A stretch of DNA of 32,000 nt from contig NZ_JAQFIQ010000028.1 of assembly GCF_029504745.1 (NCBI RefSeq), forward strand, positions 369 through 32,368, given 5' to 3'. Under the pieces are notes generated by a model, which saw only the letters and a list, made by a program, of their open reading frames with translations, was not told where the DNA came from and did not search any database. The position numbers and the translations under genes were made by a program. Positions 1-32,000 of this stretch are shown one piece after another. This DNA comes from Breznakia sp. PF5-3. GTDB taxonomy: Bacteria > Bacillota_I > Bacilli_A > Erysipelotrichales > Erysipelotrichaceae. Within the stretch, counting starts at the first letter, position 1; each line of letters starts with the position of its first letter.

Positions 1-1
1 T

Positions 2-2332
2 GCCGGCTATGGAATTTCTGAACAGGGAAAGATAGAGGTATCTTCAAAAGATAATAAGCTTGAAAAAGCTGCACATGATATGAAGGTGCGTTTAACATTT
101 TCCATAATTTTATTAATTCCACTCATGTATATCTCTATGGGGCATATGCTAGGTTTACCATTACCTGATTTCTTGTCAGGTTTACACAATGCCATTACAT
201 ATGCAATGGTTCAATTTTTGATTACCTTAATAATTATTTATTTGAATCGTTCTTATTTTATTAATGGCTTTCGTGCTTTGATTCATCGTGCACCTAGCAT
301 GGATTCTTTAATCGCAATTGGTTCCAGTGCAGCCTTACTTTATGGTATCTATGCAATCATTCAAATGGGTCTAGGTTTAGCTTACCAAGACTGGAACTTA
401 GTTGAGCAATATCATATGGATTTGTACTTTGAGTCTGCTGGTACCATCGTTACATTGATAACCGTAGGAAAATACTTGGAATCTAGATCAAAAGGAAAGA
501 CCAATGATGCAATTAAGAAATTAATGGATCTTTCCCCTAAGGTTGCTATCGTTGAACGTAACGGAAAAGAAATGGAAGTAGCAATTGAAGAAGTTGTCAA
601 AGACGATATTATTATTGTGAAAAGTGGAAGTACCATTCCTGTTGATGGAGTTATCATTGAAGGATCTGCAACTATCAACGAAGCGGCAATTACAGGAGAA
701 AGTCTTCCTATCGAAAAAACTATCAATGCTAATGTTACAGGCGGTACCATCAGCGTGAGCGGTTTCTTTAAAATGCAAGCTACCCGTGTGGGAGAAGATA
801 CAACTTTATCACAAATTATAAAACTAGTGGAAGATGCAAATGCGAGTAAAGCACCAATTGCTAAGCTTGCTGATAAAGTAAGTGGTGTCTTTGTACCAAT
901 TGTAATTGCAATTGCAATCATTGCTACAATTACTTGGTTACTTCTTGGATATTCTGTTAGCTTTTCTTTATCCATTGGTATTGCTGTTCTAATTATTAGT
1001 TGTCCTTGTGCTTTGGGACTAGCTACACCAACTGCCATTATGGTAGGAACAGGAAAAGGTGCCGAATATGGTATTTTATTCAAAACTGCGGAAAGCTTAG
1101 AGTCAATGAAAAATGCGGAAGTTGTCGTCCTTGATAAAACAGGAACGGTAACAAAAGGAAAACCCATTGTTACTGATATCGTAGTAAATGATAGTATAAG
1201 TGAAAAAGAATTACTACAAATAGCCCTTAATATTGAAAATGCTTCTGAACACCCACTTGCGCAAGCAATTAGCACATATGCTAAGGAAAAGAATTTAGAA
1301 GCACAAAAATTAGATACATTTGAACAAATTCCTGGACAAGGTATCAAAGCTTCACAAAATGGAAAACAGTATTTGGCAGGAAACGAAAAAATGATGAAAG
1401 CTTTCCAAGTAAATTTAGAAAAATTTTCAGATACTGCTGCGGCAATGGCAAACATTGGTAAAACGCCACTTTATTTTTGTGAAGATAATCATATATTGGG
1501 GTTAATTGCTTTAGCTGATACTGTAAAAGAAAATAGCAAACAAGCAATTCAAGAATTACAGAATATGGGGATTGATGTTGTTCTTTTAACTGGAGACAAC
1601 AAAAAGACCGCACAAGCAATTGCTAATCAAGTTGGTGTGCATACGATAATCTCTGATGTACTTCCTCAAGAAAAAGAAAAACATATACGTGAGATCAAAG
1701 CGCAAAATAAACATGTTATTATGGTAGGAGATGGAATCAATGATGCTCCTGCACTTGCTAGGGCAGACGTTGGTTTAGCAATTGGTGCTGGGACTGATAT
1801 TGCAATTGACAGTGCCGATGTTGTATTGATGAAAAGTGATTTGCTTGATGTTGTAACAGCAATTCAATTATCACATGCAACTATACGTAATATAAAACAA
1901 AATTTATTCTGGGCATTTATTTACAATACGATAGGAATTCCAATTGCCGCAGGTTTATTTTATCCAGCCTTTAATCTAACACTAAACCCAATGCTTGGAT
2001 CTGCAGCAATGAGTTTATCATCTTTGTTTGTCGTATCGAATGCATTGCGATTACGCTTTTTTAAACCGAATACAAACAACCGAATAAAAGTTAAAGCAAC
2101 AAAAGGAGAAACAAGAGTTATGAAAAAAATTATGTATATTGATGGAATGTCATGTAAACATTGTGAAGGACGAGTTAATGAAGCCTTAAATGCAATTGAT
2201 GGTGTAGATGCTAGTGTAGATCTAGATAATAACTTAGCTAATATAACGTTACACAAAGACGTTAGTGATGATACACTTAAAAATGCTGTAGAAGATGCTG
2301 GTTACACTGTCACTTCAATCAAAGCAGGATAA
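2..2332 (+). CDS. copA: Copper-translocating P1B-type ATPase (CopA-like), 5' end cut by the window edge
   Basis: The frame is open from base 2 (AGYGISEQGK... precedes the first Met at 80), so the gene starts upstream of the window. Motifs read directly: actuator ITGES, membrane CPC (SCPCALGLATP), phosphorylation site DKTGT, hinge GDGINDAP. The C-terminus carries an MxCxxC HMA domain. Confidence 0.93.
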   Translation, partial: AGYGISEQGKIEVSSKDNKLEKAAHDMKVRLTFSIILLIPLMYISMGHMLGLPLPDFLSGLHNAITYAMVQFLITLIIIYLNRSYFINGFRALIHRAPSMDSLIAIGSSAALLYGIYAIIQMGLGLAYQDWNLVEQYHMDLYFESAGTIVTLITVGKYLESRSKGKTNDAIKKLMDLSPKVAIVERNGKEMEVAIEEVVKDDIIIVKSGSTIPVDGVIIEGSATINEAAITGESLPIEKTINANVTGGTISVSGFFKMQATRVGEDTTLSQIIKLVEDANASKAPIAKLADKVSGVFVPIVIAIAIIATITWLLLGYSVSFSLSIGIAVLIISCPCALGLATPTAIMVGTGKGAEYGILFKTAESLESMKNAEVVVLDKTGTVTKGKPIVTDIVVNDSISEKELLQIALNIENASEHPLAQAISTYAKEKNLEAQKLDTFEQIPGQGIKASQNGKQYLAGNEKMMKAFQVNLEKFSDTAAAMANIGKTPLYFCEDNHILGLIALADTVKENSKQAIQELQNMGIDVVLLTGDNKKTAQAIANQVGVHTIISDVLPQEKEKHIREIKAQNKHVIMVGDGINDAPALARADVGLAIGAGTDIAIDSADVVLMKSDLLDVVTAIQLSHATIRNIKQNLFWAFIYNTIGIPIAAGLFYPAFNLTLNPMLGSAAMSLSSLFVVSNALRLRFFKPNTNNRIKVKATKGETRVMKKIMYIDGMSCKHCEGRVNEALNAIDGVDASVDLDNNLANITLHKDVSDDTLKNAVEDAGYTVTSIKAG
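2120..2329 (+). other. C-terminal heavy-metal-associated (HMA, CopZ-like) domain fused in frame to CopA
   Basis: MKKIMYIDGMSCKHCEGRVNEALNAIDGV...AGYTV is a complete ferredoxin-like HMA module with a GMSCxxC metal site. It is preceded by AAAGGAG about 11 nt before its in-frame ATG at 2120. Confidence 0.8.
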
Positions 2333-2335
2333 CTT

Positions 2336-2608
2336 ATGAAAGCTGATAGCAAGCAGGTCAAACGGTTACTAAAAACCGCTAGAGGTCAAATTGATGGTGT
2401 TTTAAAAATGATTGATGATGATAAATATTGTATTGATATTGTAAATCAAATTATGGCAAGTAGTGCCATCTTAAATAAAGCAACAAAAGAAATATTACAT
2501 GCTCATATCAATGGATGCATAAAAGAAAGCTTTGAATCCAATGATGAAGCATTTCAAGAAAAGAAAATTCAAGAGCTTCTATCTGTAATTGATAAGATTG
2601 CCAAATAA
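2336..2608 (+). CDS. csoR: CsoR/RcnR-family metal-sensing transcriptional repressor (copper-sensing type)
   Basis: 90-aa all-helical protein with the x-C-H-C ligand pattern (YCIDI ... HAHINGC). It starts 3 nt after the copA stop, with AGGA upstream. Confidence 0.85.
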   Translation: MKADSKQVKRLLKTARGQIDGVLKMIDDDKYCIDIVNQIMASSAILNKATKEILHAHINGCIKESFESNDEAFQEKKIQELLSVIDKIAK

Positions 2609-2638
2609 AAAGAGATTGATTGTAATCAGTCTCTTTTT
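2607..2638. terminator. Bidirectional intrinsic terminator between convergent csoR and rubrerythrin genes
   Basis: aaaaAGAGAtTGATTgtAATCAgTCTCTttttt: an ~11-bp stem with one mismatch, flanked by an A-run on one side and a T-run on the other. Confidence 0.7.
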
Positions 2639-2645
2639 ATTTATA

Positions 2646-3194
2646 TTATTTGTTTGTAAACTTATCTTCTTCAGGTGCAAATTGAGCTTGTGGGAAACCA
2701 CACACTGGACAAATACCAGGAGCATCTGTTCCTTCATGATGATAACCACAAATTGCACATACCCATGTAGTAGGAGCATCTTTTTTAAATACTTTTCCTT
2801 CTTCTACATTTTTAAGCAATGCAAGATACCTTTCCTCATGTCCTTTTTCAATTTTTGCTACTTGTTCCATTTGGAAAGCAATTTTTGTAAAGCCTTCTTC
2901 CTTTGCTGTTTCAGCCATGTGTTTATACATGTCTGTCCATTCATAGTTTTCACCTTCAGCAGCTTGTTTTAAATTATCCGCTGTTGTATGGATATCTCCA
3001 CCTTGTAAAGCTTTAAACCATAGCTTAGCATGTTCTTGTTCATTTCTTGCTGTTTCTAAGAAAATATCAGCAATTTGTTCCATACCTTCTTCTTTTGCTT
3101 TTTGAGCAAAATAAGTGTATTTGTTTCTTGCCATTGATTCCCCAGCAAATGCATCCAATAAATTTTTTTCTGTTTTTGATCCTTTTAAGTCCAT
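2646..3194 (-). CDS. rbr: Rubrerythrin (diiron four-helix bundle plus C-terminal rubredoxin-like CxxC...CxxC)
   Basis: [26 protein letters not shown]..., ExxH diiron motifs ([14 protein letters not shown]), C-terminal VCAICGY...CPVCG. I place the start at the ATG at 3194, which has a GGAGGA SD (3201-3206). The longer track ORF to 3275 overlaps perR and is probably spurious. Confidence 0.9.
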
Positions 3195-3207
3195 GTTCTT
3201 TCCTCCG

Positions 3208-3588
3208 TTATTTGCAATTTCTGCAGACTCCTTTAAAGATGATATCATGACCATCAATCTTTCCAATAACTTCATTGTCAGATATCGTTTTGTCCAATTC
3301 TAATTTGTAAGGTTCATCTAAATCATACAACGTTTTACATTTTTCGCAATAAAAATGATAATGCGGATTACATGTTTTATCATATACATACCGTTCTTGT
3401 GGTAATGCAATTTTCTTTACTTTCTGTAAATCTTCAAGAATCCCTAAATTGCGATAAACCGTTGCTAGTGATATCTTCTTCTCTTCCTTATTTATATTTT
3501 CATAAATCTCTTCTGCACTGACATGTGCATTAATGCCTTGCATATATTCAAGAATAAGTTCACGTTGTTTAGAATTTTTATACGTCAT
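3208..3588 (-). CDS. perR: Fur-family transcriptional regulator, PerR-like
   Basis: Winged-helix N-terminus (SLATVYRNL), HYHFYCEKC...CRNC structural-Zn CxxC pairs, and a position directly upstream of rubrerythrin. Start taken at ATG 3588 after GGGGGTGA; the track start at 3600 is a TTG. Confidence 0.8.
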
Positions 3589-3599
3589 AGTCACCCCCA

Positions 3600-3620
3600 A
3601 ATTAAGAACTATTCTTATTA
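3600..3620 (-). promoter_or_regulatory. Operator-like inverted repeat, box 1 (AATTAAGAA-N3-TTCTTAtTA)
   Basis: Near-perfect 9-3-9 inverted repeat between the -10 element and the perR start codon. It has the same core as box 2. Confidence 0.6.
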
Positions 3621-3644
3621 TAACATATAATTTCTAGGAATCAA
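3617..3644 (-). promoter_or_regulatory. Sigma-A type promoter of perR-rbr
   Basis: Minus strand reads TTGATT - 16 nt - (TGt)TATAAT. The -10 is perfect and has an extended TG. Confidence 0.6.
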
Positions 3645-3675
3645 TACAAATTAAGAACAATTCTTAATTTGTATT
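3643..3675 (-). promoter_or_regulatory. 33-nt perfect palindrome, box 2 (AATACAAATTAAGAA-CAA-TTCTTAATTTGTATT)
   Basis: The 15-3-15 arms are perfectly complementary, verified base by base. It abuts the -35 hexamer of the perR promoter. Confidence 0.65.
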
Positions 3676-3697
3676 ATCATAAAAAAATATGAATCAA

Positions 3698-3732
3698 ATA
3701 AAAAACCTCTCAAGATTCTTACTCAGAGGTTT
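3698..3732 (-). terminator. Intrinsic terminator after the signal peptidase gene; downstream boundary of the surface island
   Basis: Minus strand: AAACCTCTgagtaagaatcttgAGAGGTTT followed by a T6 run. Confidence 0.7.
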
Positions 3733-3759
3733 AAAGCTATAACTCATTCATTATTAAAT

Positions 3760-4329
3760 TTATTTAAATATTATAAAAATATCTTTACTGATGATGTCGC
3801 CACCTTTAAATGGTCCCAAAATTCTAGAATCTCTTGATATTCGTCGATTATCACCACACAAAAAATATTCATTATCTCCTAATACAATAGGTCCATAATC
3901 AGAAGTAAAATTAATAGCTCCTGCATTTGTTTGTTCTTTTACATAATCATCATCAAGAAAGTATTCTTCAACTGGATTTCCATTAACATAAAGGATATCA
4001 TCCCGATATTGTATCGTTTCTCCTGGTAAACCAACTACTCGTTTAGCAAGATTCTTTTTTTCACTTTCATCATAGACAGTTACAATATCAAAACGTTTTA
4101 GTTCACCAAAATGACGATTCACAATTCCCGTCACACCTATCTCTCCATCTTCCAATGTTGGATACATGCTATCGCCATTGACATAAATAGGACGAATAAC
4201 ACAAGTAAGTACCAACAAAGTAACAATTGTAATTGGAAAAACAAGTTGAAGTATCCTTAAAATTTCAAGTTTTCGGTTGCTCTTTTTAATATCTTTTTTT
4301 ATTTCTAAAATTCTATTTGATTGTTTCAT
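3760..4329 (-). CDS. lepB: Type I signal peptidase (S26 family), catalytic residues intact
   Basis: N-terminal TM, GDSMYPT (catalytic Ser box), KRVVGLPGE (catalytic Lys box), GDNRRISRDSR (box E). It lies 16 nt downstream of the preceding gene and has a GGTGA SD. Confidence 0.9.
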   Translation of the reverse strand: MKQSNRILEIKKDIKKSNRKLEILRILQLVFPITIVTLLVLTCVIRPIYVNGDSMYPTLEDGEIGVTGIVNRHFGELKRFDIVTVYDESEKKNLAKRVVGLPGETIQYRDDILYVNGNPVEEYFLDDDYVKEQTNAGAINFTSDYGPIVLGDNEYFLCGDNRRISRDSRILGPFKGGDIISKDIFIIFK

Positions 4330-4345
4330 ATAAACATCACCAACC

Positions 4346-5269
4346 TTACCTATTTTTATAACTTCTTTTTCTTTTATATAGTATCATAAATACAATACTT
4401 CCTAAAAGCAATATAAGAATATTAATTTTTATACTGTCACCAGTATTTATCTTATTTGTATTTCCATTTATAGGATCATTCACATCAAGTTGTAAACGAA
4501 ATATAATCTCATCGTCTTCTTTTGCTGTATACAATCCTGCATTATCTTCATTTAACGCTTTTATGTCCAAAACATTTCCATCAATAATTTTTTCACTACC
4601 ACTTGATGCACTTTGAAAGTACCAAGTAACATTATGATGTTCACTTACATCTGTTGACTCCATTCCTTGCACTTTGCTCCACATATCTTGTTCATAAACA
4701 TATGTAGGACTTTCCATAAAACGAAGATCAACAAAAAGCGAATCTCCAATATTTTGCCCATGGAAGTATACACCGTTTTGAAGTTGTTCATCTTTTACTT
4801 CGATATCATTCACAACTGCATGTAATGCATTTCCTTCATACATTATAAGTTTTGTAGAAGTATTACCTAAAACCCCTGAAGATAATAAGTTTGCATATTT
4901 CTCTGATGATCCATCAGGAACAACAATTTTCTTCAAATTGCTACAATCCAAAAAGGCATTTTTCCCAATATAATTAATCGTACCAGGAATACTTATCTCT
5001 TCTAGTTCTTTACTCCCAAGAAAAGCTTCACTTTCAATCGATGTCACTGTTCTCTTTTTATACACCTTCGGAATATCCACCTTTGAATCAAAACTCAAAT
5101 AGCCGATGATTTGATAATCTTCATCAGCCAATTGTTGATATTTAAAGTTATGGTCTTTACTAATAGCTCCAGTTGGTGTAGTAATCTGTGATATGCTTAC
5201 AAAGATAAGCACTAGAAATATAAAAACTAAGATTGTCTCCCTTAAAAATACCCTTTTTATTCCTCTCAT
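4346..5269 (-). CDS. Membrane/surface protein with BspA-type leucine-rich repeats and an Ig-like domain; C-terminal NTGD + TM + KRKR tail
   Basis: N-terminal signal/TM (ILVFIFLVLIFVSISQ). LRR_5-like IESEAFLGSKELEEISIPGTINYIGKNAFLDCSNLKKIVVP. Ig-like VTWYF...LDIKALNEDNAGLYTAKE. C-terminal INILILLLGSIVFMILYKRKRSYKNR. Confidence 0.6.
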   Translation of the reverse strand: MRGIKRVFLRETILVFIFLVLIFVSISQITTPTGAISKDHNFKYQQLADEDYQIIGYLSFDSKVDIPKVYKKRTVTSIESEAFLGSKELEEISIPGTINYIGKNAFLDCSNLKKIVVPDGSSEKYANLLSSGVLGNTSTKLIMYEGNALHAVVNDIEVKDEQLQNGVYFHGQNIGDSLFVDLRFMESPTYVYEQDMWSKVQGMESTDVSEHHNVTWYFQSASSGSEKIIDGNVLDIKALNEDNAGLYTAKEDDEIIFRLQLDVNDPINGNTNKINTGDSIKINILILLLGSIVFMILYKRKRSYKNR

Positions 5270-5272
5270 ACA

Positions 5273-6439
5273 CTATTCAGATACAGAATCTGTTGTTGAA
5301 TTCCCTTCACCTATTTTCATAGTTCCAGAGATTTTTGCACCTTTTTCAATGTCAATATAAACAGCAGAAATATCTCCTAAAATCATAGCTTGACTTGAGA
5401 AAGAAATATCCGCTTTTGCAGTAACATTTCCTTCAATAGATCCATTGATTTCCATCGCTCTTGCTTGTACATTTCCTTTCACAAAAGTATCCTCACCAAT
5501 ATAAACGTCATTATTAACATTTATATTACCAACAACTTTTCCACTATGTAAATTCAAAGACTGTGCTGTCACATCACCTGTAACAAGTGCATTTTCATCA
5601 AATTCAACACTTTTTCCACAAGTAAGATTTCCTCGAATTTCACCTCTTACAATAAGTGGTGTTTCAACACTCACATTCCCATCAATTACTAAGCCATTTC
5701 CAAATACAGAATATTCTTCTGAACTTGATGTTGAATGCCCCATATTTGCATTATTATCATTAACATTTTCATTATTCAAATCATTGTTATAATCCATTTT
5801 TCTTTCCTCCCTGTCAGAAACTACTTTTTCTTTCTTTATTTCTTTGACCATTGTAGGCTTATACTTTCTATTTGCAAACGAAGTCACTGGGCTCACTTCT
5901 TTAACTACCTCTTTTTCTTTCGGTGTATCGTCAATTGTGTTTACAGGACTAGTAACTTTCTTAATATCTTGTTTTGGATATTTAGACTGAATTAATATTC
6001 CTTCAACATCATTATTTAGCGCATATATTTTTTCACTTTCATTTTCAATGATTTCATTTATATATGCTAACACCGATGTGACATCCCTCAAGTCATAATC
6101 ATCTAGTGCTTGTTCATTAAGAGATAAAATTATCGAATTGCACCCCATTAACATTTCCGATAATGAATTAAATCTACTTTCAATATGTTTTTGTTTTAAC
6201 AACTCTGAAATTTCTCGATCATGTTTCGATATTTCTTTCAGTTGCTCCCACTCTTTTGAAAATAATTTATCGGATAATTCTTCGTAAGCAACTTTAGAAA
6301 GTTCTAACTCCTTTATATATTTCGTCTTTAATATTTTGCGAATCAAAAATGTTACTACAAATACTGCAACAAGCAAAATAAGAAGCGTTGCTATAAATGG
6401 AACAGAAAAAATATTTACAGCTGCTACAAAATTAACCAT
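5273..6439 (-). CDS. Membrane-anchored coiled-coil protein with a C-terminal bactofilin (DUF583/CcmA-like) domain
   Basis: N-terminal TM (FSVPFIATLLILLVAVFVVTFLI) followed by a basic stretch, which places the rest in the cytoplasm. Then a helical/coiled region and an Asn/Asp-rich linker. The last ~140 aa (GNGLVIDGNVSVETPLIVRGEIRGNL...VTGDVTAQSL...GKVVGNINV...VKGNVQA...GSIEGNVTA...ILGDISA...AKISGTMKIGE) show the G-x-[IV]-x-G-[DN]-[IV] beta-helix periodicity typical of bactofilins. AAGGAG SD 5 nt before the ATG. Confidence 0.7.
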   Translation of the reverse strand: MVNFVAAVNIFSVPFIATLLILLVAVFVVTFLIRKILKTKYIKELELSKVAYEELSDKLFSKEWEQLKEISKHDREISELLKQKHIESRFNSLSEMLMGCNSIILSLNEQALDDYDLRDVTSVLAYINEIIENESEKIYALNNDVEGILIQSKYPKQDIKKVTSPVNTIDDTPKEKEVVKEVSPVTSFANRKYKPTMVKEIKKEKVVSDREERKMDYNNDLNNENVNDNNANMGHSTSSSEEYSVFGNGLVIDGNVSVETPLIVRGEIRGNLTCGKSVEFDENALVTGDVTAQSLNLHSGKVVGNINVNNDVYIGEDTFVKGNVQARAMEINGSIEGNVTAKADISFSSQAMILGDISAVYIDIEKGAKISGTMKIGEGNSTTDSVSE

Positions 6440-6473
6440 ATATTCTCCTTTCTTTACTTACTATCATAATTTA

Positions 6474-6500
6474 GTCGCTTAAAAGCCTTTTAAGGTTCAC
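6474..6500 (-). promoter_or_regulatory. ECF-type promoter P4 (GTGAAC-N17-CGAC) upstream of the bactofilin/LRR/signal-peptidase operon
   Basis: Minus strand: GTGAAC cttaaaaggcttttaag CGAC taaa, 34 nt before the ATG at 6439. Same architecture as P1-P3. The spacer is itself an 8-1-8 palindrome. Confidence 0.6.
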
Positions 6501-6654
6501 TATTTCCAGTATAAAGTGTATTTTTACCATCATTTACCCGAAAAAGCTATGTTCTTTCATGCGAGTGCCCCATAATTATATTAGTCTCTATATACATTAT
6601 AATATAATTTAAATTATTCGCCCAATCATATTATCATTTATATTATAGGTTTTA

Positions 6655-6690
6655 ATATAAAAATATGCAAATACTATTCGTATTTGCATA
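6655..6690 (-). terminator. Intrinsic terminator after the 470-aa secreted-protein gene
   Basis: Minus strand: TATGCAAATACgaataGTATTTGCATA followed by TTTTTAT. Confidence 0.75.
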
Positions 6691-6748
6691 TCGTAATTTT
6701 TCCAAAATATAATATATGTTCAATAAATCATGTTTCATTTATAAATTT

Positions 6749-8089
6749 TTAAAAATCAATTTCGGCTGTGTAATAGTAATTAATTACTACTGGATCTGTT
6801 GATTTTTCCAATACAAAATCTCCACGATCTGCTCCTTGATAAGAGCTTTCTGTCAAGTCTCCAAATTTATATTTATAGTCTTCAATAACGATTGTTGTTC
6901 CTACTTCTAAAGTAACGACTTCTTCTTTATAAACTCGATATTCCTCACCAAGACCTTCTGTATCTACCCAGTGGCGAATGATAATATCTTCTGTGTAATA
7001 AGTTGCGGCATTTGAGAAAACAACTTTATGGGTTCCACTTTTCTTTAATTGTGTCGCTTCTTTTCCTTTACAACATGCTTCATTTGTACGGTATCCAACA
7101 ATGTTTCCATCCTTGAAGTTTGCACTATATGGATCCCCAATCAAACCTTGACCATTATAGTAAATTCCTGCAGGTTCAGAATACCATTGATAGTTACCCA
7201 TATAACACATATTTCTATTTACTGTTGGATACATAGCTGTAACATCAACAGCAACATCATCTGTAACAACCAATCCAGAATTTAAATATATTTCTTGAAC
7301 CATTGCTCCACAGTATGCTCTTAACATTTGTTTATCTGCTTGTAATGCTGAAACTCCACTATAGATATTACGTGAAATTCCAGTAATTGAACTACCTGCA
7401 CCTTCAGCTTGGATATGAGCAATTTGTGTTCTTGCTCCACAACTTCCACCTTCACCACTAACAGTTGCACCTTTCCACGCATAGATATCTCTGTATGCCC
7501 AAATTCCTGTGCTATCAGCTCCTGATGCATAACCATATATTGATGCTGAATAATATGGTTTGATATCGTTATAACACCAAATACCATAATTTATTCCATA
7601 CCCAGAAATTGATCCACCTTCCATTTGAATTTCGTTATATACACGAATTCCAGCTGTAGTTCCTGTTGCACTAACCGTTCCAACACCATTTTTAGTATAT
7701 TTAAATGCTTTTAAATGACCACCAACATTAATACCAAATTCATCTGCTGTATTAGCATTCAAAGCTCCACTACCTCTAAACTCTAAGTCTTTTTTTGTAT
7801 AAATAGAGTTCACATTTACTGGTACTGTATTATTTAAATATATTTTTTGATCTCTTGAACTATAAATTACTGCATTTTCATTCAATAAATAAGTTCCTTT
7901 TTTAGTTGAAAGAATGTTACTACCATCCTTTTGTGTTGTTATTGTTGCATCATATCCTTTCAAGTCAATATTTCCACTTAAAACTGCATAGCTTGATGCA
8001 TCCGCTTTAAATGAAAACGTTAAGACTGAAAAAACCGAAAAAATACTTAACATCACCATAAAACTTTTAAACATTTTGCGCTTCATCAT
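6749..8089 (-). CDS. Secreted protein: Gly/aromatic periodic (beta-helix-like) region plus a C-terminal MucBP-like beta-grasp domain; no anchor
   Basis: I place the start at ATGATG (8089) after GAGGGA. Signal peptide MMKRKMFKSFMVMLSIFSVFSVLTFSFKADA|SS. Recurring G-I-x4-[DE]-I units (GIRVYNEI, GIWCYNDI, GIWAYRDI). The C-terminal IIIRHWVDTEG...VGTTIVIEDYKY...PVVINYYYT resembles MucBP. The family assignment is tentative. Confidence 0.55.
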   Translation of the reverse strand: MMKRKMFKSFMVMLSIFSVFSVLTFSFKADASSYAVLSGNIDLKGYDATITTQKDGSNILSTKKGTYLLNENAVIYSSRDQKIYLNNTVPVNVNSIYTKKDLEFRGSGALNANTADEFGINVGGHLKAFKYTKNGVGTVSATGTTAGIRVYNEIQMEGGSISGYGINYGIWCYNDIKPYYSASIYGYASGADSTGIWAYRDIYAWKGATVSGEGGSCGARTQIAHIQAEGAGSSITGISRNIYSGVSALQADKQMLRAYCGAMVQEIYLNSGLVVTDDVAVDVTAMYPTVNRNMCYMGNYQWYSEPAGIYYNGQGLIGDPYSANFKDGNIVGYRTNEACCKGKEATQLKKSGTHKVVFSNAATYYTEDIIIRHWVDTEGLGEEYRVYKEEVVTLEVGTTIVIEDYKYKFGDLTESSYQGADRGDFVLEKSTDPVVINYYYTAEIDF

Positions 8090-8152
8090 AATTTCTTCAT
8101 TTCCCTCGCTTTCATATGTATTTTTGGATTTATTTACATATATCAAAAGTAT

Positions 8153-8179
8153 GTCGCGCAAGTCCTAAAAAAGGTTTTC
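8153..8179 (-). promoter_or_regulatory. ECF-type promoter P3 (GAAAAC-N17-CGAC) upstream of the secreted-protein gene
   Basis: Minus strand: GAAAAC cttttttaggacttgcg CGAC atac, 63 nt before the ATG at 8089. It shares GACTT..GCGwC.TAC with P1/P2, but the -35 is weaker (AAAC instead of GAAC). It lies inside the TTG-started N-terminal extension of the track ORF. Confidence 0.45.
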
Positions 8180-8267
8180 TTTTTTCTAAAAAAAGTTGTT
8201 TTTTTCATAATTGTTGAACACCTAGTACATATATTAATTTATCATGTTTTCTTTTTTCTTCTTATCG

Positions 8268-8304
8268 ATAAAAAGCAGGTATAAAATATATCATTTATAC
8301 CTGC
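8268..8304 (-). terminator. Intrinsic terminator after the lipoprotein gene
   Basis: Minus strand: GCAGGTATAAAtgatatatTTTATACCTGC followed by TTTTTAT. Confidence 0.8.
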
Positions 8305-8320
8305 ATTCATTTATAGCTAT

Positions 8321-8776
8321 TTATTCAATTTTTCCACAACTATATTCTTCTGCCTCTAATTCTTTTACTAGCTTTTTGATGTTTTTATATTCTTTTATTC
8401 CTAATTCTTTAACATCACCTTCACTTGCTTTACTTGGATCAATTTCTATTTTCACTGATAATTTCTTTTTCTTCTTATCAACTGAAATATCAAATTCTAA
8501 CCCTTTTTGCTTTTTGTTTGGATTTATATAGTCATTCTTATAAAGTTCTTCTAACTCTTCAATTTCATAATCTTCGAACAAGTAATCTGCTAATGCAGCC
8601 TCTCTTGTCACGATAATTTTTTCTACTTTTTTATCACCATCGTATGTAGCTGTTACTTCGTCTACAATTTCTGATGATCCATAATCCAATTTACAAGTTA
8701 CTTCTTTCGCTTTGCTTTCGCCTCCGCATCCTGCTAATACTAGTATTAGACTAAATATCATTACTACTTTTTTCAT
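8321..8776 (-). CDS. Small lipoprotein (151 aa), function unknown
   Basis: MKKVVMIFSLILVLAGC|GG has a canonical lipobox (LAGC). The mature part is Lys/Glu-rich. GGAGG SD upstream. Confidence 0.75.
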   Translation of the reverse strand: MKKVVMIFSLILVLAGCGGESKAKEVTCKLDYGSSEIVDEVTATYDGDKKVEKIIVTREAALADYLFEDYEIEELEELYKNDYINPNKKQKGLEFDISVDKKKKKLSVKIEIDPSKASEGDVKELGIKEYKNIKKLVKELEAEEYSCGKIE

Positions 8777-8841
8777 CTATAAGCCTCCTTCGCTTCATCT
8801 GATGTTATTTTCCTTCCCATAATTTATCATCATTAGGAAGC

Positions 8842-8866
8842 AAAGGAATATCTAAGATATTCCTTT
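8842..8866 (-). terminator. Stem-loop just downstream of the giant adhesin gene (possible weak or partial terminator)
   Basis: AAAGGAATATC-taa-GATATTCCTTT is an 11-bp perfect stem. On the minus strand it is followed by only TTTGCTT, so termination may be leaky into the lipoprotein gene. Confidence 0.5.
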
Positions 8867-8877
8867 CACTCTTATTA

Positions 8878-11800
8878 CTATTCTTCCTCTTCTTTTTTTC
8901 TTTTCACTAAGTAAATCACACTCATAAACGATATGATTCCCATTGCGAATAAACTATTTAAATTCGTATCATCACCTGTTGTTACAGCTGTACTTGGTTT
9001 TGATACAGTTGGAGGTGTTACAGATGGTTTTCTTCCTGGTGTTACAGTCACCTTAATCACTGTTGCATATTCTACACCTTCATGTTCAACACTCAACTTC
9101 ACATCGTATACTCCACCAAGAATTGTACTTCCCTTAACTACTCTTAAGTGTTCTTGGTGTACAGCTATCGATTCTTTTGTTGGTGCCAATGCCCTAGTTT
9201 TTGAATTTATGATTACATCTGCTTCTGACAATTCTAATACTTTTGCTTCATTCATGTTTGATGCTTCAGCATGTGAAATTGTGAAATCTTTCGCTGTAAT
9301 ATCTAGAGCTGTTTTCGTTACATTTACATTCACTGTAACTTTTGTTGTTGGTTCTTTCACTACATGGAATGTTACTTGATATACACCAGCTTCTCCTATT
9401 ACATTATGACTCTCTACTTCAACTTTTGCGCTTGAAAGATCTTTCTTCAACCATGCCTCTGCTTCTGTTAAAGCAATCAATTGATCATTTGTAATTGTTT
9501 CTGCTGTGTGTGAGTTTATTGTAATATGGTTTGCCCCAATATAATATTTATCACCTTTCACAATCACATCTTTTGCTTTTACCTTAATTTTAATAGTTGC
9601 TTTTGTATCTTTTTCTTCATCCACATAGAATGTTGCTGTGTAATCACCTTCAGCCGCCTTAAAGTCTGTTGTTTCCAACTTCACTGTTCCTGCACTCATA
9701 TCTTTACGTTTGAATGCTTCCGCTTTTGATAACTCAATTAATTTTGTATTGTCACTAATTGCTTCTGCTTCTGCTAGTGTCATCACTAAATTGTTGGCAA
9801 CAATTGTATATTCATCTCCGTGTTCGATAACATTTCCATCTTTTACTTTGATTTTGATTGTTGCTTTTGTATCTTTTTCTTCATCCACATAGAATGTTGC
9901 TGTGTAGTCACCTTCAGCGGCCTTGAAGTTTGTTGTTTCAAGTTTTACAGTTCCAGCACTCATATCTTTACGTTTGAATGCTTCTGCTTTTGATAATTTA
10001 ATTAACTCATTGTTATTTTTAATTGCTTCAGCTTCTTCCAATGTCATTACTAAATTGTTAGCTCCGATTGTGTATTCATCTCCGTGCTCAATTACATCTT
10101 TATCGATTACTTTGATTTTAATCGTTGCTTTTGTTGCTTTTTCTTCATCTACATAGAACGTTGCTGTATAGTCACCCTTAGCCGCCTTGAAGTTTGTTGT
10201 TTCCAACTTCACTGTTCCAGCACTCATATCTTTGCGCTTGAATGCTTCTGCTTTTGATAACTCAATTAATTTCGTATTGTCACTAATCGCTTTCGCTTCA
10301 TCTAGTGTCATTACTAAGTTGTTTGCTCCGATTGTGTATTCATCTCCGTGCTCGATTACATCTTTATCGATTACTTTGATTTTAATCGTTGCTTTTGTTG
10401 CTTTTTCTTCATCTACATAGAATGTTGCTGTGTAGTCACCTTTCGCTGCTGTAAAGTTTGTTGTTTCAAGTTTTACTGTTCCAGCACTCATATCATCACG
10501 ATTAATTGCTACAGCTTTTGATAACTCAATTAATTTCGTATTGTCAGTGATTGCTTTTGCTTCATCTAATGTCATTACTAAGTTGTTTGCTCCGATTGTA
10601 TACTTATCTCCATGTTCGATTACATCTTTATCGATTACTTTGATTTTAATCGTTGCTTTTGTATCTTTTTCTTCATCTACATAGAATGTCGCTGTATAGT
10701 TACCTTTCGCTGCTGTAAAGTTTGTTGTTTCCAGCTTCACTGTTCCCACACTCATATCTTTACGTTTGAATGCTTCTGCTTTTGATAACTCAATCAGTTT
10801 TGTATTGTCACTAATTGCTTTCGCTTCATCTAGTGTCATTACTAAGTTGTTTGCAACTAGTGTATATTTATCTCCGTGTTCAATTACATTTCCATCTTTT
10901 ACTTTGATCTTAATAGTCACTTTCGTTGCTTTTTCTTCATCTACATAGAATGTTGCTGTATAGTCACCCTTAGCTGCTGTAAAGTCTGTTGTTTCAAGTT
11001 TTACTGTTCCTGCACTCATATCTTTACGTTTGAATGCTTCTGCTTTTGATAACTCAATCAGTTTCGTATTGTCACTAATTGCTTTCGCTTCATCTAGTGT
11101 CATTACTAAGTTGTTTGCTCCAATTGTATACTTATCTCCGTGTTCGATTACATCTTTATCGATTACTTTGATTTTTACTGTTACTTTCGTTGCTTTTTCT
11201 TCATCTACATAGAATGTTGCTGTGTAATCACCCTTAGCTGCTGTAAAGTTTGTTGTTTCAAGTTTTACTGTTCCTTTGCTTAGGTCTTCTAACTTCCATG
11301 CTTCTGCTTTCGCTTTTTTAACTAACTCACTGTTGTCTGTCATCGCTTTCGCTTCATCGACTGTCATTACAATGTTGCTAGCTACTAGTGTATACTTGTC
11401 GCCTTCTTTGATTACATCGCCATCTACTACTTTCGCGATTGCTTTCACTTCATCTTTTGGATCCGTTGCTGCTTTCACTTTGATAACTACTTCGTAATCT
11501 TTGACTTCTGCTTTATATCCACCATTGTCTTTCACCATCAAGTCTGCACTTGGTACTGGCAATCCTGTTGCGATTGACCATGCTTTTGCTTCTGTCTTTT
11601 CTAAGATTTCAGCGTCTGTTCCGGTTACATCATCTTTCAAGATTACATAGTTATGTAAGTCATATGCATAATCTTTTCCTACATACAATCCTACTGCTAC
11701 TACTCTTGATTTCTTAACTGTATTGTAGTCACTGTCAGTTACACTGTATTCTACTACATACATTCCTTTTTTCGATGTATCTACAGTTCCTGTTGATATT

Positions 11801-14800
11801 ACTTTACTTGTAATATCTTTATCTTCTTCATCGTATGCACTAACTCCATGTTTGTAGTCATATGCATCCCCAATATTTAAACTCATGAATTCTGGATTCA
11901 CTGTTAATACTGGCGCATTTCCGTTCACTACTTTTACAGCTACACGAACTTCTGTTGCTGGTTCTTCTGCTACATAGAATGTAACATAGTATGTTCCTAC
12001 GGTTCCTTCAACATTGTGTGTTTTCACTTTTACTGTTCCTGCACTCATGTCTTTACGTTTGAACGCTTCTGCTTTTGTAAGATCAATCAATTGATCATTA
12101 GTAATACTTTCGGCAACACTTCTTGTGATTTCAATGTTGTTAGCTCCGATTGTATACTTATCTCCATGTTCGATTACATCTTTATCGATTACTTTGATTT
12201 TAATCGTTGCTTTTGTATCTTTTTCTTCATCTACATAGAATGTCGCTGTGTAGTCACCTTTTGCTGCTGTAAAGTTTGTTGTTTCAAGTTTTACTGTTCC
12301 TGCACTCATATCATCACGATTAATTGCTACAGCTTTTGATAACTCAATCAGTTTTGTGTTGTCAGTGATTGCTTTCGCTTCATCGACTGTCATTACTAAG
12401 TTGTTAGCTCCGATTGTATACTTATCTCCGTGTTCGATTACATCTTTATCGATTACTTTGATTTTAATCGCTGCTTTCGTTGCTTTTTCTTCATCTACAT
12501 AGAATGTTGCTGTGTAGTCTCCATTAGCTGCCTTGAAGTTTGTTGTTTCAAGTTTTACTGTTCCCACACTCATATCTTTACGTTTGAATGCTTCTGCTTT
12601 CGATAACTCAATCAGTTTTGTATTGTCACTAACCGCTTTCGCTTCATCTAGTGTCATTACTAAGTTGTTGGCAACGATTGTATATTCATCTCCATGTTCA
12701 ATGACATTTCCATCTTTTACTTTGATCTTAATTGTTACTTTCGTCGCTTTTTCTTCATCCACATAGAATGTTGCTGTGTAGTCACCTTCTGCTGCCTTGA
12801 AGTTTGTTGTTTCAAGCTTTACTGTTCCTGCACTCATATCTTTACGTTTGAATGCTTCTGCTTTCGATAACTCAATCAGTTTTGTATTGTCACTAACCGC
12901 TTTCGCTTCATCTAGTGTCATTACTAAGTTGTTTGCTCCGATTGTATACTTATCTCCATGTTCGATTACATCTTTATCGATTACTTTGATTTTTACTGTT
13001 ACTTTCGTTGCTTTTTCTTCATCCACATAGAATGTTGCTGTATAGTCTCCCTTAGCTGCTGTAAAGTTTGTTGTTTCAAGTTTTACTGTTCCTTTGCTTA
13101 GGTCTTCTAACTTCCATGCTTCCGCTTTCGATAACTCAATCAGTTTTGTATTGTCACTAACCGCTTTCGCTTCATCGACTGTCATTACAATGTTGCTAGC
13201 TACTAGTGTATACTTGTCTCCTTCTTTGATTACATCGCCATCTACTACTTTTGCGATTGCTTTCACTTCATCTTTTGGATCCGTTGCCGCTTTCACTTTG
13301 ATAACTACTTCATAATCTTTGACTTCTGCCTTGTATCCACCATTGTCTTTCACCATCAAGTCTGCACTTGGTACTGGCAATCCTGTTGCGATTGACCATG
13401 CTTTTGCTTCTGTCTTTTCTAAGATTTCTGCATCTGTTCCTGTTACATCATCTTTCAAGATTACATAGTTGTGTAAATCATATGCATAATCTTTTCCTAC
13501 ATACAATCCTACTGCTACTACTCTTGATTTTTTAACTGTATTGTAGTCACTGTCAGTTACACTGTATTCTACTACATACATTCCTTTTTTCGATGTATCA
13601 ACAGTTCCTGTTGATATTACTTTACTTGTAATATCTTTATCTTCTTCATCATATGCACTAACTCCATGTTTGTAGTCATATGTATCTCCAATATTTAAAC
13701 TCATGAATTCTGGATTCACTGTTAATACTGGTGCATTTCCGTTCACTACTTTTACAGATACACGAACTTCTGTTGCTGGTTCTTCTGCTACATAGAATGT
13801 AACATAGTATGTTCCTACGGTTCCTTCAACATTGTGTGTTTTCACTTTTACTGTTCCTACACTCATGTCTTTACGTTTGAACGCTTCTGCTTTTGTAAGA
13901 TCAATCAATTGATCATTAGTAATACTTTCAGCTACACTTCTTGTAATTTCAATGTTGTTTGCTCCGATTGTATACTTATCTCCGTGCTCGATTACATCTT
14001 TATCGATTACTTTAATTTTAATCGTTGCTTTCGTTGCTTTTTCTTCATCTACATAGAATGTCGCTGTGTAGTCACCCTTAGCTGCTGTAAAGTTTGTTGT
14101 TTCAAGCTTTACTGTTCCTGCACTCATGTCTTTACGTTTGAATGCTTCTGCTTTTGATAACTCAATCAGTTTTGTGTTGTCACTAATTGCTTTCGCTTCA
14201 TCTAGTGTCATTACTAAGTTGTTTGCTCCGATTGTATACTTATCTCCGTGTTCGATTACATCTTTATCGATTACTTTGATTTTAATCGTTGCTTTTGTTG
14301 CTTTTTCTTCATCTACATAGAATGTTGCTGTATAGTCACCCTTAGCTGCGGCAAAGTTTGTTGTTTCAAGTTTTACTGTTCCTTTGCTTAGGTCTTCTAA
14401 CTTCCATGCTTCTGCTTTCGCTTTGCCTACTAACTCACTGTTGTCTGTCATCGCTTTCGCTTCATCGACTGTCATTACAATGTTGCTAGCTACTAGTGTA
14501 TACTTGTCACCTTCTTTGATTACATCGCCATCTACTACTTTCGCAATTGCTTTCACTTCATCTTTTGGATCTGTTGCTGCTTTTGCTTTGATAACTACTT
14601 CGTAATCTTTGACTTCTGCTTTATATCCACCATTGTCTTTTACCATGATTTCCGATTGTGCAAGTTTTAAACCTGTTTTCGTTGACCATGCTTCTACTTC
14701 TGTCTTTTCTAAGATTTCTGCGTCTGTTCCTGTTACATCATCTTTCAAGATTACATAGTTGTGTAAATCATATGCATAATCTTTTCCTACATACAATCCT

Positions 14801-17800
14801 ACTGCTACTACTCTTGATTTTTTAACTATATTGTAGTCACTGTCAGTTACACTGTATTCTACTACATACATTCCTTTTTTCGATGTATCTACAGTTCCTG
14901 TTGATATTACTTTACTTGTAATATCTTTATCTTCTTCATCGTATGCACTAACTCCATATTTGTAGTCATATGCATCTCCAATATTTAAACTCATGAATTC
15001 TGGATTCACTGTTAATACTGGTGCATTTCCATTAATTACAGTTACTTTAACTTTTACAGTTGTTGATGGATTTTCTTTCACTTGGAAAATAGCATAGTAT
15101 GAAGTTGAAGTGGTATCAGTTCCGATATTTGCTTCTTTTACTTCTACTGCTACTGTACTAAAGTCTTTTACTTTCCATCCTTCTGCATTACCCCAATCAA
15201 TTAAATTATTATTTGTATAATTTTCTGCTTGGCTTCTTGTAATTGTAATGTTATTTGCTCCAATTGCATAATGTTCTTCTGATGTTAATTCATCTTTTTT
15301 CATTACTTTAATTGTAATTGTTGCTTTTGTTGCTTTTTCTTCATCCACATAGAATGTTGCTGTATAAGTACCTTCAGCTGCCTTGAAATCTGTTGTTTCA
15401 AGTTTTACTGTTCCAGCACTCATATCATCACGATTAATTGCTACAGCTTTTGATAACTCAATCAGCTTCGTATTGTCAGTGATTGCTTTCGCTTGCTCAA
15501 CATTCATTACTAAGTTATTAGCTCCGATTGTATATTTGCTTCCTGTTTCAATCACATGCTTATCGATTACTTTGATTTTAATCGTTGCTTTCGTTGCTTT
15601 TTCTTCATCTACATAGAATGTCGCTGTGTAGTCACCCTTAGCTGCTGTAAAGTTTGTTGTTTCAAGCTTTACTGTTCCTGCACTCATGTCTTTACGTTTG
15701 AATGCTTCTGCTTTTGATAACTCAATCAGTTTTGTATTGTCACTAATTGCTTTCGCTTCATCTAGTGTCATTACTAAGTTGTTTGCAACTAGTGTATATT
15801 TATCTCCGTGTTCAATGACATTTCCATCTTTTACTTTGATCTTAATCGTTACTTTCGTCGCTTTTTCTTCATCCACATAGAATGTTGCTGTGTAGTCACC
15901 TTCTGCTGCCTTGAAGTTTGTTGTTTCAAGTTTTACTGTTCCAGCACTCATATCTTTACGTTTGAATGCTTCTGCTTTTGATAACTCAATCAGTTTCGTA
16001 TTGTCACTAATTGCTTTCGCTTCATCTAGTGTCATTACTAAGTTGTTTGCTCCAATTGTATACTTATCTCCGTGTTCGATTACATCTTTATCAATTACTT
16101 TGATTTTTACTGTTACTTTCGTTGCTTTTTCTTCATCTACATAGAATGTTGCTGTATAGTCTCCCTTAGCTGCTGTAAAGTTTGTTGTTTCAAGTTTTAC
16201 TGTTCCTTTGCTTAGGTCTTCTAACTTCCATGCTTCTGCTTTCGCTTTTTTAACTAACTCACTGTTGTCTGTCATCGCTTTCGCTTCATCGACTGTCATT
16301 ACAATGTTGCTAGCTACTAGTGTATACTTGTCGCCTTCTTTGATTACATCGCCATCTACTACTTTCGCGATTGCTTTCACTTCATCTTTTGGATCCGTTG
16401 CCGCTTTCACTTTGATAACTACTTCATAATCTTTGACTTCTGCTTTATATCCACCATTGTCTTTCACCATCAAGTCTGCACTTGGTATTGGCAGTCCTGT
16501 TGCGATTGACCATGCTTTTGCTTCTGTCTTTTCTAAGATTTCAGCATCTGTTCCGGTTACATCATCTTTCAAGATTACATAGTTATGTAAGTCATATGCA
16601 TAATCTTTTCCTACATACAATCCTACTGCTACTACTCTTGATTTCTTAACTGTATTGTAGTCACTGTCAGTTACACTGTATTCTACTACATACATTCCTT
16701 TTTTCGATGTATCTACAGTTCCTGTTGATATTACTTTACTTGTAATATCCTTATCTTCTTCATCGTATGCACTAACTCCATGTTTGTAGTCATATACATC
16801 CCCAATATTTAAACTCATGAATTCTGGATTCACTGTTAATACTGGCGCATTTCCGTTCACTACTTTTACAGCTACACGAACTTCTGTTGCTGGTTCTTCT
16901 GCTACATAGAATGTAACATAGTATGTTCCTACGGTTCCTTCAACATTGTGTGTTTTCACTTTTACAGTTCCTGCACTCATGTCTTTACGTTTGAACGCTT
17001 CTGCTTTTGTAAGATCAATCAATTGATCATTAGTAATACTTTCGGCAACACTTCTTGTGATTTCAATGTTGTTTGCTCCGATTGTATACTTATCTCCATG
17101 TTCGATTACATCTTTATCGATTACTTTGATTTTTACTGTTACTTTCGTTGCTTTTTCTTCATCCACATAGAATGTCGCTGTGTAGTCACCTTTCGCTGCT
17201 GTAAAGTTTGTTGTTTCAAGTTTTACTGTTCCTGCACTCATATCTTTACGTTTGAATGCTTCTGCTTTCGATAACTCAATCAGTTTCGTATTGTCACTAA
17301 TTGCTTTCGCTTCATCTAGTGTCATTACTAAGTTATTTGCTCCGATTGTGTATTCATCTCCGTGTTCGATTACATCTTTATCGATTACTTTGATTTTAAT
17401 CGTTGCCTTTGTTGCTTTTTCTTCATCTACATAGAATGTCGCTGTGTAGTCACCTTTCGCTGCTGTAAAGTTTGTTGCTTCAAGTTTTACTGTTCCTGCA
17501 CTCATGTCTTTACGTTTGAATGCTTCTGCTTTTGATAACTCAATTAATTTCGTATTGTCACTAACCGCTTTCGCTTCATCTAGTGTCATTACTAAGTTGT
17601 TAGCTCCGATTGTATACTTATCTCCGTGTTCGATTACATCTTTATCGATTACTTTGATTTTTACTGTTACTTTCGTTGCTTTTTCTTCATCCACATAGAA
17701 TGTTGCTGTGTAGTCTCCCTTAGCTGCTGTAAAGTTTGTTGTTTCAAGTTTTACTGTTCCTTTGCTTAGGTCTTCTAACTTCCATGCTTCTGCTTTCGCT

Positions 17801-20800
17801 TTTTTAACTAACTCATTGTTGTCTGTCATCGCTTTCGCTTCATCGACTGTCATTACAATGTTGCTAGCTACTAGTGTATACTTGTCGCCTTCTTTGATTA
17901 CATCGCCATCTACTACTTTCGCAATTGCTTTCACTTCATCTTTTGGATCTGTTGCTGCTTTTGCTTTGATAACTACTTCGTAATCTTTGACTTCTGCTTT
18001 ATATCCACCATTGTCTTTTACCATGATTTCCGATTGTGCAAGTTTTAAACCTGTTTTCGTTGACCATGCTTCTACTTCTGTCTTTTCTAAGATTTCAGCA
18101 TCTGTTCCGGTTACATCATCTTTCAAGATTACATAGTTATGTAAGTCATATGCATAATCTTTTCCTACATACAATCCTACTGCTACTACTCTTGATTTCT
18201 TAACTGTATTGTAGTCACTGTCAGTTACACTGTATTCTACTACATACATTCCTTTTTTCGATGTATCTACAGTTCCTGTTGATATTACTTTACTTGTAAT
18301 ATCTTTATCTTCTTCATCGTATGCACTAACTCCATGTTTGTAGTCATATGCATCCCCAATATTTAAACTCATGAATTCTGGATTCACTGTTAATACTGGT
18401 GCATTTCCATTAATTACAGTTACTTTAACTTTTACAGTTGTTGATGGATGTTCTTTCACTTGGTAAACAACATAATAATCTGTTGAAGTAGTATCAGTTC
18501 CAATATTCGCTTCTTTCACTTCTACTGCTACTGTACTAAAGTCTTTTACTTTCCATCCTTCTGCATTACCCCAATTAATTAAATTATCATTTGTATAATT
18601 TTCTGCTTGGCTTCTTGTAATTGTAATGTTATTTGCTCCAATTGCATAATGATCTTCTGATGTTAATTCATCTTTCTTCATTACTTTAATTGTAATTGTT
18701 GCTTTTGTATCTTTTTCTTCATCTACATAGAATGTTGCTGTATAAGTACCTTCTGCTGCTTTGAAATCTGTTGTTTCAAGTTTTACTGTTCCTGCACTCA
18801 TATCATCACGATTAATTGCTACAGCTTTTGATAACTCAATCAGTTTTGTGTTGTCAGTGATTGCTTTCGCTTGCTCAACATTCATCACTAAGTTATTAGC
18901 TCCGATTGTATATTTGCTACCTGTTTCAATCACATGCTTGTCGATTACTTTGATTTTAATCGTTGCTTTTGTTGCTTTTTCTTCATCTACATAGAATATC
19001 GCTGTATAGTCACCCTTAGCTGCTGTAAAGTTTGTTGTTTCAAGTTTTACTGTTCCTGCACTCATGTCTTTACGTTTGAATGCTTCTGCTTTTGATAACT
19101 CAATCAGTTTTGTATTGTCACTAATTGCTTTCGCTTCATCTAGTGTCATTACTAAGTTGTTTGCAACTAGTGTATATTTATCTCCGTGTTCAATGACATT
19201 TCCATCTTTTACTTTGATCTTAATAGTTACTTTCGTTGCTTTTTCTTCATCTACATAGAATGTTGCTGTGTAGTCACCTTCAGCTGCCTTGAAGTTTGTT
19301 GTTTCAAGTTTTACTGTTCCAGCACTCATATCTTTACGTTTGAATGCTTCTGCTTTTGATAACTCAATCAGTTTTGTATTGTCACTAATCGCTTTCGCTT
19401 CATCTAGTGTCATTACTAAGTTGTTTGCTCCGATTGTATACTTATCTCCGTGTTCGATTACATCTTTATCGATTACTTTGATTTTTACTGTTACTTTCGT
19501 TGCTTTTTCTTCATCCACATAGAATGTCGCTGTATAGTCTCCCTTAGCTGCTGTAAAGTTTGTTGTTTCAAGTTTTACTGTTCCTTTGCTTAGGTCTTCT
19601 AACTTCCATGCTTCTGCTTTCGCTTTTTTAACTAACTCACTGTTGTCTGTCATCGCTTTCGCTTCATCGACTGTCATTACAATGTTGCTAGCTACTAGTG
19701 TATACTTGTCGCCTTCTTTGATTACATCGCCATCTACTACTTTCGCGATTGCTTTCACTTCATCTTTTGGATCCGTTGCTGCTTTCACTTTGATAACTAC
19801 TTCGTAATCTTTGACTTCTGCTTTATATCCACCATTGTCTTTCACCATCAAGTCTGCACTTGGTATTGGCAGTCCTGTTGCGATTGACCATGCTTTTGCT
19901 TCTGTCTTTTCTAAGATTTCAGCATCTGTTCCGGTTACATCATCTTTCAAGATTACATAGTTATGTAAGTCATATGCATAATCTTTTCCTACATACAATC
20001 CTACTGCTACTACTCTTGATTTCTTAACTGTATTGTAGTCACTGTCAGTTACACTGTATTCTACTACATACATTCCTTTTTTCGATGTATCTACAGTTCC
20101 TGTTGATATTACTTTACTTGTAATATCTTTATCTTCTTCATCATATGCACTAACTCCATGTTTGTAGTCATATGCATCCCCAATATTTAAACTCATGAAT
20201 TCTGGATTCACTGTTAATACTGGTGCTTTTCCATTAATTACGTTTACATCTACCGTTGCTTTTACACTTGGATCTGCATCTACCTTGAAAGTCGCTTTAT
20301 ATAATGATGCAACTCCCTTTACAGTATGTGTATCTAAGGATACTGCTACTTCACTACGATCAGATCTCTTCCATCCTTTCGCACCTGTCAACGATTTTAA
20401 TTCTGTCGCTGCATATGTTGCATTATCTTCGATTTTCTTTGCTTCACCTAAGCGAATCTCAATATGGTTTGCTCCTATGATATATTCATCATTTACTTCT
20501 ACTACATCATATGGTAATACTTCAAAGGTTACTTCTTTTGTGATAGTTTCTTCTTTTCCTACACTAAAGACTACCTTATATTCTCCAGCTTCTGCTTTAT
20601 ATCCACCTTTTGATTTAACTTTTACAGGTGTTTCTGTACCTAAAGATGTATCGATTGCTTTCGCTTTCGCTAAATTAATAAAGTCTTGATCATCTACTAC
20701 TAATTTAGCATTATCTAACCCGATGATTACATCATTTGCACTAATCGTATATAACACTTTTTGAACAATCACTTTCGTTGCTGCTTTAAAAGTAGCATCG

Positions 20801-23403
20801 TGATAATCTTTTGTTGCTACTGGATTTTTATTTCCATTTGCATCTGTTAGGAAAATTTGAACTACATCATTTTCTTTTAATGTTGTTCCTGCAGGGAATG
20901 TATAATTCCAAGTATTATCATCATTAATTGTTCCTTCATTCCCCATTTCAACGCCGTTTAAAGTAACTGTTAATTTTACTGGCTTATCATTATTATGAAT
21001 AGCATCCAATTCCCATGTTCCTTCTAGCTTATTTCCATTTGTATATAATGTGTTTGTTACTGTTACTGGTAATGGAGGTGTTACATCACTTACCGTAACC
21101 TTGCCCACTAAAATATCTTCTGCATTCGCAACATGACGCTTTGAAGAAGTTGGATCTTCATCTCCACGCCAAGCTTCCAACACTTCATATGTTGAACCTG
21201 GTGTTAAAAATTCATTTAATGGAACTGTATACATCCCACCACGAGGTTCTTCACCATATACTGCTAATCCTGGATTATCATTATCTTTACCAATCGTTTT
21301 GGCATAATATGTATTTTGTGTTCCATCTGCTTTTACTTCTAAAATTTTCACATACACTTCATCTGTCCATGCATCCCTACCATTAAGATCTAAACCTTCT
21401 GGTACTCTTGCATGACCAAAAATACTCTTATCCGCATTTTCTGGGTTTCTCAACTCATCAATTATTGGTGTTGCATTATTTCCACTAATACGTGTATATC
21501 CTGCCATTCCTGTACTACCAAATGATGCTGCACCACTATTGAAGTCAGGATCTGATGAATTTGCTATTGTAGTAAAGTTTTGACCCGTTAAACTATAGTC
21601 AATTAAAACCCAACTTTTCCATGGGTTACCATCTACATTAGCTCCTTTTTTCCACACAGCTACATCTGAATTAATAGATTCTAGCTTTGAAGTTGATCCA
21701 TTTGTTGTTCTAAATACACTTCCTCCACCAGAACGGTTGTTTACAAAGTCATAATACAAAATATTTTCGGCATGAAAATCTAGATTTCTACCATTAATTA
21801 CTGCTGCATCAGCTCCTGCTGTATTACCTTCAACAATAAAGATTGCTCCATTTGTTGCATTAATGGTTGCATCAGAAGCATCCATATCCAAAGCACATCC
21901 ATTTTCTGCAATAATTGATATTGCACTATTTTTACCATCTACTGAAAACGATGCAGATGATGCTGATTGATATTGAATAGCTTGGTTTCTTGCATCTGAG
22001 TTTCCATCCCTTGGTGTTCCATCACCTGCATTTTGAACTAATACCTGACTACCACCAGATACCTTAAATGCATTTCCATCTCCAAAGAAACGAATCGCTG
22101 GTGCGCGACTTCCTTCTTCTTTAACTATCTTTACATTCGCTTGATTTGTTACATTAAAAGTTTGGTTACCAACATATCTAAATCGAATTGTTGCACCATA
22201 GGTATTATGACCATCTTTTGAGTATAAATTCAAATTTGATCCAGCACCATCTACGTTAAATTCTCCGCCTCCAGTAACCTGTTGAATAAGAGCTGGCATT
22301 GCTCCTTTACTGTTAACCGTTAAGCTTGAGCCTGAATTTACATAAATCCCTGATGCTTCATTTCCGGCAATCGTTGAACCACAAATAACAACAACTCCAC
22401 CATCATCTCCACTTGAAGATCCTGTTGATTCAATATTTACATGAGAATTATCTTCCACTTTAAATTGAACTCTATTTTGAGTAGTTGAACTTGAATTATT
22501 ATTAGCAAAAATTGCTTGTTCAGTACCTGTATTTATATTTAATGTTGAACCTCCTAATACCTCTAAACCTGTTACTGCTTTTGTACTTGCTACAGGATTT
22601 AGACGAATAAGTCCTGCACCAGTATTAGTACTCAAGTTTACAGTAGCTCCATCTTTAATATATATATAACGTGTATAAATCATTTCATTATAAGTACTTG
22701 TTGGCATTAGCCAATTCACTGTACCTGTAAAGTTAATAACACTGTTTCTTGCCGTTACTAACCTACTGTCACTACTTGATCCATTACTAACATTATGGAA
22801 ATTAATATTCCAGTTAGCATCATCGGTTTCTGCAGCAACAACATAATTTGCTCCACTTCTTTGAATCACAATATTTGATAACGTAAATTGTGATGGCGTT
22901 GACGCCGTTGCTAACACGAAACTATTTCTTGTAACGGTTGTAAAATCTAGAGTGAACCCATTACCATCTATTATCAAATTACGATTGACTTCAGGCAAAT
23001 CATTTGCTGATGCCGTACTACCATCTCTGGTAATATGTTTCGTAAATTTAATATGAGAAACATTGCTATCGCTCATAGCAGCTTTTAAAGTAGTCCAATC
23101 GCTTACTTCAACTGTTGCTGCTCTTGGTTTCGCGTCAAAAGTAGAAACATCCTGTGGAGGCGTTTCTTCTTGTTCTGTTTCTTCACTTGTATCTTCTTCT
23201 TGAGGCTCTTCTTCAACCTCTGAAGGCTCTTCTACCTCTTCTTCTGGACTGACATCTTCTGTTATGACATCATCTGCATCAGCAGTTAATAACACATCGC
23301 CGACTAAAGATGATACACCTAAAGACGTAAATGTCAGTAAAAAACAAAGCATAACTGTGAACAGTGTTTTCTGTTTTTTCCAGAAATTCTTCTTTTTACT
23401 CAT
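8878..23403 (-). CDS. Giant (4841 aa) repetitive cell-surface adhesin: signal peptide, acidic spacer, pectate-lyase-like beta-helix, Ig-like domains, six repeat modules, C-terminal TTGD + TM + KRKK anchor
   Basis: Single uninterrupted ORF with a strong SD (AGGAGGAGGG). N-terminal signal peptide (TLFTVMLCFLLTFTSLGVSSLVG). E/P/T-rich acidic stretch. Beta-helix region. Six DUF5011-like Ig domains (APVLTVNPEFMSLNIGDAYDYKHGVSAYDEEDKDITSKV...GMYVVEYSVTDSDYN). About thirty ~88-aa repeats (my hand count). C-terminal VTTGDDTNLNSLFAMGIISFMSVIYLVKRKKEEEE. Confidence 0.9.
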   Translation of the reverse strand: MSKKKNFWKKQKTLFTVMLCFLLTFTSLGVSSLVGDVLLTADADDVITEDVSPEEEVEEPSEVEEEPQEEDTSEETEQEETPPQDVSTFDAKPRAATVEVSDWTTLKAAMSDSNVSHIKFTKHITRDGSTASANDLPEVNRNLIIDGNGFTLDFTTVTRNSFVLATASTPSQFTLSNIVIQRSGANYVVAAETDDANWNINFHNVSNGSSSDSRLVTARNSVINFTGTVNWLMPTSTYNEMIYTRYIYIKDGATVNLSTNTGAGLIRLNPVASTKAVTGLEVLGGSTLNINTGTEQAIFANNNSSSTTQNRVQFKVEDNSHVNIESTGSSSGDDGGVVVICGSTIAGNEASGIYVNSGSSLTVNSKGAMPALIQQVTGGGEFNVDGAGSNLNLYSKDGHNTYGATIRFRYVGNQTFNVTNQANVKIVKEEGSRAPAIRFFGDGNAFKVSGGSQVLVQNAGDGTPRDGNSDARNQAIQYQSASSASFSVDGKNSAISIIAENGCALDMDASDATINATNGAIFIVEGNTAGADAAVINGRNLDFHAENILYYDFVNNRSGGGSVFRTTNGSTSKLESINSDVAVWKKGANVDGNPWKSWVLIDYSLTGQNFTTIANSSDPDFNSGAASFGSTGMAGYTRISGNNATPIIDELRNPENADKSIFGHARVPEGLDLNGRDAWTDEVYVKILEVKADGTQNTYYAKTIGKDNDNPGLAVYGEEPRGGMYTVPLNEFLTPGSTYEVLEAWRGDEDPTSSKRHVANAEDILVGKVTVSDVTPPLPVTVTNTLYTNGNKLEGTWELDAIHNNDKPVKLTVTLNGVEMGNEGTINDDNTWNYTFPAGTTLKENDVVQIFLTDANGNKNPVATKDYHDATFKAATKVIVQKVLYTISANDVIIGLDNAKLVVDDQDFINLAKAKAIDTSLGTETPVKVKSKGGYKAEAGEYKVVFSVGKEETITKEVTFEVLPYDVVEVNDEYIIGANHIEIRLGEAKKIEDNATYAATELKSLTGAKGWKRSDRSEVAVSLDTHTVKGVASLYKATFKVDADPSVKATVDVNVINGKAPVLTVNPEFMSLNIGDAYDYKHGVSAYDEEDKDITSKVISTGTVDTSKKGMYVVEYSVTDSDYNTVKKSRVVAVGLYVGKDYAYDLHNYVILKDDVTGTDAEILEKTEAKAWSIATGLPIPSADLMVKDNGGYKAEVKDYEVVIKVKAATDPKDEVKAIAKVVDGDVIKEGDKYTLVASNIVMTVDEAKAMTDNSELVKKAKAEAWKLEDLSKGTVKLETTNFTAAKGDYTATFYVDEEKATKVTVKIKVIDKDVIEHGDKYTIGANNLVMTLDEAKAISDNTKLIELSKAEAFKRKDMSAGTVKLETTNFKAAEGDYTATFYVDEEKATKVTIKIKVKDGNVIEHGDKYTLVANNLVMTLDEAKAISDNTKLIELSKAEAFKRKDMSAGTVKLETTNFTAAKGDYTAIFYVDEEKATKATIKIKVIDKHVIETGSKYTIGANNLVMNVEQAKAITDNTKLIELSKAVAINRDDMSAGTVKLETTDFKAAEGTYTATFYVDEEKDTKATITIKVMKKDELTSEDHYAIGANNITITRSQAENYTNDNLINWGNAEGWKVKDFSTVAVEVKEANIGTDTTSTDYYVVYQVKEHPSTTVKVKVTVINGNAPVLTVNPEFMSLNIGDAYDYKHGVSAYDEEDKDITSKVISTGTVDTSKKGMYVVEYSVTDSDYNTVKKSRVVAVGLYVGKDYAYDLHNYVILKDDVTGTDAEILEKTEVEAWSTKTGLKLAQSEIMVKDNGGYKAEVKDYEVVIKAKAATDPKDEVKAIAKVVDGDVIKEGDKYTLVASNIVMTVDEAKAMTDNNELVKKAKAEAWKLEDLSKGTVKLETTNFTAAKGDYTATFYVDEEKATKVTVKIKVIDKDVIEHGDKYTIGANNLVMTLDEAKAVSDNTKLIELSKAEAFKRKDMSAGTVKLEATNFTAAKGDYTATFYVDEEKATKATIKIKVIDKDVIEHGDEYTIGANNLVMTLDEAKAISDNTKLIELSKAEAFKRKDMSAGTVKLETTNFTAAKGDYTATFYVDEEKATKVTVKIKVIDKDVIEHGDKYTIGANNIEITRSVAESITNDQLIDLTKAEAFKRKDMSAGTVKVKTHNVEGTVGTYYVTFYVAEEPATEVRVAVKVVNGNAPVLTVNPEFMSLNIGDVYDYKHGVSAYDEEDKDITSKVISTGTVDTSKKGMYVVEYSVTDSDYNTVKKSRVVAVGLYVGKDYAYDLHNYVILKDDVTGTDAEILEKTEAKAWSIATGLPIPSADLMVKDNGGYKAEVKDYEVVIKVKAATDPKDEVKAIAKVVDGDVIKEGDKYTLVASNIVMTVDEAKAMTDNSELVKKAKAEAWKLEDLSKGTVKLETTNFTAAKGDYTATFYVDEEKATKVTVKIKVIDKDVIEHGDKYTIGANNLVMTLDEAKAISDNTKLIELSKAEAFKRKDMSAGTVKLETTNFKAAEGDYTATFYVDEEKATKVTIKIKVKDGNVIEHGDKYTLVANNLVMTLDEAKAISDNTKLIELSKAEAFKRKDMSAGTVKLETTNFTAAKGDYTATFYVDEEKATKATIKIKVIDKHVIETGSKYTIGANNLVMNVEQAKAITDNTKLIELSKAVAINRDDMSAGTVKLETTDFKAAEGTYTATFYVDEEKATKATITIKVMKKDELTSEEHYAIGANNITITRSQAENYTNNNLIDWGNAEGWKVKDFSTVAVEVKEANIGTDTTSTSYYAIFQVKENPSTTVKVKVTVINGNAPVLTVNPEFMSLNIGDAYDYKYGVSAYDEEDKDITSKVISTGTVDTSKKGMYVVEYSVTDSDYNIVKKSRVVAVGLYVGKDYAYDLHNYVILKDDVTGTDAEILEKTEVEAWSTKTGLKLAQSEIMVKDNGGYKAEVKDYEVVIKAKAATDPKDEVKAIAKVVDGDVIKEGDKYTLVASNIVMTVDEAKAMTDNSELVGKAKAEAWKLEDLSKGTVKLETTNFAAAKGDYTATFYVDEEKATKATIKIKVIDKDVIEHGDKYTIGANNLVMTLDEAKAISDNTKLIELSKAEAFKRKDMSAGTVKLETTNFTAAKGDYTATFYVDEEKATKATIKIKVIDKDVIEHGDKYTIGANNIEITRSVAESITNDQLIDLTKAEAFKRKDMSVGTVKVKTHNVEGTVGTYYVTFYVAEEPATEVRVSVKVVNGNAPVLTVNPEFMSLNIGDTYDYKHGVSAYDEEDKDITSKVISTGTVDTSKKGMYVVEYSVTDSDYNTVKKSRVVAVGLYVGKDYAYDLHNYVILKDDVTGTDAEILEKTEAKAWSIATGLPVPSADLMVKDNGGYKAEVKDYEVVIKVKAATDPKDEVKAIAKVVDGDVIKEGDKYTLVASNIVMTVDEAKAVSDNTKLIELSKAEAWKLEDLSKGTVKLETTNFTAAKGDYTATFYVDEEKATKVTVKIKVIDKDVIEHGDKYTIGANNLVMTLDEAKAVSDNTKLIELSKAEAFKRKDMSAGTVKLETTNFKAAEGDYTATFYVDEEKATKVTIKIKVKDGNVIEHGDEYTIVANNLVMTLDEAKAVSDNTKLIELSKAEAFKRKDMSVGTVKLETTNFKAANGDYTATFYVDEEKATKAAIKIKVIDKDVIEHGDKYTIGANNLVMTVDEAKAITDNTKLIELSKAVAINRDDMSAGTVKLETTNFTAAKGDYTATFYVDEEKDTKATIKIKVIDKDVIEHGDKYTIGANNIEITRSVAESITNDQLIDLTKAEAFKRKDMSAGTVKVKTHNVEGTVGTYYVTFYVAEEPATEVRVAVKVVNGNAPVLTVNPEFMSLNIGDAYDYKHGVSAYDEEDKDITSKVISTGTVDTSKKGMYVVEYSVTDSDYNTVKKSRVVAVGLYVGKDYAYDLHNYVILKDDVTGTDAEILEKTEAKAWSIATGLPVPSADLMVKDNGGYKAEVKDYEVVIKVKAATDPKDEVKAIAKVVDGDVIKEGDKYTLVASNIVMTVDEAKAMTDNSELVKKAKAEAWKLEDLSKGTVKLETTNFTAAKGDYTATFYVDEEKATKVTVKIKVIDKDVIEHGDKYTIGANNLVMTLDEAKAISDNTKLIELSKAEAFKRKDMSAGTVKLETTDFTAAKGDYTATFYVDEEKATKVTIKIKVKDGNVIEHGDKYTLVANNLVMTLDEAKAISDNTKLIELSKAEAFKRKDMSVGTVKLETTNFTAAKGNYTATFYVDEEKDTKATIKIKVIDKDVIEHGDKYTIGANNLVMTLDEAKAITDNTKLIELSKAVAINRDDMSAGTVKLETTNFTAAKGDYTATFYVDEEKATKATIKIKVIDKDVIEHGDEYTIGANNLVMTLDEAKAISDNTKLIELSKAEAFKRKDMSAGTVKLETTNFKAAKGDYTATFYVDEEKATKATIKIKVIDKDVIEHGDEYTIGANNLVMTLEEAEAIKNNNELIKLSKAEAFKRKDMSAGTVKLETTNFKAAEGDYTATFYVDEEKDTKATIKIKVKDGNVIEHGDEYTIVANNLVMTLAEAEAISDNTKLIELSKAEAFKRKDMSAGTVKLETTDFKAAEGDYTATFYVDEEKDTKATIKIKVKAKDVIVKGDKYYIGANHITINSHTAETITNDQLIALTEAEAWLKKDLSSAKVEVESHNVIGEAGVYQVTFHVVKEPTTKVTVNVNVTKTALDITAKDFTISHAEASNMNEAKVLELSEADVIINSKTRALAPTKESIAVHQEHLRVVKGSTILGGVYDVKLSVEHEGVEYATVIKVTVTPGRKPSVTPPTVSKPSTAVTTGDDTNLNSLFAMGIISFMSVIYLVKRKKEEEE
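13705..16818 (-). repeat. Super-repeat copy 2 (3114 nt: modules 3+4; one 264-nt unit shorter than copy 1)
   Basis: 16816-13702 = 3114 = 3378-264. Module 4 has three 88-aa units where module 2 has four. Confidence 0.8.
16819..20196 (-). repeat. Super-repeat copy 1 (3378 nt: modules 1+2)
   Basis: Offset of exactly 3378 nt to copy 2. Antisense ORF translations at 18761/15383, 19064/15686, 19289/15911 and 19586/16208 are letter-for-letter identical. DNA at 19579 onward matches 16201 onward by eye. Confidence 0.85.
21465..23121 (-). other. N-terminal pectate-lyase-like (right-handed beta-helix) adhesive domain of the giant protein
   Basis: VSDWTTLKAAMSDSNVSHIKFTKHI...NRNLIIDGNGFTLDF opening followed by many short G/N/S/T-rich rungs (VNLSTNTGAG, LNINTGTEQA, VNIESTGSSSG, LTVNSKGA, FNVDGAGSN...). 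The pattern matches adhesive beta-helix domains of Firmicute surface proteins, but the family is assigned by eye only. Confidence 0.55.
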
Positions 23404-23484
23404 TTAATACCCTCCTCCTATTGGCTTTTATTCAAGCAAATATCACACATATGAAAAATCAATTTTCATAATGAGTATCGGTAA

Positions 23485-23511
23485 GACGCATAAGTCAAAA
23501 TTCAGGTTCAT
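23485..23511 (-). promoter_or_regulatory. ECF-type promoter P2 (ATGAAC-N17-CGTC) upstream of the giant adhesin gene
   Basis: Minus strand: ATGAAC ctgaattttgacttatg CGTC ttac. It starts 25 nt after the stop of the LRR gene and lies ~81 nt before the adhesin ATG. Near-identical to P1 across TGACTTAwGCGTCwTAC. Confidence 0.65.
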
Positions 23512-23535
23512 TATTTTTTAAAAAAATTGAAAAAT

Positions 23536-26211
23536 TTATTGTAAACCTTCAAGATTGCGTTTTTTCCAAAATTTGCATAATAAACAGCCACTTAAACTAA
23601 GTAAAAATAAATTGAATTCTATCCTTTCACCATGTCTATCTCCTGCGGAAACAACTGCCTTGCTAAGGGTTTCATTCTCACTTTGCATTGACTTGCTTTT
23701 TCCACCAGCGATACTCATAGCATTCTTCGCATCAACAACCACCTCTACAGAAAGTTCACCTTCTATAGAATTCCCTGAATAGTCTTGTGCGATCGCTGAA
23801 AAAGTTAACTTAAAGACACCTCCTTCTATGTTGACTTCATTTATTTTTTTTAGTTGTTTTTCATTTACTTTTATAATATTGTCATTACTTTTTTCGTCCA
23901 GTTTATGATATATCTTAATTTCCGCTTCCCCAATAGCATCTTCTGCTTGTAAAGCTTTCGCTTCATCATACGTCAGATGTATATTTCTACCTGAAATTAT
24001 CATTTCCTCATTTGGTCCAATTGGATATGTATTATTACCATAAACGGTTACTGTAACTTTTTTACTTACTTCATAGTTGTTTGCTTTTATTGTATATAGC
24101 AGTTCAAACACACCACCTTGTGATGATACATTTTTAATCTGCTGCCATTGTTCTTCATGTATGCCAATACTACTACCAACATCAGCAAATCCACTTATTT
24201 GTCCATCGGTTGTTCGTTTCATCAAAAATGAGCGAACGTTAGATTTACTTATTGCTTGACTCTTTGTTAAGCTTTGCACTTCATCATATGTAAATTGCAG
24301 ATTATCTGCACCAATTACTAGATTTGATAAACTATCCATAACACTATTTCTATTTGTTATTAATACTTGAATTGTTTTTGTTCCTTTTTTACCATCCTTA
24401 TTTATTGCTTCATAATTAACATCATAGATTCCAATAGCATTAAATTCTGCATTCCCATTCTTAAGTGCATAATGAATATCATCATAATCAATTGCTTGTT
24501 TTATTGGTTCTGCACCAATAGTATCCTGTGCCTTTAACCAATATGCATCCACACGATTTCGAATACTATAATCTATATTCGTATTTCCCAGTTCATATTT
24601 TTGTGGTTTCGCAAGAATTACAGGCTGACCATGAACTTTTATTTTTCTTTGATATGTTGCACTATAGCCTTCTGTATCTTCGATTGAATAGGTCACTTGA
24701 TAAGTCCCTGCTTTTTTATTGTTAATATTCGTAGATGCAACCTCAACATCACTTGTAATATCATTTCCTAAGATATCGTATGCTTTCACATCTTTCATCA
24801 AATCATATGTATCGCCTACGTATAATTCTATGTCATTTGCTGTAAAGCTTGGTTCTTCCCACCAAATAATCGGTTGGGTTACTTCTCCAACATACCATGT
24901 ATCATCACCAAAATAATTTAATGAATATTGATAAACATCATCGGCAGTTGGATCTAGTGTTAATTCAATTGATTCATATGTTTGTCCATCTATTGTCATT
25001 GGAATTGTATTCCCATAACGATCTTTCACAATTGATGTAACTATAACCTTTCCAGTTGCTTTATCACCAATTAATGAAGTCTCATTTGTATAGCGTTGAC
25101 CCTGATTATTGTTTGGATCTTGATATGGATCTGCATCAGAATTATGTCTTACATAAACAACAGCAGAAACATTCGCTAACGCTGATAAATCCGTAACATG
25201 ATTGTTATTAAGCCAAATTGCTGCATTTCCATTTGTAGTAATTGTTGCTAATGGTGATATATCCGTAATATTGTTATTAGATAACTGCAATATATTAATC
25301 TTTGTAAGATTTGATAAAGGCGTGATATCGGTAATATTGTTATGATTTAATATAAGTCGCTTAGCATCTGTATAATGTTCAAAAATACTAATATCTGTAA
25401 TATTGTTATTTTGAAAATGAAATACTACTTCTGGAATACAATCTGTTATTGGCAAAGTATTTAAATCATCATCATCAATGCCATTATTATTAAACATAAT
25501 TTGCTCATCCAAATTTGGAAACCTAGAAGCTGTTAAAATTGAAAAATCATGAATCTCATTGGTTCCTGTGTTCCAATTATTAAATTCCATCTGAGATAAA
25601 TATGGATAAACAGTATTGCGCATTGGCTCTAAACTTTTAATATTGTGATCATTCAAATAAATATAACGTAGTGAAGTCATATACTCAATCCCTTGAAGAT
25701 CACGAATACGTTTAGTAGGATTATTTTCAATATAATAAATACTATCTACCTGTCCCAAATCCTCGATTGTGAAATTGCTATCTAAACCCTTTTCAAACAC
25801 TAGGTAATTATAAAAGTTAATATCTGGAACAAGATCAATCCCTGTAGCAGCACGAGTAGAAATTTGCTTTTGGATTTCTGTAATTTGAATTTCTTGTGTT
25901 GCCTTAGTTACCTTATTATCCATTTCATAAGTAATTGTTAAAGTATATACACCATTTTCTTCAATGATAATAGTAGGATCATTTATATCTAAAATAGTAT
26001 CTTCAAATACAAGTTCACGAATTCCATATGTTTGTATTGCTTCTTTCGAGATGTTAATCTTAGCTCTTTGATTATGCAACTCATAGAAAGTAGTATATGT
26101 TAACGTAAAATTCTCATCTGCATCAGCTTCATTTAAAAGTACAAAACAACTAATTAGTAAATATGAAAACACGATACATATAAATTTTACAAAATTTTGT
26201 TTATACCTCAT
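23536..26211 (-). CDS. Internalin-like LRR surface protein with Ig-like (DUF5011-type) domains, two copies of the adhesin-type ~88-aa repeat fold, and a C-terminal SAGD + TM + basic tail
   Basis: Start taken at ATG 26211 (MRYKQNFVKFICIVFSYLLISCFVLLNEADA; signal peptide, possible LISC lipobox). 22-residue LRRs (NNITDITPLSNLTKINILQLSNNNITDISPLATI...NNNHVTDLSALANV). DUF5011-like FTANDIELYVGDTYDLMKDVKAYDILGNDITSDV...GTYQVTYSIEDTEGY. C-terminal LFLLSLSGCLLCKFWKKRN. Confidence 0.75.
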   Translation of the reverse strand: MRYKQNFVKFICIVFSYLLISCFVLLNEADADENFTLTYTTFYELHNQRAKINISKEAIQTYGIRELVFEDTILDINDPTIIIEENGVYTLTITYEMDNKVTKATQEIQITEIQKQISTRAATGIDLVPDINFYNYLVFEKGLDSNFTIEDLGQVDSIYYIENNPTKRIRDLQGIEYMTSLRYIYLNDHNIKSLEPMRNTVYPYLSQMEFNNWNTGTNEIHDFSILTASRFPNLDEQIMFNNNGIDDDDLNTLPITDCIPEVVFHFQNNNITDISIFEHYTDAKRLILNHNNITDITPLSNLTKINILQLSNNNITDISPLATITTNGNAAIWLNNNHVTDLSALANVSAVVYVRHNSDADPYQDPNNNQGQRYTNETSLIGDKATGKVIVTSIVKDRYGNTIPMTIDGQTYESIELTLDPTADDVYQYSLNYFGDDTWYVGEVTQPIIWWEEPSFTANDIELYVGDTYDLMKDVKAYDILGNDITSDVEVASTNINNKKAGTYQVTYSIEDTEGYSATYQRKIKVHGQPVILAKPQKYELGNTNIDYSIRNRVDAYWLKAQDTIGAEPIKQAIDYDDIHYALKNGNAEFNAIGIYDVNYEAINKDGKKGTKTIQVLITNRNSVMDSLSNLVIGADNLQFTYDEVQSLTKSQAISKSNVRSFLMKRTTDGQISGFADVGSSIGIHEEQWQQIKNVSSQGGVFELLYTIKANNYEVSKKVTVTVYGNNTYPIGPNEEMIISGRNIHLTYDEAKALQAEDAIGEAEIKIYHKLDEKSNDNIIKVNEKQLKKINEVNIEGGVFKLTFSAIAQDYSGNSIEGELSVEVVVDAKNAMSIAGGKSKSMQSENETLSKAVVSAGDRHGERIEFNLFLLSLSGCLLCKFWKKRNLEGLQ

Positions 26212-27391
26212 TACGCACAACCTTCTTTCTCTTTTGATAGTATAGATAAATAAGTACAATCAATAATGATATAATAAATGGAATTGCACTAATCAACAGT
26301 TTGAATGGAAAAGATTTTTCGGCATTAATTTTAAGTTTAGTAAAAAAATCAATATAGAATCTCTCAGGCGAAGAAACTATTTTACTATCATATTCTGTGT
26401 ATATACTTCCTTCAATGATTTTATCCACACGATAGGATAATCCTGATTTTGATATTTCATCCTTTTGGTACAATGCATACACAACTGTATCCTCTGTGAT
26501 ATCATGCAAATCTTCCGACCACCCTAAAAATGTATTATTATTTTTCTTCGGTCCTGCAATGGCTTCACCATCATCTCCATAATTTACAAAAGTTTGATAA
26601 TAAAGTTCATTATCTACATAATATGAAACACGATATTGCTTAATCACAAATGTAGCATATAAATTCATTGATTTTTTTATCTTTTCGCCATTATAAAAAA
26701 AACCTTTTCCATCTAACTGTGTATTAAAGCCAAGAAAACGATATCCTTTTTTCGAAACAAGTGGAGTATCTACTACTTGATTATTTTTCACCTTTATTTG
26801 TTTCAACAATATCGTTCCATCATAGAAATTAACTGTATGAGTTGTATTATTGAATCCAAACTTTCCTCGAAACGCATGTTCATAGGTTTCGCTTTTATCA
26901 CCCATGGTAATTTCACTAGATAATATTTTCATATCTACACTGATTTTATCTCGTGAAGACCCGATTGTCATAACTTCTAAATCATAAGTTGTTTTCGTAC
27001 TATTTAAAGCAATCGCTTTTCCATTATTGAGATAAGAAGTATATTCATCCTGTGAAGCATTACGACCATTAATTTTTAATACTCCCTTATAATAATCTTT
27101 AAATTTGATACCTTCTTTTTCTATAAATAAAATTTTAGAGTCAACCACTCCTGAATGATTCACTACATTCATTGTAATTTTAACAGTTGATCCATAAGGA
27201 ACATCTGTAGTACTCTCTAGGCTATATGCCTGTCCTGAAGCAGATATTACTTTAGCACTTGAAGATAGTGACAAATCAAAGTAAACCTCTTTTGCTTCCA
27301 CGCTAAAAATACCAGTGAGTAAACTAAACACCACTGATATCGTTAACACTGCAAATGTTACTACCTTTCTTATTGTCCCTGTCTTATTCAT
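26201..27391 (-). CDS. Membrane protein with two Listeria-Bacteroides (Flg_new / InlB B-repeat type) repeats and a C-terminal TM anchor
   Basis: Start taken at ATG 27391, 7 nt after the sigma gene stop; the track start is a TTG at 27409. Signal peptide MNKTGTIRKVVTFAVLTISVVFSLLTGIFSVEA|K. Repeats HTVNFYDG...KKGYRFLGFNT...MNLYATF and YRVSYYVDN...NNTFLGWSED...TVVYALY. C-terminal LISAIPFIISLLIVLIYLYYQKRKK. Its last 11 nt overlap the next gene start. Confidence 0.7.
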   Translation of the reverse strand: MNKTGTIRKVVTFAVLTISVVFSLLTGIFSVEAKEVYFDLSLSSSAKVISASGQAYSLESTTDVPYGSTVKITMNVVNHSGVVDSKILFIEKEGIKFKDYYKGVLKINGRNASQDEYTSYLNNGKAIALNSTKTTYDLEVMTIGSSRDKISVDMKILSSEITMGDKSETYEHAFRGKFGFNNTTHTVNFYDGTILLKQIKVKNNQVVDTPLVSKKGYRFLGFNTQLDGKGFFYNGEKIKKSMNLYATFVIKQYRVSYYVDNELYYQTFVNYGDDGEAIAGPKKNNNTFLGWSEDLHDITEDTVVYALYQKDEISKSGLSYRVDKIIEGSIYTEYDSKIVSSPERFYIDFFTKLKINAEKSFPFKLLISAIPFIISLLIVLIYLYYQKRKKVVRNEV

Positions 27392-27398
27392 ATTCGCC

Positions 27399-28718
27399 CT
27401 AACTTTCAATATTCACTATATAAGAAATCATATTTCCTGATTTATCATAAATAGTTACATAAACCTCTCCTTCAAATTCTTTTTTTATTTCGCCATTTTT
27501 TGGAATTGCTATTTTCTCTTCTTTATACAAAATATAAGATGAAGCATAATTTAGCCCTAAACCTTCATCTTTTAATTTGACTGATAAAGTTCCATCTTCA
27601 TAACCAATATCAACCATCTCTGGTGCTTTTTTATCAATATTGTCAATCGATATTTTTTGAATATCCTCAGCAACTTTGATTGTATAATCACCATTTCTTT
27701 CAACTTGGAATGATAAAACATCATTCTGGATATCAAAAGCAATCGCTTCCTTTCCTTGTTTTACATTAACTTTAGATTTCTCAACATTCTTATTTAACTT
27801 TGCTTTTACTTCAATTTTCTTATTTGTTGGTTCTTGATAATAACTTATATCTAGAATTTGTGGTGTCTCTGTATTCAAGTTTTGATATACCACATAACTT
27901 CCTGCAGCTCCTAATCCAAGGATTCCTACAAGTGCCGCTTTTGCTATATCAGATATAAAATTACCTCCTATCGCCGCTGCTGGAACAACCACAGATGCGG
28001 CATTGGATCCAGAATGAATAATTTTGTTATAGATTTCAGTCGCTCCACTCGTAGACATCTTATTTTTTTGAATAATGTCAGCAAACAATCGATATGCGAA
28101 TGGGGTAAACGTAAACCCGAAATACTTAGCTGGAGAATATCCTCGTTCTGCTAATCCAGGTTTAATAACTTTCCTAATTCTTCTAAGTCTTGTTTTTACT
28201 GTACCTTCTGGTATCTTTAGTATATAGGCAATCTCATTAATTGATAGCCCTTCATAATACTTCAACATCCCGACTTCAAAAAACTTATCAGAAAGTTGAT
28301 TAAGTTCTGATTTAATCGCATCATAAACTTCTTTACTTTCTACTTCGTGTACTTGATCATTATCAACACGAATAATTTCTTCTAAATTTGTCTCTTCGTT
28401 TAAATCAACTTGTTTTGATCGTTTACGGTAAAGCGATTGTGAACGATTAAACGCAATCGTGAAAAGCCAAGAATGAAAAGCTTTATTAGACTTTAAAACT
28501 TGGATATTTTCAAATACATTCACAAATGTTTCCTGTACAATTTCTTCTGCATCTGCTGCATTCTTCATCAACTTCAAACCAAAGTAATAAATCGAGTCCC
28601 GATAAAAATCATATATCACATTAAATGCTTCAATATCACCATTACGAAAACGTTCGATATATTCAACATCGATTTCTCTTCGATTTCCTGTTTTTTTATA
28701 CTCTTTCTTGGATTTCAT
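27399..28718 (-). CDS. ECF (group 4) sigma-70 factor fused to a linker, one TM helix and a ~160-aa extracytoplasmic domain (single-chain sigma/anti-sigma-like protein)
   Basis: Region 2: DAEEIVQETFVNVFENIQVLKSNKAFHSWLFTIAFNRSQSLYRK. Region 4.2 HTH: LSINEIAYILKIPEGTVKTRLRRIRKVIK (aa ~20-187). Hydrophobic helix IAKAALVGILGLGAAGSYVVY (aa ~257-278, nt 27885-27950). Beta-rich C-terminal part with an Ig-like DKKAPEMV...DEGLGLNY segment. No separate anti-sigma gene lies adjacent. Confidence 0.85.
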   Translation of the reverse strand: MKSKKEYKKTGNRREIDVEYIERFRNGDIEAFNVIYDFYRDSIYYFGLKLMKNAADAEEIVQETFVNVFENIQVLKSNKAFHSWLFTIAFNRSQSLYRKRSKQVDLNEETNLEEIIRVDNDQVHEVESKEVYDAIKSELNQLSDKFFEVGMLKYYEGLSINEIAYILKIPEGTVKTRLRRIRKVIKPGLAERGYSPAKYFGFTFTPFAYRLFADIIQKNKMSTSGATEIYNKIIHSGSNAASVVVPAAAIGGNFISDIAKAALVGILGLGAAGSYVVYQNLNTETPQILDISYYQEPTNKKIEVKAKLNKNVEKSKVNVKQGKEAIAFDIQNDVLSFQVERNGDYTIKVAEDIQKISIDNIDKKAPEMVDIGYEDGTLSVKLKDEGLGLNYASSYILYKEEKIAIPKNGEIKKEFEGEVYVTIYDKSGNMISYIVNIES

Positions 28719-28747
28719 AAAGTATCGCCCCCATCCACTTCATGTAT

Positions 28748-28774
28748 GACGCTTAAGTCAGCGAAAAAGTTCAC
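28748..28774 (-). promoter_or_regulatory. ECF-type promoter P1 (GTGAAC-N17-CGTC) upstream of the sigma operon (putative autoregulation)
   Basis: Minus strand: GTGAAC tttttcgctgacttaag CGTC atac, 29 nt before the sigma ATG and immediately downstream of the grcA-like terminator. Confidence 0.65.
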
Positions 28775-28811
28775 TTTCTTCATACTATTTATAACAAAAA
28801 TACTTACTTAT

Positions 28812-28860
28812 AATAAAAAATGTTGTAACTTGCTATTTTTTCGTAATGAATTACAACATT
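28812..28860 (-). terminator. Terminator after the glycyl-radical peptide gene; upstream boundary of the surface island
   Basis: Minus strand: AATGTTGTAA-(22-nt loop)-TTACAACATT followed by TTTTTTATT. The large loop lowers confidence. Confidence 0.55.
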
Positions 28861-28869
28861 TTCCTTAAT

Positions 28870-29103
28870 TTACATACCTGCATGCATAGTACGATGTATT
28901 ACATCATCTTGCTGTTCTTTGGTAAGTTTATTAAAATTCACAGCATATCCAGATACTCGAATTGTTAATTGAGGATACTTCTCTGGATTTTTTTGAGCAT
29001 CTAATAATATTTCTCGATTAAATACATTTACATTCAAATGATGCCCACCACTTGCTGCATATCCATCAATCATTGTTACCAAATTACTAATACGATCTTT
29101 CAT
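28870..29103 (-). CDS. grcA: Stand-alone 77-aa glycyl-radical domain protein (PFL C-terminus / GrcA-YfiD-like spare-part protein)
   Basis: [54 protein letters not shown] closely parallels the pyruvate formate-lyase and GrcA C-terminus, including the RVSGY glycyl-radical motif. It has its own SD (GAAAGGTTGG) and ATG. Confidence 0.85.
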
Positions 29104-29184
29104 AAGTATACCAACCTTTCTATTGCTTATACCTATGTATAATATAACGCATCTATGTTGTAATGATAAACTATTTGCCCAGAA

Positions 29185-30039
29185 TTATAATTCTTTAAAA
29201 TATTGAATAGCCAAACACCCAAGCCCTGTATGAACACCAACTACACTAACAAGCTTAATTAAATCATAATTCGCCTTAGGGAAAGCCGCCTTATACTTTT
29301 CAATCAATGCTCTTGCAGCTTCTTCTGCAACCACGTGAGCAACTGTGATACTGTACCCTTCACCTTCACCAAAAATCTCTTTTTTCATAATCTCCAATGT
29401 TGTATCCAAAGCTTTACTCATTGTTCTTACTTTATCAAGAACATCTATCTTCCCATTGGTTTTTTTATTAATTTCCAATATTGGTTTAATCTTCAATAAA
29501 CCTCCTAGTGTTGCAGCAAAAGGCGTTAACCTTCCTCCACGTCTTAAATGATTAAGATCATTAGGAACTAATAATGTATTTGTTGAATTACATATTTGTG
29601 AAAGAATTTGTTTAATCTCATCAATAGACTTTCCTTCTTCATATAATTCTTTGGCACGAACAACCATATATTTTTCAACCATTGCTGTAACATGATTATC
29701 AAAATAATCAAAATTGATTCCCACTTCTTTTGCTGTCATTTCCATTGCATCAATTGTGCCACTTAACCCCTTGCAAATAGGAACTGCAAAAATCATATCA
29801 TATCCTTCATTTTTTAAACGATTAAATAAGTCTTCAATTTTCCCCAATGGAGCTAAAGACGTTTTCATCATTTTTCCTTTTTCCATTAAATCATATACTT
29901 GATCAACATTGATATCTTCATTTTCTAGCAATGAAACATCATCATATGATATCTGTAACGGAACACTAAAACAACCTAATTTTTCTACCTCATCAACACT
30001 TAAGCCAGTACCGCTATCTGTAACAAATGCAACTTTCAT
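29185..30039 (-). CDS. DegV-family fatty-acid-binding protein (FakB-like), paralog 3
   Basis: MKVAFVTDSGTGL..., TSLAPLG, RGGRLTPFAATLGGLLKIKPIL, VGVHTGLGCLAIQY are typical DegV/EDD-fold signatures. Confidence 0.88.
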   Translation of the reverse strand: MKVAFVTDSGTGLSVDEVEKLGCFSVPLQISYDDVSLLENEDINVDQVYDLMEKGKMMKTSLAPLGKIEDLFNRLKNEGYDMIFAVPICKGLSGTIDAMEMTAKEVGINFDYFDNHVTAMVEKYMVVRAKELYEEGKSIDEIKQILSQICNSTNTLLVPNDLNHLRRGGRLTPFAATLGGLLKIKPILEINKKTNGKIDVLDKVRTMSKALDTTLEIMKKEIFGEGEGYSITVAHVVAEEAARALIEKYKAAFPKANYDLIKLVSVVGVHTGLGCLAIQYFKEL

Positions 30040-30051
30040 AAGTTGATCCTC

Positions 30052-30900
30052 CTATACCTTCTTAATATATTGTAATCCTAGACATCCAACTCCTGTATGA
30101 ACAGAAATCACAGGCCCTATAAACCCAAACACATTATCATTATTTGGATATTTACCAAAATATAAATCTCTTAATTCTTCAGCTGTTTCTTTTGCATCAG
30201 TATGTAAGACGACCACTTCATAATCATCCATAATTCCTTCATCTGCAAATGTATCAACTGCCATTTTCATAGCTTTGCTCATGGTTCTAACTTTTGAAAA
30301 AGTATCTATTTTACCTTCACTTGTTTTGTTTAATTTTAAAACTGGTTTAATCTTCAACATTCCACCTAATGCTGCAGCTAAAGGCGTTAATCGCCCCCCT
30401 CGCTTTAAATGATCTAAATCATCTGGAATAATCAATGTATTACTATTTTCAATACTATTATTTAAACGTTCTAAAATTTCTTCTAAATCTTTTCCTTCAT
30501 CTACCAATTGTTTTGCAGCTTTTGCAATATATTGTTGAATATAACAAGTCGTATGACATTCTATGCAAGTCAAATCAAAATCATTATTATCTGCCAACAT
30601 TTTCACATTCTGCATCGTGCTTGATAACCCACTTGTAAGAGGAACAAAAATCCCATGATCATATCCTTCTTTTTTTAATTTATGAAATAAATCTTCCACC
30701 ATACCTACTGGTGGAAGTGATGTTTTCATCATCTTGCCATCACGGATCATCTGAAATATTTCTTCACAAGTCGTATCGTATCCATCTAAATATACTTGTT
30801 CATCATCAATGATCTGCAATGGCAAAAAATGAATGCCCATCGCTTCTGCCTGATCTTTATTCAATCCACTACCACTATCTGTAATTACTGCAATTTTCAT
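30052..30900 (-). CDS. DegV-family fatty-acid-binding protein (FakB-like), paralog 2
   Basis: MKIAVITDSGSGL..., TSLPPVG, RGGRLTPLAAALGGMLKIKPVL, ISVHTGVGCLGLQY. GGAGGA SD in the 12-nt gap to the next gene. Confidence 0.88.
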   Translation of the reverse strand: MKIAVITDSGSGLNKDQAEAMGIHFLPLQIIDDEQVYLDGYDTTCEEIFQMIRDGKMMKTSLPPVGMVEDLFHKLKKEGYDHGIFVPLTSGLSSTMQNVKMLADNNDFDLTCIECHTTCYIQQYIAKAAKQLVDEGKDLEEILERLNNSIENSNTLIIPDDLDHLKRGGRLTPLAAALGGMLKIKPVLKLNKTSEGKIDTFSKVRTMSKAMKMAVDTFADEGIMDDYEVVVLHTDAKETAEELRDLYFGKYPNNDNVFGFIGPVISVHTGVGCLGLQYIKKV

Positions 30901-30918
30901 ATATTTACGCTCCTAATT

Positions 30919-31773
30919 TTAAATTTTTAATGTTGATTGTATGGCAACACATCCCAATCCGCCATGACATGTAAGTACGGATGGCAATTCATTAATTTCA
31001 CATTCAATATCATCAAATACCGCTTTCAGCATTTTTTCTGCCTGTAATGCTCCCTTTGCATTATCTGCATGAAGTATATAAAGTTTATTCGTCAATGAAT
31101 TCACATTCAAATCCCTAAACTTATCTACACAAAGTTGAATAACTTTTCCCTCTGTTCGTGCCATACCAAAACGATCAACTACACTACCATCTTCTTTTAA
31201 ATATAAAAGTGGTTTAATTTTTAATAATGATGCCATATTGGCAGCAAGTGGTGAAACTCTTCCACCTTTCTTTAATTGTGTAAGCGTTTCAGGATATAAA
31301 AAGGAAAATTGGTTTTGATATTTCATATCTAACATCTTTAATATTTCTATAATATCTTTTCCTTCATTCGCCATTTCTTTAGCACGGATGGCTCCATCCA
31401 TAATTGGTGCACCGACACTACGGGTATCAACAATATAAACATTATCCATTTCTAACTGCTTTTTCACCATATGAAAAGTATGATTTGTTCCACTTAAATC
31501 ACTCGAACAAGTTAATACAATAATCGCATCATAATTTTCAGTTTTCCATTTTTCCATTAATTCTGTAACATACCCAACACTTGGTTGACTAGTAGTAGGA
31601 ACCAATCCTTCTCTAAGCTTTTCATAAAGGACATCATTTGTAATTTCAATCAAATCTTTAAATTCTTTCCCATTGATTACAACACTTAATGGAACTAATG
31701 CAATATCATGTTTTTTTGCAATTTCCAAGTTCATTGCGCTTGTAGTATCCGTAACAATTAAATAATTATTCAT
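30919..31773 (-). CDS. DegV-family fatty-acid-binding protein (FakB-like), paralog 1 (most divergent)
   Basis: YLIVTDTTSAM..., TSQPSVG, KGGRVSPLAANMASLLKIKPLL, LTCHGGLGCVAIQ. Confidence 0.85.
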   Translation of the reverse strand: MNNYLIVTDTTSAMNLEIAKKHDIALVPLSVVINGKEFKDLIEITNDVLYEKLREGLVPTTSQPSVGYVTELMEKWKTENYDAIIVLTCSSDLSGTNHTFHMVKKQLEMDNVYIVDTRSVGAPIMDGAIRAKEMANEGKDIIEILKMLDMKYQNQFSFLYPETLTQLKKGGRVSPLAANMASLLKIKPLLYLKEDGSVVDRFGMARTEGKVIQLCVDKFRDLNVNSLTNKLYILHADNAKGALQAEKMLKAVFDDIECEINELPSVLTCHGGLGCVAIQSTLKI

Positions 31774-31912
31774 AGCTAAACCTCTCTGTATTATTCTAAC
31801 ATACCGAATTTAAAATAGATACACTTTGGCTTAACAAGAAAAGGATTTTGATTAAAGCATAGTCTATTTTGAAAATCTTGTCATAATCAAAAAAAAGAAC
31901 CGTATTGATGTG

Positions 31913-31953
31913 AACCCCCAAAGTTAGACAATAAACTAACAAAGGGGGTTTTT
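31913..31953 (+). promoter_or_regulatory. Terminator-like hairpin whose 3' arm contains the SD of the following gene
   Basis: AACCCCCaaaGTTAGacaataaaCTAACaaaGGGGGTT followed by TTTTC, then ATG at 31957. CCCCC/GGGGG and GTTAG/CTAAC pair, with an A:A internal loop. Confidence 0.4.
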
Positions 31954-31956
31954 CTT

Positions 31957-32000
31957 ATGAAGTTGACTAACGAAATTAAAAAGAAGATTGTTTTAGAAAA
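31957..32000 (+). CDS. 5' fragment of an unidentified gene (MKLTNEIKKKIVLE...), runs off the window
   Basis: ATG preceded by an AAAGGGGG SD at appropriate spacing. Only 14 codons are visible, so no function can be assigned. Confidence 0.4.
   Translation, partial: MKLTNEIKKKIVLE

Follow-up and report, generated by a model that had tools for sequence, protein, structure and literature searches.

In Bacillus subtilis, promoters of the SigW, SigX, and SigM type have AAC in the -35 box and a CGT- or CGA-type -10 box, 16 to 17 nucleotides (nt) apart. ECF systems typically, though not always, include an adjacent gene for an anti-sigma factor with a cytoplasmic domain. In the B. subtilis SigV/RsiV system, signal peptidase I makes the first cleavage. 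ECF sigma factors usually autoregulate, which is the accepted basis for predicting ECF promoters (PMC7826278). Fused membrane sigma/anti-sigma proteins that are activated by proteolysis have also been documented, and IutY of Pseudomonas putida (ECF243), SCO4117 of Streptomyces coelicolor (ECF52), ECF48, and ECF53 all combine a sigma factor with a C-terminal membrane segment and an extracytoplasmic domain (PMC8999054).

We analyzed a 32,000-nt stretch of the Breznakia sp. PF5-3 genome, called the window here, in which a preliminary description had proposed a positively autoregulated ECF regulon. A literature search found nothing on this Breznakia sigma/adhesin system.

The sigma factor and its +1 partner

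The sigma gene (27399..28718, minus strand) encodes a protein of 439 aa, which we characterized with Pfam, TIGR02937, a family alignment, an AF2 model, Foldseek and PDB searches, and hydropathy. The only sigma regions found by Pfam were Sigma70_r2 (aa 38-102) and Sigma70_r4_2 (aa 134-183). Sigma2 and sigma4 without region 1.1 or 3 is the arrangement of the ECF (group 4) class. The NCBIfam sigma70-ECF model TIGR02937 scored 85.8 bits (cut-off, 42.9). SigW was the top match in the Foldseek and PDB searches (33% identity), and the top fold and sequence matches were all ECF sigma factors. The assignment of this gene to the ECF sigma factors in the preliminary description is thus borne out. It is not a member of the SigW equivalog families, with 114.5 bits against 209 for NF007223 and 104.8 against 243.1 for TIGR02948.

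Sigma2 and sigma4 (aa 20-190) are followed by a conserved linker, a Gly/Ala-rich hydrophobic segment (approximately aa 255-280), and two Ig-like domains (aa 284-439). AF2 confidence for aa 196-283 was low (pLDDT below 50). In most members of the family the segment is marginally hydrophobic, with a Kyte-Doolittle 19-residue mean of only about 1.4 to 1.7, and the family alignment has small residues (G, A, S) at its end. Pfam found no FecR, zinc-finger (ZAS), or carbohydrate-binding domain in the extension. About 80 representative clusters (at 50% identity) share this extension of approximately 250 aa; in most of them, members are 410 to 465 aa long and match at the C-terminal end. The complete sigma-plus-extension architecture was confirmed with Pfam in the three that were sampled. 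Giant proteins also carry repeats of the Ig-like module of the ectodomain, and one of these proteins is SLH anchored. The sigma factor appears to be membrane tethered and to need release or activation. The Ig-like domains are predicted to face outward, which would make the protein a sigma factor joined to its own sensor. Tethering had only been hinted at in the preliminary description.

The +1 gene (26201..27391, minus strand) encodes a protein with a signal peptide, a Listeria-Bacteroides (Flg_new) repeat, and a C-terminal membrane anchor, as judged from Pfam and its termini. We compared the window with related loci, which carry L numbers here, and homologues occupy the same +1 position in L001, L003, L005, L007, L008, L010, and L011. 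This protein is a conserved extracytoplasmic partner that accompanies the sigma factor and has almost no cytoplasmic part. With the +1 protein examined, no cognate anti-sigma factor with a cytoplasmic anti-sigma domain was found to be encoded beside the sigma gene. Presumably, the C-terminal extension of the sigma factor takes the anti-sigma role.

The Breznakia sp. PF5-3 genome has at least three paralogous sigma cassettes (GCA_029504775.1). The two paralogues of the window sigma factor are P0004 (contig 7) and P0017 (contig 63), and the motifs associated with the cassettes overlap.

Four promoter-like sites and their transcription units

Four minus-strand AAC-N17-CGWC sites, with an AAC -35 box and a CGT-type -10 box, have the ECF promoter architecture that the preliminary description assigned to them, and their letters are exactly as quoted there. 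They lie before the sigma gene and three other transcription units, also as described, with gaps that fall within the 29 to 81 nt given for them (each counted from the last C of CGWC to the ATG). P1 (28748..28774; GTGAAC-N17-CGTC) ends 29 nt before the sigma start codon and is the predicted autoregulatory promoter. P2 (23485..23511; ATGAAC-N17-CGTC) ends 81 nt before a gene for a 4,841-aa adhesin. P3 (8153..8179; GAAAAC-N17-CGAC) ends 63 nt before the gene for a secreted 446-aa protein, the real start of which is the ATG at 8089 and not the mechanically assigned TTG at 8161. P4 (6474..6500; GTGAAC-N17-CGAC) ends 34 nt before a bactofilin/LRR/signal peptidase operon. The spacers of the four sites differ.

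All of the genes in these units are on the minus strand. Unit 1 ends with a gene (23536..26211) for an internalin-like LRR and Ig-like surface protein with a C-terminal membrane anchor. BLAST found orthologues in L001 and L003, and L093 and L095 have a gene at the same position with the same Pfam domains (LRR_4 and Bact_surface_Ig-like). Unit 2 begins with the adhesin gene (8878..23403), which encodes a signal peptide, a pectate-lyase-like adhesive domain, many Ig-like repeats, and a C-terminal membrane anchor; orthologues occur in L001 (52%) and L003 (41%). The following gene for a 151-aa lipoprotein (8321..8776) is probably cotranscribed with it, and the hairpin in the gap between them (8866-8842) has no U-run. 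This lipoprotein is 31% identical to a DUF1307 lipoprotein of L003, whose gene has its own copy of the motif. Unit 3 is the gene for the 446-aa protein (6749..8089). The preliminary description had called this protein secreted and beta-helix-like; secretion holds, whereas the fold label comes from a weak, subthreshold match to Cthe_2159.

Unit 4 encodes a membrane-anchored bactofilin of 388 aa (5273..6439; Pfam Bactofilin, E value 3.5e-25), a BspA-type LRR surface protein with a C-terminal anchor (4346..5269), and a type I signal peptidase of family S26 (3760..4329; Pfam E value 2.2e-38, TIGR02227 above its cut-off) with the SMxPT, K, and GDNR boxes. These assignments agree with those made before. 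The bactofilin is also linked to the sigma cassette in L001 and L095, and only 3 of the 13 loci (the window, L001, and L095) have an S26 gene with the cassette.

Intrinsic terminators on the minus strand end unit 2 just upstream of P3 (8275..8304; -16.2 kcal/mol, z score of -5.7, followed by UUUUU) and unit 3 upstream of P4 (6662..6692; -15.5 kcal/mol, z score of -6.0, with a U-run). Therefore, separate promoters are necessary for units 3 and 4. Both of the boundary terminators that had been proposed are present, also on the minus strand. One, a hairpin with a U-run (28812..28860; -13.7 kcal/mol, z score of -4.2), terminates the GrcA-like gene upstream and shields P1, and the other is a weaker terminator-like hairpin with a U-run at the end of unit 4 (3698..3732; -10.1 kcal/mol, z score of only -1.1). 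There is no terminator between unit 1 and P2, and so transcription of unit 1 may continue into the adhesin gene. The composition of the window gave no sign of a foreign island.

Motif statistics, conservation, and rival explanations

The bare AAC-N17-CGWC pattern occurred five times in the window against 2.1 expected, always on the minus strand, whereas spacings of 14 to 16 or 18 to 20 nt gave between zero and three matches each. Only the 17-nt spacing and the minus strand show the excess. The fifth match (AAC-N17-CGAC, 25356-25379, minus strand) is inside LRR-coding repeats. It was outside the top 15 with our first position weight matrix (PWM) and scored 13.2 bits with a larger one. It is probably a chance match, but it may be a weak internal promoter. 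An extended pattern, RAAC-N11-CTTNNGCGWC, was chosen post hoc and had three matches in the window against none expected.

The first PWM was built from 13 sites, all from other genomes, and was used to scan approximately 64,000 window positions. P2 (26.0 bits), P4 (22.7), P3 (12.0), and P1 (11.2) ranked 1 to 4, and the next best match scored 8.5. In a Markov null, 0.21 matches per window reached 11.2 bits. The scores of P1 and P3 with this PWM (11 to 12 bits) are only moderate, given a null maximum of up to 19. Leave-one-locus-out PWMs gave 17.2 bits for P1, 27.9 for P2, 18.3 for P3, and 27.0 for P4. A FIMO-like scan with these matrices, in which 14 bits or more counted as a match, found 19 matches among 11,225 upstream positions and 2 among 323,846 positions within genes; one of the latter two is 80 nt before a giant gene. 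Motif density is thus approximately 270-fold higher in upstream intergenic DNA than within genes. This is the comparison of intergenic and intragenic FIMO hits that had been suggested for the whole genome, run on about 174 kb.

We also sampled 12 further distinct loci with sigma homologues (29 to 59% protein identity), or 13 with the window. The motif, in the form TGAAC(C)-N17-NNTC-TAA, was upstream of the sigma operon in 11 of the 12 (12 of 13 with the window), and a second copy preceded the adjacent large surface protein gene in 8 (9 of 13), with sites at these other loci chosen partly by eye and with the motif already known. The consensus over 28 sites was AAAA..TGAACC-N16-CGTCTAA. No recognizable copy was found in L011, a Coprobacillaceae MAG. 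In a reciprocal analysis with a PWM of the four window sites, the top matches in L001, L003, L007, and L008 were upstream of the sigma operon or a neighboring gene, and the L010 site was the second match. This PWM gave no convincing match in L005, L009, or L011.

Orthologous upstream regions have little in common beyond the -35 and -10 boxes, to which the footprints are confined. In the L001 and L003 regions orthologous to P2, ATGAACC is the longest invariant block. The site orthologous to P4, at 7224 in L001, keeps AGTGAACCT and GCGACTAA, and the GAAAACC -35 variant of P3 recurs ahead of the L093 adhesin gene. Similarity between -10 blocks is higher within loci than across them (0.62 versus 0.50; permutation P of approximately 1e-4), as expected if each sigma factor reads its own neighbors. 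Locus-specific flavors include CAACTAAT (twice in L003), GAACTAA (twice in L095), and TCTAACCA (twice in L005), and TGTCTAAA is common to L007, L010, and L094.

If the four sites were chance matches or functionless leftovers of duplicated intergenic DNA, then matches like the one inside a gene would be no surprise, because the bare motif is short and about two are expected per window. However, the four sites took the top four ranks with a PWM from other genomes, and the motif is strongly enriched upstream of genes. Therefore, they are not chance matches. The boxes are also conserved where spacers and flanks are not, across loci of 29 to 59% identity, and the absence of common spacers among the four window sites speaks against duplicated leftovers. 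We find this explanation hardly credible. Only slightly better, and still very improbable, is that the motif is an operator for a repressor or activator that is not a sigma factor, with transcription from ordinary sigma-A promoters. Sigma-70-like hexamers do occur in the AT-rich intergenic DNA, including near P4 (6671-6642; 10 of 12 matches). Against this, the element is bipartite and nonpalindromic, has ECF promoter boxes at a fixed 17-nt gap, and is always co-oriented with the downstream gene, ending 29 to 81 nt before its start codon. The sigma gene is always present beside the motif, and no other regulator gene is conserved there.

The sites could also be genuine ECF promoters that are read by other sigma factors, such as the paralogues P0004 and P0017 or a general envelope stress ECF sigma factor, so that the cis-encoded sigma factor is not the master switch or not the sole one. 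AAC -35 and CGT -10 boxes are common to many ECF groups, the motifs of the three paralogous cassettes overlap, and an L003 site at 9046 (GGAACC-N-AAGCGTC) has the window flavor, with 18 bits in a window-only PWM and most of the P1 spacer. Even so, we consider this unlikely, given the greater likeness of -10 blocks within loci, the presence, at 12 of 13 loci, of a copy immediately ahead of the sigma gene or operon, and the movement of the motif with the sigma gene into unrelated genomic contexts. We infer that P1 to P4 are read by the cis-encoded sigma factor rather than a paralogue. Cross-recognition between the cassettes is possible because the genome has two paralogous cassettes with overlapping motifs.

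The predicted regulon and known systems

Thus, P1 to P4 are quite probably ECF-type promoters of a positively autoregulated regulon, read by the sigma factor encoded at 27399-28718, which would be tethered and released by cleavage. The regulon put forward in the preliminary description is well supported computationally by the site ranks, the 11 of 12 further loci, and the locus-specific -10 blocks. The predicted promoter has a -35 box of (G/A)TGAAC(C), a 17-nt gap, and a -10 box of CG(T/A)C followed by TAA or TAC. P1 would provide positive autoregulation, P2 would place the adhesin and lipoprotein under the sigma switch, P3 the secreted 446-aa protein, and P4 the operon for the membrane bactofilin, LRR protein, and signal peptidase I. 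The inactive form would be the sigma factor tethered through its conserved linker and weakly hydrophobic Gly/Ala-rich segment to the Ig-like domains. A surface signal would lead to cleavage, and the freed sigma domain of about 190 aa would bind core RNA polymerase. By analogy, the likely activation mode is that of the hybrid sigma/anti-sigma proteins IutY and SCO4117.

A more elaborate possibility, about which we are doubtful, is that the sigma factor is a self-contained surface sensor. The Ig-like ectodomain and the secreted +1 protein might sense either that the cell has touched a host or substrate surface or what state the adhesin layer is in. A cut at the outer end of the Gly/Ala-rich segment, possibly by the S26 peptidase of the regulon, would create a second positive-feedback loop, and the freed sigma domain would turn on transcription of the adhesin genes. 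The three cassettes, each with its own -10 flavor, would be orthogonal switches for a choice among alternative giant adhesins.

The preferred reading, an autoregulated regulon read by the cis-encoded sigma factor, leaves the current understanding of ECF regulation unchanged. The gene layout is a textbook one, and its recurrence in a dozen related loci makes the prediction a solid one that is ready for testing. For the giant adhesins of an insect gut genus that has hardly been studied, it provides a testable predicted regulon, with four defined putative promoters, a defined regulator, and the consensus TGAACC-N16-CGTC-TAA backed by those loci. It also defines a small family, approximately 80 clusters at 50% identity of which most match the sigma-plus-extension length and layout, in which the sigma factor is joined to an Ig-like surface domain of its own and has a secreted protein as its partner. 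The -10 variants particular to each lineage offer natural material for studying the insulation of paralogous ECF sigma factors and for constructing orthogonal ECF switches.

Like B. subtilis SigW, SigX, and SigM and Escherichia coli sigma-E, the Breznakia sigma factor has only sigma2 and sigma4, is predicted to use AAC and CGT/CGA boxes, the latter followed by TAA-like bases, and has a copy of the motif before its own gene, which implies positive feedback. However, it lacks a separate anti-sigma factor with a cytoplasmic domain, and its predicted targets are giant adhesins, a bactofilin, and a signal peptidase instead of envelope stress or detoxification genes. It appears to resemble the IutY/SCO4117 hybrids in having a sigma domain followed by a putative membrane segment and a predicted extracytoplasmic domain, and release of the sigma domain by regulated proteolysis would be expected in Breznakia too. 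It differs from them in its ectodomain of two Ig-like modules, in which no FecR, ZAS, or carbohydrate-binding domain was found, in its short, family-specific linker, in the secreted +1 partner that is always present, and in its host (Bacillota/Erysipelotrichaceae). In addition, its membrane insertion is only marginally supported.

Compared with SigV/RsiV, S26 could make the first cut at the outer end of the sigma segment, if this is oriented N-in, C-out, and the small residues there would fit a signal peptidase I cut. In this hypothetical cleavage the substrate would be the sigma factor itself instead of a separate anti-sigma factor, and S26 is itself within the predicted regulon. The SigI/RsgI pairs of Clostridium thermocellum likewise form several paralogous autoregulated sigma-sensor cassettes per genome, with neighboring genes for large extracellular proteins as targets and with paralogue-specific promoter variants. 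However, SigI does not belong to the ECF class, its sensor RsgI is a protein of its own, an anti-sigma factor with carbohydrate-binding modules, and the targets are cellulosomal enzymes, not adhesins (PMC4711584).

Candidate promoters and transcription units of the surface-protein cluster

Four minus-strand candidate ECF promoters had been proposed in a preliminary description of the window, and on re-reading, their quoted sequences and strand agreed exactly. P1 (28774-28748; GTGAAC-N17-CGTC), P2 (23511-23485; ATGAAC-N17-CGTC), P3 (8179-8153; GAAAAC-N17-CGAC), and P4 (6500-6474; GTGAAC-N17-CGAC) are all noncoding and co-oriented with the downstream gene, with gaps to the start codon of 29, 81, 63, and 34 nt, respectively. 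The mechanical ORF start after P3 (8161) overlaps that site only formally, the real one being an ATG at 8089.

All genes following these sites are also on the minus strand. P1 precedes unit 1, which encodes a 439-aa ECF sigma factor (27399-28718), the product of the next gene downstream, here called the +1 protein (26201-27391; secreted and C-terminally anchored, with a Listeria-Bacteroides repeat), and an internalin-like LRR/Ig protein (23536-26211). P2 precedes unit 2, whose first gene (8878-23403) encodes an adhesin of 4841 aa that combines a pectate-lyase-like adhesive domain with many Ig-like repeats; a lipoprotein gene (8321-8776) is probably the second. P3 precedes the gene for a 446-aa secreted protein (unit 3; 6749-8089), and P4 precedes an operon (unit 4) for a membrane-anchored bactofilin (5273-6439), a BspA-type LRR protein (4346-5269), and a type I signal peptidase of the S26 family (3760-4329). 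Four of these proteins (the adhesin, +1, LRR/Ig, and BspA-type LRR proteins) share a C-terminal hydrophobic helix with a K/R-rich tail after it. No LPXTG sorting signal was visible in their C-terminal sequences, and C-terminal membrane anchors appear to be the means of surface display.

Strong minus-strand hairpins with U-runs lie directly upstream of P3 (8304-8275) and P4 (6692-6662). Therefore, units 3 and 4 require separate promoters. No terminator was found between unit 1 and P2. A minus-strand hairpin without a U-run (8842-8866; -14.3 kcal/mol, z -3.6) separates the adhesin stop codon from the lipoprotein gene, and it may be an RNA-stabilizing or partial-termination element inside unit 2. 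An Rfam search of the whole window found no RNA family; thus, no known riboswitch is present in the long 5' leaders that follow P2 and P3.

The cluster was said to be bounded by terminators, and minus-strand hairpins are indeed present at 28860-28812, as the terminator of a GrcA-like gene, and at 3732-3698, at the other end. One flank consists of three DegV genes and the GrcA-like glycyl-radical gene (28870-29109, minus strand; PF01228, E 2e-22), which is between the DegV genes and the sigma gene and, at 79 aa, just below the 80-aa ORF cut-off. The other flank (80-3600) is a metal and oxidative-stress cluster: a P-type metal ATPase with a C-terminal HMA domain (80-2332) and a CsoR/RcnR-type repressor (2336-2608) on the plus strand, and, on the minus strand, genes for rubrerythrin (2646-3275) and for a Fur/PerR-family regulator (3208-3600), with a 68-nt overlap between these two mechanical ORFs. 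GC content is 0.30-0.36 throughout the window and thus gives no compositional sign of horizontal acquisition.

The motif in the window and at related sigma loci

The bare pattern AAC-N17-CGWC occurs five times in the window, always on the minus strand (2.1 expected), and identical boxes spaced by 14-16 or 18-20 nt give 0-3 matches per spacing. The fifth match (AAC-N17-CGAC; 25356-25379) is in sense orientation within the LRR/Ig gene. Its GCTAAGCGAC is similar to the extended -10 of the window, and it scores 13.2 bits in a leave-one-out PWM. Because it is inside LRR-coding repeats and has no start codon context downstream, it is probably a chance match, although it may be an internal promoter.

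Full-length homologues of the sigma factor were found at 29-59% identity, and we compared 13 distinct loci, including the window. A weight matrix built from 13 sites at the sigma loci of other genomes, and from no window site, ranked P2, P4, P3, and P1 first to fourth (26.0, 22.7, 12.0, and 11.2 bits) among ~64,000 window positions. The next-best window match scored 8.5 bits, and Markov-shuffled windows gave 0.21 matches of at least 11.2 bits. The reverse matrix, made from the four window sites, had its best matches in four of the other loci (L001, L003, L007, and L008) in intergenic DNA before the sigma operon or a neighbor gene. Such an upstream site ranked second in L010, and there was no convincing match in L005, L009, or L011.

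Equally good matches inside genes had been named as evidence against the motif. We scanned both strands of 11 non-redundant loci (~174 kb) with each locus left out of its own matrix and a threshold of at least 14 bits. There were 19 matches in 11,225 positions that lie upstream of a gene in its orientation, 2 in the remaining intergenic DNA, and 2 among 323,846 positions within genes, of which one is 80 nt before a giant gene. On the DNA available, the motif thus passed this comparison, with a ~270-fold enrichment of upstream over genic density.

TGAAC(C)-N17-NNTC-TAA was found upstream of the sigma gene or operon in 12 of the 13 loci. In L001 the motif reaches the sigma gene via the bactofilin/LRR/S26 genes, which there are immediately 5' of it. 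The exception is L011, from a Coprobacillaceae MAG, in which no recognizable copy was found upstream of the sigma gene; it was the one true relative from a contig search with the family alignment, which keyed on generic ECF peptides and returned 79 unrelated ECF loci. Nine of the 13 loci have a second copy before an adjoining large surface-protein gene. Upstream of the adhesin genes of the window, L001, and L003, the one block that does not vary is ATGAACC; parts of the -10 box are shared as well, and the spacers differ. P4 and its L001 orthologue have AGTGAACCT, GCGACTAA, and the ribosome-binding site in common.

The -10 element comes in flavors that differ by lineage and repeat within a locus: CAACTAAT in L003, GAACTAA in L095, and TCTAACCA in L005 (two copies each), TGTCTAAA common to L007, L010, and L094, and CG(T/A)C(T/A)TAC shared by L093 and the window. 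The -10 block has an identity of 0.62 within a locus versus 0.50 between loci (permutation p ~1e-4). The strongest argument at hand for each sigma factor reading its own neighbors is this co-variation. The main live alternative to such strict cis-specificity is cross-regulation among paralogues. Breznakia sp. PF5-3 has at least three paralogous sigma-adhesin cassettes, the one in the window and two others, L003 (sigma factor P0004) and L009 (P0017), with motif sites at 9046 and 9926 in L003 and at 5109 and 6570 in L009. The L003 site at 9046 (AAC-CTTTTTCGGATTATAAG-CGTC) resembles P1 (AAC-TTTTTCGCTGACTTAAG-CGTC) even in most of its spacer, which suggests shared ancestry or cross-regulation between the cassettes.

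Some loci have additional copies. Good ones follow the +1 gene in L010 (7154) and L094 (6142) and a surface-protein gene in L007 (15044), with no large gene after them. The L010 copy is followed only by a 34-aa ORF and then a convergent MgsA/RuvB-like gene, and in L094 this convergent gene is next, with no called ORF between. They may drive small or antisense transcripts, or they may be orphan promoters that outlasted a lost adhesin gene. A separate motif copy accompanies a gene of 111-117 aa, which is immediately before the sigma gene in L007 (9504-9857) and L094 (2916-3251) and one gene (a Zip transporter) farther upstream in L008 (8586-8930) and L010 (3065-3403). The window has no such gene. 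The L007 product matches a sigma70 region-4-like HTH weakly (E 8.5e-5), short of the cut-off.

The sigma factor extension and its partners

The sigma factor has sigma2 and sigma4 regions only. It passed the general ECF model and no specific one, with B. subtilis SigW (33% identity) as its nearest match. In the family alignment, the sigma domain is followed by a conserved linker (RGYSPxKYFSFxFTP...), a conserved lysine, and a variable Gly/Ala-rich hydrophobic stretch. This putative membrane segment has marginal hydropathy in most family members. The conserved C-terminal domain of ~155 aa was modeled by AF2 as two beta-sandwich, Ig-like domains (pLDDT ~90). Residues 196-283, the linker and hydrophobic part, were poorly modeled (pLDDT < 50), and inspection of the model for intramolecular anti-sigma docking found no confident linker placement.

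When the extension was searched exhaustively by itself, 99 representative clusters were returned. Most are 410-465 aa long and match at the C-terminus, and all three sampled had N-terminal ECF sigma domains. Five giant proteins of other organisms (P0040, P0091, P0108, P0119, and P0129) carry the Ig-like module as 6-15 repeats, and one of the two examined, P0091, has SLH domains. This supports an extracytoplasmic location for the Ig-like domain. Homophilic sensing was also considered, and the sigma ectodomain had no significant similarity to the repeats of its own adhesin (E above 2).

The +1 protein is almost wholly extracytoplasmic, and it is homologous in all seven further loci with a +1 gene that the BLAST comparison covered; L009 has no +1 gene.

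The bactofilin/LRR/S26 trio is linked to the cassette in three different arrangements, which argues for a functional link: downstream of the adhesin in the window (3760-6439, minus strand), directly upstream on the same strand as the sigma gene in L001 (7283-9955), and divergent in L095 (173-2488). Upstream of the L095 trio there is no ECF motif, and sigma-A-like hexamers are present. Given a presumed N-in, C-out orientation and the small residues where the hydrophobic segment ends on the outside, one might speculate that the S26 peptidase cleaves the sigma factor.

Relation to known ECF systems

Literature searches on Breznakia and on ECF-controlled adhesins in Firmicutes turned up nothing about this system. 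IutY and SCO4117 are hybrid sigma/anti-sigma ECFs activated by regulated proteolysis (PMC8999054), and the window sigma factor would correspond functionally to them in architecture. It is missing their FecR or zinc-finger modules, and its tethering and release are therefore predictions. ECF sigma factors as an established rule autoregulate and control neighboring genes (PMC7826278). The proposal of an autoregulated ECF regulon is supported to the extent that sequence analysis allows, and because it fits this rule, the window regulon is an instance of a known pattern. Of added interest are its cargo of giant adhesins, a bactofilin, and a signal peptidase; a sigma factor that apparently carries its own sensor and is paired with a secreted partner; and the presence in a single genome of three paralogous cassettes with distinct promoter flavors.

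Follow-up and report, generated by a model that had tools for sequence, protein, structure and literature searches.

Nested repeat architecture in the stalk of a giant, probably sortase-anchored surface protein of Breznakia sp.

The window analyzed here, a 32,000-nt stretch of a contig of Breznakia sp. PF5-3, contains the complete coding sequence of a giant surface protein (8878..23403), which forms a single intact open reading frame of 4,841 amino acids plus the stop codon. This gene and all other features described below are located on the minus strand. A strong Shine-Dalgarno sequence, AGGAGGAGGG, lies 7 nt 5′ of the ATG, and an identical protein is present in the public collection (Breznakia sp. 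cluster). The translation begins with a signal peptide region (23272..23403, about aa 1-44) comprising a basic n-region, a hydrophobic core, and the sequence LLTADA/DD with the predicted cleavage site, followed by an acidic low-complexity linker up to about aa 90. The head region (20761..23115, aa 97-881) starts with PF20585 (aa 97-209, 22777-23115), a putative adhesive domain of the pectate-lyase-like type, which scored 58.2 bits in Pfam against a cut-off of 24.3 and covers 113 of the approximately 790 head residues. The remaining 670 or so residues had no Pfam match and no sequence relative in the PDB. Homologous heads were found at 20 genome loci and 11 metagenome loci.

The C-terminal end consists of a Pro/Ser/Thr-rich linker and a cell-wall sorting signal (8881..9039), in which AVTTG-DDTN is followed by a hydrophobic stretch and then KRKKEEEE. 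The LPXTG_anchor model TIGR01167 scored 17.8 bits, just above its cut-off of 15.9. The canonical LPXTG motif is absent from this C-terminus, with AVTTG in its place, and the homologues end in LPxTG or xxTGD, a transmembrane stretch, and basic residues. No sortase gene was found within the window.

Between the head and the sorting signal lies a stalk of about 3,900 amino acids, composed of 45 small, β-rich, Ig-like domains. Six of these were called by Pfam as PF16403 (Bact_surface_Ig-like, formerly DUF5011; 208.9 bits), and the other 39 are copies of a unit of about 88 amino acids detected using a unit HMM, comprising 24 canonical A/B/C/D units, six terminal T units, six G units, U1 and U2 ahead of the modules, and one unit at the C-terminal end. 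A sequence-only reading of the same DNA had counted about thirty units by hand plus more divergent copies, which fits this number. Its array limits of 9043-20766 agree within a few bases with the start of U1 at 20760 and the end of the C-terminal unit at 9040. By contrast, the mass of about 0.5 MDa that it assigned to the stalk is, by our arithmetic, that of the whole protein.

The anchor sequence APVLTVNPEF occurs six times (aa 1060, 1668, 2186, 2794, 3224, and 3830), with GLYVGKDYAYDLHNYVILKDD 75 aa past each copy, confirming that six modules are each opened by a DUF5011-like Ig domain and a characteristic following unit. The spacings between anchors, 1824/1554/1824/1290/1818 nt, match exactly the module lengths proposed before. 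The divergent units U1 and U2 (20239..20760, aa 882-1055) precede module 1 (18415..20238, 1824 nt), which reads Ig-G-A-B-C-D-T2. Module 2 (16861..18414, 1554 nt) has the composition Ig-G′-A-B-B-T1, and module 3 (15037..16860, 1824 nt) repeats the pattern of module 1 with 97.1% DNA identity over 1,824 nt. Module 4 (13747..15036, 1290 nt; Ig-G′-A-B-T1) corresponds to module 2 with one unit removed; the only B unit in it is chimeric, B-type at the head and C-type at the tail. Module 5 (11929..13746, 1818 nt) is Ig-G-A*-B-C-D-T1, where A* carries a patch of about 45 nt identical to the neighboring B and C units of the same module, assigned to conversion. Module 6 (9322..11928, 2607 nt) reads Ig-G-A-B-C-D-B-B-C-T3 and is followed by the divergent C-terminal unit (9040..9321, aa 4695-4788) and the anchor.

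The stalk accordingly follows the positional rule U1-U2-[Ig-G-A-(B/C/D)n-T]x6-Cterm. Each Ig domain is followed by G, each G by A, and T stands before the next Ig, so that the number varies only in the interior B/C/D units. The fixed order of unit subtypes described previously is constant in this sense, but the VKDGN and AINRDD units are missing from modules 2 and 4. Tandem Repeats Finder detected 264-nt arrays with 81-87% matches across 9579-19585. The base-identity autocorrelation of the array, with an out-of-frame background of 0.282 ± 0.006, peaked at 264 (0.546, z = 9.3), 528, 1290, 1554, 1818/1824, 3114, 3378, and 4932 nt, thus including every periodicity (264, 1290-1824, and 3378 nt) named in the earlier proposal of three nested repeat levels, all of which are real according to the anchors, the module parse, and the autocorrelation. 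The maximum at 3378 nt (0.596, z = 11.1) corresponds to the two-module super-repeat, which holds for modules 1 and 2 and modules 3 and 4, but these are its only two copies, and the alternation is not continued in modules 5 and 6.

The units group by position class across modules rather than with their neighbors. The DNA identity between modules was 89-99% for A units, 92-97% for B units (modules 1 to 5 and the first B of module 6), and 91-98% for C units (modules 1, 3, and 5 and the first C of module 6), compared with 76-90% for neighboring units inside a module, which supports the earlier claim of module duplication over simple slippage. The Ig+G+A blocks were 91-99% identical between modules, and the Ig domains of this protein 95-99%. 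The longest exact shared runs were 103 nt at the unit offset of 264 nt and 323-325 nt at module offsets. Synonymous divergence (dS) was 0.29-0.94 between neighboring units and 0.05-0.24 between modules, and dN/dS ranged from 0.07 to 0.39, which indicates purifying selection on the array. In addition to the chimera in module 4, the D units of modules 5 and 6 join a B-type head to a D-type middle. The class-wise clustering, the chimeric units, and the conversion patch therefore point to growth by module duplication, unit-level unequal recombination, and gene conversion, and the latter two features bear out the repeated unequal recombination suggested from sequence. An old unit family would have diversified by position class before the split between the two Breznakia lineages considered here. 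More recently, in the lineage of the window, entire modules would have been duplicated, in one case as a block of two. Unequal crossing-over between units and short gene-conversion tracts would have added, removed, and patched units, with purifying selection holding the protein sequence near constant while synonymous sites drifted.

The allele of a sister strain (independent assembly GCA_029504775.1) also encodes 4,841 aa and differs by one substitution in the 11.7 kb of the array, with 22 more in the gene outside it. The alleles are equal in length, but the two strains are near-clonal (99.85% identical over the gene), so the comparison speaks neither for nor against the predicted length variation between strains. 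The syntenic orthologue of B. pachnodae, on a 275-kb contig, encodes 5,054 aa with eight modules of 3, 3, 3, 3, 3, 5, 6, and 11 units, so the length differs between species by whole units and modules. Its units map by class to G, A, B/C, T2, T3, U1, U2, and the C-terminal unit, with one-to-one orthologues of U1 and U2 and an orthologous last unit. The same order Ig-G-A-(B/C/D)n-T is found with different unit counts, which suggests that the order of unit classes is ancestral to both species.

The exact module and unit copy number of the array rests on the assemblies, and near-identical repeats might have been collapsed or expanded by short-read assembly, so that the true array differs. The two contigs span just 32 kb and 41 kb, the array contains exact repeats of up to 325 nt, the k-mer based Logan assembly of SRR35245974 ends inside the array at window position 9625, and a second giant gene, a paralogue present in these strains, is scattered over contigs of about 2.7-5.5 kb, with its N-terminal part cut off where a 68-kb contig ends. 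However, each module has its own substitutions, and any two differ at 1-9% of positions in the Ig+G+A block. With exact repeats limited to 325 nt, paired reads can therefore place the modules. The reading frame is unbroken across 14.5 kb, the sister-strain assembly gave the same length and order and has substitutions elsewhere in the gene, and the B. pachnodae orthologue shows the same class order with other counts. We consider such an artifact very unlikely. A functional rather than historical origin of the unit order, with the T-Ig-G-A junction as a structural or ligand-binding whole and B/C/D as neutral spacers, is less likely than not. It would agree with the low dN/dS, with the five B. 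pachnodae modules that consist of Ig-G-A-T alone, and with the retention of the Ig-G-A...T order in 14 of 14 modules of the two species, although their Ig domains have diverged to only 39-51% identity. Nevertheless, whole-module duplication keeps the order automatically, so order conservation alone is no proof of constraint, and the stalks of related proteins are of the type (Iu)n, (Iuu)n, (Iuuu)n, or pure (u)n, so the family as a whole does not depend on one particular arrangement of junctions.

The 88-aa unit was found in at least 500 proteins, most of them giant, although it had no significant match among Pfam, NCBIfam, or PDB sequences. An AlphaFold2 model of the unit based on a 93-sequence alignment reached a pLDDT of 96.7 with the order β-β-α-α-β-β-β-β, whereas a single-sequence model of a four-unit stretch stayed at a low pLDDT of 36. 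Profile-profile comparison (hhalign) of the unit with the PF16403-type Ig gave a probability of 75% over 41 columns, with its C-terminal half aligned to PF16403 (A.A.D..dG...V.V....v...G.Y.V.Y.V). Foldseek returned no match at E ≤ 0.001 for the unit model, and its best, non-significant matches include the Big_3 domain 2kpn and the InlK domain 4l3a (TM 0.59). The unit is thus probably Ig-related, differing from the PF16403/Big_3 type by two short helices predicted in its N-terminal half.

The signal peptide, the putative PF20585 head, and the LPXTG-type anchor together argue for a fibrillar, Periscope-like adhesin, and with a probability of about 0.8 the repeats form the stalk of such a secreted, probably sortase-anchored protein of an insect-gut Breznakia sp. 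(Erysipelotrichaceae). From the N- to the C-terminus, a Sec signal peptide, the acidic linker, the head, the 45-domain stalk, and the sorting signal follow one another, and the head would sit at the far end of the chain. At 3.5-4.5 nm per domain, we estimate a rod length on the order of 0.15-0.2 μm. Surface display, an extended rod shape, and adhesion are predictions from sequence features, and the label adhesin is a reasonable one for a putative head of this type on an anchored stalk. Alternatively, the protein could be a surface-tethered enzyme, whose β-helix-like head acts on insect-gut polysaccharide, or a structural fiber serving as a spacer or coat, in both cases with the stalk providing reach only. 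The sole family match of the head is a pectate-lyase-like fold, head relatives without any stalk exist in Bacillus and Enterococcus, and the gene neighborhood includes further surface-protein genes as well as those for a bactofilin-domain protein and a signal peptidase. However, only PF20585 and PF16403 exceeded the per-domain thresholds, with no catalytic pectate-lyase or glycoside-hydrolase family found in Pfam or NCBIfam. Moreover, PF20585, itself "putative," was established as an adhesive-type domain found in fibrillar adhesins, and the arrangement of head, stalk, and anchor is what defines this class (PMC9210967), which makes the enzyme or fiber improbable.

Rather than a new type of system, the giant protein is a well-described case of a bacterial fiber-like adhesin of a kind already known. 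Its closest counterparts are the Periscope Proteins, such as SasG/Aap, Rib, and the SHIRT-domain protein Sgo_0707 (Whelan et al., 2021, PMC8201768). Both are Gram-positive surface proteins with an N-terminal functional head, an LPXTG-type anchor, and a long tandem array of very similar small folded domains, against the rule that neighbors diverge, and the similarity of the Breznakia repeats at the DNA level suffices for recombination within the gene. Unlike in that class, neighboring Breznakia repeats are not near-identical (76-93% DNA identity) and show substantial synonymous divergence, the identity is highest between modules 1.3-8.3 kb apart, and the stalk domain falls outside the listed Pfam stalk families. 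Furthermore, the hallmark of the class is length variation among strains, whereas in the Breznakia protein such variation was seen between species and not between the sister-strain alleles. Fibrillar adhesins as a class (Monzon et al., PMC8286594, PMC9210967) share the adhesive-type PF20585 head, a repetitive stalk (here PF16403 plus the unit), a surface anchor, great length, and occurrence in Firmicutes. In contrast to them, 39 of the 45 Breznakia stalk domains lack a Pfam model, and a domain-based screen would therefore detect only six. Stalks built of multi-domain modules are represented by the G5-E repeats of SasG/Aap, the giant S. aureus protein Ebh (FIVAR-GA modules), and the super-repeats of titin. 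The comparison extends to the multi-domain repeated element and the higher-order super-repeats, but the Breznakia module comprises 4-10 copies of one family in position classes plus one Ig, and the interior unit number varies among modules of one protein.

Upstream of the giant gene, 78 nt from the ATG, lies an ECF-sigma-type promoter-like element, TGAACC-N16-GCGTCTTAC (23481..23510). Its second copy (28744..28773) is 26 nt upstream of a gene for a 439-aa protein that joins an ECF sigma factor to a C-terminal half with membrane-spanning and extracytoplasmic parts (27399..28718; Pfam Sigma70_r2/r4_2/ECF, TIGR02937 85.8 bits), which is syntenic in B. pachnodae. The two matches in the window compare with none in 100 shuffles, and both copies, that of the giant gene at the same place, are kept in locus L002 and in the B. 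pachnodae locus L003. In the window, L002, and L003, the pattern TGAA-N17-20-GCGTCWTAC is confined to the regions upstream of the sigma and giant genes. The sigma factor is accordingly a candidate regulator, which would transcribe the giant gene from the conserved promoter. Immediately downstream of the giant gene, a lipoprotein gene (8321..8776, 151 aa), a neighbor kept in B. pachnodae, is probably co-transcribed with it, as the only terminator-like hairpin on the minus strand is located at 8275-8304.

The giant protein is encoded by a single intact minus-strand ORF (8878-23403, 4,841 aa), with the strong ribosome-binding site AGGAGGAGGG located 7 nt 5' of its ATG. By exact sequence match, this protein and its neighbors belong to unclassified Breznakia strains (Erysipelotrichaceae), and nearly the whole of a 32,368-bp contig is spanned by the window. 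The repeat array reported in the sequence-only reading was real and accurately described, and all of its numerical statements held on re-check. The module anchor was present six times with the claimed spacings of 1824/1554/1824/1290/1818 nt, and each of the six anchors was followed by the GLYVGK... unit that had been noted for every module. The domain opening each module, which had been called DUF5011-like, was assigned by Pfam to PF16403 (Bact_surface_Ig-like; hereafter Ig) in six stretches totalling 208.9 bits against a cut-off of 27. Tandem Repeats Finder reported the 264-nt period throughout the array, and the three proposed levels of repetition were visible as sharp autocorrelation peaks at 264, 528, 1290, 1554, 1818/1824, 3114, 3378, and 4932 nt (z 6-11). 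The highest identity-autocorrelation peak, at 3378 nt, corresponded to the proposed two-module super-repeat, which was real but comprised two copies only. The mass of ~0.5 MDa, which had been ascribed to the stalk, was right for the whole protein and not for the stalk.

Using a profile of the ~88-aa unit, 39 copies were counted in the window protein, a number whose exactness rests on assemblies of unstated read type. The stalk starts with units U1-U2, followed by the modules M1 (Ig-G-A-B-C-D-T2), M2 (Ig-G'-A-B-B-T1), M3 (Ig-G-A-B-C-D-T2, identical in its parse to M1), M4 (Ig-G'-A-B-T1), M5 (Ig-G-A-B-C-D-T1), and M6 (Ig-G-A-B-C-D-B-B-C-T3), after which a divergent C-terminal unit leads to the anchor. 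The order of unit subtypes, which had been described as fixed, was indeed constant, but classes C and D were missing from M2 and M4. The motif FYV[DA]EE was common to 27 A/B/C/D/T1 units at a spacing of 87-88 aa within modules, and adjacent B/C units shared about 88-94% protein identity. Three antisense ORFs within the array (12016-12339, 13834-14157, and 16948-17274 on the + strand; ~107 aa each, GTG start) were rejected as genes, since they recur at the module spacing and are echoes of the repeat.

The unit itself had a best E-value of 0.00086 against Pfam-A, which was under the gathering score and involved unrelated families, while the full module had no match in NCBIfam and profile searches of the PDB with the unit reached a best E-value of 0.05. 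An AlphaFold2 model of the unit based on a 93-sequence alignment (pLDDT 96.7) was compact, with six strands and two short helices. Foldseek returned no match to this fold at E ≤ 0.001, the best being an InlK domain (TM 0.59) and a Big_3 domain. Four tandem units modelled by single-sequence AlphaFold2 had a pLDDT of 36. Profile-profile comparison connected the C-terminal half of the unit remotely to PF16403, with a probability of 75% over 41 columns. Since the unit combines the lack of a significant family match with a confident fold and this remote link, we consider it an Ig-related stalk domain that is so far unmodelled. An exhaustive HMM search was needed to trace it, as a word-index search with the unit profile returned nothing, and located the unit in at least 500 cluster representatives, 130 of them at E < 1e-30. 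Many of the unit-bearing proteins were giant (up to 7,440 aa and up to 41 copies among the matches listed), with stalks of the forms (Ig-u)n, (Ig-uu)n, (Ig-uuu)n, (Ig-uuuu)n, and (u)n, where u is the unit. It is a common stalk domain missed by current domain libraries, and screens for fibrillar adhesins that rely on known domains therefore count too few of these proteins, above all in bacteria of the insect gut.

At the end distal to the anchor, the head contained PF20585 (Pectate_lyase_5), a putative adhesive domain, at aa 97-209 with 58.2 bits against a cut-off of 24.3, and the remainder of the head had no Pfam or PDB sequence match. Relatives of the head were located by an alignment-based genome scan, single-sequence peptide patterns having found nothing. 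A word-index search with the head recovered just two proteins, the 99.9%-identical sister allele not among them, and giant proteins thus seem to escape this index. The head was conserved in Erysipelotrichaceae, one Coprobacillaceae MAG, and many MAGs of Eubacteriales Family XIII, Coriobacteriia, and Actinomycetes, and most of these loci (L004-L034) shared the U-U-Ig... start of the stalk. The MAG names suggest an origin from termite or other insect-gut metagenomes. Shorter proteins carrying the head without the stalk were present in Bacillus australimaris and Enterococcus.

The C-terminus of the giant protein consists of a Pro/Ser/Thr-rich linker, AVTTGDDTN, a hydrophobic stretch, and KRKKEEEE, so that the motif is followed by LNSLFAMGIISFMSVIYLV-KRKK, a hydrophobic segment with a positively charged tail. 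The LPXTG-anchor model TIGR01167 was passed with 17.8 bits against a cut-off of 15.9. The canonical LPXTG pentapeptide was absent from the protein, with AVTTG(D) in its place, and C-termini among members of the unit family were either LPxTG or xxTGD. This terminus is consistent with a variant, LPXTG-like sortase signal. No sortase gene was present in the 32-kb window. Two neighboring surface proteins of 907 and 307 aa end in VSAGD and INTGD, respectively, each with a hydrophobic stretch and a basic tail (23536-23680 and 4346-4480). These endings are of the same non-canonical type as AVTTGD in the giant protein and point to a lineage-specific variant of the sortase motif.

Fibrillar adhesins are operationally defined by a head, a stalk, and an anchor (Monzon et al.; PMC9210967). 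With its putative PF20585 head, its tandem stalk domains, and its match to a cell-surface anchor model, the giant protein, as far as its sequence indicates, fits this definition. The stalk comprises six PF16403 domains and 39 units with a compact, beta-rich unit model, from which a rod shape would follow.

The DNA of the array carried a record of its growth. Nucleotide identity between units of the same class in different modules was 89-99% for A-A, 84-95% for D-D, 92-97% for B-B (M1-M5 and the first B of M6), and 91-98% for C-C (M1/M3/M5 and the first C of M6), compared with 76-90% between neighboring units within a module, and the nearest relative of each unit was a unit of the same class in another module. 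M1 and M3 were 97.1% identical across 1,824 nt, and the modules as a whole were 91-99% identical over their Ig+G+A blocks, with 98-99% among M1/M3/M6 and 96.7% between M2 and M4. These relationships indicate that module duplication dominates as the mode of array growth. Recombination within single units was also visible. In the A unit of module 5, a ~45-nt tract with A-type sequence on both flanks was identical to the M5B/M5C sequence, including module-5-specific synonymous variants; the D units of modules 5 and 6 had a B-type head and a D-type middle; and the lone B unit of M4 had a B-type head and a C-type tail, the product expected from an unequal crossover deleting one unit. Such chimeric units demonstrate that recombination has occurred. 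Substrates for homologous recombination were present at every repeat level, where offset 264 gave 52 exact matches of 20 nt or longer (the longest of 103 nt) and offsets 3378 and 8310 gave exact runs of 323-325 nt. The earlier proposal of unequal recombination combined with module duplication is therefore supported by these data, and the comparison between species extends it.

Synonymous divergence was 0.29-0.94 between adjacent units and 0.05-0.24 across modules, and the repeats are accordingly not young copies in free drift. At a dN/dS of 0.07-0.39, diversifying selection or antigenic variation of the units was rejected, and this ratio, together with the synonymous divergence, implies that selection maintains the protein-level sameness of the repeats.

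The syntenic orthologue of B. pachnodae DSM 16784, located on a 275-kb contig, is 5,054 aa long with eight modules, and its head is 47% identical to that of the window protein. Its stalk reads U1-U2-(Ig-G-A-T)x5, then Ig-G-A-B-C-T, then Ig-G-A-B-C-D-T, and it closes with Ig-G-A, eight more units, T3, and the C-terminal unit. Every B. pachnodae unit could be mapped to a window class: the first unit after Ig corresponded to G, the second to A, the last to T2/T3, and the interior ones to B/C, while U1, U2, and the C-terminal unit corresponded one-to-one between the two proteins. The Ig domains were 95-99% identical within the window protein and 67-94% identical among B. pachnodae modules 1-6, but only 39-51% identical between the species. 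The class-by-class mapping and these Ig identities thus indicate that the order of unit classes is ancestral, and that the copies were amplified or homogenized independently in each lineage. A two-module duplication was also found in B. pachnodae, where modules 3/5 were 94-98% and modules 2/4 87-92% identical. The difference in length between the species consisted of whole units and modules, and the orthologue reveals which parts of the stalk are free to vary.

The sister allele annotated in Breznakia sp. PFB2-8 has the identical length of 4,841 aa. The sister-strain locus L002 (GCA_029504775.1) carries a 14,526-nt gene of equal length with 22 substitutions relative to the window gene, which supports the window assembly. 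Twenty of these, mostly synonymous, lay within CDS nt 500-1500 in the head (window 21900-22900), and one was in the 11.7-kb array. Repeat number was equal in both known alleles, which at 99.85% identity have little power on variation among strains. Additional alleles of the same species were sought in JGI metagenomes, where only distant relatives of 29-36% identity were present. A second divergent patch of 92-99% identity, spanning the sigma factor gene and a 402-aa gene, was seen at about 26000-28000, the remainder of the locus being 99.4-100% identical to the sister strain. Both patches look like imported recombination tracts. The protein encoded upstream of the giant gene has 907 aa in the window and 891 aa in the L002 annotation, probably because a start codon farther downstream was chosen in the public annotation. 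The same strains also encode a paralogous giant protein of equal design on other contigs (P0055, P0036, P0174, P0053), with a head 36% identical to that of the window protein. In the public assemblies, this paralogue is represented by contigs of ~2.7-5.5 kb and an N-terminal piece cut at the end of a 68-kb contig, so these assemblies do break within such arrays.

Like the Periscope Proteins (Whelan et al. 2021; PMC8201768), the giant protein has long runs of very similar neighboring domains. Unlike in the classical examples, its adjacent repeats, at 76-93% DNA identity, have diverged at synonymous sites and its most similar DNA lies in modules kilobases apart. Repeat number varies among strains in Periscope Proteins, whereas the two near-identical alleles of the giant protein are equal in length.

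The giant gene belongs to a cassette (window 3760-28718) syntenic with B. pachnodae L003 4737-28453, with different outer flanks. In order, its genes encode an ECF sigma factor carrying a fused membrane-spanning and extracytoplasmic part, a membrane-anchored protein of ~400 aa, an LRR + PF16403 surface protein of ~900 aa, the giant protein, a lipoprotein of ~150 aa, a secreted protein of 470 aa (6749-8161) found in the window lineage only and missing in B. pachnodae, a bactofilin-domain membrane protein, an LRR_5 surface protein, and a type I signal peptidase whose catalytic boxes are intact. Exactly two sites in the window, 23481-23510 (-) and 28744-28773 (-), matched the motif TGAA-N17-20-GCGTCWTAC, compared with 0 in 100 shuffles. 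These sites lie upstream of the giant gene and of the ECF sigma gene and nowhere else in the window, and GCGTCTTAC at 23481 is part of the promoter-like element of the giant gene. The strict pattern derived from the window had no match in B. pachnodae, which has TGAAAC(C) for TGAAC; a relaxed pattern, set after reading the B. pachnodae sequence, then matched, and both positions were kept in L002 and in B. pachnodae (L003 4673-4703 and 9886-9917). The B. subtilis sigma-W promoter, TGAAAC-N16-CGTA, is of the ECF type, and the window motif resembles such promoters. No terminator-like site was present between the giant and lipoprotein genes, and one was found at 8275-8304, 3' of the lipoprotein gene. 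This arrangement suggests that the giant gene may be controlled by the adjacent, self-regulating ECF sigma factor, which would act on its own predicted promoter and would drive the giant gene jointly with the lipoprotein gene. The conserved ECF-type promoter offers a testable handle on the timing with which this costly protein is produced. The 8275-8304 hairpin has a perfect 11-bp stem with a terminator score on both strands, and a 21-nt tandem duplication (8165-8206, two copies) adjoins it between the lipoprotein and 470-aa genes.

The analysis opens no new class of system, and the giant protein is a well-resolved member of a known one. Three features are somewhat new, namely the family of unmodelled stalk domains, the order of unit classes, conserved around a variable interior, and the conserved ECF-type promoter, and the titles and abstract openings of the literature on Breznakia and DUF5011 adhesins contained nothing on this protein or unit. 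A broader reading, to which we tentatively assign a probability of about 0.3, is that the Ig-related unit family, the rule Ig-G-A-(B/C/D)n-T that it follows in Breznakia, with fixed junction units and a variable interior number, and a cassette activated by an ECF sigma/anti-sigma fusion of its own would constitute a regulated, length-adjustable surface-fiber system characteristic of insect-gut Firmicutes and Actinobacteria. In this reading the cassette numbers eight genes; besides the giant gene, it includes those for the ECF sigma fusion, the lipoprotein, the bactofilin-domain protein, a dedicated signal peptidase, and two or three accessory surface proteins. The locus shows, with every part parsed, how a bacterial surface protein of half a megadalton was assembled, from old position-specific classes through recent duplication of modules and double modules, with crossing-over and gene conversion at the unit level.

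Upstream of the cassette, three tandem DegV-family paralogues (284, 282, and 284 aa) occupy 29185-31773 (-). A copper-type P-type ATPase gene at 1-2332 (+) is cut by the window start and is publicly annotated with 837 aa on L001, compared with the 750-aa ORF, and is followed on its 3' side by CsoR-like (2336-2608), rubrerythrin, and Fur-family genes.

Follow-up and report, generated by a model that had tools for sequence, protein, structure and literature searches.

A one-chain, membrane-spanning ECF sigma factor family from Breznakia and its putative adhesin regulon

Introduction

No transmembrane transcription switch could be simpler than an ECF sigma factor fused to a membrane-spanning sensor. 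Of these fusions, only the Gram-negative IutY has been dissected. IutY of Pseudomonas putida belongs to group ECF243, and its sigma domain is freed by sequential cleavage by Prc and RseP (PMC5411451; PMC8999054). The sequence-only reading of the locus described here had held that membrane-spanning fusions are mechanistically uncharacterized, and the dissection of IutY release (PMC5411451) shows that this was not so.

A single IutY chain combines an ECF sigma at its N terminus, one membrane helix, and an extracytoplasmic domain at its C terminus, and there is no separate anti-sigma factor. The Breznakia fusion has the same IutY-type layout. A TonB-dependent outer-membrane transducer passes the signal to IutY, which is FecI/FecR-like and has a periplasmic FecR-type anti-sigma domain. 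The Breznakia fusion, unlike IutY, belongs to the Bacillota and has a SigW-like sigma, two Ig-like domains without a Pfam match, and a Flg_new membrane protein as a conserved neighbor. An outer-membrane TonB-dependent transducer would not be expected in its host because the host is a member of the Bacillota. No TonB-dependent receptor family was matched among the cluster proteins scanned.

ECF52, ECF48, and ECF53 are actinobacterial sigma/anti-sigma fusions for which proteolytic activation is predicted, and SCO4117 (ECF52) of Streptomyces coelicolor has been studied genetically (PMC8999054). In these groups, as in the Breznakia fusion, the ECF sigma continues into a C-terminal extension that crosses the membrane and has an extracytoplasmic domain. 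Their extensions contain a zinc-finger anti-sigma domain, at least one helix, a proline-rich region, and a carbohydrate-binding domain. The Breznakia family differs from them in phylum and in its unrelated linker. It also lacks the zinc-binding motif HxxxCxxC, which is absent from residues 170 to 300 of all 82 family members.

SigW-RsiW and SigV-RsiV of Bacillus subtilis are two-protein systems. Their anti-sigma factors are single-pass, N-in proteins that are removed by site-1 cleavage and then by RasP. The site-1 cut in RsiV is made by signal peptidase. The promoter type (AAC at -35 and CGT at -10) is common to these systems and the Breznakia fusion. The Breznakia sigma is fused, unlike SigW and SigV, and scores below the equivalog cutoffs of both. 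The fusion contains neither the zinc-finger domain of RsiW nor an RsiV-type lysozyme-binding domain.

In ECF41 and ECF42, regulation also occurs in cis, through a domain fused after sigma4, and there is no anti-sigma gene. There, the fused domain is a cytoplasmic SnoaL_2 or TPR domain, and no membrane helix is present. The Breznakia fusion has no Pfam match to SnoaL_2 or TPR and has a hydrophobic helix instead.

A more distant parallel is SigI-RsgI of Clostridium thermocellum, in which RseP is reported to cut the anti-sigma RsgI inside its membrane helix (PMC12203970, PMC10328401). One genome carries several parallel sensor/sigma modules, each with its own promoter specificity, that serve genes for extracellular protein assemblies, and this resembles the Breznakia case. 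SigI is a non-ECF sigma. Unlike the sensor part of the Breznakia fusion, RsgI is a separate protein. It has its own anti-sigma domain at the N terminus, followed by carbohydrate-binding modules and a periplasmic domain that is autoproteolytic.

We found no report of a Firmicutes/Bacillota example of a membrane-spanning sigma/anti-sigma fusion in the literature searched. Among the groups named in the main text of Casas-Pastor et al. (2021), none is a Firmicutes group whose extension has a single helix. The principle is known from other phyla, and the Breznakia family is an undescribed, Bacillota version of it. Current understanding is not overturned by this family because the principle is already established.

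Results and Discussion

The fusion protein

The window is a 32-kb stretch of DNA from Breznakia sp. PF5-3. It contains a sigma-linker-TM-Ig2 fusion gene at 27399..28718 on the minus strand (MDF9825117.1 / WP_277490615.1). The gene is a single unbroken ORF of 439 aa. It has an ATG start and a Shine-Dalgarno sequence (GGGGG) about 10 nt upstream. From the N to the C terminus, the protein comprises a complete ECF sigma, a helical linker of ~55 aa, a hydrophobic helix (residues 258 to 278), and two tandem Ig-like beta-sandwich domains. An ECF sigma, a membrane helix, and an outward Ig-like part in one chain had been proposed in the sequence-only reading; the domain matches, the conserved hydrophobic segment, and the structural model bear this out. 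That reading had also seen no separate anti-sigma gene, and indeed no canonical anti-sigma gene lies nearby.

Three near-identical fusion proteins were found in different Breznakia assemblies. Full-length homologues were found down to 24% identity. The same architecture was present in ~80 cluster representatives (50% identity clusters) with lengths of 412 to 465 aa. Because of these three sets of proteins, the fusion is not a sequencing artifact, and judging from them it is real and conserved. A frameshift that splits the ORF into a sigma gene and an anti-sigma gene had been allowed for earlier. Such a frameshift, or a misassembly that joined two ordinary genes, can be ruled out with near certainty: the ORF is uninterrupted, the three independent assemblies agree, and the ~80 diverged representatives have the same length and architecture.

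The sequence of the protein shows all the hallmarks of a functional ECF sigma. Sigma70_ECF matched residues 20 to 185. Both sigma regions that had been assigned by eye were matched by Pfam profiles, Sigma70_r2 at residues 38 to 102 (E value, 1.6e-11) and Sigma70_r4_2 at residues 134 to 183 (E value, 1.1e-08). NCBIfam TIGR02937 (sigma70-ECF) scored 85.8 bits against a cutoff of 42.9. Regions 2 and 4.2 are present with ~30 residues between them, and regions 1.1 and 3 are absent, as is characteristic of ECF (group 4) sigmas. Region 2 (residues ~20 to 102; 28413..28661, minus strand) was modeled with a pLDDT of 85 to 97. It contains the conserved core-binding motif DAEEIVQETF. Region 4.2 (residues ~128 to 190; 28149..28337, minus strand) was modeled with a pLDDT of 81 to 97. 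SigW is among the closest sigma domains by sequence (114.5 bits) and fold (5wur, 33% identity). The protein is not a SigW equivalog, with 114.5 bits against 209 and 104.8 bits against 243.1 (NCBIfam PRK09641 / TIGR02948).

The whole modeled sigma domain was superposed on solved ECF structures. Among anti-sigma-bound ECFs, it gave a target-normalized TM-score of 0.72 with EcfG-NepR (rmsd, 3.9 A), 0.71 with CnrH-CnrY, and 0.67 with SigW-RsiW. It superposed poorly on RNA-polymerase-bound ECFs (TM-score, 0.30 to 0.43; rmsd, 20 to 28 A). The modeled conformation is compact, like that of anti-sigma-bound ECFs, and polymerase incompatible, and this shape may reflect an AlphaFold preference, since free ECFs have mostly been solved as complexes with an anti-sigma.

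The cytoplasmic linker after sigma4 (residues 191 to 243; 27990..28148, minus strand) contains a conserved motif and is a candidate in-cis inhibitory element. Its modeled helices span residues 196 to 199, 204 to 218, and 223 to 241. An AlphaFold model from 18 sequences had left the linker unresolved (pLDDT, <50). It was replaced by a model from an 82-sequence alignment, in which the linker has a pLDDT of 71 to 93. This model, with its confident linker helices and its compact, anti-sigma-bound-like sigma shape, is the one positive line of evidence for a built-in anti-sigma, which would act together with proteolytic release.

The linker has no sequence support as a known anti-sigma or zinc-finger domain (RsiW, RseA, RslA, RskA, and similar). 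Searched with the linker profile up to an E value of 10, the PDB sequences yielded no anti-sigma chain. TALE-repeat matches in the PDB sequences were discounted as summed weak repeats. Among 32 linkers, no two matched the same Pfam family.

The linker might instead be a mere spacer. The sigma would then still be tethered and proteolytically released, and it would be inhibited by membrane sequestration alone or by a separate anti-sigma encoded elsewhere in the genome. A spacer would suit a segment that resembles no known anti-sigma domain, was modeled without confidence from the shallow alignment, and is the least conserved folded part of the protein (mean pairwise identity, 19% versus 36 to 37% for the sigma domains). 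However, the linker helices became confident with the deeper alignment, and the motif L..xG..P.KY.S....P runs across the whole family. A visibly related post-sigma4 motif also occurs in more distant fused ECFs that bear other ectodomains. We consider a mere spacer unlikely and prefer an inhibitory linker.

The predicted transmembrane helix at residues 258 to 278 (IAKAALVGILGLGAAGSYVVY; 27885..27947, minus strand) is rich in Gly and Ala. It was modeled as a helix at residues 258 to 281 with low pLDDT. Its hydrophobicity is marginal, with a Kyte-Doolittle average of 1.66 in the best 19-residue window. A Gly/Ala/Ser-rich stretch (residues 244 to 257) directly precedes it. An equivalent hydrophobic segment was present in 82 of 82 aligned family members, with a median score of 1.87 and scores of up to 3.3. 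Across the family, the flank on the N side is mostly net positive and that on the C side is net negative or neutral. An N-in, C-out topology would fit the hydrophobicity, the flank charges, and an ectodomain that is homologous to repeats of surface proteins.

The putative extracytoplasmic part (residues 285 to 439; 27402..27866, minus strand) contains two tandem Ig-like beta-sandwich domains modeled with a pLDDT of >90. They meet at a conserved NIDKxxP motif. In a Foldseek search, the ectodomain model resembled tandem Ig/FnIII modules. No Pfam family, FecR included, covers residues beyond 190 of the fusion protein. A C-terminal profile search of the protein database retrieved four proteins only. 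The same Ig-like module is repeated 5 to 31 times in giant surface proteins of other organisms. The C-terminal part probably lies outside the cell because its module recurs in such proteins and the charges around the helix fit. The ectodomain was also considered as a copy of the cluster's own surface-protein domains, which would allow homotypic sensing. This was rejected, as no similarity was found by BLAST or HMM.

If the hydrophobic segment did not span the membrane, the Ig-like domains would form a cytoplasmic regulatory extension, as in ECF41/ECF42. The segment of this protein is marginally hydrophobic and rich in Gly and Ala, and several close relatives score 1.3 to 1.5, as might be expected of such an extension. 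Yet the segment lies at the same place in all aligned members, many of them score 2.5 to 3.3, and the flanks follow the positive-inside pattern. The Ig-like module is a repeat unit in giant secreted surface proteins, and stand-alone versions consist of a short N terminus, a strong membrane helix, and the same ectodomain. A cytoplasmic extension is barely credible on this evidence, and we treat the protein as membrane spanning.

Gene cluster and putative promoters

The fusion gene ends with a TAG stop at 27401-27399. After a 7-nt gap, the next ATG (27391-27389) starts a 396-aa gene (26201..27391, minus strand). The stop of that gene (26203-26201) overlaps the following ATG (26211-26209) by 11 nt. 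The gap and the overlap are as the sequence-only reading had given them. The 396-aa product is a translationally coupled type I membrane protein and a candidate extracellular partner. It contains a cleavable-looking signal peptide, a Flg_new/InlB B-repeat region, a C-terminal anchor, and a cytoplasmic tail of ~12 aa.

The 396-aa protein was ruled out as a classical anti-sigma by its signal peptide, extracellular body, C-terminal anchor, and 12-aa tail; it cannot carry a cytoplasmic anti-sigma domain because the tail is so short. It may act as an extracellular partner. The co-transcribed surface proteins had earlier been put forward as partners, and for the 396-aa protein this proposal has gained support. 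Its homologue, a membrane protein of ~390 to 480 aa with Flg_new repeats, lies directly downstream of the sigma gene in 6 of the 8 distinct loci that were examined (L001, L003, L005, L007, L008, and L009). The order of sigma fusion, Flg_new-type protein, and large surface proteins is kept across homologues of 30 to 59% identity.

The gene that overlaps the 396-aa gene encodes an 891-aa internalin-like surface protein (23536..26211, minus strand) with LRR_4 and Bact_surface_Ig-like domains. It is followed by the gene for a 4,841-aa giant adhesin (8878..23403, minus strand). The adhesin contains a signal peptide, a Pectate_lyase_5 adhesive domain, Bact_surface_Ig-like domains, 88-aa tandem repeats, and a C-terminal anchor. 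A 470-aa ORF (6749-8161, minus strand) has its likely start at the MMKRK methionines. A further unit is a bactofilin / LRR_5 / signal-peptidase operon (3760..6439, minus strand). It encodes a membrane-anchored bactofilin (388 aa), a BspA-type LRR_5 protein (307 aa), and an S26 signal peptidase I (189 aa). In L003 and L007, the sigma gene comes immediately after this trio. Besides the 32-kb window, only L003, of which L004 is a duplicate, and L007 have the trio together with the sigma gene. A signal peptide or a membrane anchor is present in each protein that the cluster encodes.

A putative ECF-type promoter of the sigma operon (TGAAC-N17-CGTC, then ATAC) lies at 28748..28773 on the minus strand, ~30 nt upstream of the ATG. 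Its AAC-type -35 and CGT-type -10 elements, upstream of the sigma's own gene, make it a candidate autoregulatory promoter. A second exact copy (TGAAC-N17-CGTC, then TTAC) lies in the intergenic region before the giant adhesin gene (23485..23510, minus strand). The window contains these two exact copies versus 0.10 expected, both on the coding strand and both in relevant intergenic regions. The same motif at the same spacing was found upstream of the homologue in L001.

Two relaxed sites precede two further units. The one before the 470-aa ORF (8153..8177, minus strand) is a relaxed ECF-like site, AAAC-N17-CGAC, and is a weaker match. The one before the bactofilin / LRR_5 / signal-peptidase operon (6474..6499, minus strand) is ECF-like, TGAACC-N16-CGAC, then TAAA. 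L003 has an equivalent ECF-like site upstream of the same trio. The relaxed motif gave five matches in the window, all on the minus strand, versus 1.3 expected, and four of the five are upstream of genes. Sigma-70-type promoters and terminators between 23300 and 29200 were not above chance, and none was found in the two key intergenic regions.

Most likely, the sigma fusion autoregulates and drives the adhesin/surface-protein cluster of ~25 kb, because TGAAC-N17-CGTC precedes its own operon and the adhesin gene and relaxed copies precede two further units. The 4,841-aa adhesin gene is the probable main target. The bactofilin / LRR_5 / signal-peptidase operon is a putative member of the regulon.

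Mode of activation

The best explanation of these features is a one-component transmembrane ECF sigma that is inhibited by its linker and released by proteolysis. The evidence is all computational, and we place the probability of this reading at roughly 60%. The SigW-like sigma2-sigma4 domain would lie in the cytoplasm. The helical linker and the single Gly/Ala-rich helix would tether it to the two extracellular Ig-like domains. In the resting state, the sigma would be inactive and kept at the membrane, and the linker helices would probably sit against sigma2 and sigma4 in the manner of an anti-sigma domain. The Ig-like domains would sense an extracellular event, probably jointly with the co-encoded 396-aa membrane protein. 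Sensing would lead to trimming of the ectodomain by a site-1 protease, for which the S26 signal peptidase of the cluster is one candidate. A site-2 protease of the RasP/RseP type would then cut the Gly/Ala-rich helix and free the sigma domain to bind RNA polymerase. No site-2 protease gene was found in the 32-kb window.

The sigma might also act while tethered to the membrane and never be released, as ToxR-, CadC-, or TcpP-type regulators do. The ectodomain would then tune its activity by a change in conformation or oligomeric state. With transcription, translation, and membrane insertion coupled, the locus would stay at the membrane, where a sigma on a ~70-residue linker could reach it. Such an arrangement would agree with the position of all candidate target promoters within ~25 kb of the sigma gene, with the secreted or anchored nature of every cluster product, and with the long, variable, flexible Gly/Ala/Ser stretch of the linker. 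There is also no obvious site-1 cleavage site, because the juxtamembrane segment between the membrane helix and the first Ig strand is only ~9 residues long. Against it, IutY, the only characterized sigma/anti-sigma fusion, needs proteolytic release, and the modeled sigma is in a polymerase-incompatible shape. Site-2 protease substrates typically have the helix-destabilizing residues Gly, Ala, and Ser in their membrane helix, and so does this protein. To our knowledge, no holoenzyme with a membrane-bound sigma has been described. Activity without release is very unlikely in our judgment, and proteolytic release remains the preferred reading.

A wider proposal is speculative and, as we see it, quite unlikely. 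The fusion, its 396-aa partner, and the cluster signal peptidase might form a Gram-positive "cell-surface signalling" circuit. It would report the assembly state or mechanical engagement of the giant adhesin to the adhesin's own promoters. In an extreme version, a tethered sigma would act on a locus that co-translational secretion keeps at the membrane. One genome would carry several such modules, each with its own promoter code. If this were true, there would be one insulated channel per adhesin.

Related loci

The Breznakia family is a compact, self-contained Gram-positive example of a fused sigma with readable putative cognate promoters and a conserved partner protein. Its predicted output is the giant adhesins of insect-gut Erysipelotrichaceae. 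It could be used to study adhesin expression coupled to cell-surface events and as a source of parts for synthetic signaling.

The genome of Breznakia sp. PF5-3 contains two further related fusion loci besides 27399..28718. Locus-specific promoter variants were present in two to three coding-strand copies each in L005, L008, L009, and L010, versus 0.08 to 0.2 expected, with the -10 variants picked post hoc from the sequences. The variant differs from one related locus to another but is the same at the sites of any one locus, and this includes the two additional PF5-3 copies. The -10 variants among the PF5-3 copies and their relatives are CGTC, CAAC, and TGTC. Several copies with distinct promoter variants in one genome suggest naturally insulated sigma/promoter pairs. 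A profile search of genome contigs for the fusion family retrieved a single locus, from Erysipelotrichaceae bacterium MTC7.

Fused ECF sigma factor of Breznakia sp. PF5-3

The window belongs to Breznakia sp. PF5-3 (Erysipelotrichaceae, Bacillota). The fusion gene (27399-28718, minus strand) contains 439 codons without interruption. It begins with an ATG codon, with a GGGGG Shine-Dalgarno sequence 5' of it. The product is identical to MDF9825117.1/WP_277490615.1, annotated in the database only as "RNA polymerase sigma factor." Residues 20 to 190 are a complete ECF sigma factor, with Pfam matches to Sigma70_r2 (residues 38 to 102), Sigma70_r4_2 (134 to 183) and Sigma70_ECF (20 to 185), which bears out the regions 2 and 4.2 recognized in the sequence-only reading. 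It scores over the cut-off of NCBIfam sigma70-ECF. The sigma domain is SigW-like, yet the best NCBIfam equivalog models (SigW and others) score it far under their cut-offs. No Pfam or NCBIfam family covers any part of the chain beyond residue 190. An artefactual ORF has next to no probability, because homologues spanning the full length reach down to 24% identity.

Membrane helix and Ig-like ectodomain

The helix IAKAALVGILGLGAAGSYVVY (residues 258 to 278) reaches a Kyte-Doolittle mean of 1.66 in its best 19-residue window, a borderline value that comes from its Gly/Ala content. A hydrophobic segment is present at this position in 82 of 82 sequences of the family alignment, with a median hydrophobicity of 1.87 and many members at 2.5 to 3.3. 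In the same alignment, the N-side flank is net positive as a rule and includes an almost invariant Lys, and the C-side flank has a negative or neutral net charge. The conserved segment and the flank charges support a predicted single-pass topology, N-in and C-out, as well as the membrane helix proposed earlier. A cytoplasmic C-terminal extension that does not span the membrane is very improbable.

Residues 285 to 439 are modeled as two beta-sandwich domains (AlphaFold pLDDT >90). Foldseek matches them to tandem modules of the Ig/FnIII type, among them sDscam Ig1-2, MET IPT, intimin and CbhA FnIII. The beta-rich, Ig-like C-terminal part is thus supported, and the fused architecture described from the sequence (uninterrupted ORF, membrane helix, Ig-like part) was accurate. 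A profile of the linker, helix and ectodomain was run against 1.84 billion representative proteins and gave 1011 matches at E values of 0.001 or lower. Of the 150 best matches, about 80 are proteins of 412 to 465 aa that align from about residue 180 onward and therefore have the same fused architecture. Among the matches listed, many giant surface proteins of 1 to 4.5 thousand residues contain the Ig-like module 5 to 31 times, which argues that the module is extracellular. It has no detectable relatedness to the surface proteins of the window's own cluster.

Linker

Residues 191 to 243 contain the conserved motif L..xG..P.KY.S....P, and the rest of the linker shows weak conservation: pairs of sequences share on average 19% identity in the linker, 36 to 37% in sigma2 and sigma4 and 27 to 29% in the Ig domains. 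The HxxxCxxC motif is present in 0 of 82 family members. A linker profile found neither anti-sigma chains among the PDB sequences nor an anti-sigma family in Pfam. With 18 sequences, AlphaFold gave the linker a pLDDT <50; with 82 sequences, it placed helices at 196 to 199, 204 to 218 and 223 to 241 at pLDDT 71 to 93. A linker that is only a spacer, with sequestration alone inhibiting the sigma factor, is an unlikely account. The sigma2/sigma4 placement in the 82-sequence model resembles anti-sigma-bound ECFs (target-normalized TM-score 0.72 and rmsd 3.9 A for EcfG-NepR, 0.71 for CnrH-CnrY, 0.67 for SigW-RsiW) and does not match polymerase-bound ECFs (0.30 to 0.43, rmsd 20 to 28 A), in a comparison where AlphaFold is possibly biased to compact sigma conformations. 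This placement and the modeled helices fit a linker that may act as an in-cis inhibitory element of two helices, like CnrY or NepR.

Related proteins and precedents

A second subfamily (P0117, P0131 and P0175) has the same ectodomain and a more divergent sigma and linker. A wider set of Bacillota ECFs (P0019 to P0032; L013 6001-7671) contains proteins of 348 to 665 aa with one membrane helix and unrelated ectodomains. Their post-sigma4 motif, YEKxNxKLHS, is visibly related to that of the fusion. Because these distant ECFs also carry a fused helix, single-helix fusions are widespread in Bacillota. The P0032 gene is flanked by CBM26 alpha-amylase genes and precedes genes for LRR_5/Big_2 surface proteins. 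P0115, P0116 and P0118 (198 to 214 aa) are stand-alone proteins without a sigma domain, in which a short N-terminus is followed by a strong membrane helix and the two Ig-like domains of the fusion; they could represent split or ancestral versions.

In its way of working, the fusion is likened to IutY of Pseudomonas putida (PMC5411451) and to the predicted ECF52, ECF48 and ECF53 fusions (PMC8999054). It lacks the FecR domain and TonB-dependent transducer of IutY and the zinc finger of the three ECF groups. Given these precedents, the earlier claim of novelty was too strong. The main text of the ECF classification (PMC7826278), the reviews consulted and the literature searched mention no Firmicutes example of a membrane-spanning ECF fusion. 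The protein fits best into the known class "ECF sigma with a fused transmembrane regulatory extension," as a new variant from Bacillota.

Promoters

The intergenic sequence upstream of the sigma gene contains GTGAAC-N17-CGTCATAC (28748-28773, minus strand), which has the shape of a textbook ECF promoter. With the canonical motif used for the window test, exact TGAAC-N17-CGTC occurs 2 times in 32 kb against 0.10 expected. The second copy (23485-23510, minus strand) is intergenic, upstream of the 4841-aa ORF. The relaxed form [GA]AAC-N17-CG[TA]C has 5 matches against 1.3 expected, all on the coding (minus) strand. Four of them are found one each upstream of the sigma gene, the giant ORF, a 470-aa ORF and the bactofilin operon (ECF-like promoter at 6474-6499, minus strand). 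The fifth, TGAAC-N17-CGAC (25356-25380, minus strand), falls within the 891-aa protein's coding sequence and may be an internal promoter or a chance match.

Locus-specific variants recur on the coding strand at related loci. L001 has one TGAACC-N16-CGTCTAAC upstream of the sigma gene. L005 has two copies of TGAACC-N16-CAACTAAT, and L010 has two of AAAC-N17-CGTC, in both loci ahead of the sigma gene and of the giant gene. TGAAC-N17-TGTC occurs three times in L008 (upstream of a small gene preceding the sigma gene, and upstream of and just after a 724-aa surface-protein gene) and twice in L009 (before the sigma gene and before a small gene that lies about 1.4 kb farther upstream). Expectation is 0.08 to 0.2 per locus, and the per-locus P values are optimistic, since the -10 variants were chosen after the sequences were inspected.

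L005 and L010 are from the same genome as the window. PF5-3 therefore encodes at least three homologous fusions (window 27399-28718; L005 10001-11302; L010 5180-6457), each with a giant surface-protein gene beside it and its own promoter variant: CGTC (window), CAAC, or AAAC at -35. L005 also contains GGAACC-N16-CGTC at 3007 and 9045 (plus strand), upstream of two non-sigma genes near the fusion, one for a 510-aa protein without Pfam matches, within a run of large-protein genes, and the other a DUF1307 gene. The -10 of these sites is the window sigma's variant, not the local one, so cross-regulation among the copies is possible.

Gene cluster and proposed mechanism

The 396-aa protein gene (26201-27391, minus strand) follows the sigma gene after a 7-nt gap, and the 891-aa LRR-plus-Ig protein gene follows with an 11-nt overlap, as first described. 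The 396-aa protein has a signal peptide, Flg_new/InlB B-repeats and a C-terminal anchor. Homologues (30 to 46% identity) lie directly 3' of the sigma gene in six loci (L001, L003, L005, L007, L008 and L009). L010 and L011 have no such homologue; there the sigma gene is followed by a gene for a giant surface protein. Onward from the 891-aa gene are the giant adhesin (8878-23403, minus strand), a lipoprotein gene, a 470-aa secreted protein and the bactofilin operon. The adhesin combines a signal peptide and an acidic stretch with a Pectate_lyase_5 "adhesive" domain, six or more Bact_surface_Ig-like domains and tandem-repeat arrays (unit 264 bp or 88 aa, 81 to 87% identity). The operon (3760-6439, minus strand) has three genes: one for a bactofilin that carries a membrane helix at its N-terminus, one for a BspA-type LRR_5 protein and one for a dedicated S26 signal peptidase I. 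The same three genes stand immediately upstream of the sigma gene in L003 and L007, with a promoter of the same ECF-like kind.

We favor, with a probability of roughly 0.6, an autoregulating one-component membrane ECF sigma. It would drive its own gene and the adhesin cluster. At rest it would be kept inactive by the membrane tether and docking of the linker. The Ig domains would sense an extracellular event, with or without the 396-aa partner, and regulated proteolysis would then free the sigma factor. The analysis establishes the architecture with its conservation, the promoter motifs and the gene order around the fusion, and from these the inhibition, the signal and the proteases are inferred. 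Neither a canonical anti-sigma gene nor a site-2 protease gene lies in the window. A sigma factor active while tethered, without release, is less likely than a linker serving as a spacer. The mechanism proposed in the sequence-only reading, a built-in anti-sigma with proteolytic release, is reasonable and unproven.

Other features of the window

The giant adhesin ends in TTGDD, a hydrophobic stretch and KRKKEEEE, which looks like a sorting signal other than LPXTG. The 891-aa protein ends alike (SAGD, a hydrophobic stretch and KKRN). A hairpin seen by eye, GCAGGTATAAA...TTTATACCTGC with a T-run (about 8260-8300, minus strand), follows the 151-aa lipoprotein gene and is likely the intrinsic terminator closing the giant-adhesin transcription unit. 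The region 80-3600 contains a P-type ATPase gene with a C-terminal HMA domain (plus strand) and genes for a Fur-family regulator and then rubrerythrin (minus strand), which have no connection with the fusion. The region 28870-31773 (minus strand) encodes a 77-aa GrcA-like protein that is a stand-alone glycyl-radical domain, and a terminator-like hairpin comes after its gene. Upstream of that gene are three DegV-like genes in tandem (282 to 284 aa), recognized by eye.
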